Below are positions 1 through 64,000 of a DNA stretch of 64,000 nt, piece after piece. The DNA comes from Amoebophrya sp. A120. Lineage: Eukaryota; Protista; Dinoflagellata. Below the pieces are notes generated by a model. It was not told the origin of the DNA and did no database searches. It saw only the letters and a list, made by a program, of their open reading frames with translations. The stretch is taken from positions 15,996,142 through 16,060,141 of the forward strand of contig CAJINV010000001.1 of NCBI GenBank assembly GCA_905178155.1. Reading direction: 5' to 3'. The first letter of the stretch is position 1; each line of letters opens with the position of its first letter. A program made the position numbers and the translations under genes.

Positions 1-1275
1 TTTTGTGTAAAAAGCGGCTTGCTTTTACTGTGGTGGTCTGTTCAGCAATACAAATCTTCTTGGTACCTCTCTGATCCCTTTTCCGCATGATCACAGTCTC
101 TATATCTCTGCATGGCAGATAATGTTCGTCCTTCTTGCGGATCAGCACCACAAACTTTTGTGTGCTGCCAGAAAAGCAGCAGCGCTAAGTATGTATTTTG
201 ATTTTCGTCCAGTGTGGGTGTCCTTATTTTCTGCAGGATAGGGACGGCAGGCCTCACCTTGCGAATAGTCGTTGACGTACCAGCCCCGCAGCCGCAGAGA
301 GCACTCCGCTGGCGCGAGCGGCTCATCCAGGCCATCCGTGTTTTGCGAGACCGGGTTCCCGCTGGCATCCATCTTGCGATACAGATTCAGCGGGGCACTC
401 ACGTGAACTCGCACAAGCGAAGGCATCGAATAGCCTTTCGAGTATTCATTCTTTTCACGGAGGATCCTATCCAAGTCCCAGGGCTGCATTTCGGCTTGGA
501 ATGCGGGCCCGGAAAAGGCTGCCCACCCGTCTTGCCACTGCCACGTTTGCACCAGGTTGGCGTATTCCTTGTAGCTCTCCCACGGCTCGTGCGTGTAGTA
601 GTCATTCAGAAACGGTGCGGGGTCGGTGGTCTGCTGGGACGTGAAGCTGCTGCCCACGTGCAAATAGGACCCGGGCGGCACCATAAGGTAGCCTTGCGCT
701 GCCGTTTGTTGGTTCGCATCGAATGCCATCAGCCCGCTCGCGGAGGTCCCCGCGGCGGCCCCCGCCACCGCCCGGCCGGAGCCCGTTCCGGTCGTAATCG
801 AATCCTCGACGCAGCCGACGCACCGCTTCTGCACCCAGGACTCCGGCGGATCCTCGGTGTGTGGCGGCCGCATGGCAAACACGCGCGCCTTGTACCGCGC
901 AAAGGCGGCAGAAGAGGCCGAGGTCGGCGAGAACGGCTTGTCGTTCTCCTCCTCAAGAAAAGCCCCCCCCGAGCTCCTGCTACTTGTGCGGTTATTTGCT
1001 GTTCCGTCAAGTAAACTGGGGAGCCCGGTCATTTCAACGTCCTCCTGCTCGTCCTCGCGAATGCCGGGGCGGTCGCTGTGGTAGTGCGATGTGGAGTACG
1101 CATCGGCGTTGTGCACACGAAGGCTCACCCCCAAAATCAGGCGGAGGCCAGCACCGACCATCAACACCTTCCGCAAGGGGGACGGAAATCTGTTGAAAGT
1201 AAGTCGCGTCGTCATCTTCGAGAGTTTACTTATTTTCAAGGTCGTCGGTACTGCCAGGAATTCAGCTACGCGCAA
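1..1275 (-). CDS. Hypothetical, possibly secreted protein; 3' part runs off the window
   Basis: ORF 142-1275 has a hydrophobic N-terminal stretch (LMVGAGLRLILGVSL) and a Trp/Tyr-rich globular-looking C-half. It probably continues through an intron near 150-200. No family recognised. Confidence 0.55.
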
Positions 1276-2372
1276 CCGCTGTTCTACTTCGGTAGGCGAC
1301 CGACGGGAGTGTTAAATTCACTTGTCACTTGGCGTACTTAGTTCTCCTCCGCACGTAGAGACGCATGGATGATCGCTCCTCCATGTGATTGTGGTATTGT
1401 TCCATTTTCGTGCACACGCTGGCAAGTTGTAAGTTTGGGAACTAATGTTTAAAGTTATGGGGTAATGAAGATATCGAAAAAACTAAAAGTTGTTTTCAAA
1501 CTTTATTTACACTGAAAAAGTACTTCAAAGGTCGAAAGCGGGGAAGCAAACTTTTACTTTTGCTGTTGTGCGGGTCGGAAGGAAAAAAAAAATAGACATC
1601 CGAACGGGAAGAAGAGCGGCACTTTGAATCATGCTCGATGGGCTTTATGAACGATGAGGCGAGTGCCACGATTTTGCACGAATCAATAACAGTAAAGCGG
1701 TCGCACGGGCCTGTGTTGAACGACAAAAGCTATCATCTTCTTCATGCAAAAGGCAATTCAATGTGCCGTGGACTTCCAATCATCTGACGCACGTACGAAG
1801 CATTGCAACGTCCACCGAAGAGCGACAGCTAGTGCTGTGCGAGTGATGAAATCTGTTCGAATAAATCCAAATTTGTCAACCGACTTAACAGTAACGAGGC
1901 GCTAAACAGAGTTGCAAACTTCGACAGTATTTTCAGGACCGAGGAGCATCACAACTGCGGAGCCACGGAAATACCGACAGCTGGGTTGGATCAAAACCGA
2001 AATTACGATAAAAGTACTTAGCTAACTTTCGAAAAAATATGGAGCGTTAGGAGGAACATTGTTAAAGTTAATGCGTAGGTCTTCTGCACACCGAAATTTC
2101 CTCGAGGGAATTAGAAGCAACGCGCAATTGCATCAATCGGGCTGCATCAGCTAGTCTTATCCTGCAGCCTGAGAAAGTTCTTGCATGCTCCTTTTTCAGT
2201 ATACACAAACAGGCAGAGACAGTTCGGCTGAGGAAAAAGAGACGGGACGGTAGCGACGGTTTTACCGGCTGCTTGGAGTGACGACGAGGACCCTCTACGT
2301 ACTAGATTCTGAATCTGGTCTAGAACTAGAAAACATGCACAAACATTCTCCTCATCCTCTTGAGTCCCTGCA

Positions 2373-4136
2373 CTAGCCAAAACAGATCGAGCTCCCGCCG
2401 CCAGGCGGCTTTCGAATGACGACAGGCTGCTCTGGAGGGGCCGACGCGACCTGCACGGAGGCATTAGTGTCTACCAAGTTCTTCATCGCATAGCTACCGC
2501 CTATTTTTCCGGTCGGAGACCGTCCACGCTTCGCTCGCTCACGCAATACGGAGGACCTCGCGGTGCTTCTTGTGGTCGCTTGATCAGATACAACGGAAGC
2601 TACCGGACCTTGTTTCCGGCCGCTGGAAGCCTGCGCCGGGGCAGAAGATGGGTCATTGTACATTGCGAATCCCGGGGGCCTTTGATCCCTGGTGGAGGTT
2701 CTGGTGCTTTGCCTCCGGGCCCCCGCAGGCGCCGCCGATAGCGGCGGCTGCGGGGCACTAATGGTACTAGTTGCGCTGTCGTTGACACTGCCTCGTAAGT
2801 CCACTGCTGCTCGTGCGCCTCTACCAGCGGAGGTCGTAGCTACTTTGTTCACAGTGGGCGTCCCGCCTGGTTGTAGCGCACTTGACGGCGTAGAATTCGT
2901 GTCAGCGACGGCGTTGGGTCCACGAGAGTACAACGGGGCGTGGTTTTCCTTACTGGCGGAAGTGCCCGTCGCGAATCCGTTTGCCACGCCGGGCTCCCGC
3001 AAGCCCGTTAAGTTCAATGGCTTCACAACATTGCTCGCCGACGCCTGTAGCTCGGCTGCACCGCCGCGGTGCGAGGCCATGCGTGCCGTGCTTTTTTCTG
3101 CTCCACTTCGCGACGACAGAACGTTATTGTCTGCGTATGCTGATACCTCAGGAGCATGATGTTGGCGAGCACTTGTTTCACGACCACCTTGCATCATATT
3201 GATTCCGGTGTCTTGTGGCACCATGGTAGAAGTTCTCGTCGAAGATCGCACACTTCTTTCCGGTTCCGGCGCGCGTACCGACATCGCAGCGGGCGTGTTT
3301 GGTTCTGCGCCAGCGGGGGACCTGCGCGTGCTCATCATCTTCCCCGAGAGATTCTGCTCCCGATGGGGCAACGTGTCGGCGTTCATTCGCAGCTGCCCGG
3401 CTTGCTCCGCTGCAGGCAAAGACGCAATCTGCTCGGCGGAGGGTTTGCAAGGTGGTGCAGCAGGTTTCTCGGCTCGCTGTGGTGCTATGCCGACCGGCAG
3501 GTCTGCCGATGTCTTTGCCGCAGTGTTGAATGCCCCGACGCCCTTCCCCGGACGGGTTTTACCGCTAGCCGCACCCAGGCCGTCCAGGTCGCCCACGCGC
3601 GGTGTCCCAGTGATGGGGTTGAAAATCTTGGGCGGCGCGATTCCAAACTCCTTCTCGTGGGTCCGCGCAGAAGTCGACCAAGAGAGATCCATGGACGAGT
3701 CGCCACCTACTTTTTCAAATGGATTATTTCACCAGTATTGCGTTTACACCCTCATGATTGAAGCATTCAGATAAATTCAACATGCATGGTGATCGGGACC
3801 CCATGCTTGTCACCCTCGTAAGAAACAAACGCTCTTCACATTTGACGAGGCCTATGCGACAAACTGGAACTACAGCCAGACTGCAATACGCAAACGGGTC
3901 GTTCTCACAGAATGATACATCCGGAGCGACTAGTGGAAGAGAAAGTCGATACCGGTTGGCTTGAGGACTTTCACGTCGGTCCGGTTGCGGTCCCGGGCCG
4001 GTTTGATCTTACCCTTGTCTTCAAGCTTGAAGCTTGGGGGCTTGATCGGCTGCGGCGGCTCCTTCGCACGAGATTCATTCCAGCACTTCTCGATCTCCAC
4101 GAGCTTATGCTCACTGTCAGCCGATTCGGTCGCGCC
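2373..4136 (-). CDS. Jupiter/HN1/SPIRAL1-like microtubule-associated protein (PGG-x-SS motifs); 5' end further upstream
   Basis: The C-terminus is VIRKPPGGGSSICFG. A GT-AG intron (3952-3707) joins exon 4136-3953 in frame and creates a second motif, KVLKPTGGDSSMDLSW. Confidence 0.65.
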
Positions 4137-6291
4137 CTGAGAGAAAAAATGAGTACAACTAACAAGGGTAAGTCGTTTTCAGAAAAAGCAATTGCCTAGT
4201 GCATATGTTGATGTTCTGTACTATGGGTTGCACCCATTACTCGATTTCAAAATGGCTCCAATGAATTCCAGTGACCGGGGATATGATCAAAGTTCGCGAA
4301 GTTACTCATCGGATCCGCGAAATTGCTACTGCGTCAAGGAAATGTACGTTGTGAAGCTGCAGAAAAGCACGCCGCTTCTTCTCCCAGATTTCTGCCCGTT
4401 TGGACGCCATTTTTCAATTTTACGTCGTGAAATTTTGAACCACGTTGGTCTTTCGGGAACGACCGGAATTCGCCTTACAGCAGCTGAAACAGTCTGCTTT
4501 CATTTTCACCCCAATCAGCATCAGGTCATGCGCTCTACAACTCAAGAACCGTGTTTGTGCAGTGTGCGTGCTCCAAGGGTCTCTACATCTCTCAGACGGT
4601 AGTGTTGATCGGAACTCTCAGTCCCGTTCATCGCCCGCCATGCACCCAGATGAGACAGGAATGAACAAGCTGCCGCTATGCCAGGAACATGCAATAGACG
4701 CAATTGCGTCAAATCTGTAAAAAGCCATCCTCAAAATTTGCTAATCTCAAAAGCTGGTGGCGCTTGGCGGTTTTGTCGGTGTCGCTGTGGTGCGTGGTGT
4801 TCATTTGCGCAAAGTATTCAGAGGACCAAAGTAATTGTGTGTCGTTGCAGCCAGAAGCCACTTCGGGTTCTTGTGTAGATGCCACCTCACATCCTGCTGC
4901 AGCTACGTGATTCATTTTTTTGGAGTTAGTTTAGTTTCCGAGACTAAAAGAAATTATGTCAGCCGCGGCCGCCATGGTAAGATTGAGTTGCTGTAGGCGG
5001 TGGCGGTGGGCATAACGACATAAGATTTTCGAAAATACTGTAAAAGCGGAGTCTGTTTATATTTTATTTCTCGGGCAGATTGTTCTTCTAAATCAACAAG
5101 AGAGCTGCCGGCACATTCAGGCTCGGAGAGACCGCCGGAAAATACTGGTCGCTGGCAGTTTTCTCTACTTGCGGTTGCGGTCACACCCAGCAAGTAGAAG
5201 AACCTCGCACCTATCATCTATGAATTTACACCCTTCCGAAGAATAAAACAGCCATAGACGCAGGTGCCGGCGCAACTACGACAAATGGCGATAAAAAGTT
5301 CTTTATTCGCTTCTGTGCACAGGTCTCTCGTCTTCTGAAGTGCACTTGGCTGTAACAAAAAAAATATCAAATCGCTTTGTTTTGGGAGTACTGCGGACAA
5401 GTACTGTACGAAGAGACTGTTAGAGAATCAGCAGTAAACATCAAGTGGAGTGATTCCATATCCGTAGTGTATCAATCTTGTGGAACTATTCTGAAAAAAT
5501 CGTAAACGAGATAAAACAAAACCCCTCACTCGGTCGTGTCGCGCACGATGCGTAAAGCCAGGTCGGATAAAAAGGAACAACTATCTCGAAGACAATAAAC
5601 TTGGAAAGCGTGAGCAAGCTAAAAATCGTCCTCTTGCGAAGGAATAAAGACGGCATAAATGTTTTGAAAAACTTGAACTTTTTTCCATAATTTTCTTTTT
5701 CAGGGAGCTCTGAGTCTGACATAGATAACGTGCTGACGCATTCCACAACCGATTTCAGCTGTGGATACGTCTGCGAAAGAGTGATGCGCTAGAAGAAGCA
5801 GGTGACAAAAAATCTCTATTGGTGGAGACCGTAACTAACCCAGTAGCACGCGAGAGGCGAGCAGAGATGAAAGTTGTATGCTTAGTGGGCAATAATTTCG
5901 TTTGATTTGATTCCTCGCTAATAATAGAGGCAGTAAGATAAAGCCAGTTTCTGGCTGCCGAGCAACCGGTTTTCGGTGATCAGTTTCTCGAGTAATACGA
6001 AAAATACGACCTAGAATCATATATCCTGAATCGTCTTTCAAATTTTGTTTTCATCGCAATCTTTGTGTTTGAAAAAATTTAGATGCCGATACAGTGAGAC
6101 ATCATTTGATGGTAGATTTTTACTATGCTTATTAACCATGTCTAAAGATGGGAATACCGGAACAAGGTCGCGTCCCAGTAATCATTTTCGTTGACTTTGC
6201 GCTAGAAGAATGATGCCCGACGTGCTGAGTACAACTCACTTCTATGCCTAGTCCCCAAAAAATCAGAAACAGCAGATGAACGTTCTCCGAA

Positions 6292-9200
6292 CTAGCTTGT
6301 GTCACGCAGGCCGAGATTCTGCCACAGTGTGTGCAGCCACCGCAGCGTCGTGTTATCGTTCCGGAGCATTTCGAGGAGACTCGTGGGTGGTGCCCGCAGA
6401 GTGTCCGGAAGGGTTTCGCGCAGCGCCTCGCGCGCCTGCGGGTGGTCGGAAAGCCGGAGGTAGCACCGGACGACGTGCTTAAGCAGCCGAATCGCGGGGT
6501 CGCGCACGAGGGCCTGCACCATCTGGCGTAGCACAGTAAACACGTGAAAACACCGCTCCGGCTTCTGGCCAATGAACGCGAGTCCGCGCTCATCCAGAAG
6601 AAGCTTTTGCAGAATAAAAGTGGCCACCGTCTGCGAAAGGGCGGTGCCGGTTTCCATGATGCGCAGGCACAGCGGAATGATTTCCGTCTTCTGCAGAAGG
6701 AAGGCCAGCACGTCGGGGTCATCCCCCTTCACCAGTGCGCCCAGCACCCCCAGCGAGGTCAGCCGCAGGTACTCGTAGGGCCGCGCCTTGGTTTCGGTGT
6801 TCAAAAACGGAAAGAGCAGAAGCGGCAGCTCCGCCCTCAGAATCAAAGGCCGTGTCTCCATATGACTCGCCATGCACTGCAGCAACGCCAGCGCATTGCA
6901 CACACGATTCGAACTTTGCGCGGTCAGGGTTGGAGGCTTCGGAACTCTACGTGTTTTCGCCTTTCTTTGCTCTTTTATTTTGCCACCCTCTGTTGTAGTT
7001 GTTGCAGCTGGGGCTTCTACCGCCGCGGCCGCATTGCCCGGCCTCGGAGGTCGCTGGTGCGTGGCTACCGCCCTTGTCCCGGAAGCGCTCGGTAACTGTT
7101 TTTCTGAGTGCGCCGGCTGCGGCTCCTCGTCGTGCTTATTAAGTTTCATCCAGGAAGTCAGTGTGTGACCTTGTTCCAAGGAGGTGCTCATTTGTGCACT
7201 CGCCGTTGTTCCCGTGGTCGCAGAAACAAAGGAAGTACAACTCGGTGTTTTGGTAGTGCTCTTGCTTCCCGCTATGACCGAAGCGAAAGAGGCCGTGGCT
7301 AGTACTTGTTCATCTCCAGCAGCGGGGCCACCAGCAGAGCCGCGCGCCCGGTCTTCGCCTACGGTGCCGGATGGTTGTACTGTCGCGGCTTTCATCATCT
7401 TTGAGGAATCTGGAATGCGCGCGCCGAGCGATGCACCGGCCCCGGGTGGACCCGCGCAGGAATTCTTGTTTGCGGCTCCTGGTGAGTAGGCGGAGGCCGC
7501 TGTAGAAAAGCCGAGAAAGGGATACACAGAAATGATTTCCTGACACAGCACGGCCACCGTGCCGAAACTGTGCCACAGCAGCGGCGCGAGGTCAAACAGA
7601 GTCTCGCGCCGCCGACTCAGCTCAAACAGAGCAGCCTCGCGCTTTCCATGGTCACGCAAGTCCAAAATGAATTGGTACACGCTGTCATCGACCTTGGGCG
7701 GCGGAGCACGACCAGTGTGGAACGCAGCTGATGTGTCTTCATTTCCAGAGCCCTTGTCAGCACTGCTACTAGTTGTACAACTACCCGTGCTAGCACTACT
7801 TTCTGGGGCTGGCACAGTTCCTGTTGCTGTTACCGTGGCGCTCGTGACAGAACGGGCACCGAAACTGCTGGACTTCTGGTGCCCGTGCTGCTCTTGCTGC
7901 GTGGTCCCGCTCGTGGGTTGTCTGGTATCATTCGCTGTTGTTCCCTCCGAATTATAGAAAGATGAGCTGCGCGGGCCGTGAGCAGCCGATGCAGTGGGAC
8001 CGGAGTAGTAGCCGGTAGCGCCGCTAGGGAGCGCTGCAGTAGTCGGGGCGGCAAGAACTTTTTGAGGATTATACGACGAAACGCTCCTGTTTGTCGTGTA
8101 GTCGTAGTACCGAGCCTGCTGTTGGTGTTCCTGTTGCTGCGCTTCTGCTACTGTCATACCAGTATGACCTCTTTTGCAAGGCGGATACTCCTGCGCTAAA
8201 CTCTCAGAACATTCGTTGGAACTCACTGGTCTAGGCACGGGAGGTTTACTGCTGCTTGCAGATTCGCCTGCCCACTCCGCCTGAGATGACATCTGCGTTG
8301 TGTGGCTCTGTTGGTTCTGCTGTTGCTGCTGCGCACAAGCAGTGTGCTGTCCTGTGGACTTTGTTTCGCCGGTGTCATAAGAGGAATTCTGCTGGTGCAC
8401 ACTTTGATTTTCCTGCCCACCTCCACCGTACGCCCCAAGCGCAGATCCCTGGCGGGAATCACGATGCCTCTGCTGCCCCGTTTTGTTGAAGTGGTGATAG
8501 GTTCCGCGATCGGCAGAAGGAATGTGCCTCTTTTGCGCGGAGGTCTTGGCACCACCTCCTCTAGCAGAAGCAGACGAAGCTGAAAATACACGGCCTTGGC
8601 CGCTGCCTCCGCGGCTGCCGCTAGCTCGTGATTTACTCGCCGTCGAAGCGCCGCCTGTAGAAGTACTAGGAGGCTGCACTGGATAAAAGTGCTCGCCCCG
8701 ATAAACGTAAGGCACCGGCCCAGCAGCTGGATGCTCCACCGCGGTTTGAAAAGTATCCGGGCGACTGCCTCGCACAGATTTTTCCTCGCTACCCGCTGGT
8801 ACACCGTCCCCTTGACCTCCAGAGCCGGCTAGCGTAGCGGACCTGTCTTCATGTGCGAAGTTTCCGGGATGTCGCGCATGCGCGGAAACCCGATGAAAAT
8901 GTTGTGCTGAAAGATGGGCGTCTTGACTGCCGTGCTCCTCCTGTGCACCAGTCGCGATCGTGAAGGAAGGCGCTTGATGCGCTTTTTGCTGTAGCTGGGC
9001 CTGTGTACTATGTTGTACGTCGTGTCCTGTGTTTCTCGCAATTGACGCCATGTTCCTGTCAGCCATCGTTGGCGGCGGACCCCACGCATGCCCGTGCTGT
9101 CTCTTGTCGTCCTGAAATTTTTGCTCCGGCAGGTGCGATGTGTGCGACTGCAATTGCGAATCAGCGTGAGCGTCAGCACTGCACCCCGTATGAAGATGTT

Positions 9201-11268
9201 GGGTATATTGCTTACTCTCGCTGTGCCAAGGAATGGACTGCGCGTTCAGCGCCGCAGCGTGCTGCACTCTTGTGTCTGCGCCTGTAGTTACACCACTGTG
9301 GCTGTTCGCTCCTTGCACGGCATTGTCCCTAGAGTTCCTGTCGTGCACAACCGGCAGCTCGCCACTGGATGCAGTAGCACATACGTCTGCAGTTCCAGTT
9401 GGCTTCGAAGATATACTTGTTCCGTAGTTGGTGAAGCCCTGCTGCTGCTGTGCAATTTCTGTCTCCGGACAGCGCGCTTGATGTTGTGTGTCCGCATTGT
9501 AGTTCTGCGTGGAAGAAGATGCAGTGTAGCAGGAGTTCGCGGTTTGGTACTGGTACTGTGCGTAGTAACTTTCCGACGGGTGGTGGTGCTGATACTCTGC
9601 TGCATGGTTCGTGTGCGCATCTCTTGTGACTGTATGCTGTGCCTGCTGCATTTCATGCTCGTTACTCGTCGTCTCCGAAGGCATTGCAGGTCGAGAACTG
9701 AATTGCTGCCGGTGTGCCGCAGTTCCACCGGTGACAGTAGAACCCGGTTGCTGATAGTACGAGCCGTATTGTGCAGCTACCCGGGCGTGTGTCGCTCCAG
9801 CCTCTCTGCTTTCCGCCGAACAATACGGAGCTGAGCCTGAGGCATATTGCTGGCTCTGCTGCTGCAATGGAGGTTCTTCTACAGAAATCGCACCAGCACT
9901 ACCGTAAAAATGCCCGCATGGCGTGCTCAGTCTAGTACCTGAACTATTGTCCCCTGGCTGCGGAGGTGCAGCAACCGAAGAAGTGCAAGAAGCCGCAGAC
10001 GCGGTCCCGGAGTGTGGTGGCGGATAAGTGTGCTGTGAGGATCCCGCAGCGCGGTGGTGCAATGCTGGACCAGCACCTGTGTGGTCTGAGGAAAACGAAG
10101 GATCGTAGGCACCTCCAGCTCTCGACGGCCGCTGTTCTTGGGCGTGGTGCGAAAAAGAAGATGCAGAACCGAGACCGCGACCGTCTGTGGTTGCAACAAC
10201 TGCGCTCCCGGTGCTGTGGCCGTAGTAGTTCTGCGTCGATGAACTACTGCTACCAACGGTATCCATAACACCGTGGTGCTGCCTGTAAAACTCGTGGCCA
10301 TGGTGCGTCGCGGAAGGCGACGCCATCGATGTTGTGGCTGCCCCGCCCTGCGGGTGGAGGCCGTGTGTAGTTGTATATGCTGTACTTGCTGGGACTCCTG
10401 GTAGCTGGTGCGAGGACTCCGATTGGTTTCCTACACTGTATGGCTGGGCGGTAGTTCCAGATGCTGCCACGTGGTCCTGGCCATATTGATTTTGAATTTG
10501 ATGCTGCGGGTATGCATAATTCGCCGGATGTTGTGTGCCCGAACTAGTGCTCGGCGTTTGGTTGCAAGAGGAACTCCCGCTGCTGGTGGCGCATGAGTTC
10601 ATTCCAGGAGGGTAGGAGAAGCCCGGGGCCGGCGCCTTTGGTGTGTAAGAGCTACTGGTCGTTGTGGTGGTTGTGTTGGTGGTCACGGACGCGTTGTAAA
10701 AACTACTGCACGCTGCTGGGGGGGCAGGGGTACCCCCGCAAGGGGGTGCGTAGGGTTGTACCGGATGTTGTGGACGAGTCGGCTGCACGGGTTGCGGGTG
10801 CTGGCTTGCTGTCGATGAATAATCATACCCACTCGTATTGTTGAAACTAGAAATAGTTCCGCTGGTGTTATTCACGGAAGTATTGTTCGCGGTGGCCGGA
10901 GGTGCGACATACTTTGATGGCATCAAAGGCCCCAGAGCCGGAGGCAGCCCCGGCGGAAAGGGCGGCGCATAATTCTGTTGGGTACTACAACTCGCCGCAG
11001 TGGTAGCGTTGCGCTGGGACGTAGTCGTGGAGGTGCCGCTGTTTTTACACGATGAGGCGGAAGATGTCGTTTGCTGCCGCTGCTGGTTGTAATTGGCGTT
11101 GCTGTGCTTCGGGTATTCATAATTTTGGCTCTGTCCGGCTGCGCCGCCTGCCTGTTGCGAGTAGTGGTAGAAATGCTGGCCGCCCTGGTTTTGCTGTTGG
11201 GATCGCCTCGGCGCGGTTTGCTGTGGCTGCTTCCTCGCAGCCTGATGATGATGAACGTGGGCGCCCAT
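6292..11268 (-). CDS. CNOT9: CCR4-NOT subunit 9 (Rcd1/Caf40) with ~1200-aa low-complexity N-terminal extension
   Basis: Rcd1 motifs [66 protein letters not shown] and [13 protein letters not shown]. Start uncertain: ATG 11268 or an upstream exon near 11500-11600. Confidence 0.95.
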
Positions 11269-12265
11269 CTTGGACGAGGGGGAAGATCGGACCGTGACAC
11301 CGGCTGCAGCAGCTGTAGATAGTACTAGTAGACGATGAAAATTAAATAAAGACAATCGATAAAACTTCACGTTGCAAAAACAGATCAAAGGAGGCAAAAG
11401 CCAAGGCGCAAGTTGACGGAACGCAACGTGACGCGTACGGAAAATACTTACGACATGATCGCGTCTCATTTTTGCTGCAAACATACATTGAAAAGCACGA
11501 GTATACCCTGTTCCGGTGTTTTCTGTCCATTGAAGAGCCGGAGCTGCTCACGAAGCCCCGCGGCCGCTTCGGCTTCGAGTTGTGCGTGATCCATGCTGTT
11601 CGTTCGGATACGATGACAAGACCAGAACGGCTGTTGTACTAACTCGTGACAAATCGCCAACCAGAGGCGTACGAGAGTGCTGGCTGTGGCGCCCGGGTGC
11701 GTTCAGACAGAACTCCTGTTGAGCCGCCAACATATAGTACTTCCGTTGAGTATTCAGAAAGGAACAGGGGTTTGCTCTTCCGAGTAGTCGATGTGGACCT
11801 TTTTGTGACCGCCAAGTCCGAGCTTCCGTCCACGTCGGTCGTCCTCCACCTCGTGGGATCCGATCACAGCTGAAATAGCGAGGGAATAGAAGTCAAGAAA
11901 GGACACACACTTCTTGTGTAAGTAGCCCGCCAACCTGCAATCTGGATGGCAGCAGGAGTGGTGTGACGAAGGAAAAACGCGTAATTTATCTTCGCACGTG
12001 CTCGGTCTGTATTGCACCTCACGGCATAATTTGAGGTCCGATGATCAGTCAATGCGATAGAAGATGCGAATGTCTGTACGCCTTCACCATACGGACGTGC
12101 AGAGAAAGCCCCTACCTTGTATCAACATCACTGATCAATTTTCATTACTCGTACATCACTAGGGCTAGGTGGCGGGTTGCCGTCTCAGAAAATTAAGAAC
12201 AGGAAACGACAATCAAGTTCAAGGAAGGATGTCGGGTCTTTAAACTTTGAAAAAAGACTTTTCTC

Positions 12266-12299
12266 CTTTGATATCACGTGATATCACGTGATATCAAAG
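12266..12299. repeat. Perfect 34-bp palindrome built from GATATCACGT units
   Basis: ctttgatatcacgtgatatcacgtgatatcaaag is its own reverse complement. Confidence 0.9.
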
Positions 12300-12354
12300 A
12301 AGAAAAGGAGAAAAGTCGATTGTGCTGTTGATATCACAGCACGCGTGATATGTA

Positions 12355-12505
12355 GAAAAATGCAAAAACAGAAGGAATTGATGCAAAAACAGAAGGAATC
12401 GATGCTAAGACAGAAGGAATTGATGCTAAAACAGAAGGATTTGATGCTAAAGCAGAAGGATTTGATGCTAAAGCAGAAGGATGTGAAGCAAAAACAGAAG
12501 GACTT
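12355..12505 (+). repeat. 21-bp minisatellite, ~7 copies
   Basis: Unit ~gatgctaaaacagaaggaatt; reads as KQKELML heptads in ORF 12288-12785. Confidence 0.9.
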
Positions 12506-12539
12506 GCACCAGGAGCTGCTCGCTCTGGTATCAATCCAG

Positions 12540-12680
12540 CGGACTTTTCTCCTTTGCAAGGAGAAAAATCCGGACTTTTCTCCTTTGATCCATATCAAAG
12601 GAGAAAAGTCGTCTGATCCATATCAAAGGAGAAAAGTCCGACATCGCGGACCCTCTGATCCATATCAAAGGAGAAACCCC
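12540..12680. repeat. Cluster of GACTTTTCTCCTTTG / CAAAGGAGAAAAGTC motifs in both orientations
   Basis: The same motif occurs at 12256 and in the tandem array at 15194-15290. It resembles DNA-transposon subterminal repeats. Confidence 0.7.
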
Positions 12681-12809
12681 GATACTTATCACAGACCCTA
12701 TCCCACCCAAACCTTAGCCACCGAGCTCGTCTCCGCTCTGTTTCGCAGTGAAGATCAGAAGGAGCTTGCCTCCACTACGTGTTAACGCGGAGATCAGCGG
12801 CCGGCTCCT

Positions 12810-13150
12810 AAGGAAGAGATTTCCTATAAAGAAACGCGGAAAGCCCAGGGGCGAGCGATTTCCTAAAAGAAATCATGCGGAAAACCCGGACGAAGCGATT
12901 TCCCAAAGGAAATCATGCGGAAAGCCCAGGAGAAGGGATGTCCCAAAGAAAATCACGCGGAAAGCCCAGGAGAAGGGATTTCCCAAAAGAAATCACGTGG
13001 AAAGCCCAGGAAAGGGGATTGCCCAAAGGAAATCATGTGGAAAGCCCAGGAGAAGGGATTTCGCAAAGGAAGTCATGCGAAAAACCCAGGAGAAGGGAAT
13101 TCCCAAAGGGAATCACGCGGAAAGCCCAGAAGAAGGGATGTCCCCTTCTG
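12810..13150 (+). repeat. 40-bp tandem repeat, ~8 copies
   Basis: ggaaagcccagg-like word recurs at 12919, 12959, 12999, 13039, 13079 and 13119. Confidence 0.9.
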
Positions 13151-15193
13151 AAGGAAATCTCGAGAAGCCCCGACTGCCTAAGTAAGATGTTTGGAAAAGG
13201 GGGCTTCTTATAGAGAAAACGAGGGGCGAATGCGTTCAGGGCACAAAAAAACGGTCTCCGGGAACAGGACCACTGCTACGGGGCCTCTCCCTACGCTACA
13301 CTCACCGACCCCCCGCTACATTCGGAGGCAAAAATCGACCTCAAGACCCGCACCTTTCATGGGCAAGACGCGCCCAGGGTAGCCAGAATGCCCTATGCTA
13401 AACACTGCGCGACGGGAAAAACGCCCAGCGTCCTGCACCAAGCCATTCTCTGCGCGAGACCAAAAACACCTCCACAGCCAGCCTGGGACTTATGTTGGCA
13501 CCGCGTGAGCTGTTCCCAGGGTATCCTTAGCCAGAATACACTATGCTAAACACAGCACTGCGGGAAAAATAAAAGAAAGTAAGGAACGGCGAAAAAAAAG
13601 CGCAACACCAAGGACTCGCGGCACGCCGCCAACACCCACCACCCACCCTAGGGCAACGCACGGTCCCTCCCTCGGGTAGCCGGCCCCCCATGTGTCACAC
13701 ACGCGCTGCAACCCGGCAAAGGCCCCACAACGAAATCAGCAGCGCCCACACGATCTAGGGCAGCAAGCAAGAACGAACGAAAAACTTGTGGCCTTCGCCG
13801 GCCACGCAAGCGGGCGGACGAAATTCGCACGCGCGCGCGGCAGCGCGCGAAGAATTTTTTTTTTCTGGTACAGGGAACAAGGCCGCGGGTCCGGATAAAA
13901 TTCCGGGCCACATGCGCATCGTCTTTGCTTTCGCCGTGCCGCGCAAGCAGAGTCAGCACCGCCTCGCGCACGCCATGCTGCCCCATCTCCGCCGAGCAGC
14001 AAATCAGAGCAGGCCCCCCCGCACGCAGAGAAAATAAACGCACGGGGGAAATTGCGCCAGCTCGGTGCGCTTCCGCGTGCGCGGTGTGCGAAAGAGATCT
14101 TTCAGACCCTCCCCCGCTCCCCAAGGAGACGAGGCTAGGCTGCGTGCCTGGTACGCGCGAAAAATACCAGGCGCCCTCCAACCACACAAGCACGGACATC
14201 AAAGGCCGCTTGCGCAAAGCGGATTCTGCACGGGCTTGCCCCCCAAAGAAGGGGCCCCAGGCTGTGTCTGTGTGCGTTGCGCGCGACAACTTTTTTGTCG
14301 TCCCCTGCAGCAAGGAGGCCCCCGCGTGAGCAAAAAACGGGCCAAGAGAAACAAAGAGGGGACGGGCAGCCAGCGCGCGCAGCGCGCGAGAAAAATTTTA
14401 GGCTTTCCACATGAATGGGAGGGGCCGGGGGGGCCGCGGGCGCGTGCGTCGCACGGAGAAGAAGCAAGTTGCCCCACAAGGAAGGCGCCCGAATCGTGCC
14501 AAATGCGGAGAGTTGAGTTTGTCGAACCCCTTTCGCCCATTTCGAAACCCACACGACCTACGGTTCGGCTGCAAGAAATTTTCTCCGCGCGCGCAGCGCG
14601 CGCCGAGATTTTTTTTTCGGCCCTCCCTGGGTTCCGCTTTTTGCGGGCACCGGATCTGGCTTTGCGCCTTTCTTACCTCAACGAGGCATCGCCGCCCGCG
14701 TCGGTGCAAAAGCGCAAAACCAAACACAACGCAAAACCCACCACCGAGCCTATCTTCATTCCGAGCAAGGCTTCCGATAGCCAGCCCCTTGACTTCGGGA
14801 TGCGGGACCGGGAGCAACGGCAGCCAGAATCCGCCATCCGCCCCCTTCTCGGAAGTGAGAAGGGGGCCGATGAGTCGCGCAGATTCTTGGTGTATCCGGC
14901 GGCCTGAAAAGTATCGTCGCAAGAAATCGACGAAACGCGCACCCGTGCGCCATTGCTTTCATACCTGGTTGGAAGCCCTTGCACAGGTGCGGGGGCGCAA
15001 AAACTACCCCAATTGATTCGCGCGCCCCCAACATAATCATACTGCCAGTCCGACTAACAAGTGCGGAGGTTGGAGCACGCTACAGAAAGTCTGAACGCTA
15101 GGGGCGAAATTTGTCCCGGTGTCTTTCTCCGCTGCCACTCCTCACGACAAAGAGCGGGACCAGTCCCCACGCCGCGCGAGCTGTTGCACGCTC

Positions 15194-15290
15194 GGACTTT
15201 TTTCCTTTGGCTGGACTTTTTTCCTTTGGCTGGACTTTTCTCCTTGGCAGGACTTTTCTCCTTAGCAGCTTTGACTTTTCTCCTTGCGTG
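15194..15290 (+). repeat. ~19-bp tandem repeat (ggacttttctccttggct), ~5 copies
   Basis: Directly visible; related to the 12256/12540 motif. Confidence 0.8.
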
Positions 15291-15479
15291 ATAATTTATT
15301 TTTTTTTTCTGGACCCCTATATAGGAGAGATAGGTTTTAATAAAATATCATTTTTTTGTACCTATGTCCTTTTATTTTACCTAGTACTGCTACTTCTTCT
15401 CGTTGTTCAGAGTGCTTTTCTTGCTGTCACACACAGTAAATTGAAGCTGCCATCAATGCTACGGTTTGATTGATCTGAT

Positions 15480-16420
15480 GTTGCGCTCGAGAGGACACAT
15501 TGAAACCATGCACGACAGAGAGCTTTACTCAATAGTACCAAACAACACCACGCGGAATGTGACGATGCAAAAACCGAACAAAATGGCGCCGAAGGCCAAA
15601 TAGCTGCTGGATTCGCAACGTGTACGTGCACGTGGCGGGAAAAAATAAACACTAACGAAATCAATTTACAAAAAAAAGTTCTATCGACTGTTGCATAGTT
15701 GCCTTCGATGCGCATCGAAAAGCGCTTGCAGTAGAAGAGTAGCGTGCCTTGATGCGTCTTGAAGGCTGCAAAGTGGCCACCGTCCTTTGCAGTACCAGAG
15801 CGATCGTAAAATTGCGTGATATTATCGAAAAAGAGCTCGACGTCAAAAAAAAGTTCGCCTATCAAATCATGCTTGTCGATCATGTCAGCAATCAGAGAAG
15901 TAACACGCATCTTTATATGCAATATTTATCTTACAACTAGAGTACTCCGCAGCACGCCTACACCTCCTCCTTCGAAATTTTCGTACACTGCTGCTTTTCT
16001 GTTCTTGGAGAAGAACGGTAGTGATGGTTTCACGTTCCCAGACGAAAAAACTAAGAAATTGATTACACTATACACAAATGTGCAGGAGAGATAAGCTCGT
16101 CGTGCCAAATTGCAAAAACTACTTGCGTATGAACTTCGGGGCGATTCTCGCAGGACGCTCAGTTTGTTACATCTGAATGTACCGCACCGGCGAGGCGGAC
16201 CGACGACACCCTCGCATCTTTGTCCTTCCCATAAAGACAAGTACTTCGTTCGCCGAAATCATGGCTCTAGAATTCTCAGGAGCTAAGCATCGAGAGACAG
16301 TGACCAAGCTCTCGCTTCAACACTGCAAGGTCTTGTGCGGTGCATTTTGCACTGCGCAGCACGGCACGGAACAAAGCTTGACGCTCCAAAGCCGAATCCA
16401 ACTGCAGAGCCAATTGTAGG
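15480..16420 (+). pseudogene. Degenerate hAT-like transposase relic
   Basis: Broken plus-strand frames give, in hAT order: IVPNNTTRNV (cf. PxxTRWN), ALMRLEGCKVAT (cf. AT..LEG....T) and HPRIFVLPIKTSTSFAE...FSGAKHRETVTKLSL (cf. dimerisation domain). Motif match by eye only. Confidence 0.4.
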
Positions 16421-18648
16421 TTCTCCAATGCGTCTTCTAACTTGCCACCAAGGACAAGTTCCGGCACGTCCTCCTCTGTTGACCACTCTACTTCGCTGTT
16501 ACTCAACAAACGCTGAACTGGTGCACTGTTTCCGCAGTGAAGTGGTGCGCCAGGGTTCTCGTCCCCGCCTTGCTTTTTTTTCCTGCGATTTTTACTGCTC
16601 AAGAGCGATTGTGGGACCCAGGTCGGACCAAGCCGCTTTTGCAGCCAGCGGGCGAGGCGCGACCGGCCCGTTTCCGTGCACAGAAAGCCCGAAATCATGT
16701 GCGCGGACCCCCAAGCATAAAACCTGGCGAAGTCCACTTCTTTTTCCTCCTTGGCGTTGCGATTTTTGCCTTCGCAACCCTCGCGGTCGCACTTCTTTTT
16801 ATGGTCTTGGACATTTCGACAGACAGCAGTAGTAGAGACGGAATGCACCGAAGCAGGATCCAAGATGCTCCACATCGAATGCTCGGAAAGCATAGTGCAA
16901 CTACTACTGTCCTCGTACACAAACACAGGCTCGAGTTTCCAGGTTGCTTTTTTCGCAGGAGCGGCTGAGCTGTGCGAAGTAGCTGCCTCTTCTTGTTCTA
17001 ATCGCGGGAACAACCCGCAACACACGCTTTGCTCGTAGTGTTCCCAAGAACTGTCCCGATTATCCAGCGGGAGGTAATTATATGCTGGAGTTGCAAGTAG
17101 GAGGTTGTCGTCTTCCTCCGCATCATCTTCAACGGAGTCTTCGTCCGCATTAGTTCCCAGCGCCTCATCTGGCCTACCCGTCCCTGTCCTTTCTCCAGCT
17201 TTAAGACTCAGTTGCTGCCACCGCTCTGCTGTCGCAGCTGTCAAAGCCCGTATCTTCAATCTACTACCTTGATGCCGCAAGCGATCTTGCCGCGAGGCTA
17301 CGGACGCTCCGGACAGGAACGGAAGGCAAACACAGGTCTGTAACAACAGCTGTGCGGACGACGATTGGGAGGTCGTGTGATGTTCATCTCGGTGATGTTC
17401 CTCCTTCTGCTCGTCAACATTTTCGCCATATAAATTCAGCATGCTGCTACTGCTGCTTTCCTTCGTCTTGGTACTGCTCTTTCCGCTAGCGAACCCTGCG
17501 GCTTCCGCTTTGTTTAGCGAGCCCCTTGTGTGGTCCGGATGATCCGCCGGAGGGGTGGTTCTGATAATCCAAGTCGGCGTCGCTTTATGCAGCATGGGCC
17601 GCAGCTGCAGGATGCAGTTCGCATAGGAGACGACGCACAGAACGAGCAACGCGACGCGGACAGTGCAGAGGTCGCTGGTGTTCCACACGTCGCGGACAGA
17701 CGTGCGCGCCGAAGAGAAAAGCGGCACGGTTGTTTTCTTGGCAAGAAGTCGGGAACGGCGCACTCGCAGCGTGCTGTTCTTGTGGCTTGTTACAGCCTCC
17801 TGCTCTGCGATTGGGAAGATCAACGGCGACAAAGCAGATTCGCCCGGCATCACGGTGTTTGAACTACTGCTAGAAGTGGGAGAACGGTTGCCGATTTCGG
17901 TGTTGCTTGTGAGTTCTGTGGTCGCCTTGTGTTTCAAATTTTCTCGGGAGTCTCCATGATCTTCACGTGCTTTCTGGAGTTCTTTCTCGATTTCTTCCAG
18001 AAAATTCTCGATGTCTGCGTCACTGGCCTCGAGTGGAATGCGTCCCGTCGAAGGGTTTACGGAATGAAGAAGTGGAGATGTTGACGTTGAGTCGCGGGAG
18101 TTTGTTGCAGGGGTCCGACGCACCCTTCTCGTCGGAAGTGCCATCTCATCATCGCTATCTGCGAGCAAATAGCCGGGCCAGCCGCAGCTGCTCGAGCTTT
18201 TCCGCACGCCTTTTTGCATCTGCTCCTCGCAAACGAAAGACGGCAAAGACGCCTGTTTTTGTTCTCTGCCTTCGCCCCGCTCGTGTACAGAAGGATAGGG
18301 TTGATTCTGGAGCACAGGTGAGGAGATTGGAGGGAAATATTCGCTCTTTTCGCCATCAGGATCTGCTGCCAAGAACTCATCGAAACCAAAGGTTCGCTTC
18401 TCATCGGATAAAAAAGCCGGTGTGTCGACCGCTTGCAGTCGACTTTTATTTCGTCGGTCAAATTCCCGACAAATTTGGCTGGCTTTGCCTTGTGCCAGAA
18501 GTGTGTCACCTTTCGGCGTTCCGGTTTTCTGCCCTTCGCTTTCTCCAGCAGCAGTTATTCGAGCTGCTGTTGCGGGAACGCCTGCGAGCCCGACAAAAAC
18601 GGCCAGGCAGAGGAAGTCGCATGGTCGACAGAAGAGGACTCTACCCAT
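16276..18648 (-). CDS. Hypothetical 790-aa protein with signal peptide and one internal hydrophobic segment
   Basis: Long uninterrupted ORF with N-terminal FLCLAVFVGLAGVPATAA and internal VRVALLVLCVVSYANCIL. Confidence 0.7.
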   Translation of the reverse strand: MGRVLFCRPCDFLCLAVFVGLAGVPATAARITAAGESEGQKTGTPKGDTLLAQGKASQICREFDRRNKSRLQAVDTPAFLSDEKRTFGFDEFLAADPDGEKSEYFPPISSPVLQNQPYPSVHERGEGREQKQASLPSFVCEEQMQKGVRKSSSSCGWPGYLLADSDDEMALPTRRVRRTPATNSRDSTSTSPLLHSVNPSTGRIPLEASDADIENFLEEIEKELQKAREDHGDSRENLKHKATTELTSNTEIGNRSPTSSSSSNTVMPGESALSPLIFPIAEQEAVTSHKNSTLRVRRSRLLAKKTTVPLFSSARTSVRDVWNTSDLCTVRVALLVLCVVSYANCILQLRPMLHKATPTWIIRTTPPADHPDHTRGSLNKAEAAGFASGKSSTKTKESSSSSMLNLYGENVDEQKEEHHRDEHHTTSQSSSAQLLLQTCVCLPFLSGASVASRQDRLRHQGSRLKIRALTAATAERWQQLSLKAGERTGTGRPDEALGTNADEDSVEDDAEEDDNLLLATPAYNYLPLDNRDSSWEHYEQSVCCGLFPRLEQEEAATSHSSAAPAKKATWKLEPVFVYEDSSSCTMLSEHSMWSILDPASVHSVSTTAVCRNVQDHKKKCDREGCEGKNRNAKEEKEVDFARFYAWGSAHMISGFLCTETGRSRLARWLQKRLGPTWVPQSLLSSKNRRKKKQGGDENPGAPLHCGNSAPVQRLLSNSEVEWSTEEDVPELVLGGKLEDALENLQLALQLDSALERQALFRAVLRSAKCTAQDLAVLKRELGHCLSMLSS

Positions 18649-19824
18649 TGCGGTCCTCCAATAATTCCTGTTGCGAGGAACAACTGGATTGATGCAATGC
18701 GTTGAGAAGCTTTATGGTTATTTCCGTAACTCTAACTTACTTACTGCCGTTTAATACCGTGGGAGGCTTCGAAGATGTAAACAGTACGACGCAAAAGGTG
18801 TGAGCGGCAGTGTATGTGAAAAATGTCGTTGAACTGAAAAATGATGTGTGCTGCTGAAGGCAATGAAAAAAACGCACCGCATCGCTGCGAGGCAAAATGA
18901 CAAAGAAGGCGAGCAGCACTTCAAAAAAACAAAGAGGCAAAACACTCTTCAATGTTGCAGTGAGCTGCCAGCCATGACCCGATCAATCATAAGTGAAGGA
19001 TCGAGTTTGGGAGCCAGCTGATCTCTTTCTCTTCTTGCTTGTGAATCACACAAGCAGCACCAATGCAATCCGACACTGACTGAAGATCAGGAGGGTAAAC
19101 AGATGGTCACGATCAACGTCATGATACGCATCGAGAAGTAGAGCGAATCTAACGAGCACAAATGCGTTTGAACATCTTCACCCGTCCAAGAAGCCCTGCC
19201 TTTGTACAGACCATTTTGGCTTTTCTTCTTCAGTGCCCAAACTAGTTTTCTTCAGTGCTCAAAACAACTTGCTTCAGTCCGTGCGACTCCTCCCTTCGTG
19301 ATTTTTTTTTGTACAGTATCTTCACATCCATCTGTTTAGTTTCTGCCTATTACTTGCCTTGGGGGGTAGTACACGTAAGTACATTTGTTCATTTTTCTTT
19401 TGATAAGAGTAGGTAGATCGACACATCATGGTTCTCTCTTGGTTGTCTGTTCGTTCATTTGATACCTTAGACAGGTTCGTTTTATTTGTTGGCGTAGTAG
19501 ATTCAATACTTTCTTCATAGGACACTAACGCTATACCTAGCATCTCAAGACGAGAGGAAAGAATATAGCAACGAGTATCGATAGGCGTTCCGCGTCAAGA
19601 GTTCTCAAGTCGTTGAATCTCTGGTCGCTGCTGTTGATTCGTAGCATACCGTATCAGCGAAAGGCGGTGTCAGAAGTGTAAGGAAACTCGAAACATTTAA
19701 ATCAAGAAGCTCTGTTCGTCACAGGTTTTGTAAAATGGCGTGCCTCACCATCGCCATTCATTCGGACAGAAATCATACATTGGACGCAAGACCAACCCCA
19801 AGCGCCCCCGCCCTCACTCAATAA

Positions 19825-22800
19825 CTACAGTTCTTGTTTCTGCGAAGAAGTAGCCCCCTCTTTGCCGTGTCCATCCCTGCGAAACTGGTAAAACTTGGTG
19901 GGGTCCTTTTCCTGCTGCAAGCCGGTTCGCATCCACTGCGTCACGGTGGTCTTCACGCCCTCCAGTACCGGGCACGCAGCATGCCTCGTGTTGCGTCCCG
20001 GGTCCGGGTTGTACTTGAAGAACATGACACTGCCCTTCTTCTTCGGCGTGAATTTCAGGTGGTCGTTCACAAACACGGTCGCCCCGCCCCGTTTCGGGAT
20101 GTCGCAGTACAACAGCGCGGTGGTGACGCGACGGATGGGGGCCAGCTGGAAAGGGCGGTTGTCTGCATCGGTCTTGTTCGTCACATCGTTGCAGTGCTCC
20201 TCGTCGCAGTGCGGCTTGTACTCGTAGCCGACGGGGTTATGGCGTTCTCAACTGTTACATTCTGAACTGCTGCATGAGTTTGTCATGGTGCAAAATTGCA
20301 ATACATTCTCTACAGGATCAAGCTGCTTCGCCTGGCAGGTTCTCGACGCACTAGATTGGTAGCATGAAAATCAAAGTCTGCGCCAAACTTGTAAAGCAAA
20401 AGGCGCAATCTTCCGCCTTGCACAGCACTTTTATTGCCATTCTTGCATTACAAAGAAATCTATGTAGCAGCTAAGAATGCAACGTTTGAGAACTCCGTAG
20501 GGGTAGTTGAGGTACTGCAACGGCTCCTGGCCCGGGGACCACAGGTCGCCCTGCCCGGTCAGCCTCCGCGCGGCCTCGAACAAACGCTCGCGCACTATCA
20601 GAAGGAAAAATCCCCCCACCCCATATCAAGACGAGACTTCTGATTCTCGATTTGGGTACACAAATCAGCCCTGTCTTGCAGTGAGGCACTACAGGGGGCA
20701 AAGCCTCAGCCTGCGTAGGGGTGTTTTGTTGTAGGCACTTAGCATGATAGAGGCCCGCCATGTTCATGTACGTGAAACAGCATTACAAATCGCCTCCATA
20801 AGGCGGCGAATTCTTTGCATTTGCCTTCTTGCAAGAGAGGCAGGATTTGTGGTCACAAATAAGCATCACAAATTTTTAGGAACATACATTTTCAATATGG
20901 GGAGGGGGGATTTTTCCGCACGGTACGCACGGAGACGAAGGTCGCGTCCGTGGGATGGCTTTGGTACGACGTGTATCAAGTGTAAAAATGTCTGGGTCTG
21001 GAAGGATGTAACTTGTGATGCGCATTTCAGAACACACAAAATTCTCTGATGCATAGGCAGCAAAAGCTGCTCACTTTCTGTCACCAAAGTGGGGGATTTG
21101 TCATGCGGATTCGGCATTGCGGAAGCTTCTCGAAACCTGTGATGCTAGAGCTTCCATGCAAGACCTTCCGTGTCATGCAGAAACAGCAGGACTCTTCCAG
21201 ACCCAGACATTTTTACATTTGATAAAGTGTAGTTCCTGTTTTCTTTAGTACTACTGTTGCTCAAACCCGACCCCTGCATCAGGCAGTGTGATTGTTCTTT
21301 CATAGAGGCGCCGAGGCACATCTGACTCGCCAAAGTCCGCCGGCTTTTGTCCAGGGTGTGCCTCGTCGCGCCGGTACCCTTCATCACCACCGCTGGCTTC
21401 AGGGGACCGCCGATCAACGCGTGCTCCCGCAGCGTCTGGCACTCTGCCTCGCTCACCAAGTCCTCCACAACAACCACGGACGCGGGGCCCTCGCGAAGGA
21501 CGCGCACAGTCAGCTCACCCTGTTTCATGTTGGACTTGGCCCACAGAGTCGCAAGGTCGTCCTCGGCGGCGGGCTGGCTCTGCTCCGGATAGACGCGGTC
21601 GAACCACGCCGATTCTCCGCTCAACTTCAGGGAAAAGCTCCGCACGAACTCGGAGTCGGGGGTTTGCGTGCACAGGTGAAAATAGGGGTTCAGCGCCCAC
21701 ATTTGGAACCACCAACGCCAGGAGAACCGCGGGGGCATGATGTAGTTCGGCCGCCCCGGAATCGTCGCACTTTTTACTAAACACCGGTTAAACACGTTCG
21801 GCTGCATCTCGCCCCGCGCGAGAGCCTTTCTCGAATGGAACAATCGGTGCTCCGCCCACAACAGGTCGCGCGGGCTTGCTTCGCGAGCCAAAACGAAAGA
21901 ACTATTTTTGGGAAGAGATGCAGTTTGAATTTCTTCCGTCTTGTTCTCAACGGTCGCATCGTCTGCTGCTTCGTCCCCGGAGGTCGAGGTTGTGTTGATC
22001 ACAGAGGATGTATTTACTTCGTTCTATCCAAGCAAAAAAAGTGTGTGTTACAGTTACACAAATATAGCAGACTCAGCAACACAGATTTGGTCTGCAGGGT
22101 AATGCAGAGATCCGAAGGGAAGACATGCATGAAACGAGATTCCTACGCTTTTGGGGCATAGGAGAGAGGTCGCCTTTCTTGCTTGCCTCGCATCAACTAC
22201 ACAATGTGTAAAAACTGTGACAGCTCTTTTTTCTCTGCATACCGTCACTTGGTCGTCCAGCCGAGTCACCGGGACGGAGATGTTGGACCTGCGTAACGCT
22301 TCCGACGCCCGCATCGTGCAGTTGCCTCGTAAAGCGGAGTCCGCCAGGTGGACCTTCACGTCGTCGGCGTCGTAGGTGTGAAATTCCCGGGCGGTCTCGA
22401 AGATGACCACCAGCAACATTTCGCCCGGGTACACAAACGACAGCGGTTTCAACTCGAAGGGCAGTTCTTTGGCAAGCCTGGGACTCAGCAACGGCCTCAA
22501 CACCATCTCTTTCCCGGCGTACCCCGCCGCCGACGCCGAAAAGCGGAGCATTATCCTGAGTAAAAACGTCCCCACGCCAGAATTGTAATGCAGATTTGCA
22601 AAGACAGGAAGACTTGTAATGCGCATCCCCATGAGAGCCATTTCCAATCATGTTTTGGAATTTGTGATGCTGTGAACAGGATGAGCAGATGAATCTGTGA
22701 CGCGGCTGCACTTGCTAACCTGCACTACACTGCGGAGTGCAACTTGTCATGCGTGACTCCCAAAACTCGTAGGTTTGTGTTGCAAAATCCCCATCCTGAC

Positions 22801-24608
22801 TCTGGTGTAGGGACGTTTTTACTCAGGATAAGCATCCCGATTCGTTCACTGCGGTGCATGGAAGAAGCTTTCGTAAAATTCGTCTCTGCCGGGACAACGT
22901 ACTTCAATAACCCGTCTTTCAGGCCCAGTTCGAAGGGCACCGGACTCAAGTTCCACACAACCAGGTCGTCGCTCGGGGCGCCGTCGGACGTTCCCTCGCC
23001 TGGCTCCATGTTGAAAAAGTCCGTCGACCGGTTCGCGGAAAACCGCCAGCCCAGATGGCGCACGATTTCCTGTAGCCGGTGCTCGGGCACCGCGTCCATC
23101 CACGATGGCAATGCGAAAGGAACATCTTGATTTGCTGCTTCTGCCTCGTCCAGCTTCTGCTTCCACAGCGGTATGGGGATTTCGTCCTTCATCACCGCTG
23201 AGATCAAAGATTTTGTATTTTTCCCCAGCGCTGGTACGGGAATAATTTCGTCCTTCTTCGCTGGGGAGGGTATGACTGATTCCCCGTTGCTTTCGTTTGC
23301 TCCCCCGTTTCTTGCTGTTTTTGCCCACGCAGATAAAAAATCGCTTGACGGTGGAGGTCTGGCCGTCTTGTTCTCGGTGGAAATGAAATCATCACTCTTA
23401 CCGGTTCCATTTCCTGCGCCTGCCCCAGTTGGTGAGGACCCCGAGTTCTTGTTTGATGTTGACGATCGCCTTTGTACTTCGCCATCTTCTGCTTGTTGTG
23501 CTTCTTCGTCGTGGTCCTCGCATTTCTTTTCCGCTTCTGCTGCAGTTTGGTTTTTCTTGGAGCTGTTCTGGAGTTCCTTCCTGAGGATGTTCATCACGTG
23601 CGAAATAGAGTTTTTCTTGCCGGCGTTAACAGATGGGTAAATGTATGGCGGATTAATTTCATTCTTATCCTGCTCTACTTCATCACTTCCGGCCTCGTCC
23701 TTCGCAGAAGTTTCGTTTCCCGGGGCGAAATCGTGGACCGAGGTCAGACGTGCGTGTGTCATGTACACGTCGCGAGACATGTCGGCGAGCGTCATGACCC
23801 GTGCGACGCCGTTTTCCAGGATTTCGAGAAGAAAATGGCTGCTGTTGCGCCGCGAAAAGGGAAACATCTGCAACAAATTTTCCTGTTGTTCTTGACCCGG
23901 CGTTGACGCAGGAGGTGTCATTGGTTCGAGAACGGTTCCTGTCGCCAGTGGAAAAGGAGAAGGTCTTGTCGCATTTAGTACCTGCGACAGGATCGTCCCT
24001 TGCCCTTCTTCTTTTTCTGAGACAGGATCTCCACTTTCACTCGTCGATGAATAAAGTGCTCCTGCAGCAGAAGAATTGATTTGCGTTGTGTCGTTCTGGA
24101 CGATGCTTCTCATTCGCGCGTTTTCTTTTCCAGTGCGTTCTTTCGGCACCAGCAAACGCATAACCTCGTTCGGCTTAATCTGCTGCGTCTCGCGAAAAAT
24201 CGCACTTCTCCCAACGGCAGCCGGAATCACGCGTGTTTCCCAGGTCCAAGAAGACTTCTCGGCAGTCTTCTTCTGCTTCTCATTTTCCTCTGCCTTCTTC
24301 TCAACAACCGAGGTCCTCGACGGCGTGGGAACTAAGCGCTGGATTGCGACGCTGGTAGGTGATTTGTTGACCACCCACATCGGCAAAGTTTCTTGCTTCG
24401 GAGTTGTTGGGAGACGCTTTTTCAATTCTTCCAGCAGGCGCCTCTGCATGTCCATGTTCCTTTGCGGGGGCATCGGCGAGGAGACCGACTCTTCCATCTT
24501 TCCCGGAGGACTTGGGTCGCTGCTCGCGGCACCAGACGTCTCGGCAACGGCTGAGGCTGTGCCTGGCAGTAAAGCTGCCAGCAGCAACACATATGAACGC
24601 GGACGCAT
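19825..24608 (-). CDS. Secreted prolyl 4-hydroxylase-like 2OG-Fe(II) dioxygenase with long N-terminal region (4 introners plus one GT-AG intron at 22248-22024)
   Basis: Signal peptide at 24608. After splicing: VEDLVSEAECQTL...RT..., EPLQYLNYPVGYEYKPHCD, RRVTTALLYC, GGATVF, HAACPVLEGVKTTVTQWMR (HxD...H...K). Confidence 0.9.
20238..20499. mobile_element. Introner, own TIR family
   Basis: TIR tatggcgttctcaa.../...ttgagaactccgta; DR ggggt/ggggt. Excision gives NYPVGYEYKPH. Confidence 0.9.
20596..20925. mobile_element. Introner family B (GGAAAAATCCCCC TIR)
   Basis: DR cgcac/cgcac. Excision gives TFVSVRERLF. Confidence 0.9.
20974..21224. mobile_element. Introner family A (ATGTCTGGGTCTGGAAG TIR)
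   Basis: ~30-bp TIR; DR acgtg/aagtg. Excision gives NYTSYQSHPTD. Confidence 0.9.
22552..22830. mobile_element. Introner family C
   Basis: TIR tatcctgagtaaaaacgtccc; DR agcat/agcat. Excision gives RIGMLRFSAS. Confidence 0.92.
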
Positions 24609-25408
24609 GGTCGCTTCGAATCGACAATTTGTGATTCTGCTCGTTCGGGTAACTTCGACGGTAAATGCGACTATCGGAGATGTCGTACTATTAGCATTAG
24701 CAGGTTTTTCCGATTCTCTGTCTCAAAACGTAAGACGACTATAATGGATTGCTCTAATTTTCGTGTGAGAACAGCAGAGAAACAACGAAGAAGTGCAAAA
24801 CAAATGAAGTCGAAAAATTGATGGCGACAAAGTGGCGGCGAAGAACGAAACTGTAGTCACTCAATCTACTAAATACCGTCTTGCGATGCGAAACGATTAA
24901 GATACGGGCAAGAAACGAGGCGTCGATTCTCGATTACAGAGCCGTAACATTGCTCAGGAAAATAATGTGCGTACGTAGGCGATTTTTTTCCCGTTGCACC
25001 ACGACGATTGCGCCGACGAAAACAATGACAATTTTGATTCAGCCACTTGGTACACTACCTAATATGGTGGAACACGACCTGTGAAAGATGTCGCCACGTT
25101 GAGGAGCCCTATGCTCCTTGTCCTTGATGTCTTTCTTTGTTTTTCTTTTCATAATTATTGTTCTGTGTCGCTTAAGGGACTTGTCGCTTGATTTGGTTCG
25201 CTACTGCTGGAACGCTTCCAGCAAATCTGTTCGTTTCCGCGAAAGAAGCACGGCGATTCTTGATAATCGTATGTGTTACTGTACTTTTGCGCGTCGGCAG
25301 GGAGAGGGTCAGGGAAATTGAGTGTCGTCACTCATGAGTACAAAGGTTACCAACAGTGAAAGTGGGACGACCACTTCGCATCCCCACAAAAATTTTCGAC
25401 ACACTACA

Positions 25409-28400
25409 CTAGAATGGTTCAATTCCTGTCGCCTCCTCCACGTGCTTCCGCAAGGTGTTGAGCGGAATCTGTATCCTGTCTGCGATCGCGGTTTGCAGCG
25501 GTAGGGACAGAAACAAAAACAGGTTCAGCAGCGCGCCGTCCTCCAAATTCTTCCGGTAGTGGCCTTGGAAGTAAGCCGGGCATCGCTTCAGAAACGGGTT
25601 ACAACCGGCGGAAAAGGGAAGTTTTTGGACCAACACGGAGCATAACGTGTTGAGAATGCGAAACTTCGAGTCGGTGAGGCTGTAGAGCGCCGTCATGCTC
25701 CCATCGTGCCCGCCGAAAAACACGCCGCCAAACCGCCGGCCGCGCACCGTCTTCTCCAGTCGCTCGATCGCCCGACAGGTGGTCCCGAGGTAAAAACTGG
25801 CGCTGGTCCTGAGAACGCGATCGCCCTCCTTGCCGTCCACCAAATTGGGAAAGTACTGGAAGAGGTGAAGGTTGCCAGCCAGGTCAGCCGCGACCAAGCC
25901 GAGCGTGCTCTGGTCCAGGATGAAGTTGGTCGCAAGCACCGGGACCTGGCTCCCGTTATTCTCTCCGCCGAGCTGTCGTTCCTTGTTAATCAGGGAAACA
26001 ATGCTGTTGCCCGAGCAAGCAGACCGAGCCAACCTGCAGTTTTTGGTGGAGAGTTATTTGCTTTTGCTTTCCACGAACGCATAGTGAACAAACCTAATCT
26101 TCAGCTTCGTTCGGCGGGGGGATCAGAAATAGGCCCAGCAGGGCGTATCCTTCAATATGACACAGCCAGTGGGAAAAAAGCACTTCAAGATGAATGATAC
26201 AAATCTTTTATACCTCTCGAGCTTCCGCACCGGTTTCATACCGGCGCCGGGCTCCTCAAACCAGCGCAGCAAGTCGACTCCGTTGTGCAGATCACCGAGA
26301 AGGATGTACTTGTTCTTCACAATGGTCAGGCTTGTGATGCAGAACCCGCTATCGTGGAAAGCGACCAATTGCAGCGAGCCCGCATCTCGGTCCCACCTAA
26401 TCAAATCGTTTAATTTTTTGATGACAAAACAACCCTGCATGAAGACAATTCGTAAGGAGGCACAGTCTTCCTGCACCACCAACATGCCAAAACGTCGACC
26501 TAGTCAACAAGGACAGTACTAACACGTACCTATGTAAGCAGAATCGGTGCCCGCAGGAGTACGCCAGCAAGTCCTTTCCGCATGGCTGCATGCAGAGAAT
26601 GGGTCCCTTTACGCGTTTGGAAAAGATCGGCTCTGAACTTTCCGCAGCGGCTAGCTTTATACTCACATCGGCCGACGGGGAGCCATCACCGGTCGCTTCG
26701 CCTTGCTCTCCCTGATTGAAGGTTTTTGATCACGATGTAGGTTTGGAGATTGAGTTCGAAATTGATATTACTTTTCCTTTTGCATTTGCTTTTTCTTTCT
26801 GAAGTCGTCGCGCATTCCTTTTTGTTTTTGCTTGGAGAACCAAAAAGCACCTCCTTACCTTTGCTTTCCCGGTGCCTCTATTTGGATCTTTGGCCCGGAA
26901 GAGCAGCACGCGGCCACGACAAATCGCGTCCTCCCCCAGGTTGATCGACGTGCCGACGCAGAGCACGCTTTCGTTGCTTCCGAGCCCGGAAAACTGACAC
27001 CAATCCATGCAGACGACGGCTTCGTTGTCCGCTAAGGCGTAGGAAAAATTCAGCGGCAGAATACTGGGATTCGTCAGCTCCGAGGGGTCTTGGACAAAGC
27101 AGACCTGGGAAATGTTTTTGTGTGCATCAAGAATTTTCAACAAACATTCGATCATCATGAAAACACTTGTAACTGCTCGCAGGAGCACGCCAGCGACTGC
27201 AAAGACAGTTCCTTTAATACCTGCACCTCATACCGCTGGACGCGTCGGGACACAGAGCGCTTCTCTTCTTTCACGACAGTCGTTGTGACGACCTGCGATT
27301 CTTCCTCGTCGTCCTCCTCTGGCTCCTCCTTGACCTCCGGCTGTTGCTCCGTCGTGGCCGCCGCCGCTTCTCCTGCCGCACCCTCGACCGGTAGTTCGGG
27401 TTCGATCTCTGGCAGCGCGGCGTTTAGCGTGGCGTCCTCTTCGACCAAGTGGTGGACGCTGTCTAACGCGCGTTGTTCGATAATCGTTTCCGTGGTCGCG
27501 ATGGCGCACAACCGGGAGACCGGGTCGACCTTGGTCAGAACCGGGGTCTTCTCCAGCGTGAACATCGTTCGTAGCACCGGCGCGTAGAGATCGACGTGTC
27601 CGCTTAACGTGTGAATCTCGCCTTCATACACGTCCATGGAGGAGAATTCCCCCTCACCGAAGGAAAAGTCCCCGCCGTCCACGGGAGCTTTCGGAACTTT
27701 CACCTGCTTTTTCGCCAGACCAAACAGGCAGAGTTGCGCGGGCTGGTCTGCTTTGGAGGCGGCTTTGCTGTTCTCTCGGTTGTTCCCTGCGGTGTCACCG
27801 GCTATCGCATCACTGTCCTCTTCGTTCATTTCCTCTTCCTCGTCGTCAATGAAAAGTGCGGAACTGTGGAACGGCTGGACATTTAGCAGCTCCTTCCTTC
27901 CTGGGTGGAGATACGTCCGATTTCCCTCCGAGAAGATAAACAGCGGTCCGTTCTGCCGTGTGCACCACCGATCGACACAAACGCCGTTGCCCACGCCGAT
28001 GGGAAAGATTCGGAGCCGGGGCTTGTGCGTTTTTCGCACTTGGTACGTAAACCTGATATTTTTTCATGTAGACACGATATCGTGGTCTCATCATCTGAAT
28101 ACGCATGCTCGTCCAGCAAGAGCCTATGATGTTGTGTCATATTAACTTCTGCTGCTCAACATTTTAGCTCTAAGTGCCCAGAGCGAAAACTGAAGTGCTT
28201 CGCACGACTTAAGTAGCCTGAGTGCAACATCGCAAGAACTACGTGCTCGGCGCAACTTAGCTATCCCAGTCTCAGTTGCGCGCACGAGGTGAGCTCAGTT
28301 GCGCACGACTTTGTGTGTTCGAGGTGGTGGTGGCCCTGGTCGCACCATATAATCGGTCTTTACAAAACTGTCGTGAGCACTAGATAAAGAAGAGCAAAAA

Positions 28401-31400
28401 CTGTACTTGTGCGTGACTAGTCGGAAGTTGTAGGGAAACGCTTCGGTTTGGTCCGGGGTGTTCCGAAAAGCGCGGTACACCAAGACTGGACGGCCCTCTT
28501 GCAACAACACCAGGGTCGGCCCCGCGTCGCCGGTCGCGAGGCTCATGTCGACCAATGCGACGGCAAGCATTTCAGGCGTCGCGTACTCGGTGTCCGCAAA
28601 GTCATTCCCATCCGTCGCGGGGGTGGCCACGCACCGCGCCCGATCCTTTTTGGAACTTACCGCGCTCGTGGTCCCCGAGAGGATGGATCGGAGCAGGCAA
28701 ACGCCCTGATCGATGTTCGGAACCGAAAAGACCTCGAGGAGTTCGGCCTGGTTTTTCGGCGTATTCATCAGCTGAAAAATCTTCAAAAACCGTTTCCGCT
28801 TCGGTCCCCGCTGCTGGTGTTGTTCCTGTTCGGTCGCAGTGCTCACTTTCTCCGTGACGGCGACCAAGAAATCGTCGTTGTAAAAGTTCGCTGTCAAGAT
28901 GTCTCCGTGCTCCGCAGCGTCGTAGGTGAGATTGTGAATCACGCCGCCCCGGGACACCGGGTCAAAATCCAGTTCCAGCAAGTGCATCCTTTTCGTACCG
29001 TGCTCCAAAACGACCAAATGCTTTCCACTGCCGCTCGCAAACACCTGCGCGTCCGCGAACCTGCGGCTTGCGTCCTCCGGATTCAATATTGCGGCGTTTT
29101 CGTACTCCGGATCCGTACCAAACACGTCACTGGCCGGCATGGAAACCAAAGGCTCCAGCGCGACCGGGTCTACGACGAACAAGTCGCCGCTCTGCAGCAT
29201 CACCCAGTACGCCCCGTATTTGAGAATCCCGCCGCAAAACAGCAGCTGCTTCTCGCAGAGGAAGGAGTTGGGTAACTCGCGGATGGTCACGGTTCCGCCC
29301 TCTTCCTGGGCGGCCACGTCCAAGACCAAGTTCTTCGTTGATTCTGTCGACACAACAAGGTACTTCGTCTCTTTTGTTGAGAAGGAGGTTTTATTGTTTT
29401 GCTCAGTAGCAGAATCACCATTCTTTGGTGTCGCGTGGTCCTTCTTTCTCCTTTTCGTCGCTGGTTGCTGGTGCGCCGCCGGATGTTGAGCAGAAAAGCT
29501 GGAATCAACATTTTGCTCCACAAAAAGTGGTAGCGTCCAGCTATCGGACAACACATCAGGCGGAAGTTGAAACGACACCCGGGCCTCGGTTGGCACCTCG
29601 GCGTGGACGCAGTTCAAGTGGCTGTGCTGTTCCCCAAATCCGGTCACCGCGACGAAGCCAGGCGTCCAATTTGCCCCGGTGCCCCGCTGGTCGTTCAAGT
29701 TGACCCCGATCGTACTGACCGACCGTAACCGGCCGAGGTTCCTGGTATCCGTTTTGCGCATCTTGAACACAAACGCATCCGTGGTGCGTTTCTTTTTCTT
29801 CTTTGCCACGACCTGCTTCTGGCTCTGCTCCTTCTCCATGTCGGTTGCCAGATCTTTCAACATCCGCAGATGCTGCTGTGGGTCCCAGGCATCCGGCTGA
29901 TCCACGTAATCGCGGTTGTCGACCTTCGTCAGATATTCCAGCTCCTCCTCCGGCTTCAGCTGCAGACCGGTAGGCTTGCTGTTCATCGGCAGTAACTCGT
30001 CAGGATCCACCTCCGCACTGCTCGTACTCACGTTCGGCTCCATCTCGACCAAGATCTGCGACCCGGAAGCGCTACTGGTCAGGTGTAAAAATTTCCCGCC
30101 GAAAAAGCACAAGGAGTCGAGCGCGTGGCCAAGCAGCGGGTCGGAGGCGGGGCCGAAAATCGTGATTTGTCGCCACACAAAGGTGCAGACCGAGGACGCG
30201 GAGAGGTGGTGTCGCTGTTTGTTCAGCAGTTTCGGCTGGGGGGACTGCTGCGGGCTGGGCATGCGCGGGGTGCGCTGCTGCAGGCTGGACATGGTTTGCT
30301 CCACGATGTCGCAGATGTAGAGCGCGCCATCTTGCAGCGTGGGGTGGGTCAACAGGACGAAGCTGTCGTGCTCCGGCACTTGGGCGACGGAACAGTCCGT
30401 CATGTCGAGGTTCAGGGCGCAGTTCTCCTCGACCACGTTGTACGGGAAGAGGTCTGGGTCGTCCACGAGCAGCCCGTTCTGGTGCGTGATTTGCGCGGCC
30501 ACGTGGTCCTCGTCCAGCTTGTAGTTGCCCGCGAAGGCGAGCGCGTAGGAGGACAGGATGCAGACGCCGGACGGGAGCGGGAGGAGTCTGCTCGCGTTGA
30601 AAAAAAAACCGGCGCCCTTGGACAGAATCGCGAGCTCTTCCGTTCGGAGAAACAGCGAGACGACGAAGAGAACGGTGGAATTCCGACACTTTGCCATGTC
30701 CATGGCGGTGCCGGGCCCCGTGCGCCCCACGACCGCGAAACAGGGCCTTGTCAAACCCTGGCTGGGGAGGAAACAGACGTCGTCCGCTGTGTAGACGCGC
30801 AAACTTTTGCTGAAGTTCAACACAAACGCCTTCTCCTGGAAAAACGGCTGGCAGTCGAAGTATTCCGCTTCGTGGAGGTTTTGCTGCTCCTCCGCCTTTC
30901 CTTTGCCCTTGTTCGGGTCCGGCTTCGAGGGGGGAGCGCTCGCGACGAGCCGGCTCCTTCCTGTGAAGAAAGGTGGAGTGAGTAGAACTAGAAGTGGGAG
31001 TAGGTGCATAAACTGTATAAGTTCTCTGATGGAATAGCTGCAAGATCATGTCTCATCAGAAGATGCTTTACTCTAGAGATGTCGATATCCAGACAGAGAA
31101 CGAATGATTTACGCATAAACATCAAACTTGAAATTCTACCTCCACCTAAGTTTGTCTATCAAAAGAACTGGAAGCTGCACCACGACAAATTATCACTTAC
31201 CCCGCTTTCCCCTGCCTTTACTTGTTTGGCCGAACTTCGTAGGTTATCAAATGCAAATATGTCTGGGTCTGGAAGATCTTGAGGTGTGTCATGCTTGTCT
31301 GGCATGACCAAAAAGTTTGTGATGCGTGTCCAAGAAGAGACCCTTTTGCCTGTCATGCAAAAATGCAGTTTGTCATGCAAAAAACGCACCACAAAGAAGC

Positions 31401-32403
31401 GCAGATATTTCACATGCTTGCCTGTGCATTACAGAGCATTCACTATTCCCAACGCAGCATTACAAGTTTCCAGACCCAGACATTTTTGCGTTTGATATAG
31501 GTACGGGCACCGGGTCCTCGCTGATGTTGACAGCCAGTAGGGCGTCATCGAAAATTGTGAACACCACGCAATGCACCGAGTCCACCTGCACCATAAGACA
31601 CCTCTCGTTCGGGTCTACGTGCACCTTTAAGCACAAAGCATCCCGCCGCAAGCTCGGTAACCCGCGGCTCAGGTGCAGAATGTGGGTGGACAACGTGCGG
31701 AAGGAGCTGAATTCCGGGGCAAATTGCAGCACCGAAAACCTCACATCCGTTGACGCCGACGCGGTGCGAAAAAACAGCACGAGGAGGTTCTCGTCGCCGA
31801 ATTGGGAGTGTTTAAACGCGGTACTCGCGTACGCCGGGCGGTCGAACAGGGTAAGACTGGCATGCAATTATGGAAGCGTCAGGATCGAAATCGTCAAAAT
31901 CGAAAAACTTGTGATGCATAAAATGTAGAGCACTGAAGGCCTGTATTGGGGAGCAGGCATATGAGGCCGATTGTAAGCCTGCTTAGGGGTATGCAATGTG
32001 CTGCCAGAGTAGCATGACAGGAGCAGTCTTCTTCCCCCAAACAGATTGACAAGCTGGATTTTGGTGCTCCCGAAATTTGTCATGCGCCACTTGAAAACTG
32101 AGGCTCCAACTGACAGCGATTTTGTGCATCACAAGTTTTTCGATTTTGTCAATTTCGATTCTGACACTCCCATAGCAATCTGGTGGAGGTTGTTGTAGAC
32201 GAGGACAATTCGACATCGTCTTTATTGGCAGTGGAGGAGGAACTACTGCTGCTGGAGGTAGTACTTCTTTGGTTCGGCAGCGTTACCACCTCAATCAACT
32301 CCACGACGGTCCCGCGAATGACGATACTGCGGTCACTCCCGAAGGGGAGGCAGTAGTCGACACATCCCGGGTCGCTCAGCTGTTGCAGTACGCCACACGA
32401 CAT
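25409..32403 (-). CDS. CPSF1: Cleavage and polyadenylation specificity factor subunit 1 (CPSF160), multi-exon
   Basis: C-terminal VAADLAGNLHLFQYFP...GDRVLRTSASFYLG, ILLGDLHNGV, VGTSINLGEDAICRGRVLLF, LEDGALLNLFLFLS; N-terminal LKVHVDPNERC. Two introners plus several GT-AG introns. Confidence 0.9.
31245..31497. mobile_element. Introner family A in CPSF1
   Basis: DR taggt/taggt. Excision gives DPVPVPTKFGQ. Confidence 0.92.
31869..32174. mobile_element. Introner with ~55-bp TIR in CPSF1
   Basis: DR gcaat/gcaat. Excision gives TRLHASLTLF. Confidence 0.92.
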
Positions 32404-33254
32404 TTTGGATAAGCTTCAGGCTCAGGTTGCTAAAAATGGATTGCGATTGTTAACTACGAAAAATCCTGGCTTTCAGTTTCAACTTCAAAGGAATAGTGCC
32501 AGTGGTGAATAAACCGTAGAACCTTCTTGCCGTGGTCCTCGCTTTAAAATAAACCGGAGGCGTCAATACCATAGTGTATACTTCTTCTACGTGCTAGGTC
32601 CGAATCTTGTTTAACAAAGCTGTACTCTTGACTTGTACTTCGTAAAACTTTTGATAGTGATGAAGTTCCGATACTTCCTGTACTAGCGTTCAGGAACTTA
32701 CTACACTGCGCGTCGCCGTCGCCTGCTTCAAAAAAAGAAGGTGTATTCCTCAAAAAGACAAACAGGTCTTGGAAAACGTCGGAACGCGAGACAAAGATCG
32801 GTAAAGTCTGATCGAAATCGGGATCATTAACCTTCAGTAGAAAACGGATCTGCGAGGCACTCGCTGCAGCAATCATGATCTCCGTCTGTAGCATGGCACC
32901 ATCTTTGCCCGACGGCAGCGCTTAAATGATCTGCGCGCTACTAGCAAATGCAGTCCTAGAAAGAAACTTGTTGCAGCTCGCGCAACATCGTAAAACTAAT
33001 ATGATGAATAAGGCTTGCAAGTTGCTGTCAGTGACTTTGCCATTGCTTCAAAGCAACACGCCCACATTTTTATTTACAACTGATGAGTGCCTTCGGCCCA
33101 AAAGCAGGCGCGGGCCCCTCTATTTATACACAGTGTTCGCATCAACACACTCGTTCTCGATCAACAATCGCGTGGGCTACCCGGATGCGCCCCAACCAAA
33201 ATCTAGAAGTAGAGACCTGCGCTCACTTCCGTGTATCTCCAAAGGCATCAAGCC

Positions 33255-33803
33255 TTGCATGCAGCCAGTAGTATCAGGCTTTTTGTCCAGTTGGGTAAAT
33301 GCATTGACTTCGAACGAGAAACTTGCTCCCAGCCAGCAGGGCAAGCCGTATCCTGCTGGCTAGCCGTATCCTGCTGGCTAGATGCATTCTCGTGTATTCG
33401 CGAAGTCGAGCCCGAAACTTGCATCCCGTCCCCGTGTATTCGTGAGGCCAAAACTTGCATCCAGCCAGGGGAATAAGGGTCATCCTGCTGGCTAGATGCA
33501 AGAACCCTCAGTGTTTTCAAACTAGAACCCTGCATCCAGCCAGCAGGGTAAGCGGGATCCCGCTGGCTACATGCATTCCCGTGTATTCGCGAGGCCAAAA
33601 CTTGCATCCAGCCAGGGGAATAAAGGCTTATCCTGCTGGCTAGATGCAACCCCAAGCATTTTCACACTAGGAACCTGCATCCAGCCAGCAGGGTAAGCCG
33701 CATCCTGCTCGCTAGATGCATTCCCGTGTATTCGCGAGGCCAAAACTTGCATCCAGCCAGGGGGATAAGCCTTATCCTGCTGGCTAGATGCAACCCAGAT
33801 GCA
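33255..33803. repeat. ~73-bp tandem hairpin repeat with two alternating spacers
   Basis: Stems gcatccagccagcagg...cctgctggctagatgc at 33457, 33532, 33604, 33677 and 33749. Confidence 0.9.
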
Positions 33804-34969
33804 TGCAGCAATCATGATCTCCGTCAGTAGCATAGCAACGGCAAAGACTTTTTCCAAAAAACTTTTTTTTTTTGCTACATATGACTTCACGGCACTTTAT
33901 AGGCATGCCAGCAGGTATGCGCAGAGTAGAATAGCAGAAAAGCTTCGGCACGGGTTAGGTGATAGGTTGCTGGTCCGAAGGCTGAAGAGCAGCCGTTCCG
34001 GCTGCAGACGCGGCCATGGGTTCGGTCTTTAACGCTTTGGCCTCAAGGTAAGTAGCACGCAATGCCCCCGCCGCGGCTTTGGGGTATCGAAATAGGACTC
34101 AGGATACGCCATCGCAACTATGGCGGGCTCGCTCAGGAGCGGCAGTTTCAAAAGAGCACGGCTACGAGACGTGGCCCGCCCTAGCTGTCGCGGTGCCCTA
34201 CGAAAGAGAAAGAGAGGAGGCTCACGCCTTTGCTGTCTTTGATTCTATTCCCGGCCGCATTGTGGTGCTTTCCTTCGTGGCCGAATCCGAGTTATCATTT
34301 TCAAGGACGCAGCTCGCCAAAAATAGCAAACTTGCGGGAACGAAAAGGGGGGCCGGCCCCCCCCCTTGCGGGGGGGGGTTTGGGGGACCCCCCTTCGTGG
34401 AGATGCTAAGGGGGAGTAGCTTTCTGAGAAGGCCCAAAAGGAGGGGGGGTTTGGGGGACCCCTCGGGGGGCCCCAAAGAGGATTTCGGCTTGCGGCTCCA
34501 CGAGGAGTTCTGTTACTTTCCTGGAAAAACCGCCGAGAGCGAAGAACCGCCTCCCGCGACCCAGCTCCCCAAGAGATTTGCGGCCGCGGCATCAATGTCG
34601 TCGGCAGTGCCGCGCACGGCTTGGAATTTTTCGAAAGCCGTGCGTGCCGTCTGTTTCGCCTGTTGGGGCGTGGGCCCTCCACTGGCTTCAACGCTGCAGA
34701 AATCATGATCTCCGTCAGTAGCATGGCACCATCTACTCTACGTCGCGTAATAAGCGGCCCTCAAATAAGGTCAGAGGTCACGAGGCAACATTTGACGCCC
34801 GGACGCTTGACGACAGAGCCTGACGCGCGTGACGTCGTATGGGCTAAGCACTAATCGAACCGAAACCATGCCGCGCGGAGCAAAAACAATTTGCCAGGCA
34901 GACTAGCCTCTGCCCGCACTGTAAAGACCCTTGCACGCTAACCCCAATGCCGGCGACACAAAAGCAACG

Positions 34970-35385
34970 GGGGGCTATCTGCCCTCTGCGTTTCTAAAAA
35001 GGGAGCTAGCGCGGTTCTTTCGCAAAAATTCCGAGGGCCTAACCGCCCTTTGCATTTTGTAAAGGAGATCTAGCCCGGTTCTGGGGCAAATATTTGGGGT
35101 AGCTAACCTCCCTTTGCATTTCAAAAAGGGAGGTTCGCCCGGTCCCTGGGCAAAAATTTCGAGTAGCTAACCTCCCTTTGCATTTCAAAAAGGAAGGCCA
35201 GCCCGGTCCCTGGGCAAAAATTTCGGGTAGCTAACCTTCCTTTGCATTTCAAAAAGGGGAGTTAGCCCTTGAGCAAAAATTTCAAAGGGCTAACCGCCCT
35301 TTTCATTTTCAAAAGGGCGGTTAGGAAAAATGAATTGGCGGTTTTTTGCTAGCCGCCCTTTTCAAAATGAAAAGGGCGGTTAGGG
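34970..35385. repeat. ~64-bp tandem hairpin repeat
   Basis: gctaacctccctttgcatttcaaaaagggaggtt at 35102, with variants at 35166, 35230 and 35289. Confidence 0.85.
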
Positions 35386-37508
35386 AAAAAAAGCGCGCGG
35401 CCACGCACTCAGTTCTTGCGCCTGGGCTGTGCAGTTGCCGCAGACGCGCTACGCCGATGATTAAGCGTATGCATCTTGTTACGCAGAAGCAACTTGCGCT
35501 GTTTGCTCTACGGAAATAAAGGGCGCACGCCTGTCGCACAAGGACGAGCAACAGACGCAGCGCACAAAGGTTCCGACTCGTTTTTCTTTTCTATTCCTCG
35601 TCGTCAGCTGCAGAAATCATGATCTCCGTCAGTAGCATGGCACCATCTACTATGCAGCGTATCTTCTCTTTGTTAACTCTGGCCGTGCCATCGTGTAATT
35701 GGATGTCGAACTGGATTCAAACTGAATTCAAAATGCAGCAACTTTCAAAAAAACAGAATTGGAAGAGGATGCCGAGACGCATCGGCTACGGCCTATCTTG
35801 CCACATCCAGAAGCACAGGGGCCGCGCCTCATTGCACAAGCAACTCCGAACCTACGCCCCCTCATTGTGGCCAAAGAGGCCACCCCGAGCACCCCGGCAA
35901 AGAAGTCCGGCGGCCGCGCGATATTCTGCACAGACTGAGAAAGCATAGCTCCGTATGGCTTGCTGGAGGCACAGGCGGCTCAAGAGGATAGAAAGCAAAA
36001 GCGTACTAGAACTGCAACGCCCTTAAAGACCTGCTCCGACTCCCATCCGCCAAGGACAAAGACGTCGAATGGGCGGATCCCTCGCGGCATTGGCTCCACA
36101 CTCTTAGCGCCCGTATGCCTCACGGCCAAAGCCTTGAAATCTGAGCAGAGCCACTTGATTATGAGAGACGCCGGCCCCCGCCATCGGCGCTCCTCCATGA
36201 GGAATGCCTGCAACTGCGCGCGCCATAAGGGCCGGCGCGCGGGTGGCAAACATTCCAACAACATCAAAGCAAGGCCGCACGAAAAGGACCGGCAACACCT
36301 GTGGCAACCCCTCAACCCAACCAACCTACCGGCTGCAGTGCGTCCAGCAAAAAACACAGGTCACTACACCAACGACAATCCTCCAATACGGAATGATCAA
36401 AAGGAGCACTAAATGCTGGCCAGATAGTGGCGCGCGCGGCAGCGCGCGCCCAAAAATTCATACCCTTGCCCACAGTCTCCGATCGCAAGGCGGGCTCCCG
36501 GATTGCCCCTCCCAAACCGATCCAACTAATTTCGAATTGGATCCGATTTCCATCATTTTTTCATCCGAACCCATTTTCTTATTAGGAAAACGGAATTCGG
36601 ATGGGATTCGGATGCAATTCGGATTCCGTTCGAAATTGGTGGAGCTGCTCCACGAAGCAACGGATTTGGTTTGAAATTGGAGAAGGGCGGATTTGGCAGC
36701 AATCATGATCTCCGTCAGTAGCATGGCACCATCTATGCAGCGTATCTTCTCTTTGCCCGACGGCAGCTTACATGATCTGCGCGCTACTAGCAAAAGCAAA
36801 TGCAGTCCTAGAAAGAAACTTTTGTTGCTGCTCGCGCAACATCGTAGAACTAATATGATGAATAGGGCTTGGTGCAAGCTAATGTGAGTCACTTTGCTTC
36901 AAAGCAACACGCCCACATTTTTTACAATAGTCGCCCCAACTGATAAGTATGATAATCGTTCGCGATCGTCGTGCGAGGGTGAGCTAGACTAGATGCTGCC
37001 CGAAAATATCCCATGAATGATCGCACGGGTCCTAAGAACAGGAATAAAACACCTCGATATTACGGCTCAAACTTTTCTTGTTTGTCGCCGTTTGCCATTT
37101 TTTTGGGCGGCGCCGAAAGGAAAAGGAGGCGGGGATAAAGGCAGCTATGAACCACGACACTGCATGATCCTTCGTTGCGAAAAGATTGCAGTAGCTTCTC
37201 CGCCAAAGACATTTTTTTTGCTTTGCTTTGAGCAAATTCATAATTTGCTTGTTAACTCCACCCGTGTTTTGCTACTTCGTTTCCCCTCCATACTCGAACG
37301 ACTCTCCGTCGAGCACGACGTACTTAAAAATTCCAGTAAACAGAACTGTGAAAATCAAGAGTGAAGTTTTAAATCCGCGGCCTGCACTCTTGTTTTCGGG
37401 ACTGAGGCCCGCAGAAAAATATTGCACAGCAGGGCACGAAAATCCAAAGAATAGAACAAGCATGCCCCGACCACTGTAGCCTGAGCAGGCCGCGGCGTTT
37501 TGACATGT

Positions 37509-38042
37509 TTATATGCCAAGCGACCACAGCAAGGCGAGAAACGTTACTCCGACACGAGCTTTGGAGCTGTACAGTGTCGACGAGGCGGCGGCGCTCTTGT
37601 TTTCTGCAGTGGCCGCTGCGCTCCCAGAGGTGACCTTCGCTTCGGTCGTGACCGCGGCCGTGGTTGTCGTAGTAGAGGTGGTAGACGTAGCCAGAAACGT
37701 CAGCTGATCCGAAGTCAGCGATACGTTGTAAACTGCTATTTGCGCAATGTCGCCTTCCATAAAAAGCTCGCACCGGTTGTCAGTGGCAGGGTCGAGACAC
37801 GCAACCGCGGAATGCTCCGTGGGGCAACAAGTCCCGGTGGCTCCGAAATCCCTGTTGCAGACCTTGGGCAACGCGCCGACAGTGAAGGCGCCATCGTCGC
37901 CGACTGGCGTGTTCGGAGCTTCGCTGCCGGTTATTTGCTGTGTACCGTTCACGTACACCGTGTTCCTGCCCGAACTGGGACTGTCATCGTAGCTGAAGGC
38001 AAACTGGTGCCAGACGTTCTCGGTTTCGGCTTTGACCTCCAT
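37509..38042 (-). CDS. LamG/concanavalin-A-like domain (C-half) + Ser/Thr stalk + GPI-type tail; apparently a 5'-truncated fragment
   Basis: WHQFAFSYD...VYVNG...FTVGA...GDIAQIAVYNVSLT, then TSTTTTTAA and a terminal hydrophobic GVTFLALLWSLGI. No signal peptide. Confidence 0.7.
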   Translation of the reverse strand: MEVKAETENVWHQFAFSYDDSPSSGRNTVYVNGTQQITGSEAPNTPVGDDGAFTVGALPKVCNRDFGATGTCCPTEHSAVACLDPATDNRCELFMEGDIAQIAVYNVSLTSDQLTFLATSTTSTTTTTAAVTTEAKVTSGSAAATAENKSAAASSTLYSSKARVGVTFLALLWSLGI

Positions 38043-38399
38043 TCCTGGATAAACGCAGGCGCGGGCCCCTCTATTTATACACTGTGTTCACATCAACACA
38101 CTCGCTCTCGATCAACAATCGCGTGGGCTACACTAGCTGCTTCCCGGAGTAGATTGATTAAGTTCAAGCTCAGTAAAAATCCTACAGTGAACTGCCTTCA
38201 TATTTCGGCGGCCTTTGTCTCACATTGTTTACCAAATCTTCAAAACGATTAAGAAGTACTTTTACTCAGTCCAACTGAGAGGACTCCTCTACTTCTAGCT
38301 TGAGGTTGCGTATTGAGCACGACTGACGAGTGAACCTAAGCCCTGCAGCACAACCACAAGCGTCATTAATTAAAGTACTCGTCGTGAGCAGCAGCTTTT

Positions 38400-41300
38400 G
38401 CTTTATTTATAGTCTGGCTGATATTGTCGTATACTGGATCCCCAAAAAAATGTGTTGACAACAGGCTCTGCGTAATTTCCTGAAATGAGTGAATCGTGAA
38501 ACAAATGTTTCTGTGCCTCGGACAGCACATGCCATTGCTTGCTGGTGCGTATGTAAATTTTATGACCTTGCTGTGTCCGAGTTCTTACTTTTATTTGATT
38601 GACGCTGAAAAAAAATCTATGCAATCGTGGTCCTGCTCCTCTGCAGCTCGGAGAAGAGATCCTTGGCGTAAAAGTGCCTCGTGTCCGGGGAGAACCTGTG
38701 CCGTGTGAGCAAGAGAATGTTCCGCAGTATCAACTGCAAATATGTCTGGGTGGCCTGGAATTAGAATTTTTCCAAGCTCTACAAAGTATGTCTGCAGTGC
38801 GTGGCTTAGCATCAGAAGTTGTTCTGCAGCCCCTTGGTACTGCCTCTTCTACGTGAAAAATCTGACTTCAGGAGAATGGCCAGAAATACTTACGCATCTT
38901 TTGCAAGTCAGGCAAGACAGATTTTTGTGTGAGATCCCGCAACACGCATCGGGACAACGCGCTCTTTGCTGAAAGAACCCTGACATATTTTTTGCAATGC
39001 ATACGCAGGCACTTCTATCCAAGAAAAAAGTCATGTAGGTGTCTTCGGGAAACAGCATGCATGCCGAAATGGTTCAGCATGGCAGAAAAATCCTGTCATC
39101 CACAGCCAGTACGTGGAAACACGTATAAAAAGAGGACACTCGGGCCGGCTGCGGCCAGCATGACAAGTGATAATTGCGTTACATATTTACGGCGCATTAC
39201 AGACTTTACTTTCACAGTTTTTTCTTGCATAACTTCTTGCAGTTGCGCGCCTTCAACCGCGAGCACTCCGGGCAGTATCGAATGCGAATATATCTGGTCT
39301 GGAAGGATGCAGTTTGTCGTGGTAAATTTGGATCGTGCAAAAATGTGTGATGCGTGATCGCCGAAGCTTGTCAACTCTTGAACAAGTTTACAGGCAGTTT
39401 TTCACACAGGAGAAGCATGATAGAGGGCTCACGGAATCTGTCTTGCTAGGTCCTGTACACCTGACGTCGCGCTCGCGCGTCATGGAAAATCTGCTGCATG
39501 ATAAGTCTTGCAATTATCTTTCAGACCGAAACATATTTGCGGTTGATATCCAGGCGGGCCACGCAATACCTCGGTCGAAGCAGTGGGCGTGCGCTACGTA
39601 GACCACAGTCGTGACTACGGTGGGAATTCCAATATGCATTGCAAGGGCCTGGAAGATAGAATGCAAACTTAACTACTTCTGATGCGGATTCTCACAGGAG
39701 GGGAAATAAAAAGTAAATCTGTGTTTTGTACACAGTTAGCAAAAGATGGGCGATCTTTGTCTTCTGATGCAGACTAGACATGCTCTGCAGAATTTGTCAT
39801 GCTCTCGGCGCTTTGCAGACCTTCGCGCAAACGCAAAAACTGCATGGCAAGTGTCTAGCTTCCTGCCAGACCCAAACGTTTTTGAGTTTGATATCCAAAT
39901 GCGTACAGCAATCGGCGCCACCTTTGTCGCGTTTGGTCGTCTCCGTACTTTTGAAGCACGTGGGGATCTCCGAAAGCCACCCGGAAGGCCTGCACCAAAA
40001 ACTCGATACTCATCACGAAAACCAGAAAAATGTCCTCCGATTGCAAGTTGCTCTCGCGACGAATCATCCGCATCAATCGTGCCAAGGTCATCACGCAGGC
40101 CCGGACACGTCCGTCTGCGCTGGGACTCAGATCTGTTTGAATATGTTACATCAAGCGAAGCCTTTGGTGGAAACATTGGTTCATCCGCGATACTAGAGTA
40201 TAACTGTACGCACGAAAAGCGGGAGGTAGTAAAGTAAAAGCACGAAGTGCGCATTTCGGAAATGCGAGCGTGCGAGAGAGAAAAGAAGAACTCGAAAACA
40301 TTTAGGTTCGAGCCTAGTCCTGCCCAAGGACAACTACGAAGACACAAATTTATGAAAATGAACGGGAAGTGAAACGAAAGTAAACACAAGTCTTCTGTAC
40401 GGAAAGGGTTCGGCTTCGTGGAAAACGCGATGCCGACTGCGGAGCACCACAAGGGCCAGGAGGTGATATGAAACATATTCCACTCCGTTATGAAGTGTTT
40501 GCTTGGAAAAGGCGTCCGAAGATATGGCTGCACCCACTCAGGTACCCCCGGCTTTCGACTGTCGTGGGATGAGAAAGAAGAAGTACCACTTTTTGAAAAT
40601 GATCCAGCAACCTCGTGCAACTCTTCCCGTCGGAGCCCCGCCCGCAAGAGTATCAAAGTGAAAAAAGCCCCCACCCCCTATCGAAACGGAAGATCCGCGA
40701 ATTTGTGATGCTGTATTTAAGGCGTGAGGCGTAACATGATCGCACTCGGAGGAGGTGGAACAGTCAGCAGCCCGAACTCATCGGTTTTGCCAGGTCCACA
40801 ACACCCTGGGGGTGAAATACGGGGGTGGCTCCGCGTGGCAGCGATCTAGGATGCTGTATTTGAGTACACAAATCGACTTGTATTGCTAGAAGGCCAAGAG
40901 ACGAAGCTGCGGCCTAACTTGCAGGTAATCCGTCATGGTGTTTCCCGCTTCGAGTTGCCTCCTGTCATCCTGGAGCTGCAAGGCTTTCCCACGCTACACA
41001 GAACTACAGTCCGCATCTTTTGCCCTCTAGCATCACAAAGCTGACTTGTGGCCACAAATCTGCATCACAGATTTCCGTTTTGATATGGGGAGGGGGCATT
41101 TTTCATTGTAATAACGAGCGGCATACTCCTACTGCGTTTGACATAGGGGACGGCATTGCCGTGGAGTAAGGTGGAAGAGAGCTTGTCCTTCATCTGTTCC
41201 AAAGCCGAACCTCCGGGCTTCCTCCCCCGCGGAGTACCGATGCCGCCGGGCTCGCCCCGAATCGCGTTCGCGGCAGCGGCTTTTTTTTGTTCCTGCTTGT

Positions 41301-44300
41301 TTTCGACATCTTCGTCCTGCGGCGAAGATTTTTTTCGCAGGCTGAGGAGGGACCCAGTCTCCGCGGGTTTCAGCTGCAAAGACGAAGATGCTATGAATGC
41401 ATTTTCGTCCTGGAGGAGGGCCGGAAGGTCATACTCCATCATCGGCATGGAGGTTGTCGCAGAAAAATCGACACTCGCCGTCCCATATGGATTGCAAATA
41501 TGTCTAGGTCTGGAAGGTTGGAACTTGTAATGCTAGCTTTTCATACCTAGGAAATCTGTATTGCACAACCACCAAAAGGCGCAGCCTCTTTTGTACATGC
41601 AAACACGCAGTCTCTCATGCGGATTGCCTATGAGAAAGCGTGCTGGAAAGTTGTCATGTTTTCATCTTGCATATTTTAGCATCGCAAGTTTCCAGACCCA
41701 GACATTTTTACAATTCATATCCCAAGTAGCGCACTGTCGTCGAGCGCTTCCGGAATCATGGCGGCGGAACCACTTCGATCCGGATCTGGCACGACCTTGC
41801 TGTAGTTGTTTGCCGTAGTTGCACTATTACCCACCCCGAACCATCGCTGCAGGAACGACCCGCGCTTCTTCTTACTGCTGGCTGTTGCTGGGCCAGGAGG
41901 ATTCGAGGCGGTTGTACTCGTGCTCGAAGTAGCAGAAGGCGTGAAAAGAAGGGTTGCTGAAGTATTTGCGACCGGCATTTTTGACGCACTCCCTTGATCG
42001 TCCCCAGAAGTAGTCATTCCCGGCACCTCTGCGGACTGCTGGTCCGCAGCTGCACGTCGCGCATCTCCTCCTGCCACAGAAACGATTGGTTTATCTTTCA
42101 CAGCAGGCAGCAACCTCGCCCCCGCGACCTTTGCCTTAGCCGCCGAGGCCGCGTTGCGCCACGCTTCCTTCGCGGCCGCGATTTTGGTATCCGAGGCGCG
42201 GATAAAAAACCGGTCCCAAGTCGCCTCCTCCAAACCCCCATCCGACGCACAGACGATGTACCGGCGGCACAAGAACCATTTCTGGTTCCAGTCCTCCACA
42301 AGCTGCTCAATACGAACGCCTTTCCGCTCCCGGACGTCACAGGCGGAACCCGCAAGCATGTTGCTATCGCAGTGGACCAAGAAATGCTCGCAGTGCAACA
42401 CCAAACTATCGTTCTCGACCACGCGCTGCAGGGAGCACTGAGATATCGTTAAGTTTGGATTACGTATTTTTCGTTAATATCAGGTTGGCGATGAATATGA
42501 CAAGCATCGACTGCCACCCAGCTGTAGTTGCGAAGCGATGATAAGGATCCGACAGCAACAACAGCGGCACGAAAGAAGAACAGTGAGCGATGTCGAAGAT
42601 GTCGAAATGTGCATAAATATATATCATGAAAATCGCCTAAGTACTCGCTTATCCTTGCTCCACTTGGACCAGAAAAGCGTCCGCCCGCTGGTGCTGCTGT
42701 AAGCTGTGAGCCGACATGAACTGCAAACATGTTGTATCGGTCAACAAGAGGACTGAGCTTTTTCTTCTGTCCCGCGCGTTTTGCATGACCTATCATGTCT
42801 GTCCCTGTGGTGTAAGTATGCCTTATGCTGCTCGTGCAGTAGAGAACCGAAATGCAGCACCACAAGTTCCATCCTTCCAGACCACCCAGACAACATATTT
42901 GCAATGCATAGCCGGCGGTCGTGCATGCACACTCGCAGATCATCCAGGGTGATGGCTTGTTGATCGACAAAGGAGCTCTCGAGCACCATGGCCTTGGCAT
43001 GGAAGCTCACTTTGCAAGTTTCGACTCCGCTGCTATTCTTCTTGAGCAACTTTTTATTCACGAGCGGCAGTAGCTGTCGCACCCGCGGCAAGCCCCGGTT
43101 GCTATACTCGACCCAAGTTCCGGCGAAGTCTGGGAGGTTCGGCGCCGGTGGCAAATTCCGGTGGCTGTGTGGCAGTTCCATGAGAAACCGCACGCTCTCC
43201 AACGAACGCCGCAAGGCCGCCGTGGTATTGTATCGCTCGGGGTTCTATGCATTGCCGATTGATATGTCTAGATCTGGAGGAAGGATGCAGCTTGCCGTGC
43301 AAAGTCTCGATGGCAGAAGCATCGCGACTCTGTGTTCCATGAACCACAACACTGCCCACTTCTTGCTTGGAATCAAGTACTAGCAGTAATAGGAACCATT
43401 TAACTCCTGGTGGCGGGTTGGCGTTAGAACAGCTCTACGTACTGGTCTCTGCCGATCTTACCGCTAACCCTCGGCGGATAACTTGATCCACTTTCTACAG
43501 GTACAACAGCTCCACGACAGCAGAAAAGTCGCTGCTCCTGCTTCTTTATTGCGCGAGAGGCGTCTACATCTTCGGGAAGGCCTCGGCAAAAAATCTGTGA
43601 TGCTTTTGCTTTTCTGTGTATTCTAGACCATATGTGTGGTCCTGGTCCGCACGATGCATGCATCATAACAAACTCTTGCACTCTTCCAGCCCCCGACATA
43701 TTTGCACTGGATATGTTCCATTCATCCCTCTCCGTGGGCACCCAAGGCGGCATATTTGCCAAGTTGGAAGGTCGCAATCCCGCCGACCCAAAAACGTCCA
43801 GTGTTGGAGTTTCGGGACCTCCGGCAGACCCCGGCGAAGTTGGGACTGCACTCGCATCTTTAGGCAATACTTTCGCTTGAGTAGATTGCGCGGAACGCCC
43901 TCCTGCATTCGACACACCGCCTGGCCCTGCGGCGCCACCCTGCACTGCGCTCCCCGTTGCTTCGTCCTCCGACGTGGTATTAGAGACTTCAGATTCGTTT
44001 GACCGCGAATGAGGTGTGCCCACCGCACTGTCACTGCTGTGGGTTTGACTACTTTCATCGAAATGACCGCGAGTATGGAAACTCGGTGAGCCAATTTTCG
44101 TCTTCTTTTGTGCCGCATATTGCACAGAAAAATTCCCCCGCCCCCGTGAAAAGGTCGTGTACTGCCACTGCTACAAGACAAAGCTGATTTGTGTACGGAA
44201 TAAATCGTGCATCTTCACAGATTTCCATTGGAAAATGGGGATGTTGGGGGATTTTTCATCTTGGTACCGCAGAAAGAGACCACTTACGCCACGATCGTCG

Positions 44301-47300
44301 AAAGAAGGAGAACGTGTTTCGACGCGGACCCTCTCTCTGCTGTCTGTTCTTCCTTCGTCCCGGCGGCGACTGTATCGTAAAGAAAAATCTCCCCTCCCCA
44401 TAGTGAAATCGCATCCGTCTGAAAATTTGTGATGCACATTTGTGACCTCAAATCTTGTTTGTCTTGCAAGAAGGCAAGTCCAGAGAGCCCCCTGCATTTT
44501 GCAGGCGGTTTGTGATGCTGTTGGGCTTAGAGCATACACGTTTGTCATGCTAGGCGCCTACGTCAAAACCTCTCGACCGAGGCTTGACATATGCCTGCAG
44601 TCCTCTACTGCAAGACAAATCTGATTTGTGTACTCAAATACAGCATCACAAATTTCGTTTTCGATATGGGGCGGGGGGATTTTTCCTTCTGATAGACTGG
44701 GCGCGGATCTCTTTTATCAGGGCGAGACCATCGACCAAGGATTTCCGAGCTTCCTTGTCGCGCAGTGCAGGCACCAGAGTTTGACGGGCGTGCAGGCGGA
44801 GCGCCTCGCTGTCGATTTCCTTGCGCATTTCAATCTTCACCGTGGAAGACGCCGCGCGGCCCCTGGAAGACGAGGTACCAAAAGGGCGAGACCCCTCGAC
44901 ACTATCGTGCAAAGTGTCCGAGCAGGCGAGTTTCGAATAGTCCGGTGTCGGGGTCGCCTCGTCGAGCCTCGCATCCGCAGCGCGACGGTACAGCCGGTAA
45001 GCCTGAGCCCCCGCTTCTTGTCCAGTTGAAATAAATGCCCCAACACCAGAAGACCGAACAACAGATTGCAATTGGGTTGCAGTAGACTTTATCTATTTCT
45101 ATACCGAAAAAGAAGAAGAAAATGCTTGTATTGCATGAAGGAGGGCGACGCATTTTGTTTCAGCCAACTGCGCGGCTGATAGACAAGGCTTATACTGTGG
45201 CGCTGCGCAATACAGACTTTCGCTACTGAGCCTTGGACATTTGTCATGCTAATACATGCAGGAAGCTAAATGTTGCAATCGGTAATTTAGCAATACCAAC
45301 GCTGCCACATAATTCTGGGGTGGGGGCACTTATCAATACGATACTTTTGGTCCGTCCACCACCTGGACCCACCGGCACAGCAGTGGCGACCCATTTTGTT
45401 CCAACGCCGCGTCCTCGTCGTCCAAAGGCATCAAAAAGTGAACGATATTGAGCGTGCGCCCGTTAAAGGCCGCGAGGCCGCGAAAGAAAGAGCACTTCCG
45501 GTCTATCCTAAGGAAAAATCCCCGCTCCCCATATCGAAACAGCACGCATCACAATAAAATTTGCAATGTCGATCTGTCGACACACATCGTCTCTGTCTTG
45601 CAAGAACGCATTACACACACCCCACTGGCCCAGTTGCATTTTGCCGGCAGTATGGTACGTGTAGTTGCTTTTGGGCGGCCTACAGTGTGAACATTTGTCA
45701 CACTAGGCGCGCACGTCGCTAGAGCATCTGTCGCCGGCTTGGTAGAATATGCCTGCAGTCCTCTACTGCAAGACAAACTTGATCTGTGTGTACGCAGATT
45801 CAGCATTAGGAGATTCGTTTTAAAAAAATGGTTTTTTTTTGATACGGTCTCGTGTCCAGTATCCCCACCCGGACATCCGTCCCGGGCTGCACCGCGTATG
45901 CTGCCACTCCCAGTTGTTGCGGTTCACGAAGACACTGCTGGACGACTGCGGGCGGCCGTCGCGCGACTGGTTCCAAGACTCCATGGAGAGACAGTCGTAT
46001 GCAAGAAAAAAACTGTGTAAGTAAGTGGAGATTTGTGTTGCAGAACATGCAACAGAGTCACGCCTGTCATGCCAGACAGCCATGAAGTCCTCTTTTCATG
46101 TGTGTTTTCCCTTACAAGCCACGCATCACCACAGGTTTTCTCTGTCATGTAGAGCAAATTTGTGATGCTTTTTTTTTTTTATATAGCGGCAGTTTGTTCT
46201 GGGAACTGGAACTGGAACTGGAGGCGCCCCCCGAGCGGAATACTTCTGGTGGTAGACGTGGCTCAAGGATTTGCGGCTTCGCGCCGCGACAACCAAATGG
46301 GGGTCTCTTCCCCCCCCTCCGCTTTTGGCTACCAAATATAGCCGCCGCGGCGGAGGTAGTGAGGTCGGTGGCGCTTTCTTGCCCCCACCTTGGCCGCGGG
46401 CCGGAACGGCGCCTGCTTTTTATGGGCCCTCCGTGCCGCCGTGGGTAAGGTTATGCCGCACGGTATGGCGGCCGGTTGAAAAACATAGCAGATTTTTGGC
46501 AAATTTCCGGAATTCCCTTAAGAAAGCTAGCCCCGACGCTATGGGCCCGATTCTGGCGCCACGGAGGGCGCCCAAAAACCAAAGAAAAATCGGGCCCATA
46601 GCATGCGGCTTGGCTTCGCGCGTCCGGCGCGCTTTTTCTTTTTTGCGTTTTTATTTTTCGCGCCGGCGCTTTTTGCAAAGCTTCTCCCGCTTAGAAACGG
46701 GCGAAAAGGCGGCCGCTTTCGCGGCCGCCCAAAATGCTCCGAAATCGCGGCCGTGTCATGGGGTTTCGCTGTTCTGATTTTGGGCGCGCTTTTTTCGCAC
46801 GCCCTTTTGGGCGCCCCAAATCGCCAGAAACCAAGGCGGTGGGCGCCTCAAAAGGGCGCCCCTTTTGCCGGCGCCCCTGCGTCGTTTTATCAAGCGGCGA
46901 CCGATAGTTTCCGCAGGCGATTCGTTGATAACAAAGCCAAACAGGCTTGCACGCTGCGAGCTTTTTCAGGCAAAAAAACTCTCTATAGGCTTCAAAACTG
47001 CCGGCCGTTTTTGGCGGTTCCTGTCAAGAAAGCTGCCAGGTTAGAACCGTTCGGTGACCTCACTACATACAACTAACCTTACGATGAATCTCATTCCTAG
47101 TTTTCATTTTGACCTTAATGCTGCCGCGGTGCTCACGTCGACCGATATGCAAACAGGTGCCGAGGCCTGTTTGCATGCAATCTAGTGAAGGTTTGTTGGG
47201 CGTTCCCGTCTGCCTTACCACGTCGCCCGGGCTTGCAGGGGTTGGGATTTTCCTGCCGGATGTTCATGGACATCTACGGGGCTAGTCATGATCCCGCTCC

Positions 47301-50242
47301 CTGTTGCGACCTGCTGTTTATTTGGTTGACAAAATCCGAGCAATGCAAGGCCTGTCGAAAAAAAAAAGAGAAAAGCCACGGTAGCTGAGCGCGGGGACAC
47401 TCTGAGAATATGACTGAAGGGAAAGCCATTAGACTACGAGGGAAAATATGTAAAGCGCCAGATGATGAGAAAAGCGAAAAACTTACGTAGGGGCTCGCTA
47501 GCTAGTAAGGGTGAGAAGGGCTATCAATCGCAAGCAAAGCGACCTAGAGAGAAAACGCTTAAGATTCGACAGAAGCCAAAAGGATCAAAGATGGGAACAA
47601 AGTGAAAAAACAACAGAGAATCAGCGGCGCAGGCTAGGGAAAAAAAATGCTTAGCGGCCTCTCAGGAACAAGAAGAAAAACGTAACCAAAAAACCAGAAG
47701 AGATTCTTTCACTTAGGGGAAAAAAAAGAGGATAGGACTCAGCAAAAAACACGCTCAGCATGCTATTGGAAAAAAAAGAAGAACACTGAAATGCAAATTT
47801 GTGGTTTGTCATGCAAAAATGTTTTTTGAAGAACACTGAAATGCAAAAAAGAAGAACACTGAAATGCAAATTTGTGATGCTGTTTCTCAAAGAAAGTTAC
47901 ACTTACACACTATTTTTCCTGGATAAGTCGCCGTGCTGCGTCACAATCAGCGTCTCGCCGACCCGCTTGAACCACTTCATCATCTGCATCACAATGGCCG
48001 GCACGCCGAACGAGCGGAGGAAACAGTACATGTTGGTGTTCCCCACGTTCACCCAGGTTCCCTGCATGTCCGGCAGGTCTTCCGATCGCGACTTGGACAA
48101 CAGGTGGTGCGGCACGCCCACCAGTTCAGGCTTCCCTCGGTCATACAGCCCGACACGCAGCTATGACGGTAGATAACTCCCCCTCGCCCTCATTCGGGTG
48201 GAGTGCGCAGCGAGAGAAGCTCAGGATCAGTATCAGATGCAGCTTTTGCATAACAAATTTCATTTGAGGGCAAATTTTATTCATTGCTCTTTCGGGAAGT
48301 GCCGCGAGGTGTATTTGCTATTCGGTACTTGTTTGGCATGACAACTGAGGGGGAGTTGTGCACTCTGATAACAATTTGGCGTGCAGCGGCGAGAAGCGCT
48401 CCGCGTTGTTAGCGGAGAGCATCTGCTCCTCTTCGGCGGAAAGTGGCACTTCGGGATTTTCAAACGCATCCCACATCCACGGGAGATTTTTTGGAATTTT
48501 CCCCGGATCTAATCGGACTTCTCTGGTCTCAACTGCAAACATGTCTGGGTCTGGCAAGATATCGACTCTATCGCGCAGGAACCTCGTCGTGTGAGTCACC
48601 TACAGTAAAAGCCGGTATGCACGGCATACTAGCATCACATATTTATCTCTAAAAGCCCCTCAATTATGCCTATTCCACATGATAGGAAAATCACTGTTCG
48701 CGTGGCAACACAGGCGCAGCTCTTGCTGCTCCCCGCAAGAAAGATTTTTGTGTGCCAGCTGAAGACTTAGACTACAGAGACCATGATCACAAGCTTGCGT
48801 CCTCCTCCTCCCGGAAATTCAGACATATTTGCAAGGGATACATGGGCAGCTTCAGCTTGTCCCGCAGAACCACGAGGTCCGCTCGGCCAATCATGTCGCG
48901 AGTGCTGGGGATGGCGCCGTTCTTCGAGCTGTCGTCGATCGACAACAAGTCGCGCAAGGTCGGTATGTTCGCATTCCACCGCGATGTTTCTTCCGATGTG
49001 CCGCTATTCGCGGTAATCTGCCGGGTCGCCGCGCCACGGGTACCTCCATCGGAGGGTGTCGCGAAAGAGTTTTTTCTGGGGAGCGCTGCAACATTACTGT
49101 CCTGGTCGCTTTTCACTGCAACAACTTCGCCCTGTTTTTCTTTCGCGAGGACACCATTTTGTTCCTGTGTCGAGGTCGGTAGCTCTTTTTTCGACTCAGT
49201 TCGGGTGCTAGTGGACCCGGCGTGAGTCGCTTTAATACTGGGCAGCTGCGCAGTACTAGGTACAACTTCGTCCACCTGCTCGTTTGAAGCAGCTGGGATT
49301 TTCTCTTCGTCATTACTGCCGCCAGATTCCAGTTTCGGAGTTTTTGTACCGACGTCCGTGGTAGGCTTTTGGTTTCCTTTCTTCTGTTCATCTTTGTTGG
49401 CACTATTTTGCACGTGGTCCCACGTGTATTTGCGCGGCGGGTCGAGAAGAAAAGCGTCAAACAGCAAAGCCATGGTCTCACCGCAACTGCAACACATCAG
49501 CAGGCTGTTATGGATTGCAAATATGTCTGGGTCTGGAAGGTTGGAACTTGTAATGCTAGCTCTACATTCGTGAGAAATCTGTATTGCATAACCAACAAAT
49601 AGAGCCGCAGCCTTTTCGTTACATACAAGATCGCAGCTTCTCATGCGGAATGCCTATGGGAAAGCGTTCTGGGAAGTTGTCATGCTGGGCTGCATTCGGG
49701 AAGTGTTTCCATCATGCACATTTTAGCATCGCAAAATTTCAGACCCAGACACATTTGCATTTGGTAGTCGTGGTAGCTGAACGAATCGCGGAAACCTGTT
49801 TTCTTCGCCAACTCCTGTACAAATTAATTTGTTTCGCGAAAAAATTTTATCATCCAGTATGCATCAATAGACATCGTCCTGCATCGCAAGGTAGCCAATT
49901 TGACTCATAGCACAAACCCAAAACCTCTTTCATCGGAAGATACATTGAGTTCGCAAAAAAGCACCCGCCTGAGTGTACCGCTCGCAGCCCAGCAGTTTCG
50001 CTCTCCCCACAGATTGCAAATTGCGGAAAGGAGTGTCGTCTCCTCTTCGTGATAAAACCATCTGGCTTGATAGACGCCGAACGAGACTTCGAGCTCTCTT
50101 TCCGACGATGCGAACATCCGGCAATGTTCAATGGTGCCTCCGAAAGAGGCTCCTCGGAAGACGCCGTTGGGGGCTCCATCGTCATAGCGCTGGTATCATG
50201 TGTGGTCCTGATTAATAGAACAGAGTGCCACGACTTCTTCAC
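38400..50242 (-). CDS. Very large multi-exon protein with two FABP/lipocalin-like domains and a hydrophobic C-terminal region (ends approximate; could be two genes)
   Basis: LPDMQGTWVNVGNTNMYCFLRSFGV (~48060) and LPDFAGTWVEYSN (~43120) resemble the FABP GxW N-terminal motif. Exons join in frame across the introners checked (e.g. HGDCLSME, EWNPERYN, ALLGTASV, SMPLLRAG). Confidence 0.65.
38728..39003. mobile_element. Introner family A (diverged)
   Basis: DR cgcag/cgcag. Confidence 0.85.
39276..39548. mobile_element. Introner family A (diverged)
   Basis: DR ggcag/tccag. Confidence 0.8.
39633..39893. mobile_element. Introner family A (diverged)
   Basis: DR tccaa/tccaa. Confidence 0.8.
40651..41113. 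mobile_element. Introner family B carrying a 131-bp insert
   Basis: DR aagag/acgag. Insert 40719-40849 is flanked by gatgctgtattt twice. Confidence 0.85.
41486..41719. mobile_element. Introner family A, close sister of 49509-49766
   Basis: DR tccca/tccca; aligns along most of its length with the 49509 copy. Confidence 0.92.
42715..42910. mobile_element. Introner family A (diverged)
   Basis: DR gccga/gccgg. Confidence 0.75.
43246..43713. mobile_element. Introner family A, enlarged by ~200 bp
   Basis: DR ggttc/tgttc. Excision gives EWNPERYNT. Confidence 0.85.
44118..44266. mobile_element. Introner family B (short)
   Basis: DR ccgca/ccgca. Confidence 0.85.
44373..44694. mobile_element. Introner family B
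   Basis: DR gactg/gactg. Confidence 0.9.
45100..45338. mobile_element. Degenerate introner (family C-like right end; left end unclear)
   Basis: Right end aattctggggtgggggcacttatcaata and internal TTGT(C/A)(A/T)TGC motifs. A GT-AG intron (gtatcg...aaatag on minus) also joins the frames. Confidence 0.5.
45504..45844. mobile_element. Introner family B
   Basis: DR cggtc/cggtc. Excision gives YWTRDRKCSF. Confidence 0.88.
45998..47925. mobile_element. Introner enlarged to 1.9 kb by a nested insert
   Basis: TIR tat(g/c)ca(a/g)gaaaaa...tgtgtaagt; DR agtcg/agtcg. Excision gives QHGDCLSMESW. Confidence 0.85.
48231..48370. mobile_element. Short degenerate TIR element within an intron
   Basis: tatcagatgca / tgcactctgata. 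DR is poor and simple excision does not restore the frame. Confidence 0.45.
48527..48840. mobile_element. Introner family A
   Basis: DR tctgg/catgg. Excision gives KLPREVRLDP. Confidence 0.82.
49509..49766. mobile_element. Introner family A
   Basis: DR gctgt/gtcgt. Confidence 0.88.
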
Positions 50243-50921
50243 GACAGGATCAACACCTCTTCAAGGGTCAAATCCCTTGGCCCCTCGACCTGCCCACATC
50301 GGGGACGACAAATCGATAATCTTAATCTCGGCTAAGTTTGTCTGATGTGATTCCAAACGCAGTGGACAAAGATGAAGCTAAGCCCTCATTGGCGCTTGTG
50401 GCATACTTTCATTGATAAAAAACTGAGCCGTCGAGGGCACGGCCGGTGTCGTGCAGCAGATCGCCGTCGCAAGGGAATCAATGTTGCCAAAGACAATCAT
50501 TGGCAACACCCGAACAGCTAGTACCGAATCCGAATCAATTCGAAGAACAGATAGAGCCGTAAAGTAGACAAGCTTATGCTATGAATGATCACCGACATAG
50601 TCATAGACCGACTCAAAAAAACAAATAGTAAAACAGCTACATCTTCTCGCGAGACAAAAAAAACCAGCAAACCAGACCGAATTGAAAAGGTCTCAACGTA
50701 AACATTACAGAACCTTTTCGACTCCGCAACAAACAAACCGGAAGCTAAAAGTGAGCGCCGCACTCACGACTCCTTCATCTGATGAGGGTATGCAATAGTG
50801 CCGGTTTATTTGTGATGAACGCAATGTATTCCCTTCCATTCTTCCACTTCAACATTCCGCTCGAATCATAACGAGCAGTAGACGATGAACATGAAACGCA
50901 CTTTATTGTCGAAACAATAAA

Positions 50922-52343
50922 TCAGGATGATTCTGCTAGTGGATTTTCTGGTTCTCCTGTTGGACTTTCCACGCCCACATCTGCTTGCTGATCGGACATT
51001 CCTTGCATGTTTGCCAGCGGCTGTTCGCCGTCCCCCGGGCCCGCTTCGCCTTCCGGCCGGCCGCCCAGCTCCGCCTCCGTTTCCTCGTCCTCCTCCTCCT
51101 TGTGCTCTTGTACCGGCGTTTTTGTCCCAGCTTCCTCTTCTGCCTCAGTTTTCTGAAACGCCATCTCCTCCTCGTTGTCTTCCTTCGCTCTATCGCCCGC
51201 ATCGGGCTCGTGGTTGTTGTGTTCCGCATTTTTTTCTCCCTCCGCCTCGAGGTCCTCCTCCTTTTGTTCCGCCGATTCGAGTTCCTTTGGCGGAACTTCG
51301 CCATTTGCTTCCATCTCCTCAAGCTTCTTCTCGCGCTCCATTTCCGCAACCCGCTCCTTCACGGACTTGCCGCCAGTTTCCTTGTCCCCGACACTGTGCT
51401 CCTCGACGTGCTCCCCGCCTATCGATTTCTGCACCTCGTCCTGCCCCACGTACTCCGCCTCCCCGCGTGGAACTTTGGTTTCGTGCTGCCCCGCGGATTT
51501 CTCTGCGGTCTCAGGATCAACGTACGGGCCGTCCTCGTCGGAGCCGGAGGAAAACAACCCGGAGAAGCTCGTGCTGGCGACGCGTTTTGCAGCAGATGAA
51601 ATGCGGACACTGGGTAAAATTTTTGCAGGTGCAGCCGCTGCGTTGTGGGGGAACAATCCGAACCGCGGGAACTGGTCTAGGACCTGCTTCAGATCTTCCA
51701 GAGCATCGGTAGAAAGAACACGTAAATGACTAAGAGCTCCCATTTTTCTGGAATTCAATGTGTACCCAAAATAAGCCAACAGATAGAAACCTGAACAACA
51801 GATGGAGCCGAACCTTCGCCAATAGTTAGATAGAAAGATGGTGATTGAGTGTTTGGAAACGATAAACGATTTAGTACTACTCCTTGTCCAAATCTTTTCC
51901 AAGCATTTTCACGGCAAAACGCATGTGCAAGCAACCGAGCGACTGGCGAAAAACGACCTTGCTTGGTAGCGGCGAAGACGACTCGAGACGAAGGATGTGT
52001 ACGAGTGGAAAAGGAAACCTGGGTGTTCCCCCAATGCTTGAAGGCAGAAGTTTTATTGCGAAGAAACAACGATACATCCCTGGAGAAACAAAATTGAGCA
52101 AGGCAACGATGTTCTCAGACTTGGAACAAAATGCAAACCGGGAGTCCCGGCGGCAGCAGTAGGAAATACATAGTGAGCACGCAAACCTCTCAAGGCGAGA
52201 GACGCATCAAACCTCTCAGGCGCAAAGAGGTTGGATTTTGAACGGCAATACTTCATCTTCATCTTTGCGAAATGAGGTTCCAAGTACCGCTCTTGCATTA
52301 TCATCGCGGCCTTCAAGCAATCCTGATTGTACTTAAGCGTCAA
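50922..52343 (-). CDS. Hypothetical protein with Glu-rich C-terminus (5' exon structure uncertain)
   Basis: Acidic ORF from 50922 to ~51740; possible upstream exon 52343 to ~52200. Confidence 0.6.
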
Positions 52344-53048
52344 ACAATGCTTATTGCCGAAAAGCAGTTTCGTTTGTTAGTGAATTCAAGGTGATATCAT
52401 CTTTTCATGTTCTCACAGTTGTGAGTCGTTGGAATATAAAAACAGACACATTTTTTGCCACTGCGCTTGCCCCTGCCGATTCCAACCTCGCCTCCAGCAC
52501 TGGTTTTACTCAATTGTGATAAGTACGCGGCCTCGGTTTACGAAGCCTCCGCTCTGCGTGGATGCTTTGACTTCTTTTCGACCGCAGGCAATTGTGAATG
52601 TCACATCACAAGCGAGGTTCAAGATTTCATAGAGGAGCAGACTCTTCTCCGCTGGCCGCGACGCAAGAGAAAATTGAAAATTCAGCTTCCAAAGCTGATT
52701 CCAGCGAATGGATTGGGATTAAGATTATCACCTTGCTCCCCACTCCTGGCTGCGGCACCCTCCGAATTTTCTCGCGCACGTTTCGCCTTGACACCTGCAG
52801 AGTCGTCGATACCAAGCCACGTTGTCGATGATGAAGTTCGCCGCATAAAGTTAAAGATCAACTTCGCGGAAAACGCACTCAAGTCAAAACATTGGAGATC
52901 TTTATTTGTCGGCTAGCTACATATTTGATCTTGAAGGATGGTTGGATGACCTCTTCGGTCCACATTTTCCAAAATTCTACATAGGTGCGAATTTTCTCCC
53001 CAACAGAACTGGAACTGCTGCTGCTTAATACGTAAGCTATACTTACTC

Positions 53049-56000
53049 CTATCGGAGTTTATCACTAGCAAGAAAGGTTGCGAAATCTTTCGGATCCATG
53101 TGCATTAGCAGCTGGTAGGACTGCTGCTCGTCCGAGGGTCGTGCAGACGGTTGTTCTAGTTCGTCGGGCTTTTCGGCTGACGAAACTACAGCTTCAAGGA
53201 CCACTTCTTCCTCAGTTGCAGCAGCAGTAGAGCCGCTGTGCTTTTCGATCTTCAAAAAACCAGTAAAGTCTGCACCTGCAGGCACAATGCCGTTTGAGCT
53301 GCTGATCGCGGCACCGCTTGCTTCTGCCTCGTCAGCTGCGTCGTCGCGCGCTCGCTTCTTCCGCCCTGCCGGTGCGGCGACGGGCGCCGCCTTCGGAGTC
53401 GAGGCGCCGTTGGTAGTTGTGGTCTCTTTCACTTCCAGCGGCGGGGTGTCGCCGTCAAGATTCTGCCCAAATCGCTCCGTTGCCGTCGCGCCGCCAAATG
53501 CGTTCTTGCCATTGCCTGTCGTTTCATTTTGAAACGCGAAAATGAAAGACGTCTTTGAGTCTCCACCAAAAAAAGTCCGCAAAATTCAACAACAAACTGT
53601 GAGAGCACCAGCAGAGCATAGGCTGAGCACGCATCTTTGCAACTATGAACCAAAAAGTGAGTACCGAAAATGCTTTTCGTCCCTGTCGAAGCGAACACGT
53701 CGTTGAAAGAGCCAGTGTCTTGGCTCAACGGCCCACCGAAAAGGCTGTTCCCTGCCGCTGCACCGCCGCCGAAAATGGAGCCTGTCGTCGTTTTCCGGTC
53801 CTGGGAAGAACTTCGCCCCGTTTTTTTGCTCGAGGAGGCCCTTGCGTTCTTCTTTGAGGCGGAGAAAAGCGGCTTGCTTTCGTCTAACACGTTCGTGCTG
53901 GGTGCCCGCCCGAAGATGCTGGTTTCCGGCTTGGGTGCGAAAATCCCTTGGTTGGTGGAGGAAGCCTCGAAAATGCTGCGTCGCTTGGTCGGGCGCTCGC
54001 CGTCTTGCTTTATCGCGGACGCTTCCAGCTGGTTCAGCTTCTCCGCTTTTGGGTCGGCATTGCCAAAGATACTGGTGATTTTGTCCTTGTCCGCGCCGAT
54101 TCCGCCCGAAAGGGTTCCGAAAATCGAGTTCTCCGCGGGTTTGGCCTTCGGCGTGGAACCGCCAAAAATGTTAGAACTAGTGGAGGTCGCAGTGGTGGTA
54201 GTTGTCGTGGTCCCGAAAATGGATGTCGTTTTATTGTTTGCATCCGAACTGGGAGGTGCTGGTGCAGCGGGGGCCACTACTCCGAAGATGTTGGTGGTAC
54301 TAGTAGAACTACCTTTGATGTCACCACCTAGTAGCCCGCCTCCGAAAATTGATCCCGTCGACGACGCAGGTGGCGCAGCACCTCCGAAAATCCCGGTCCC
54401 CGCTGGTGCGGGTTTTGTTTCAGCAGGAGCGCCTGCTGTACTCTCTTTCTTCTCGCCTTCTGCTGCTCCCGCAGCGGGCGCCTTGGTACTATCCGCGGCC
54501 TCTCCTCCTGCAGATTTTGACTCTGCGCTGCCAAAAGTGGGCGACGCCTTTGCGGGCTGTTCCGAGGACTTCACCGGGTTTCCGAAAATGCTCGTCGAGG
54601 TGGACGCTGTCGCAGCGTTCCCGAAAATGCTGGTTGAGGCTATGACTTGCTCAAGCGTTACAATCTCAAATCGGTTACCATAGAATCTGGAATTTGTGTT
54701 GCATGATGAGCATGACAGACTCGCACAAAAGCGTTCCACCTTTTGCAATACAAATTTCGCCAGATTGTAGTGATGTTTGGGGTTCCGGAACTTGTCATGC
54801 GCAGTCCTAGGAGAGTTGGCTAGATCATGCACTCTTGCATCACAGATTTCCATATTCTATGGTAACCGATTTGAGATTGTAACACCTGAGCGGGTTATAG
54901 AGGCGCTGCCACCCGCGGGTGCGGCGCTTCCGAACAAACTGCCACCTGCCGGCAAATGTAAAAATGTAAAAATGTCTGGGTCTGGAAGAATGCAACTTGT
55001 GATGCTGTGTTTCGATGTCTAAAAAATTTGTGTTGCATGAGCAGCAAACAGAGTCTAATTTTTGCTACGCGGAGAAGGCATTTGTCATGCGGAATGGGCA
55101 TCAAAAATCCCTCAACAAACCTGTGATGCTGGAGCATGCATTACAGGCATCGTGGGTCATGACAAATATGCATGACAAATCTTGCATTCTTCCAGACCCA
55201 GACATTTTTACGGTTGATACGCTGCCACCCGCTGGTGCGGCGCTTCTAGAGCTTTAACACGCGTTAGCATGAGACGTGGTGAATCTCTAGTGAATTTTGC
55301 GTGACAAATTGCAGATGAGTCCGCCGGGACATTGTCCCTCTTGGCCCTGTTCTGGGAAGTGGGTTCTGCACAGACACCGCAAAAGTCAAGGCTTATGCGG
55401 CGGGCAGCTTCTAGACATGGCCTGGGTGCCGTTCTTTGGCCATGTCTATTCGTCTCCCTGAGCTCGCACAAGAGTACTGCAGCAGCCGCGGCAAAGACGC
55501 CAAAAAGCAAGTGCTGCGAAGCAAATGCAATTAGGCAAGAAGGCGCGGAGGCAAGGGTAAAGGACCAGGCCGAGAGCTTTGACGCGTCTATCCGGCAGGC
55601 GCGTGAACTCTCCCCCTCCCGACCTTTTCGGCAGAATATAGCCGGGCTGAGGGCAGCAGAGGGCGCTTGTCTTTCCCCCTCGGCCCCACTTCCCAGGGCC
55701 TATTTGCTGACTTCCTTGAGCACTTTTCTGCGCTAAAGTTTGCTTATCACGGTCGAAAAGGCGGGCCCGGTGAATTTTGGGGTGAATTTTGAAAAAACCG
55801 TGGGCGAATTTTGGCCCGAGGTGCCTATTCAAAATTCGCTAACGCACGAGAAACTTCGGGTTTTGGGGCTTCAAAAAAGTGTCGCCAAAACAAAAAGCCC
55901 CAAAATTCACCAAGGGAATTCCTGCCCTGGGGGCCACGTCGAAACGGCCTCGCTCCGGAGGCAAAAACACGCCTGGGGAGTTGTGAGCAGAGCACAGCAG

Positions 56001-59000
56001 GTGCAGCAAGCTAGCGTCCGCGGCCGAATCGTGCCTCCCCTTCCACCCGAGGCTGCTCCCAGATATCCAAGTCCAAGCCGAGCCAACCACAACTCGTGAG
56101 AGCATACATGTTGAACTAGTGCTCCTGTGTTCACCCGTCGCCCTCCCTTTCGACAATTCCGGAGAGGAACTTCTCAGGCAGACGCGCAGAAGAGTAAGAG
56201 CCACCCGATCCACCTTCTCTGGTCGCTAAATACGCGCTACACAGCCCGTTGAGGCTCGCCCCCGCAAGACCACTTCTTTCGGTCCTGCAAGCGCCACCAC
56301 GCGACGAACAGCCCTTCACGCTATGTGGGATGCTTGGGCTCGTGTGTCTAATACCTAGCGCACTTCTCTTTTAAGTACTTAAATGCAAGTCATGCAATAC
56401 AAATTCACTGCAAATTCACCCTTCTGTACGCTAACGACCGTCCAAGGCATAGCCGCTGGTGCGGCGCTTCCGAACAAACTGCCACCTGCCGGCTGCTGAA
56501 CACCCGTATTGAGAGGAAAAATCCCCCCTCCCCATATCGAAAAGGTATGTTTCCGAAAATTTGTCTTGCTGATTTGAGCCTTAGTTCCCCATGATATCCG
56601 CAGGCCAACTTTTTTTTTTGCTCGCTCCCCCCTCCTCGCAGGCTAGAATTTGTGTGGTCCCAGAACATGCAACGTGTCCTCCGTGCCACCCGTGCCACCC
56701 GGGCCAACGTCAGGGGTCCCTCACCCCCAACACGCCGAACTTCCTCCTTCCACTCGCAGCGTCGGAGGGGTCGCACGTAGCCCTGGAGGTGATAAACGAG
56801 GGTGGCGCCTGTATATGCAGTAAAATACTGCACAGGAAATGAGGAAGTCAGAAAGGAACACAAATGTTCTGGGATGACTGTTTAGGAACATCCCAACAAC
56901 CTCCGCCAACCACTGCCCTCGAATACACAAGAGAAAGCCGAAGCTAACTCAACTCCGGATACCCTTCCCGAAGCTGACCTGAACCGCCCTTCTCCACAGG
57001 TCAGCGACGAGGCAATGCCCTGAGGGGACCGTTAGGAACCTCCCCAAACAATCGTCATGTCGTTTCGCCGAAGCGAAACAGTCTTGCTGATTTGAGGCCC
57101 CAAATCAAGTCTGTCTTGCAAGAAGACAACGCCGCAGGCTCTGCCGCACTATGCAGGCGGTTTGTCATGCTGTTGGGCCTACAGCATAGACGTTTCTCAT
57201 GCTAAGCGCCTAGGCCAAAAGCTCTCTACTCAGGCTTGGCAGGAGCCTGCAGTCCTCGCCAGCAAGACAGATCTGATTTGGGTACGCAAATCCAGCATCA
57301 GAAACTTCGTTTTGATATGGGGAGGGGGGATTTTTCCTTTTGATAACCCGCTGGTGCGGCGCTTCCGAACAAACTGCCACCTGCCGGCGCGGCGCCAAGG
57401 CCTCCGAATAAGCCGCCACCGGGAGGCGCAGACCCGAAAATAGAGTTTGTCGACGCGGCGGGCGCACTGTTCGGGGGGGTGGGGTTTCCGAAAATGCTCG
57501 CGTTCGCCGGCGTGTTGAAGTTAATACTCGTTCCTGCCGGGGTGATGGCGGAGATCTTGCTGGTAGAGGGGATGCTGGACTTGTCGCCAGCGGGGGCAGA
57601 TGCGCCGTCCGCGTCTGTTGTAGGAAGATTATTTTTCAGATTGCAAATGTGTGTGTGGCGGTCATATGATATGAATATGTCCCGTTTCGGTATCATCTAA
57701 ATTGGTACAAATGGTTGTATATTTTTCATAAAACTTCCAGCAAAAAGCCTAGTACTCTCTTCGCCGTCTCCTTCCTTGAACTCGTCCGTATCCGGTATGG
57801 TTTCATTCTGGTACCATATGATTTCCACTTTGCCGTCTTTGCCCGTCCGCTCGGAAGGCAATTCGTAGCGCTTGCAAATTTTTCGGTACAAGAGAAGCTC
57901 ACTGCCCTTGTTCTTCTCGAGCAGCTCATCGATGTTGCCGATCTTCTTTGGGTTCTTCTTGTAGTAGACGGCTGCGATGTTTGCCTTGAAGAAATCAGTC
58001 TGCGACCCCTTCTGCACCACCGCCGCTCCTGCACTGTCAGCGGAATTTTTGTTTACTGCTTCTTGATCTTGCTTCTTTTCCGGTGACTTTTCGTCCTCAG
58101 CTTTGTTGACATTTTCTTCCTGCTCCGGCTCTTCTTCCGCTACCGGCTCGATCTTGCTTTTCATCGCCTGCTGCTCCACCTTCTTGGCTTGCAACATATC
58201 TTTCAGGATGTTGCTGCAGTCGTCGGGCTCTTCGGGCACCGGGTCGAGGGGCGCGAAAGACGTGTTGCCGAAACTGGGCGCTTCTAACCCCCCACCGCCC
58301 AAGAGTGCGGAAAAATCGAGCGCCGGTTTGTTCTCACTCTCGGCCTGCTTCGGCGCGCCGGACTTGCTTGCGTTATTCCGTTCCTCAACCTTCGCACCAA
58401 AAAGGCTGGTCGAAGAACTCCCAGCCTCTGCACCCACAGCTACGCCAAAGGTGTTTGCAGCACCTGCTTTCGGAGACTTGTCACTGCTCACTGGTGGCGC
58501 GCCGAAAATGGACGATGTCGCGGCGCTACTAGTTTCCGCAGCGGCTGCCGCACCACCTCCAAAGATACTACTACTTCCCGCACTGCCCCCCGGCGCTGCA
58601 CCTCCGAAGACTGGAGTTTTGTTTTCAAGCCCAGTTGTAAAAGTGCCTGCAGGAGCGCCAAAAGACGGAGTTTCCACCGAGCCAAAGACGTTAGAAGTTG
58701 CGGTCGCTGCGGGGGGACGGAGGGGACTGGGGAGCTTGGGGCTGCTGGGCCGGGATGCGACCCGCGCCGTCGGGGAGTGGCGCTGCGGGGAAAACGACCG
58801 CGTGTTGTCTTCCTGCTCTGCGGCTTCCTTCGACTTTGAGGTGGCGAGCTTGGTATCAGCATAACTGCCGTGTCGACCTCGGACCTGCGTTATTTCCAGT
58901 GAAAAGAAATAGGTACAAAAAGTCATCATGTCCGAAAAATCTGCGACAGATAAAAGTAGAAACGACGGAATATTAAATGACTCACCGTTAGCGTTACCTA

Positions 59001-61123
59001 CCAATCAGTTGTGTATCAATTCTTGTAACATACTCACCTGTGTCCTCGCGGCGTTACTCGAACCGGCCACGTTTGGCGTGTTGGTACTAAATTGTTCTTT
59101 CTCCTCAAACCGCTCGTCCTTGACCATGCCCGTTTGCAGCTGGAGGTAGAAACTTGGCTGCACGTTGAACTTCTGGCACAGCTTCACATACAGCATTGCC
59201 TCCTCCCCTTGATAGGCTTCCAACAGCGTGAACGCGTGCTCTTTCGACCCCGAATAGTCGTGACAAATGCGTGTCACCAGGGCCTTGTACAGCCCCTGCT
59301 TCAGGGCCGGGTTATCGTCATCCTCGCTAGAGGCAGCGGCCGGTTTCGGCTGTGCAGATTGATGGTCGACGCTAAGTTTGCTTCTCTTCTGCTGCTTCTC
59401 GATTCTGCGGTCGTCGTCTGCAAATTGATTTATTTTTGATACAGACGATAGTTTGTGCATAATTCTCAAAGATGAAAACGCAGGCTCAACAGCTTCTATT
59501 TTGGTGCACGAGCAAGTTCTCGAATATCAAAAGCAATGTCATTACAGATGTTGGCGCCGCTGAGGAATCCTTCCAGCGCGTCTGGGTTCATGCCAAACGT
59601 CTTGGGTTCCGAGACTATTGGCTGTCGCTGTACGCCCGAGAATCGATGAATGTCTGGCGCACCTGTGGTAAAAGAAGATTCGTCATTTATTTTTCTATCA
59701 AGGAAAACAATATGAAACTTCTTTTGCCGCGCACACTACAATCTCTTGACAACATGACTGGTGAACGAGGCCGAAATAAACAGGATGAAGTGTAAAATGC
59801 GAAGCGTACTTGGAGCTGGACTGTGTGGCCCTCCGCGCAGTTGGTGGTCCCAAGCCTGAGCGCCGAAATTCCGCGGTTCCGACATGGGCACCCTCGGCTC
59901 AAAGTTTTCCGCACGACCGACCGCCGACTGCTTGCTCGCTGATACCGCGAACGGCTGTTGCTGCGCTCTCGATTGCTGATTTTGTTGGTCCATATCATGA
60001 TCTCGGAGAAGCGGCTGCGGACTATCCTGTGGCTGCGGGCGCAGCTGCTGCTCCTTGTCGTCCAGAACTGGTGTTGCCATCATTCCATTTTGCGACTGCT
60101 CAGGTCCTCGTCCACCTCTAGGGTGGTCGGGTCGGTGCTGCCGCTGCGCCATCGTTGCCCCCTGCGGTGGCTGGTCGCGTGGCATGTGCCTTGCATTGGG
60201 ATTAAAATTGAAGTGACCCGAGGACTGCCCCGGGACACGATAGAAGTCGTTGCGGGGACTCGGATTGCCTTGCGGCATCTGCGCCAACCCACCAGAGTAT
60301 CTGTTTTGTGATTGTGATGTTCCGTCACGGCTATTACAGGCTTCATTCAACATTCTACTCCTACTTAAAGCATACTTGCCCGCGAACGCAACGAGCAACT
60401 CTAGTAGCACTTACTAGCACACAGATTCTTATACAAAAAGTAAAAATCAAACTGCATTCGGTACGGCTGCTGTGCTTGGTTTGGATTCACTGCGTCATTG
60501 GAAATGGTGTTCCCGCCCGTCAATCCGCCGCCGATAACACCGACGAGCGTTTTGATCCCCGACACTGCCGCATCTTTGAATTTTCCGAACATCCCCGACA
60601 CGCGTCGGGGCGGGCCCCCAGGCGGGGCCATTGGCTGCCGGTCGTACGGCCCCGCACGCGGATTCTGCTGGTGCGCAAACTGCATGTGCCCTGGCAATGC
60701 CTGCTGGTGCTGCTGGGCAAATGATCCGCCCGGGTGCTGCGGCGGGTGATGAAGACCCGCGTTCATTCCACGTCCAAAGTGCATTCCCGGTCCTGCTTGT
60801 TCTGGCGGCATGTGCATCCCGAATTGTGGCTGCATATTCCCATTACCCTGATTTCCAAACCCAAGCCCGCCTTGCTGGTTGAATGCGAAGGCCTGCTGCT
60901 GGACGTAAGGGTCGGCGCGGGAATTCGAAGAGCCGCCAAATAAGGGTGACGCTGGGGGTGCGGCAAAGCTGGGCCCTCTGCTTGGTGGCCGTTGGTTCGC
61001 ACCTCCGTGCATGTGGTCCACGTTGCGGAAGTTCTGGTGGCCTGAGAACGACGACATGCGCTGGCGGGCACTCGCGTTGCTCATACCGCGCTCACGCTGA
61101 AACTCCGGACCGTAGTGATTCAT
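53049..61123 (-). CDS. FG-repeat nucleoporin-like protein (SIFG/SLFG repeats), multi-exon
   Basis: Many SIFG, NIFG and SLFG motifs in ORFs 53429-54853, 57298-57696 and 57697-59004. Two copies of a small helical motif (LLEKNKGSELLLYRKICKRY; LLEAYQGEEAMLYVKLCQKF). Q/G/P-rich N-terminus. Confidence 0.7.
54641..54899. mobile_element. Introner with ~45-bp TIR
   Basis: DR gaggc/gaggc. Excision gives GGSASTSIFG. Confidence 0.92.
54953..55219. mobile_element. Introner family A with damaged left end
   Basis: The terminal TAT and the left DR are missing, and there is an 8-bp duplication inside the TIR. Confidence 0.8.
55247..56452. other. 1.2-kb foreign insert in an FG-repeat exon, flanked by an 18-bp duplication
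   Basis: ccgctggtgcggcgcttc at 55229-55246 and 56453-56470. Confidence 0.7.
56507..57345. mobile_element. Introner family B carrying a 502-bp insert
   Basis: DR acccg/acccg. Excision gives APAGVQQPAGG. Insert 56579-57080 is flanked by gtcttgctgatttgag twice. Confidence 0.9.
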
Positions 61124-61274
61124 CTCGCCCGAGTTGTCGTCGATTATGTTTCAAAGGCGAATTTTATAGTAAGAGTAACTAGAGCTACTAGATCGACAAA
61201 GACTAGCGTGAAACGAAAATCCAAATAGAGCTCTTGTTGCAAAAAAAGTGTCGCTCCTGTCGCCTGTTATCATT

Positions 61275-64000
61275 TCACAAATAACCTGGTGTCAAAAAGT
61301 GATCTGGCTCGTCGACGTGTGCCTTCGTTTTAGCAAAAGCGTTGAGCAGATTGAAAATTTGCGGACGCCTGGCCTCTTGCAATTCCATCAGTCTTTGTCT
61401 GTGATCTGAACGAAGCGTCTCAAGTGAAACTTTTTGCGATCGCCAAGCAACTACAGTTGCTGCTAGTAGAAGAGATCCTCGACAAAAAGAAGATCGCGTC
61501 ACAAATGTTCGATGGCAATTTGGTCCATGCGGCAGGAAAGAAACCAATTTGATGTGGCTCGATAGTTTTCGCTGCAGTAAAGATCTCTGCAAATCGCATG
61601 GTGGCAATGTGGTTTTTAGAACACGCTTAATTGTTTTTCCCTTTAGTATTGATGTTTCAGAAAGCGTCGGGGCTTCAGAGTCTTCGTTTTCAAGTATGAA
61701 GATGTGTGCTTGCGCATGAGAAAAATGAGGGTAGTACTTACACAATTGCATTCGATATGAAAATGCGCAATTCAGGCAGTCACAGTTTCTGAAAATTTGT
61801 CGCGTTTCGTTCTTTTTTTTTTTCGTAGCCCGCTCTTTTGGTCTAACTATCTCGCTTTCATCACTCCGCATCCGGCCCGTCCGTGCAGAGAGGAGGCAAT
61901 TCAGACTCGCTCTCGCTGCCAAGCTGGTCCCAGAGTCTGTCTTTGTCGCTTTGCAACGACGCTTGCGTCGCCGGGGCACCCGCTGCCTGCGGTCCCTCTT
62001 CAGGCGTCGCAGGACGGTTTTGTTCCGCCCCCGTAGATGTTGACACGACGGCAGAAGACGACGCAACCCGCTCATCAACCGCCGGAGCATCTTGCATCTC
62101 GACATCTTCTTGCTCCACGACATCCGCCTGTGCAGCTACTTCCGGCGCTTGTTCCTTCTCCTTCTCTGCCTCAGCCCGCCTGTCCTGTTCCGCCTTGCGC
62201 TCGGCCGCGCGGCGCTGCGCAGCAATGGCCAAAGCTTCCTCCTCCGTGATGATCCGTGAGGAGGAGCCGGAGCTGCCCCGGGATCCAACGAAAGAATTTT
62301 TACCGGGAGAATTTCGCTTCGGAGCCAAGTCCACTTGGGATACCCGGGGACGCGCTTCCTGTTCCTGCCTCTCCTTCCGCAAGCGTTCTTCTTTTATCCG
62401 TCGCTCTTCCGCCATCTCGGCCTGCACTTGCGCTTCGATTTTTTTCAAAACGCTCCCCTCAGCGCTGTGCTCCGTCTCGTCGAGCACGATCGGCGCGGTG
62501 CTTGTTGTTGTCGATTTTTGCTGTACTACAACATTCGGATGACTTGTTACATCCGGTTCTTGATGCGCCTCCTCCTTTTCCGGACTCAGCTCCTGAGTCA
62601 GGGCAACGGGCTGCTGCTGCTCTCCCTCCAGAATCTGTGTTCGTGCTGGACTCGCAGGACTCCTAGGTGGTTGTTGATTGGAAGCGCTCATCTCTTCGGG
62701 TTGTGCGTCCTGAGACAACAACACCGGGGTGGAACCACCCTCTGCCACTGGGGAAGATGAAACTCCTTCTGCAAAGACGGGCGTCGCACCACTGGGAACT
62801 CGTTCTGCAAGACTGGGCGTGGAAGCCTGGCGCTGCTGCTCGATATCCGGAGAGCCGCCGCTTCTTGCGCTCTTCTTTTCGCTTTGGCTGTCTCTCTTGT
62901 GTTGAATTTCCGCGAAGATGCCAACATCTCCATTCTTCTGTCCAGCGCCCGGAGTGACTGGAGACAATCGGCTAGCGCTCGAGTTTTCTTCCGGGATTGG
63001 GGAAAGAGCTCCATTTTCTTCACTTCGCGCAAAATTCACAGATGACGACATCTGCTCTTCCACGGCACCAGCAGTCGTCGGTACAACGTTCTTCGCGACG
63101 TCTGCGGACCGTTCCGCGCCCGCTTGCTCGAGCGGCGGCTGCTCGGGTGCAAAGTAAACACCGTCCTGCTGCTTCGCTTCGTCTGCCGCACAGACCGCAA
63201 CTGGGGACTTCACTTTCTTGTCGCTAGAACTACTTGCTGACTTTGCCGAACAGGGCGATGCCGCATCGCCTTGTTTGCTACTGTCCGCAGCAGAACCGAG
63301 AGAAATATCACCCTCTTCGCCACTTTCCTCCGCGGCCTCAGCGTCGATTTGATCTCGCTCCGCGGGCTCGATGTTTGCCTGTTCTGAAGGTTGCTGCACG
63401 TCGTGCTCGGCTAACTGATTCTCCTCCTCCTCCGCATCATCGTCCACTTCCATCGCGACCGCGCCCCCTTCTACTTCGTCTCGCACCGCGGTGCGGACTT
63501 CTCTTTGGTCCTGACCCTCCCGCATGGATGCGCCGCTCGCTCTTCTATCATGATCGGTGCCGGTACCTACGTCCTTCACATTTAGAACAACCTCGCGTCT
63601 GGTTTGTTCCACAACCGCTTCATATTCCTCGTAAGTGCTACCTTCCGTCTCAACCACGGCGTCCTTTTGCTCGACCGCTTCGGTGCCAACGCACGTCTCC
63701 TTCCGCTCCACGTTTCCGTAGCCTACGCCGATATTGCGGGTTTCGCGCTGTAAGGTTTCGATACATTTGTCCTTCTTCTCCACACAGAACACTTCGGCCT
63801 GCACACTGACGTCGGCGGAGCTGGAGGATCCCACCTGCACAGCAACGTTGCTGGACGAGCTCGATTGTTTCACATTCGTTTGGGTGCTTGAGTTCGCGAC
63901 AGCCCTTGCAGTGGGGTTCTTCTTGGTGTTGATCTGAGCCGCTTCTTTTTCCTGTTCCTCTATGGAGGATTCCTCGGCAGCCTCCTCAGTCTCCTCTTCA
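61275..64000 (-). CDS. Acidic low-complexity protein entering from beyond the window (possibly the 5' part of the nucleoporin-like gene)
   Basis: Long Glu/Ser/Ala-rich ORF 61861-63873 with coiled-coil-like stretches; possible further exon near 61300-61720. Confidence 0.65.

Follow-up and report, generated by a model that had tools for sequence, protein, structure and literature searches.

Introners of the dinoflagellate Amoebophrya sp. A120 are described, in the available text of two reports, as elements whose ends open with TAT, followed by seven variable bases and then an A-run, that carry a 3-5-nt direct repeat at their boundaries, that contain no transposase and that are removed from transcripts without GT-AG borders (PMC7789003; PMC12130899). 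The available text of Farhat et al. 2021 reports neither a detected transposase nor a detected U1 snRNA in A120 and leaves unexplained how its non-canonical introns, tens of thousands in number, spread and are spliced (PMC7789003). Subterminal repeats are better understood in other mobile elements. Those of the hAT transposons Hermes, Ac and Tol2 are bound by BED zinc fingers (PMC10368747), and the hAT5 group makes 5-bp target-site duplications (TSDs; PMC12730594). The Emigrant MITE, as described in the available part of its report, combines terminal inverted repeats (TIRs) with subterminal repeated motifs that the pogo-like transposase Lemi1 binds cooperatively in trans (PMC1636448).

We analyzed a 64-kb stretch of A120 DNA (the window) for which a common cis-code – a 9-bp motif recurring inside introners with unrelated TIRs – had been predicted.

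Introner elements and their internal motif

The elements in the window match the published A120-type introners. Their TIRs begin with TAT followed by a variable stretch and an A-run, the boundary direct repeat is 5 nt (the TSD count of one element finder, which demanded such a repeat, is not independent), and they form repeated families without coding capacity. Published A120 family lengths of 149, 208, 214, 252, 260, 278, 305 and 322 bp match subfamilies found here, according to the available text (PMC7789003; PMC12130899). In likely-RNA contigs 13 of 25 window elements are skipped exactly, the element and one 5-nt TSD being removed without GT-AG, and skipping restores long minus-strand frames; these contigs come from one sample and also drop GT-AG introns, and their RNA status is a tool's guess. 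Raw-read runs X8 and X9 contained only element fragments and contributed no joints or strand. Predicted folds show TIR stems plus interior stems that vary with family and direction, and a search of Rfam gave no matches.

The internal motif of these introners is a real, enriched signal. All five examples originally predicted in 31245-31497 were found (31286, 31317, 31350 and 31370 on +, 31457 on -). Because two of the five begin with G or C, we prefer the spelling YTGTVWTGC with an A-rich 5' flank. Enrichment over background was borne out: the window contains 53 matches against 4.29 +/- 1.89 expected (100 shuffles), 48 of them within or at TAT...ATA elements flanked by 5-bp duplications, and the 25 curated elements (7,563 bp) contain 44 against a dinucleotide-shuffle mean of 0.86. 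As anticipated, the motif is uncommon in exons and canonical introns, with one match across the 12,852 bp of exon sequence bridged by RNA and none in the window's nine RNA-supported GT-AG introns (1,941 bp). The remaining 41,291 bp hold four matches, no enrichment outside elements. Strict copies number one in the element at 20238, five at 22552, three at 31869, six at 44373, three at 54641 and two at 56507, and are absent from 7 of the 25 curated elements.

Below, signs give motif direction (element strand is '.' throughout), and sites include strong non-strict ones. An E2 introner with TIR and 5-bp TSD (20238..20499; sites 20280+, 20389+, 20445-; joint 20232>20500) is followed by a B2 introner (20596..20925; 20671+, 20780-, 20863-; joint 20590>20926) and an A4 introner with five + sites (20974..21224; 21013, 21044, 21098, 21137, 21170; joint 20968>21225). 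An old H1 introner (22025..22241; joint 22019>22242) has a single strong site, 22076-, and no strict copy. All six sites of the B4 introner at 22552..22830 point the same way (22583, 22614, 22662, 22695, 22744 and 22775, all +; joint 22546>22831), with gaps of 31, 48, 33, 49 and 31 bp. The A1 introner at 31245..31497 (joint 31239>31498) has 31426- besides the five sites given above, and a G1 introner lies at 31869..32174 (31909+, 32012-, 32077+, 32126-; joint 31863>32175).

Several old introners cluster further on. One joint, 38727>39232, spans both an A4 copy without strict motif (38728..39003; 38809-, 38912-) and a D1 copy (39016..39231; 39093+, 39158-, 39194-). Two more A4 copies follow, one with a decayed TSD and no strict motif (39276..39548; joint 39271>39550) and one at 39633..39893 (39677+, 39794+, 39842-; joint 39627>39894). 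A lengthened B1 introner (40651..41113; 40703+, 40878+, 41030-, 41062-) has no joint among those shown. Beyond an A2 introner (41486..41719; 41525+, 41556+, 41612+, 41651+, 41679-) lie two old A-family introners, one with an interior deletion (42715..42910) and one lengthened (43246..43713; 43595+), and a short element with a B-type TIR and a mostly deleted interior (44118..44266). The B2 introner at 44373..44694 carries three site pairs (44427+, 44459+; 44510+, 44542+; 44610-, 44643-) spaced 32, 32 and 33 bp. Old B6 (45019..45343; 45126+, 45207-, 45241+) and B2 (45504..45844) introners precede a D-family introner (45998..47925) interrupted by an insert of ~1.7 kb, whose flanking 16-bp duplication contains one whole motif; four of the window's matches lie in or at this split element, one of them, 47806, at the insert's edge. 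The remaining elements are old F1 (48162..48370; 48248-, 48336-) and A4 (48527..48840) introners, an A2 introner with five sites (49509..49766), an E1 introner (54641..54899; 54694+, 54710-, 54745-, 54792+, 54837-; joint 54635>54900), an A4 element with an altered left end and seven sites (54958..55219) and a B2 introner with a ~0.5-kb insert (56507..57345; 56561+, 57111+, 57162+, 57194+, 57262-, 57295-; joint 56501>57346).

Families, spacing and direction

A TIR scan of 14 of the 64 parts of a metagenome, using one family's TIR as query, identified at least 162 further loci from one assembly. Among the matches listed, 260 of 268 further element copies carry the strict motif, across all 11 TIR families, as do 111 of the 116 listed elements outside the query family, and the listed elements contain 641 strict matches against ~10 by shuffling. 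The inner-TIR figures of family A are biased because the loci were found with one family's TIR. DNA of these loci outside called elements has 1.36 strict matches per kb among the matches listed, and we rejected it as background because it contains such element copies; decay in the 64 uncalled copies among the matches listed does not exceed that in called ones and gives no age information. Apparent orthologous insertions at three loci (L059, L102 and L146) proved to be chance neighbours with unrelated flanks, and unpaired TIR ends, considered as autonomous elements, turned out to be secondary insertions or the ends of contigs. Viral contigs, scanned twice for TIRs, gave no match.

The TIRs are unrelated only in part: positions 16-30 are family-specific, but TAT[C/G], ~six variable bases and an A-run are common to all. 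We clustered families by TIR, having dropped interior-BLAST clustering since it chained families together. Full-length homology of all families would have reduced the motif to shared ancestry. Sixteen subfamilies do reduce to seven alignable groups, and alignment extends beyond the motif in 14 of 15 within-group pairs and 5 of 105 cross-group pairs, the aligning families with different TIRs including D/H/I, E/F and B/G; the other 100 cross-group pairs of interior consensuses share nothing beyond the motif (z < 4, motif-kept null). Shared ancestry thus accounts for part of the motif pattern. Mirrored TIR changes modestly exceed shuffles (109 vs 72; 36 vs 18), an excess that relatedness can explain.

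In all 16 consensuses the first motif copy sits 35-66 bp in from each end, in agreement with the predicted copy just inside each TIR, but terminal copies face inward at both ends in just 9 of the 16. Pairs that face the same way at a distance of 31-33 bp number 23, where random placement gives 2.8 (none of 5000 placements reaches 23), and occur in 14 of 16 consensuses and all seven groups; the spacers between paired copies are not tandem copies (identity 32% vs 26%). Spacing is moderately phased, with a best period of 10.4 bp over 149 pairs (0/1000) and p 0.008 after leaving out 29-35-bp pairs. When each group is represented by a single consensus, phasing is less marked: p<0.05 is reached in 81% of 108 combinations, and the best period lies near 8 bp in 40%.

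Motif orientation relative to the inferred transcript is 91:85 and the two motif forms stand at 343:315, with no RNA-strand bias; the strand caller was correct for about 15 of 17 window elements. Skews occur at family level (A1 18:8, B2 0:6, C1 8:15). Both forms are present in most elements, which had been proposed to make either insertion direction tolerable. Such symmetry is unneeded, as the one-directional B4 family inserts 5:6.

Constraint, decay and the role of the motif

We estimated branch rates from trees built on 251 copies. Relative to background, the rate of change at core bases is 0.18 along internal branches and 0.39 along terminal branches; context matching gives 0.21 and 0.42. 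Core conservation is equal across RNA orientations (3.6% and 3.1%). Constraint on the motif is strongest in lineages that went on jumping, and the motif appears to decay in old copies, some of them still spliced: the proposed check of old copies yielded 38/321 core mismatches against 14/331 in young window copies (p 0.0004), and 9/64 against 2/66 at G8, the G of TGC. Decay in old copies resembles that of the inner TIR and is milder than at background sites in the 12 old copies available, 5 of which are skipped in likely-RNA contigs. Some constraint may act after insertion, because G8 changes at 0.09 of expectation on terminal branches too (9 changes vs 99 expected) and because the core's additional decay among old copies, 0.076, amounts to half the 0.153 of background sites.

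We consider that the motif probably serves the mobilising machinery as a binding site on double-stranded DNA, in line with one of the two readings predicted from sequence. Base composition, CpG decay or short tandem duplication could in principle generate a word rich in TG and CA and repeats 31-33 bp apart, but the dinucleotide shuffles, a change spectrum without CpG excess and spacers unlike the next unit refute such by-products, to which we give practically no credence. Inheritance from one ancestral transposon, with no current function, agrees with the TAT-N6-A-run ends and 5-bp TSDs common to the families and with the alignments past the motif. It is nevertheless very improbable and is refuted as a full account because of core constraint, about five times that of neighbouring bases on internal branches; copy number, direction and position vary between groups, but word and spacing are kept. 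Ancestry of the motif system itself is likely.

A common cis-code is supported, and of the two options proposed for it the DNA-level one fits. An RNA signal – a branch-point-like or splicing-factor site present in both directions so that either insertion splices – would suit a motif restricted to introns without GT-AG and present in both forms in most elements, and two spliced elements without a strong GCAU-form site keep weak ones at 6 bits. Spliceosomal cis-signals, however, are expected on one strand only and in the same genes' canonical introns; the motif occurs on both strands and in 0 of 9 such introns. The splicing-factor option is disfavoured because strand bias is absent and conservation equal in both RNA orientations, because the motif appears to decay in old copies still spliced, and because the element at 22552, with six one-strand copies and no UUGU-form site even at 6 bits, is removed exactly. 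Helical-type spacing, moreover, belongs to DNA. An RNA signal is largely refuted, and we regard it as highly improbable. We also think it unlikely that the motif serves host and mobility alike, as a chromatin site at which a host DNA-binding protein would tag the element for co-transcriptional non-canonical splicing. Any DNA-level mark agrees with strand neutrality, the same word is kept across groups with different inner TIRs, G8 is protected on terminal branches, and U1 is undetected in A120 in the available text (PMC7789003). Yet G8 decays in old window copies, skipping persists both in old copies without strict sites (22025, 38728, 39276) and in an 839-bp copy that contains a large insert, and the motif is not enriched outside elements. 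Also doubtful, if slightly less so, is a broader scheme in which one non-transposase host protein reads the phased code on thousands of introners and acts as loading factor for a range of divergent transposases; it would also steer retroelement insertion to the motif's G-C step and contribute to marking elements for splicing without detected U1.

If the motif is a binding site for mobilisation, the machinery would grip sites inside both element ends, much as at hAT subterminal repeats. Gaps near 9-10, 31-33, 41 and 52 bp, together with distances of about 40, 50 or 61 bp between the tip and the first copy, suggest that a protein binds the copies along one helix face and so builds a transposition complex. 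Copies that lose sites would likely stop jumping yet remain spliced, probably as splicing reads the paired ends. As binder, a DNA-binding domain conserved in one transposase or in several related ones would be the most likely candidate, a host cofactor a possible one. The prediction of one shared transposase gained no backing from Pfam, with 0 transposase matches in 70 ORFs (40 of 73 long ORFs of the loci and 30 of 48 in the window); a related-enzyme family or host cofactor fits equally. A conserved, phased, strand-neutral site common to all families can serve as pull-down bait for the missing protein and as a signature for recognising autonomous partners of introners, and it helps separate the needs of mobility (internal sites) from those of splicing (probably paired ends).

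Comparison with known mobile-element systems

A literature search found no paper that describes the motif. The available text on A120 introners, figures S19-S25 aside, covers only ends and direct repeats and mentions neither a motif in the interior nor any rule of spacing or pattern of constraint (PMC7789003; PMC12130899). Like Emigrant, as far as the available part of its report goes, introners are non-autonomous, have subterminal repeated motifs and are proposed to rely on a transposase supplied in trans; unlike them, Emigrant belongs to a different superfamily and is not described as an intron, and binding is demonstrated for Lemi1 and inferred for the introner motif (PMC1636448).

The likeness to hAT elements lies in repeats and TSDs. 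By sequence, introners appear to share with Hermes, Ac and Tol2 arrays of many short two-direction sites close to the tips and an AT-rich flank; in both, the two ends differ in layout and a palindromic pair is accompanied by a third site close by (PMC10368747). Most hATs make 8-bp TSDs, whereas the 5-bp TSDs of introners are those of hAT5, a trait not diagnostic alone. The Hermes site is 4 bp long, in contrast to the 9-13-bp motif described here, which is common to families with different inner TIRs.

Introner elements in the window

Genes in the window are encoded by the minus strand and broken up by elements of 150–840 bp that start with TAT, end with ATA, and carry inverted ends of ~30 bp inside a 5-bp flanking duplication (TSD). 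Our curated set contains 25 elements and one split element. Their ends read TAT[C/G], about six variable bases, and an A-run – the pattern published for introners, or intron-acting transposons, of Amoebophrya sp. A120 (PMC7789003). Subfamily lengths also agree with the A120 rows listed from a later dataset (PMC12130899), and the elements themselves are already published. At least 13 of the 25, each with five further bases, are skipped at the joints listed for contig runs X1–X4 (one sample, its RNA status a tool guess); nine GT-AG introns are likewise dropped. Frames of 1,177 and 1,755 codons are restored once the elements are removed, and element plus TSD lengths divide among the three phases as 99:84:85.

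A decayed TSD fixes the splice register at 39271–39550, where the minus-strand intron runs from 1 nt before TAT to 4 nt past ATA. The joints at positions 20968 and 22019 are compatible with this register, and neither GT nor AG is favoured among the TSD bases. Two neighbouring introners at 38728–39231 are both skipped, with a micro-exon of ~12 nt between them, two bases of which are unique. Where metagenome elements have unlike ends, the one at the transcript 5′ side is TATC in 44 cases and TATG in 27.

We called no elements with terminal inverted repeats (TIRs) in 1–19400, which includes an ORF with an Rcd1/CNOT9 domain (6295–11547), or in 58000–64000, despite long coding frames there. The gene at 52283–59004, labelled by reading its translation, is likely FG-repeat nucleoporin-like. 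Parts of its exons are duplicated near 54911, 56451, and 57346, and a repeat insert occupies ~55230–56450. At 32863–36737, a 45-nt unit occurs five times, ~900–1,090 bp apart, with differing palindromic or tandem repeat blocks between copies – possibly a tandem gene array. A near-identical stretch of ~75 bp with a TATA-like core occurs at 33108–33180 and 38057–38131, intergenic both times.

A recurrent internal motif and its origin

The original prediction was that introners with unrelated TIRs share a short internal motif, acting as a transposase site or a splicing signal. The recurrence is real. Written out more fully, the motif is YTGT[C/G/A][A/T]TGC preceded by an A-rich flank. Strict hits in the window number 53 against 4.29 expected: 44 inside the 25 curated elements (shuffle mean 0.86), four in or at the split element, one in exons (12,852 bp), and four elsewhere. 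The canonical introns (1,941 bp) have none, against ~11 predicted from the element rate.

Scanning metagenome contigs of a single assembly with the TIR of one family gave at least 162 loci. Element 20974 has a near-identical copy among them, so this assembly may come from the same or a close strain. At these loci, an element finder that made no use of the motif identified 268 elements in 11 TIR families; 260 carry the strict motif (641 hits vs ~10), including 111 of 116 that belong to families other than the query. An additional copy appears in reads of a second study (run X8); its spacer differs, and its second site again follows the first by 31 bp. The motif is a real feature, and we found no account of it in the literature searched, which included PMC7789003 and PMC12130899; figures or supplements there could show it.

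We compared the interiors of sixteen subfamilies, each with three or more copies, using a null in which the motifs were retained and all other sequence was shuffled. They form seven interior-alignable groups, some combining different TIRs (families D/H/I, E/F, and B/G). Alignment z exceeds 4 for 14 of 15 within-group pairs. Only 5 of 105 cross-group pairs do so, and the families are therefore not homologous over their whole length, the condition that would have refuted the original prediction. A common origin of the introner system is nevertheless likely, and ‘unrelated TIRs’ was an overstatement.

Same-direction motif pairs at 31–33 bp occur 23 times, in 14 of 16 consensuses and all seven groups, against 2.8 under random placement. 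Spacer comparison ruled out tandem duplication as their source. This spacing rule is firm. A weaker reversed site often lies 9–10 bp past the first site of a pair (group mean −2.0 vs −12.2 bits, 0 of 2000 shuffles), an offset chosen after viewing the profile. A period of 10.4 bp fits best across 149 motif pairs, persisting without the 29–35-bp pairs (p 0.008), and distances from motif to element tip peak at 10.1 bp (p 0.011). Reducing the set to one consensus per group weakens the signal (median p 0.007), and 43 of 108 combinations then have their best period near 8 bp. Support for general helical phasing is moderate.

Secondary inserts break at the motif in 45998–47925, 56507–57345, and the metagenome loci L053, L055, L010, L027, L030, and L003. 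Several of these inserts carry tails of poly-A or short repeats, together with 8–21-bp duplications. By eye, 7 of 15 breakpoints are within 2 bp of the motif G-C step (rough p 0.02–0.04). These inserts are likely retroelements that aim at the motif as a spliced-out haven.

Constraint, strand, and likely mode of action

In trees of 251 copies from ten subfamilies, the motif core changes at 0.18 (internal branches) and 0.39 (terminal branches) of the interior background rate. The inner TIR is similar (0.17 and 0.54), although family A is biased here by the choice of query; outside family A the values are 0.38 and 0.73. Core constraint remains after base-context matching and is equal whichever strand is transcribed. 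Conservation in old copies was a check named in the original prediction. Among twelve old window copies, chosen by eye from TSD or TIR decay (the mostly deleted 44118 was omitted), the core has 38 mismatches in 321 positions, vs 14 in 331 for twelve younger copies. This decay equals that of the inner TIR, and at least five of the twelve old copies are still skipped in the contigs. Two observations point the other way: the extra decay of the core in old copies amounts to half of what background sites show, and the G of TGC is protected equally on both kinds of branch.

Transcript strand, assigned by a codon model that was right on ~15 of 17 window controls, was callable for 176 loci elements. 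Their orientation to the transcript is 91:85, and the two motif forms divide 343:315. Some families are skewed, to either side; the one-directional B4 family splits 5:6. Element 22552, whose six motif copies all lie on the same strand, is skipped exactly. The motif pattern is what would be expected of sites required for jumping and largely dispensable after insertion.

Introners share the 5-bp TSD of hAT5 elements (PMC12730594). Because no transposase was found among 70 ORFs of the window and loci (Pfam), we liken introners to hAT elements rather than place them within that group. In Hermes, short subterminal repeats in both directions are bound by BED fingers, helped by AT-rich flanks (PMC10368747), and in an Arabidopsis MITE, TIRs and subterminal motifs are bound by a transposase acting in trans (PMC1636448). 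The introner motif probably acts in a similar mode to these Hermes repeats and MITE motifs.
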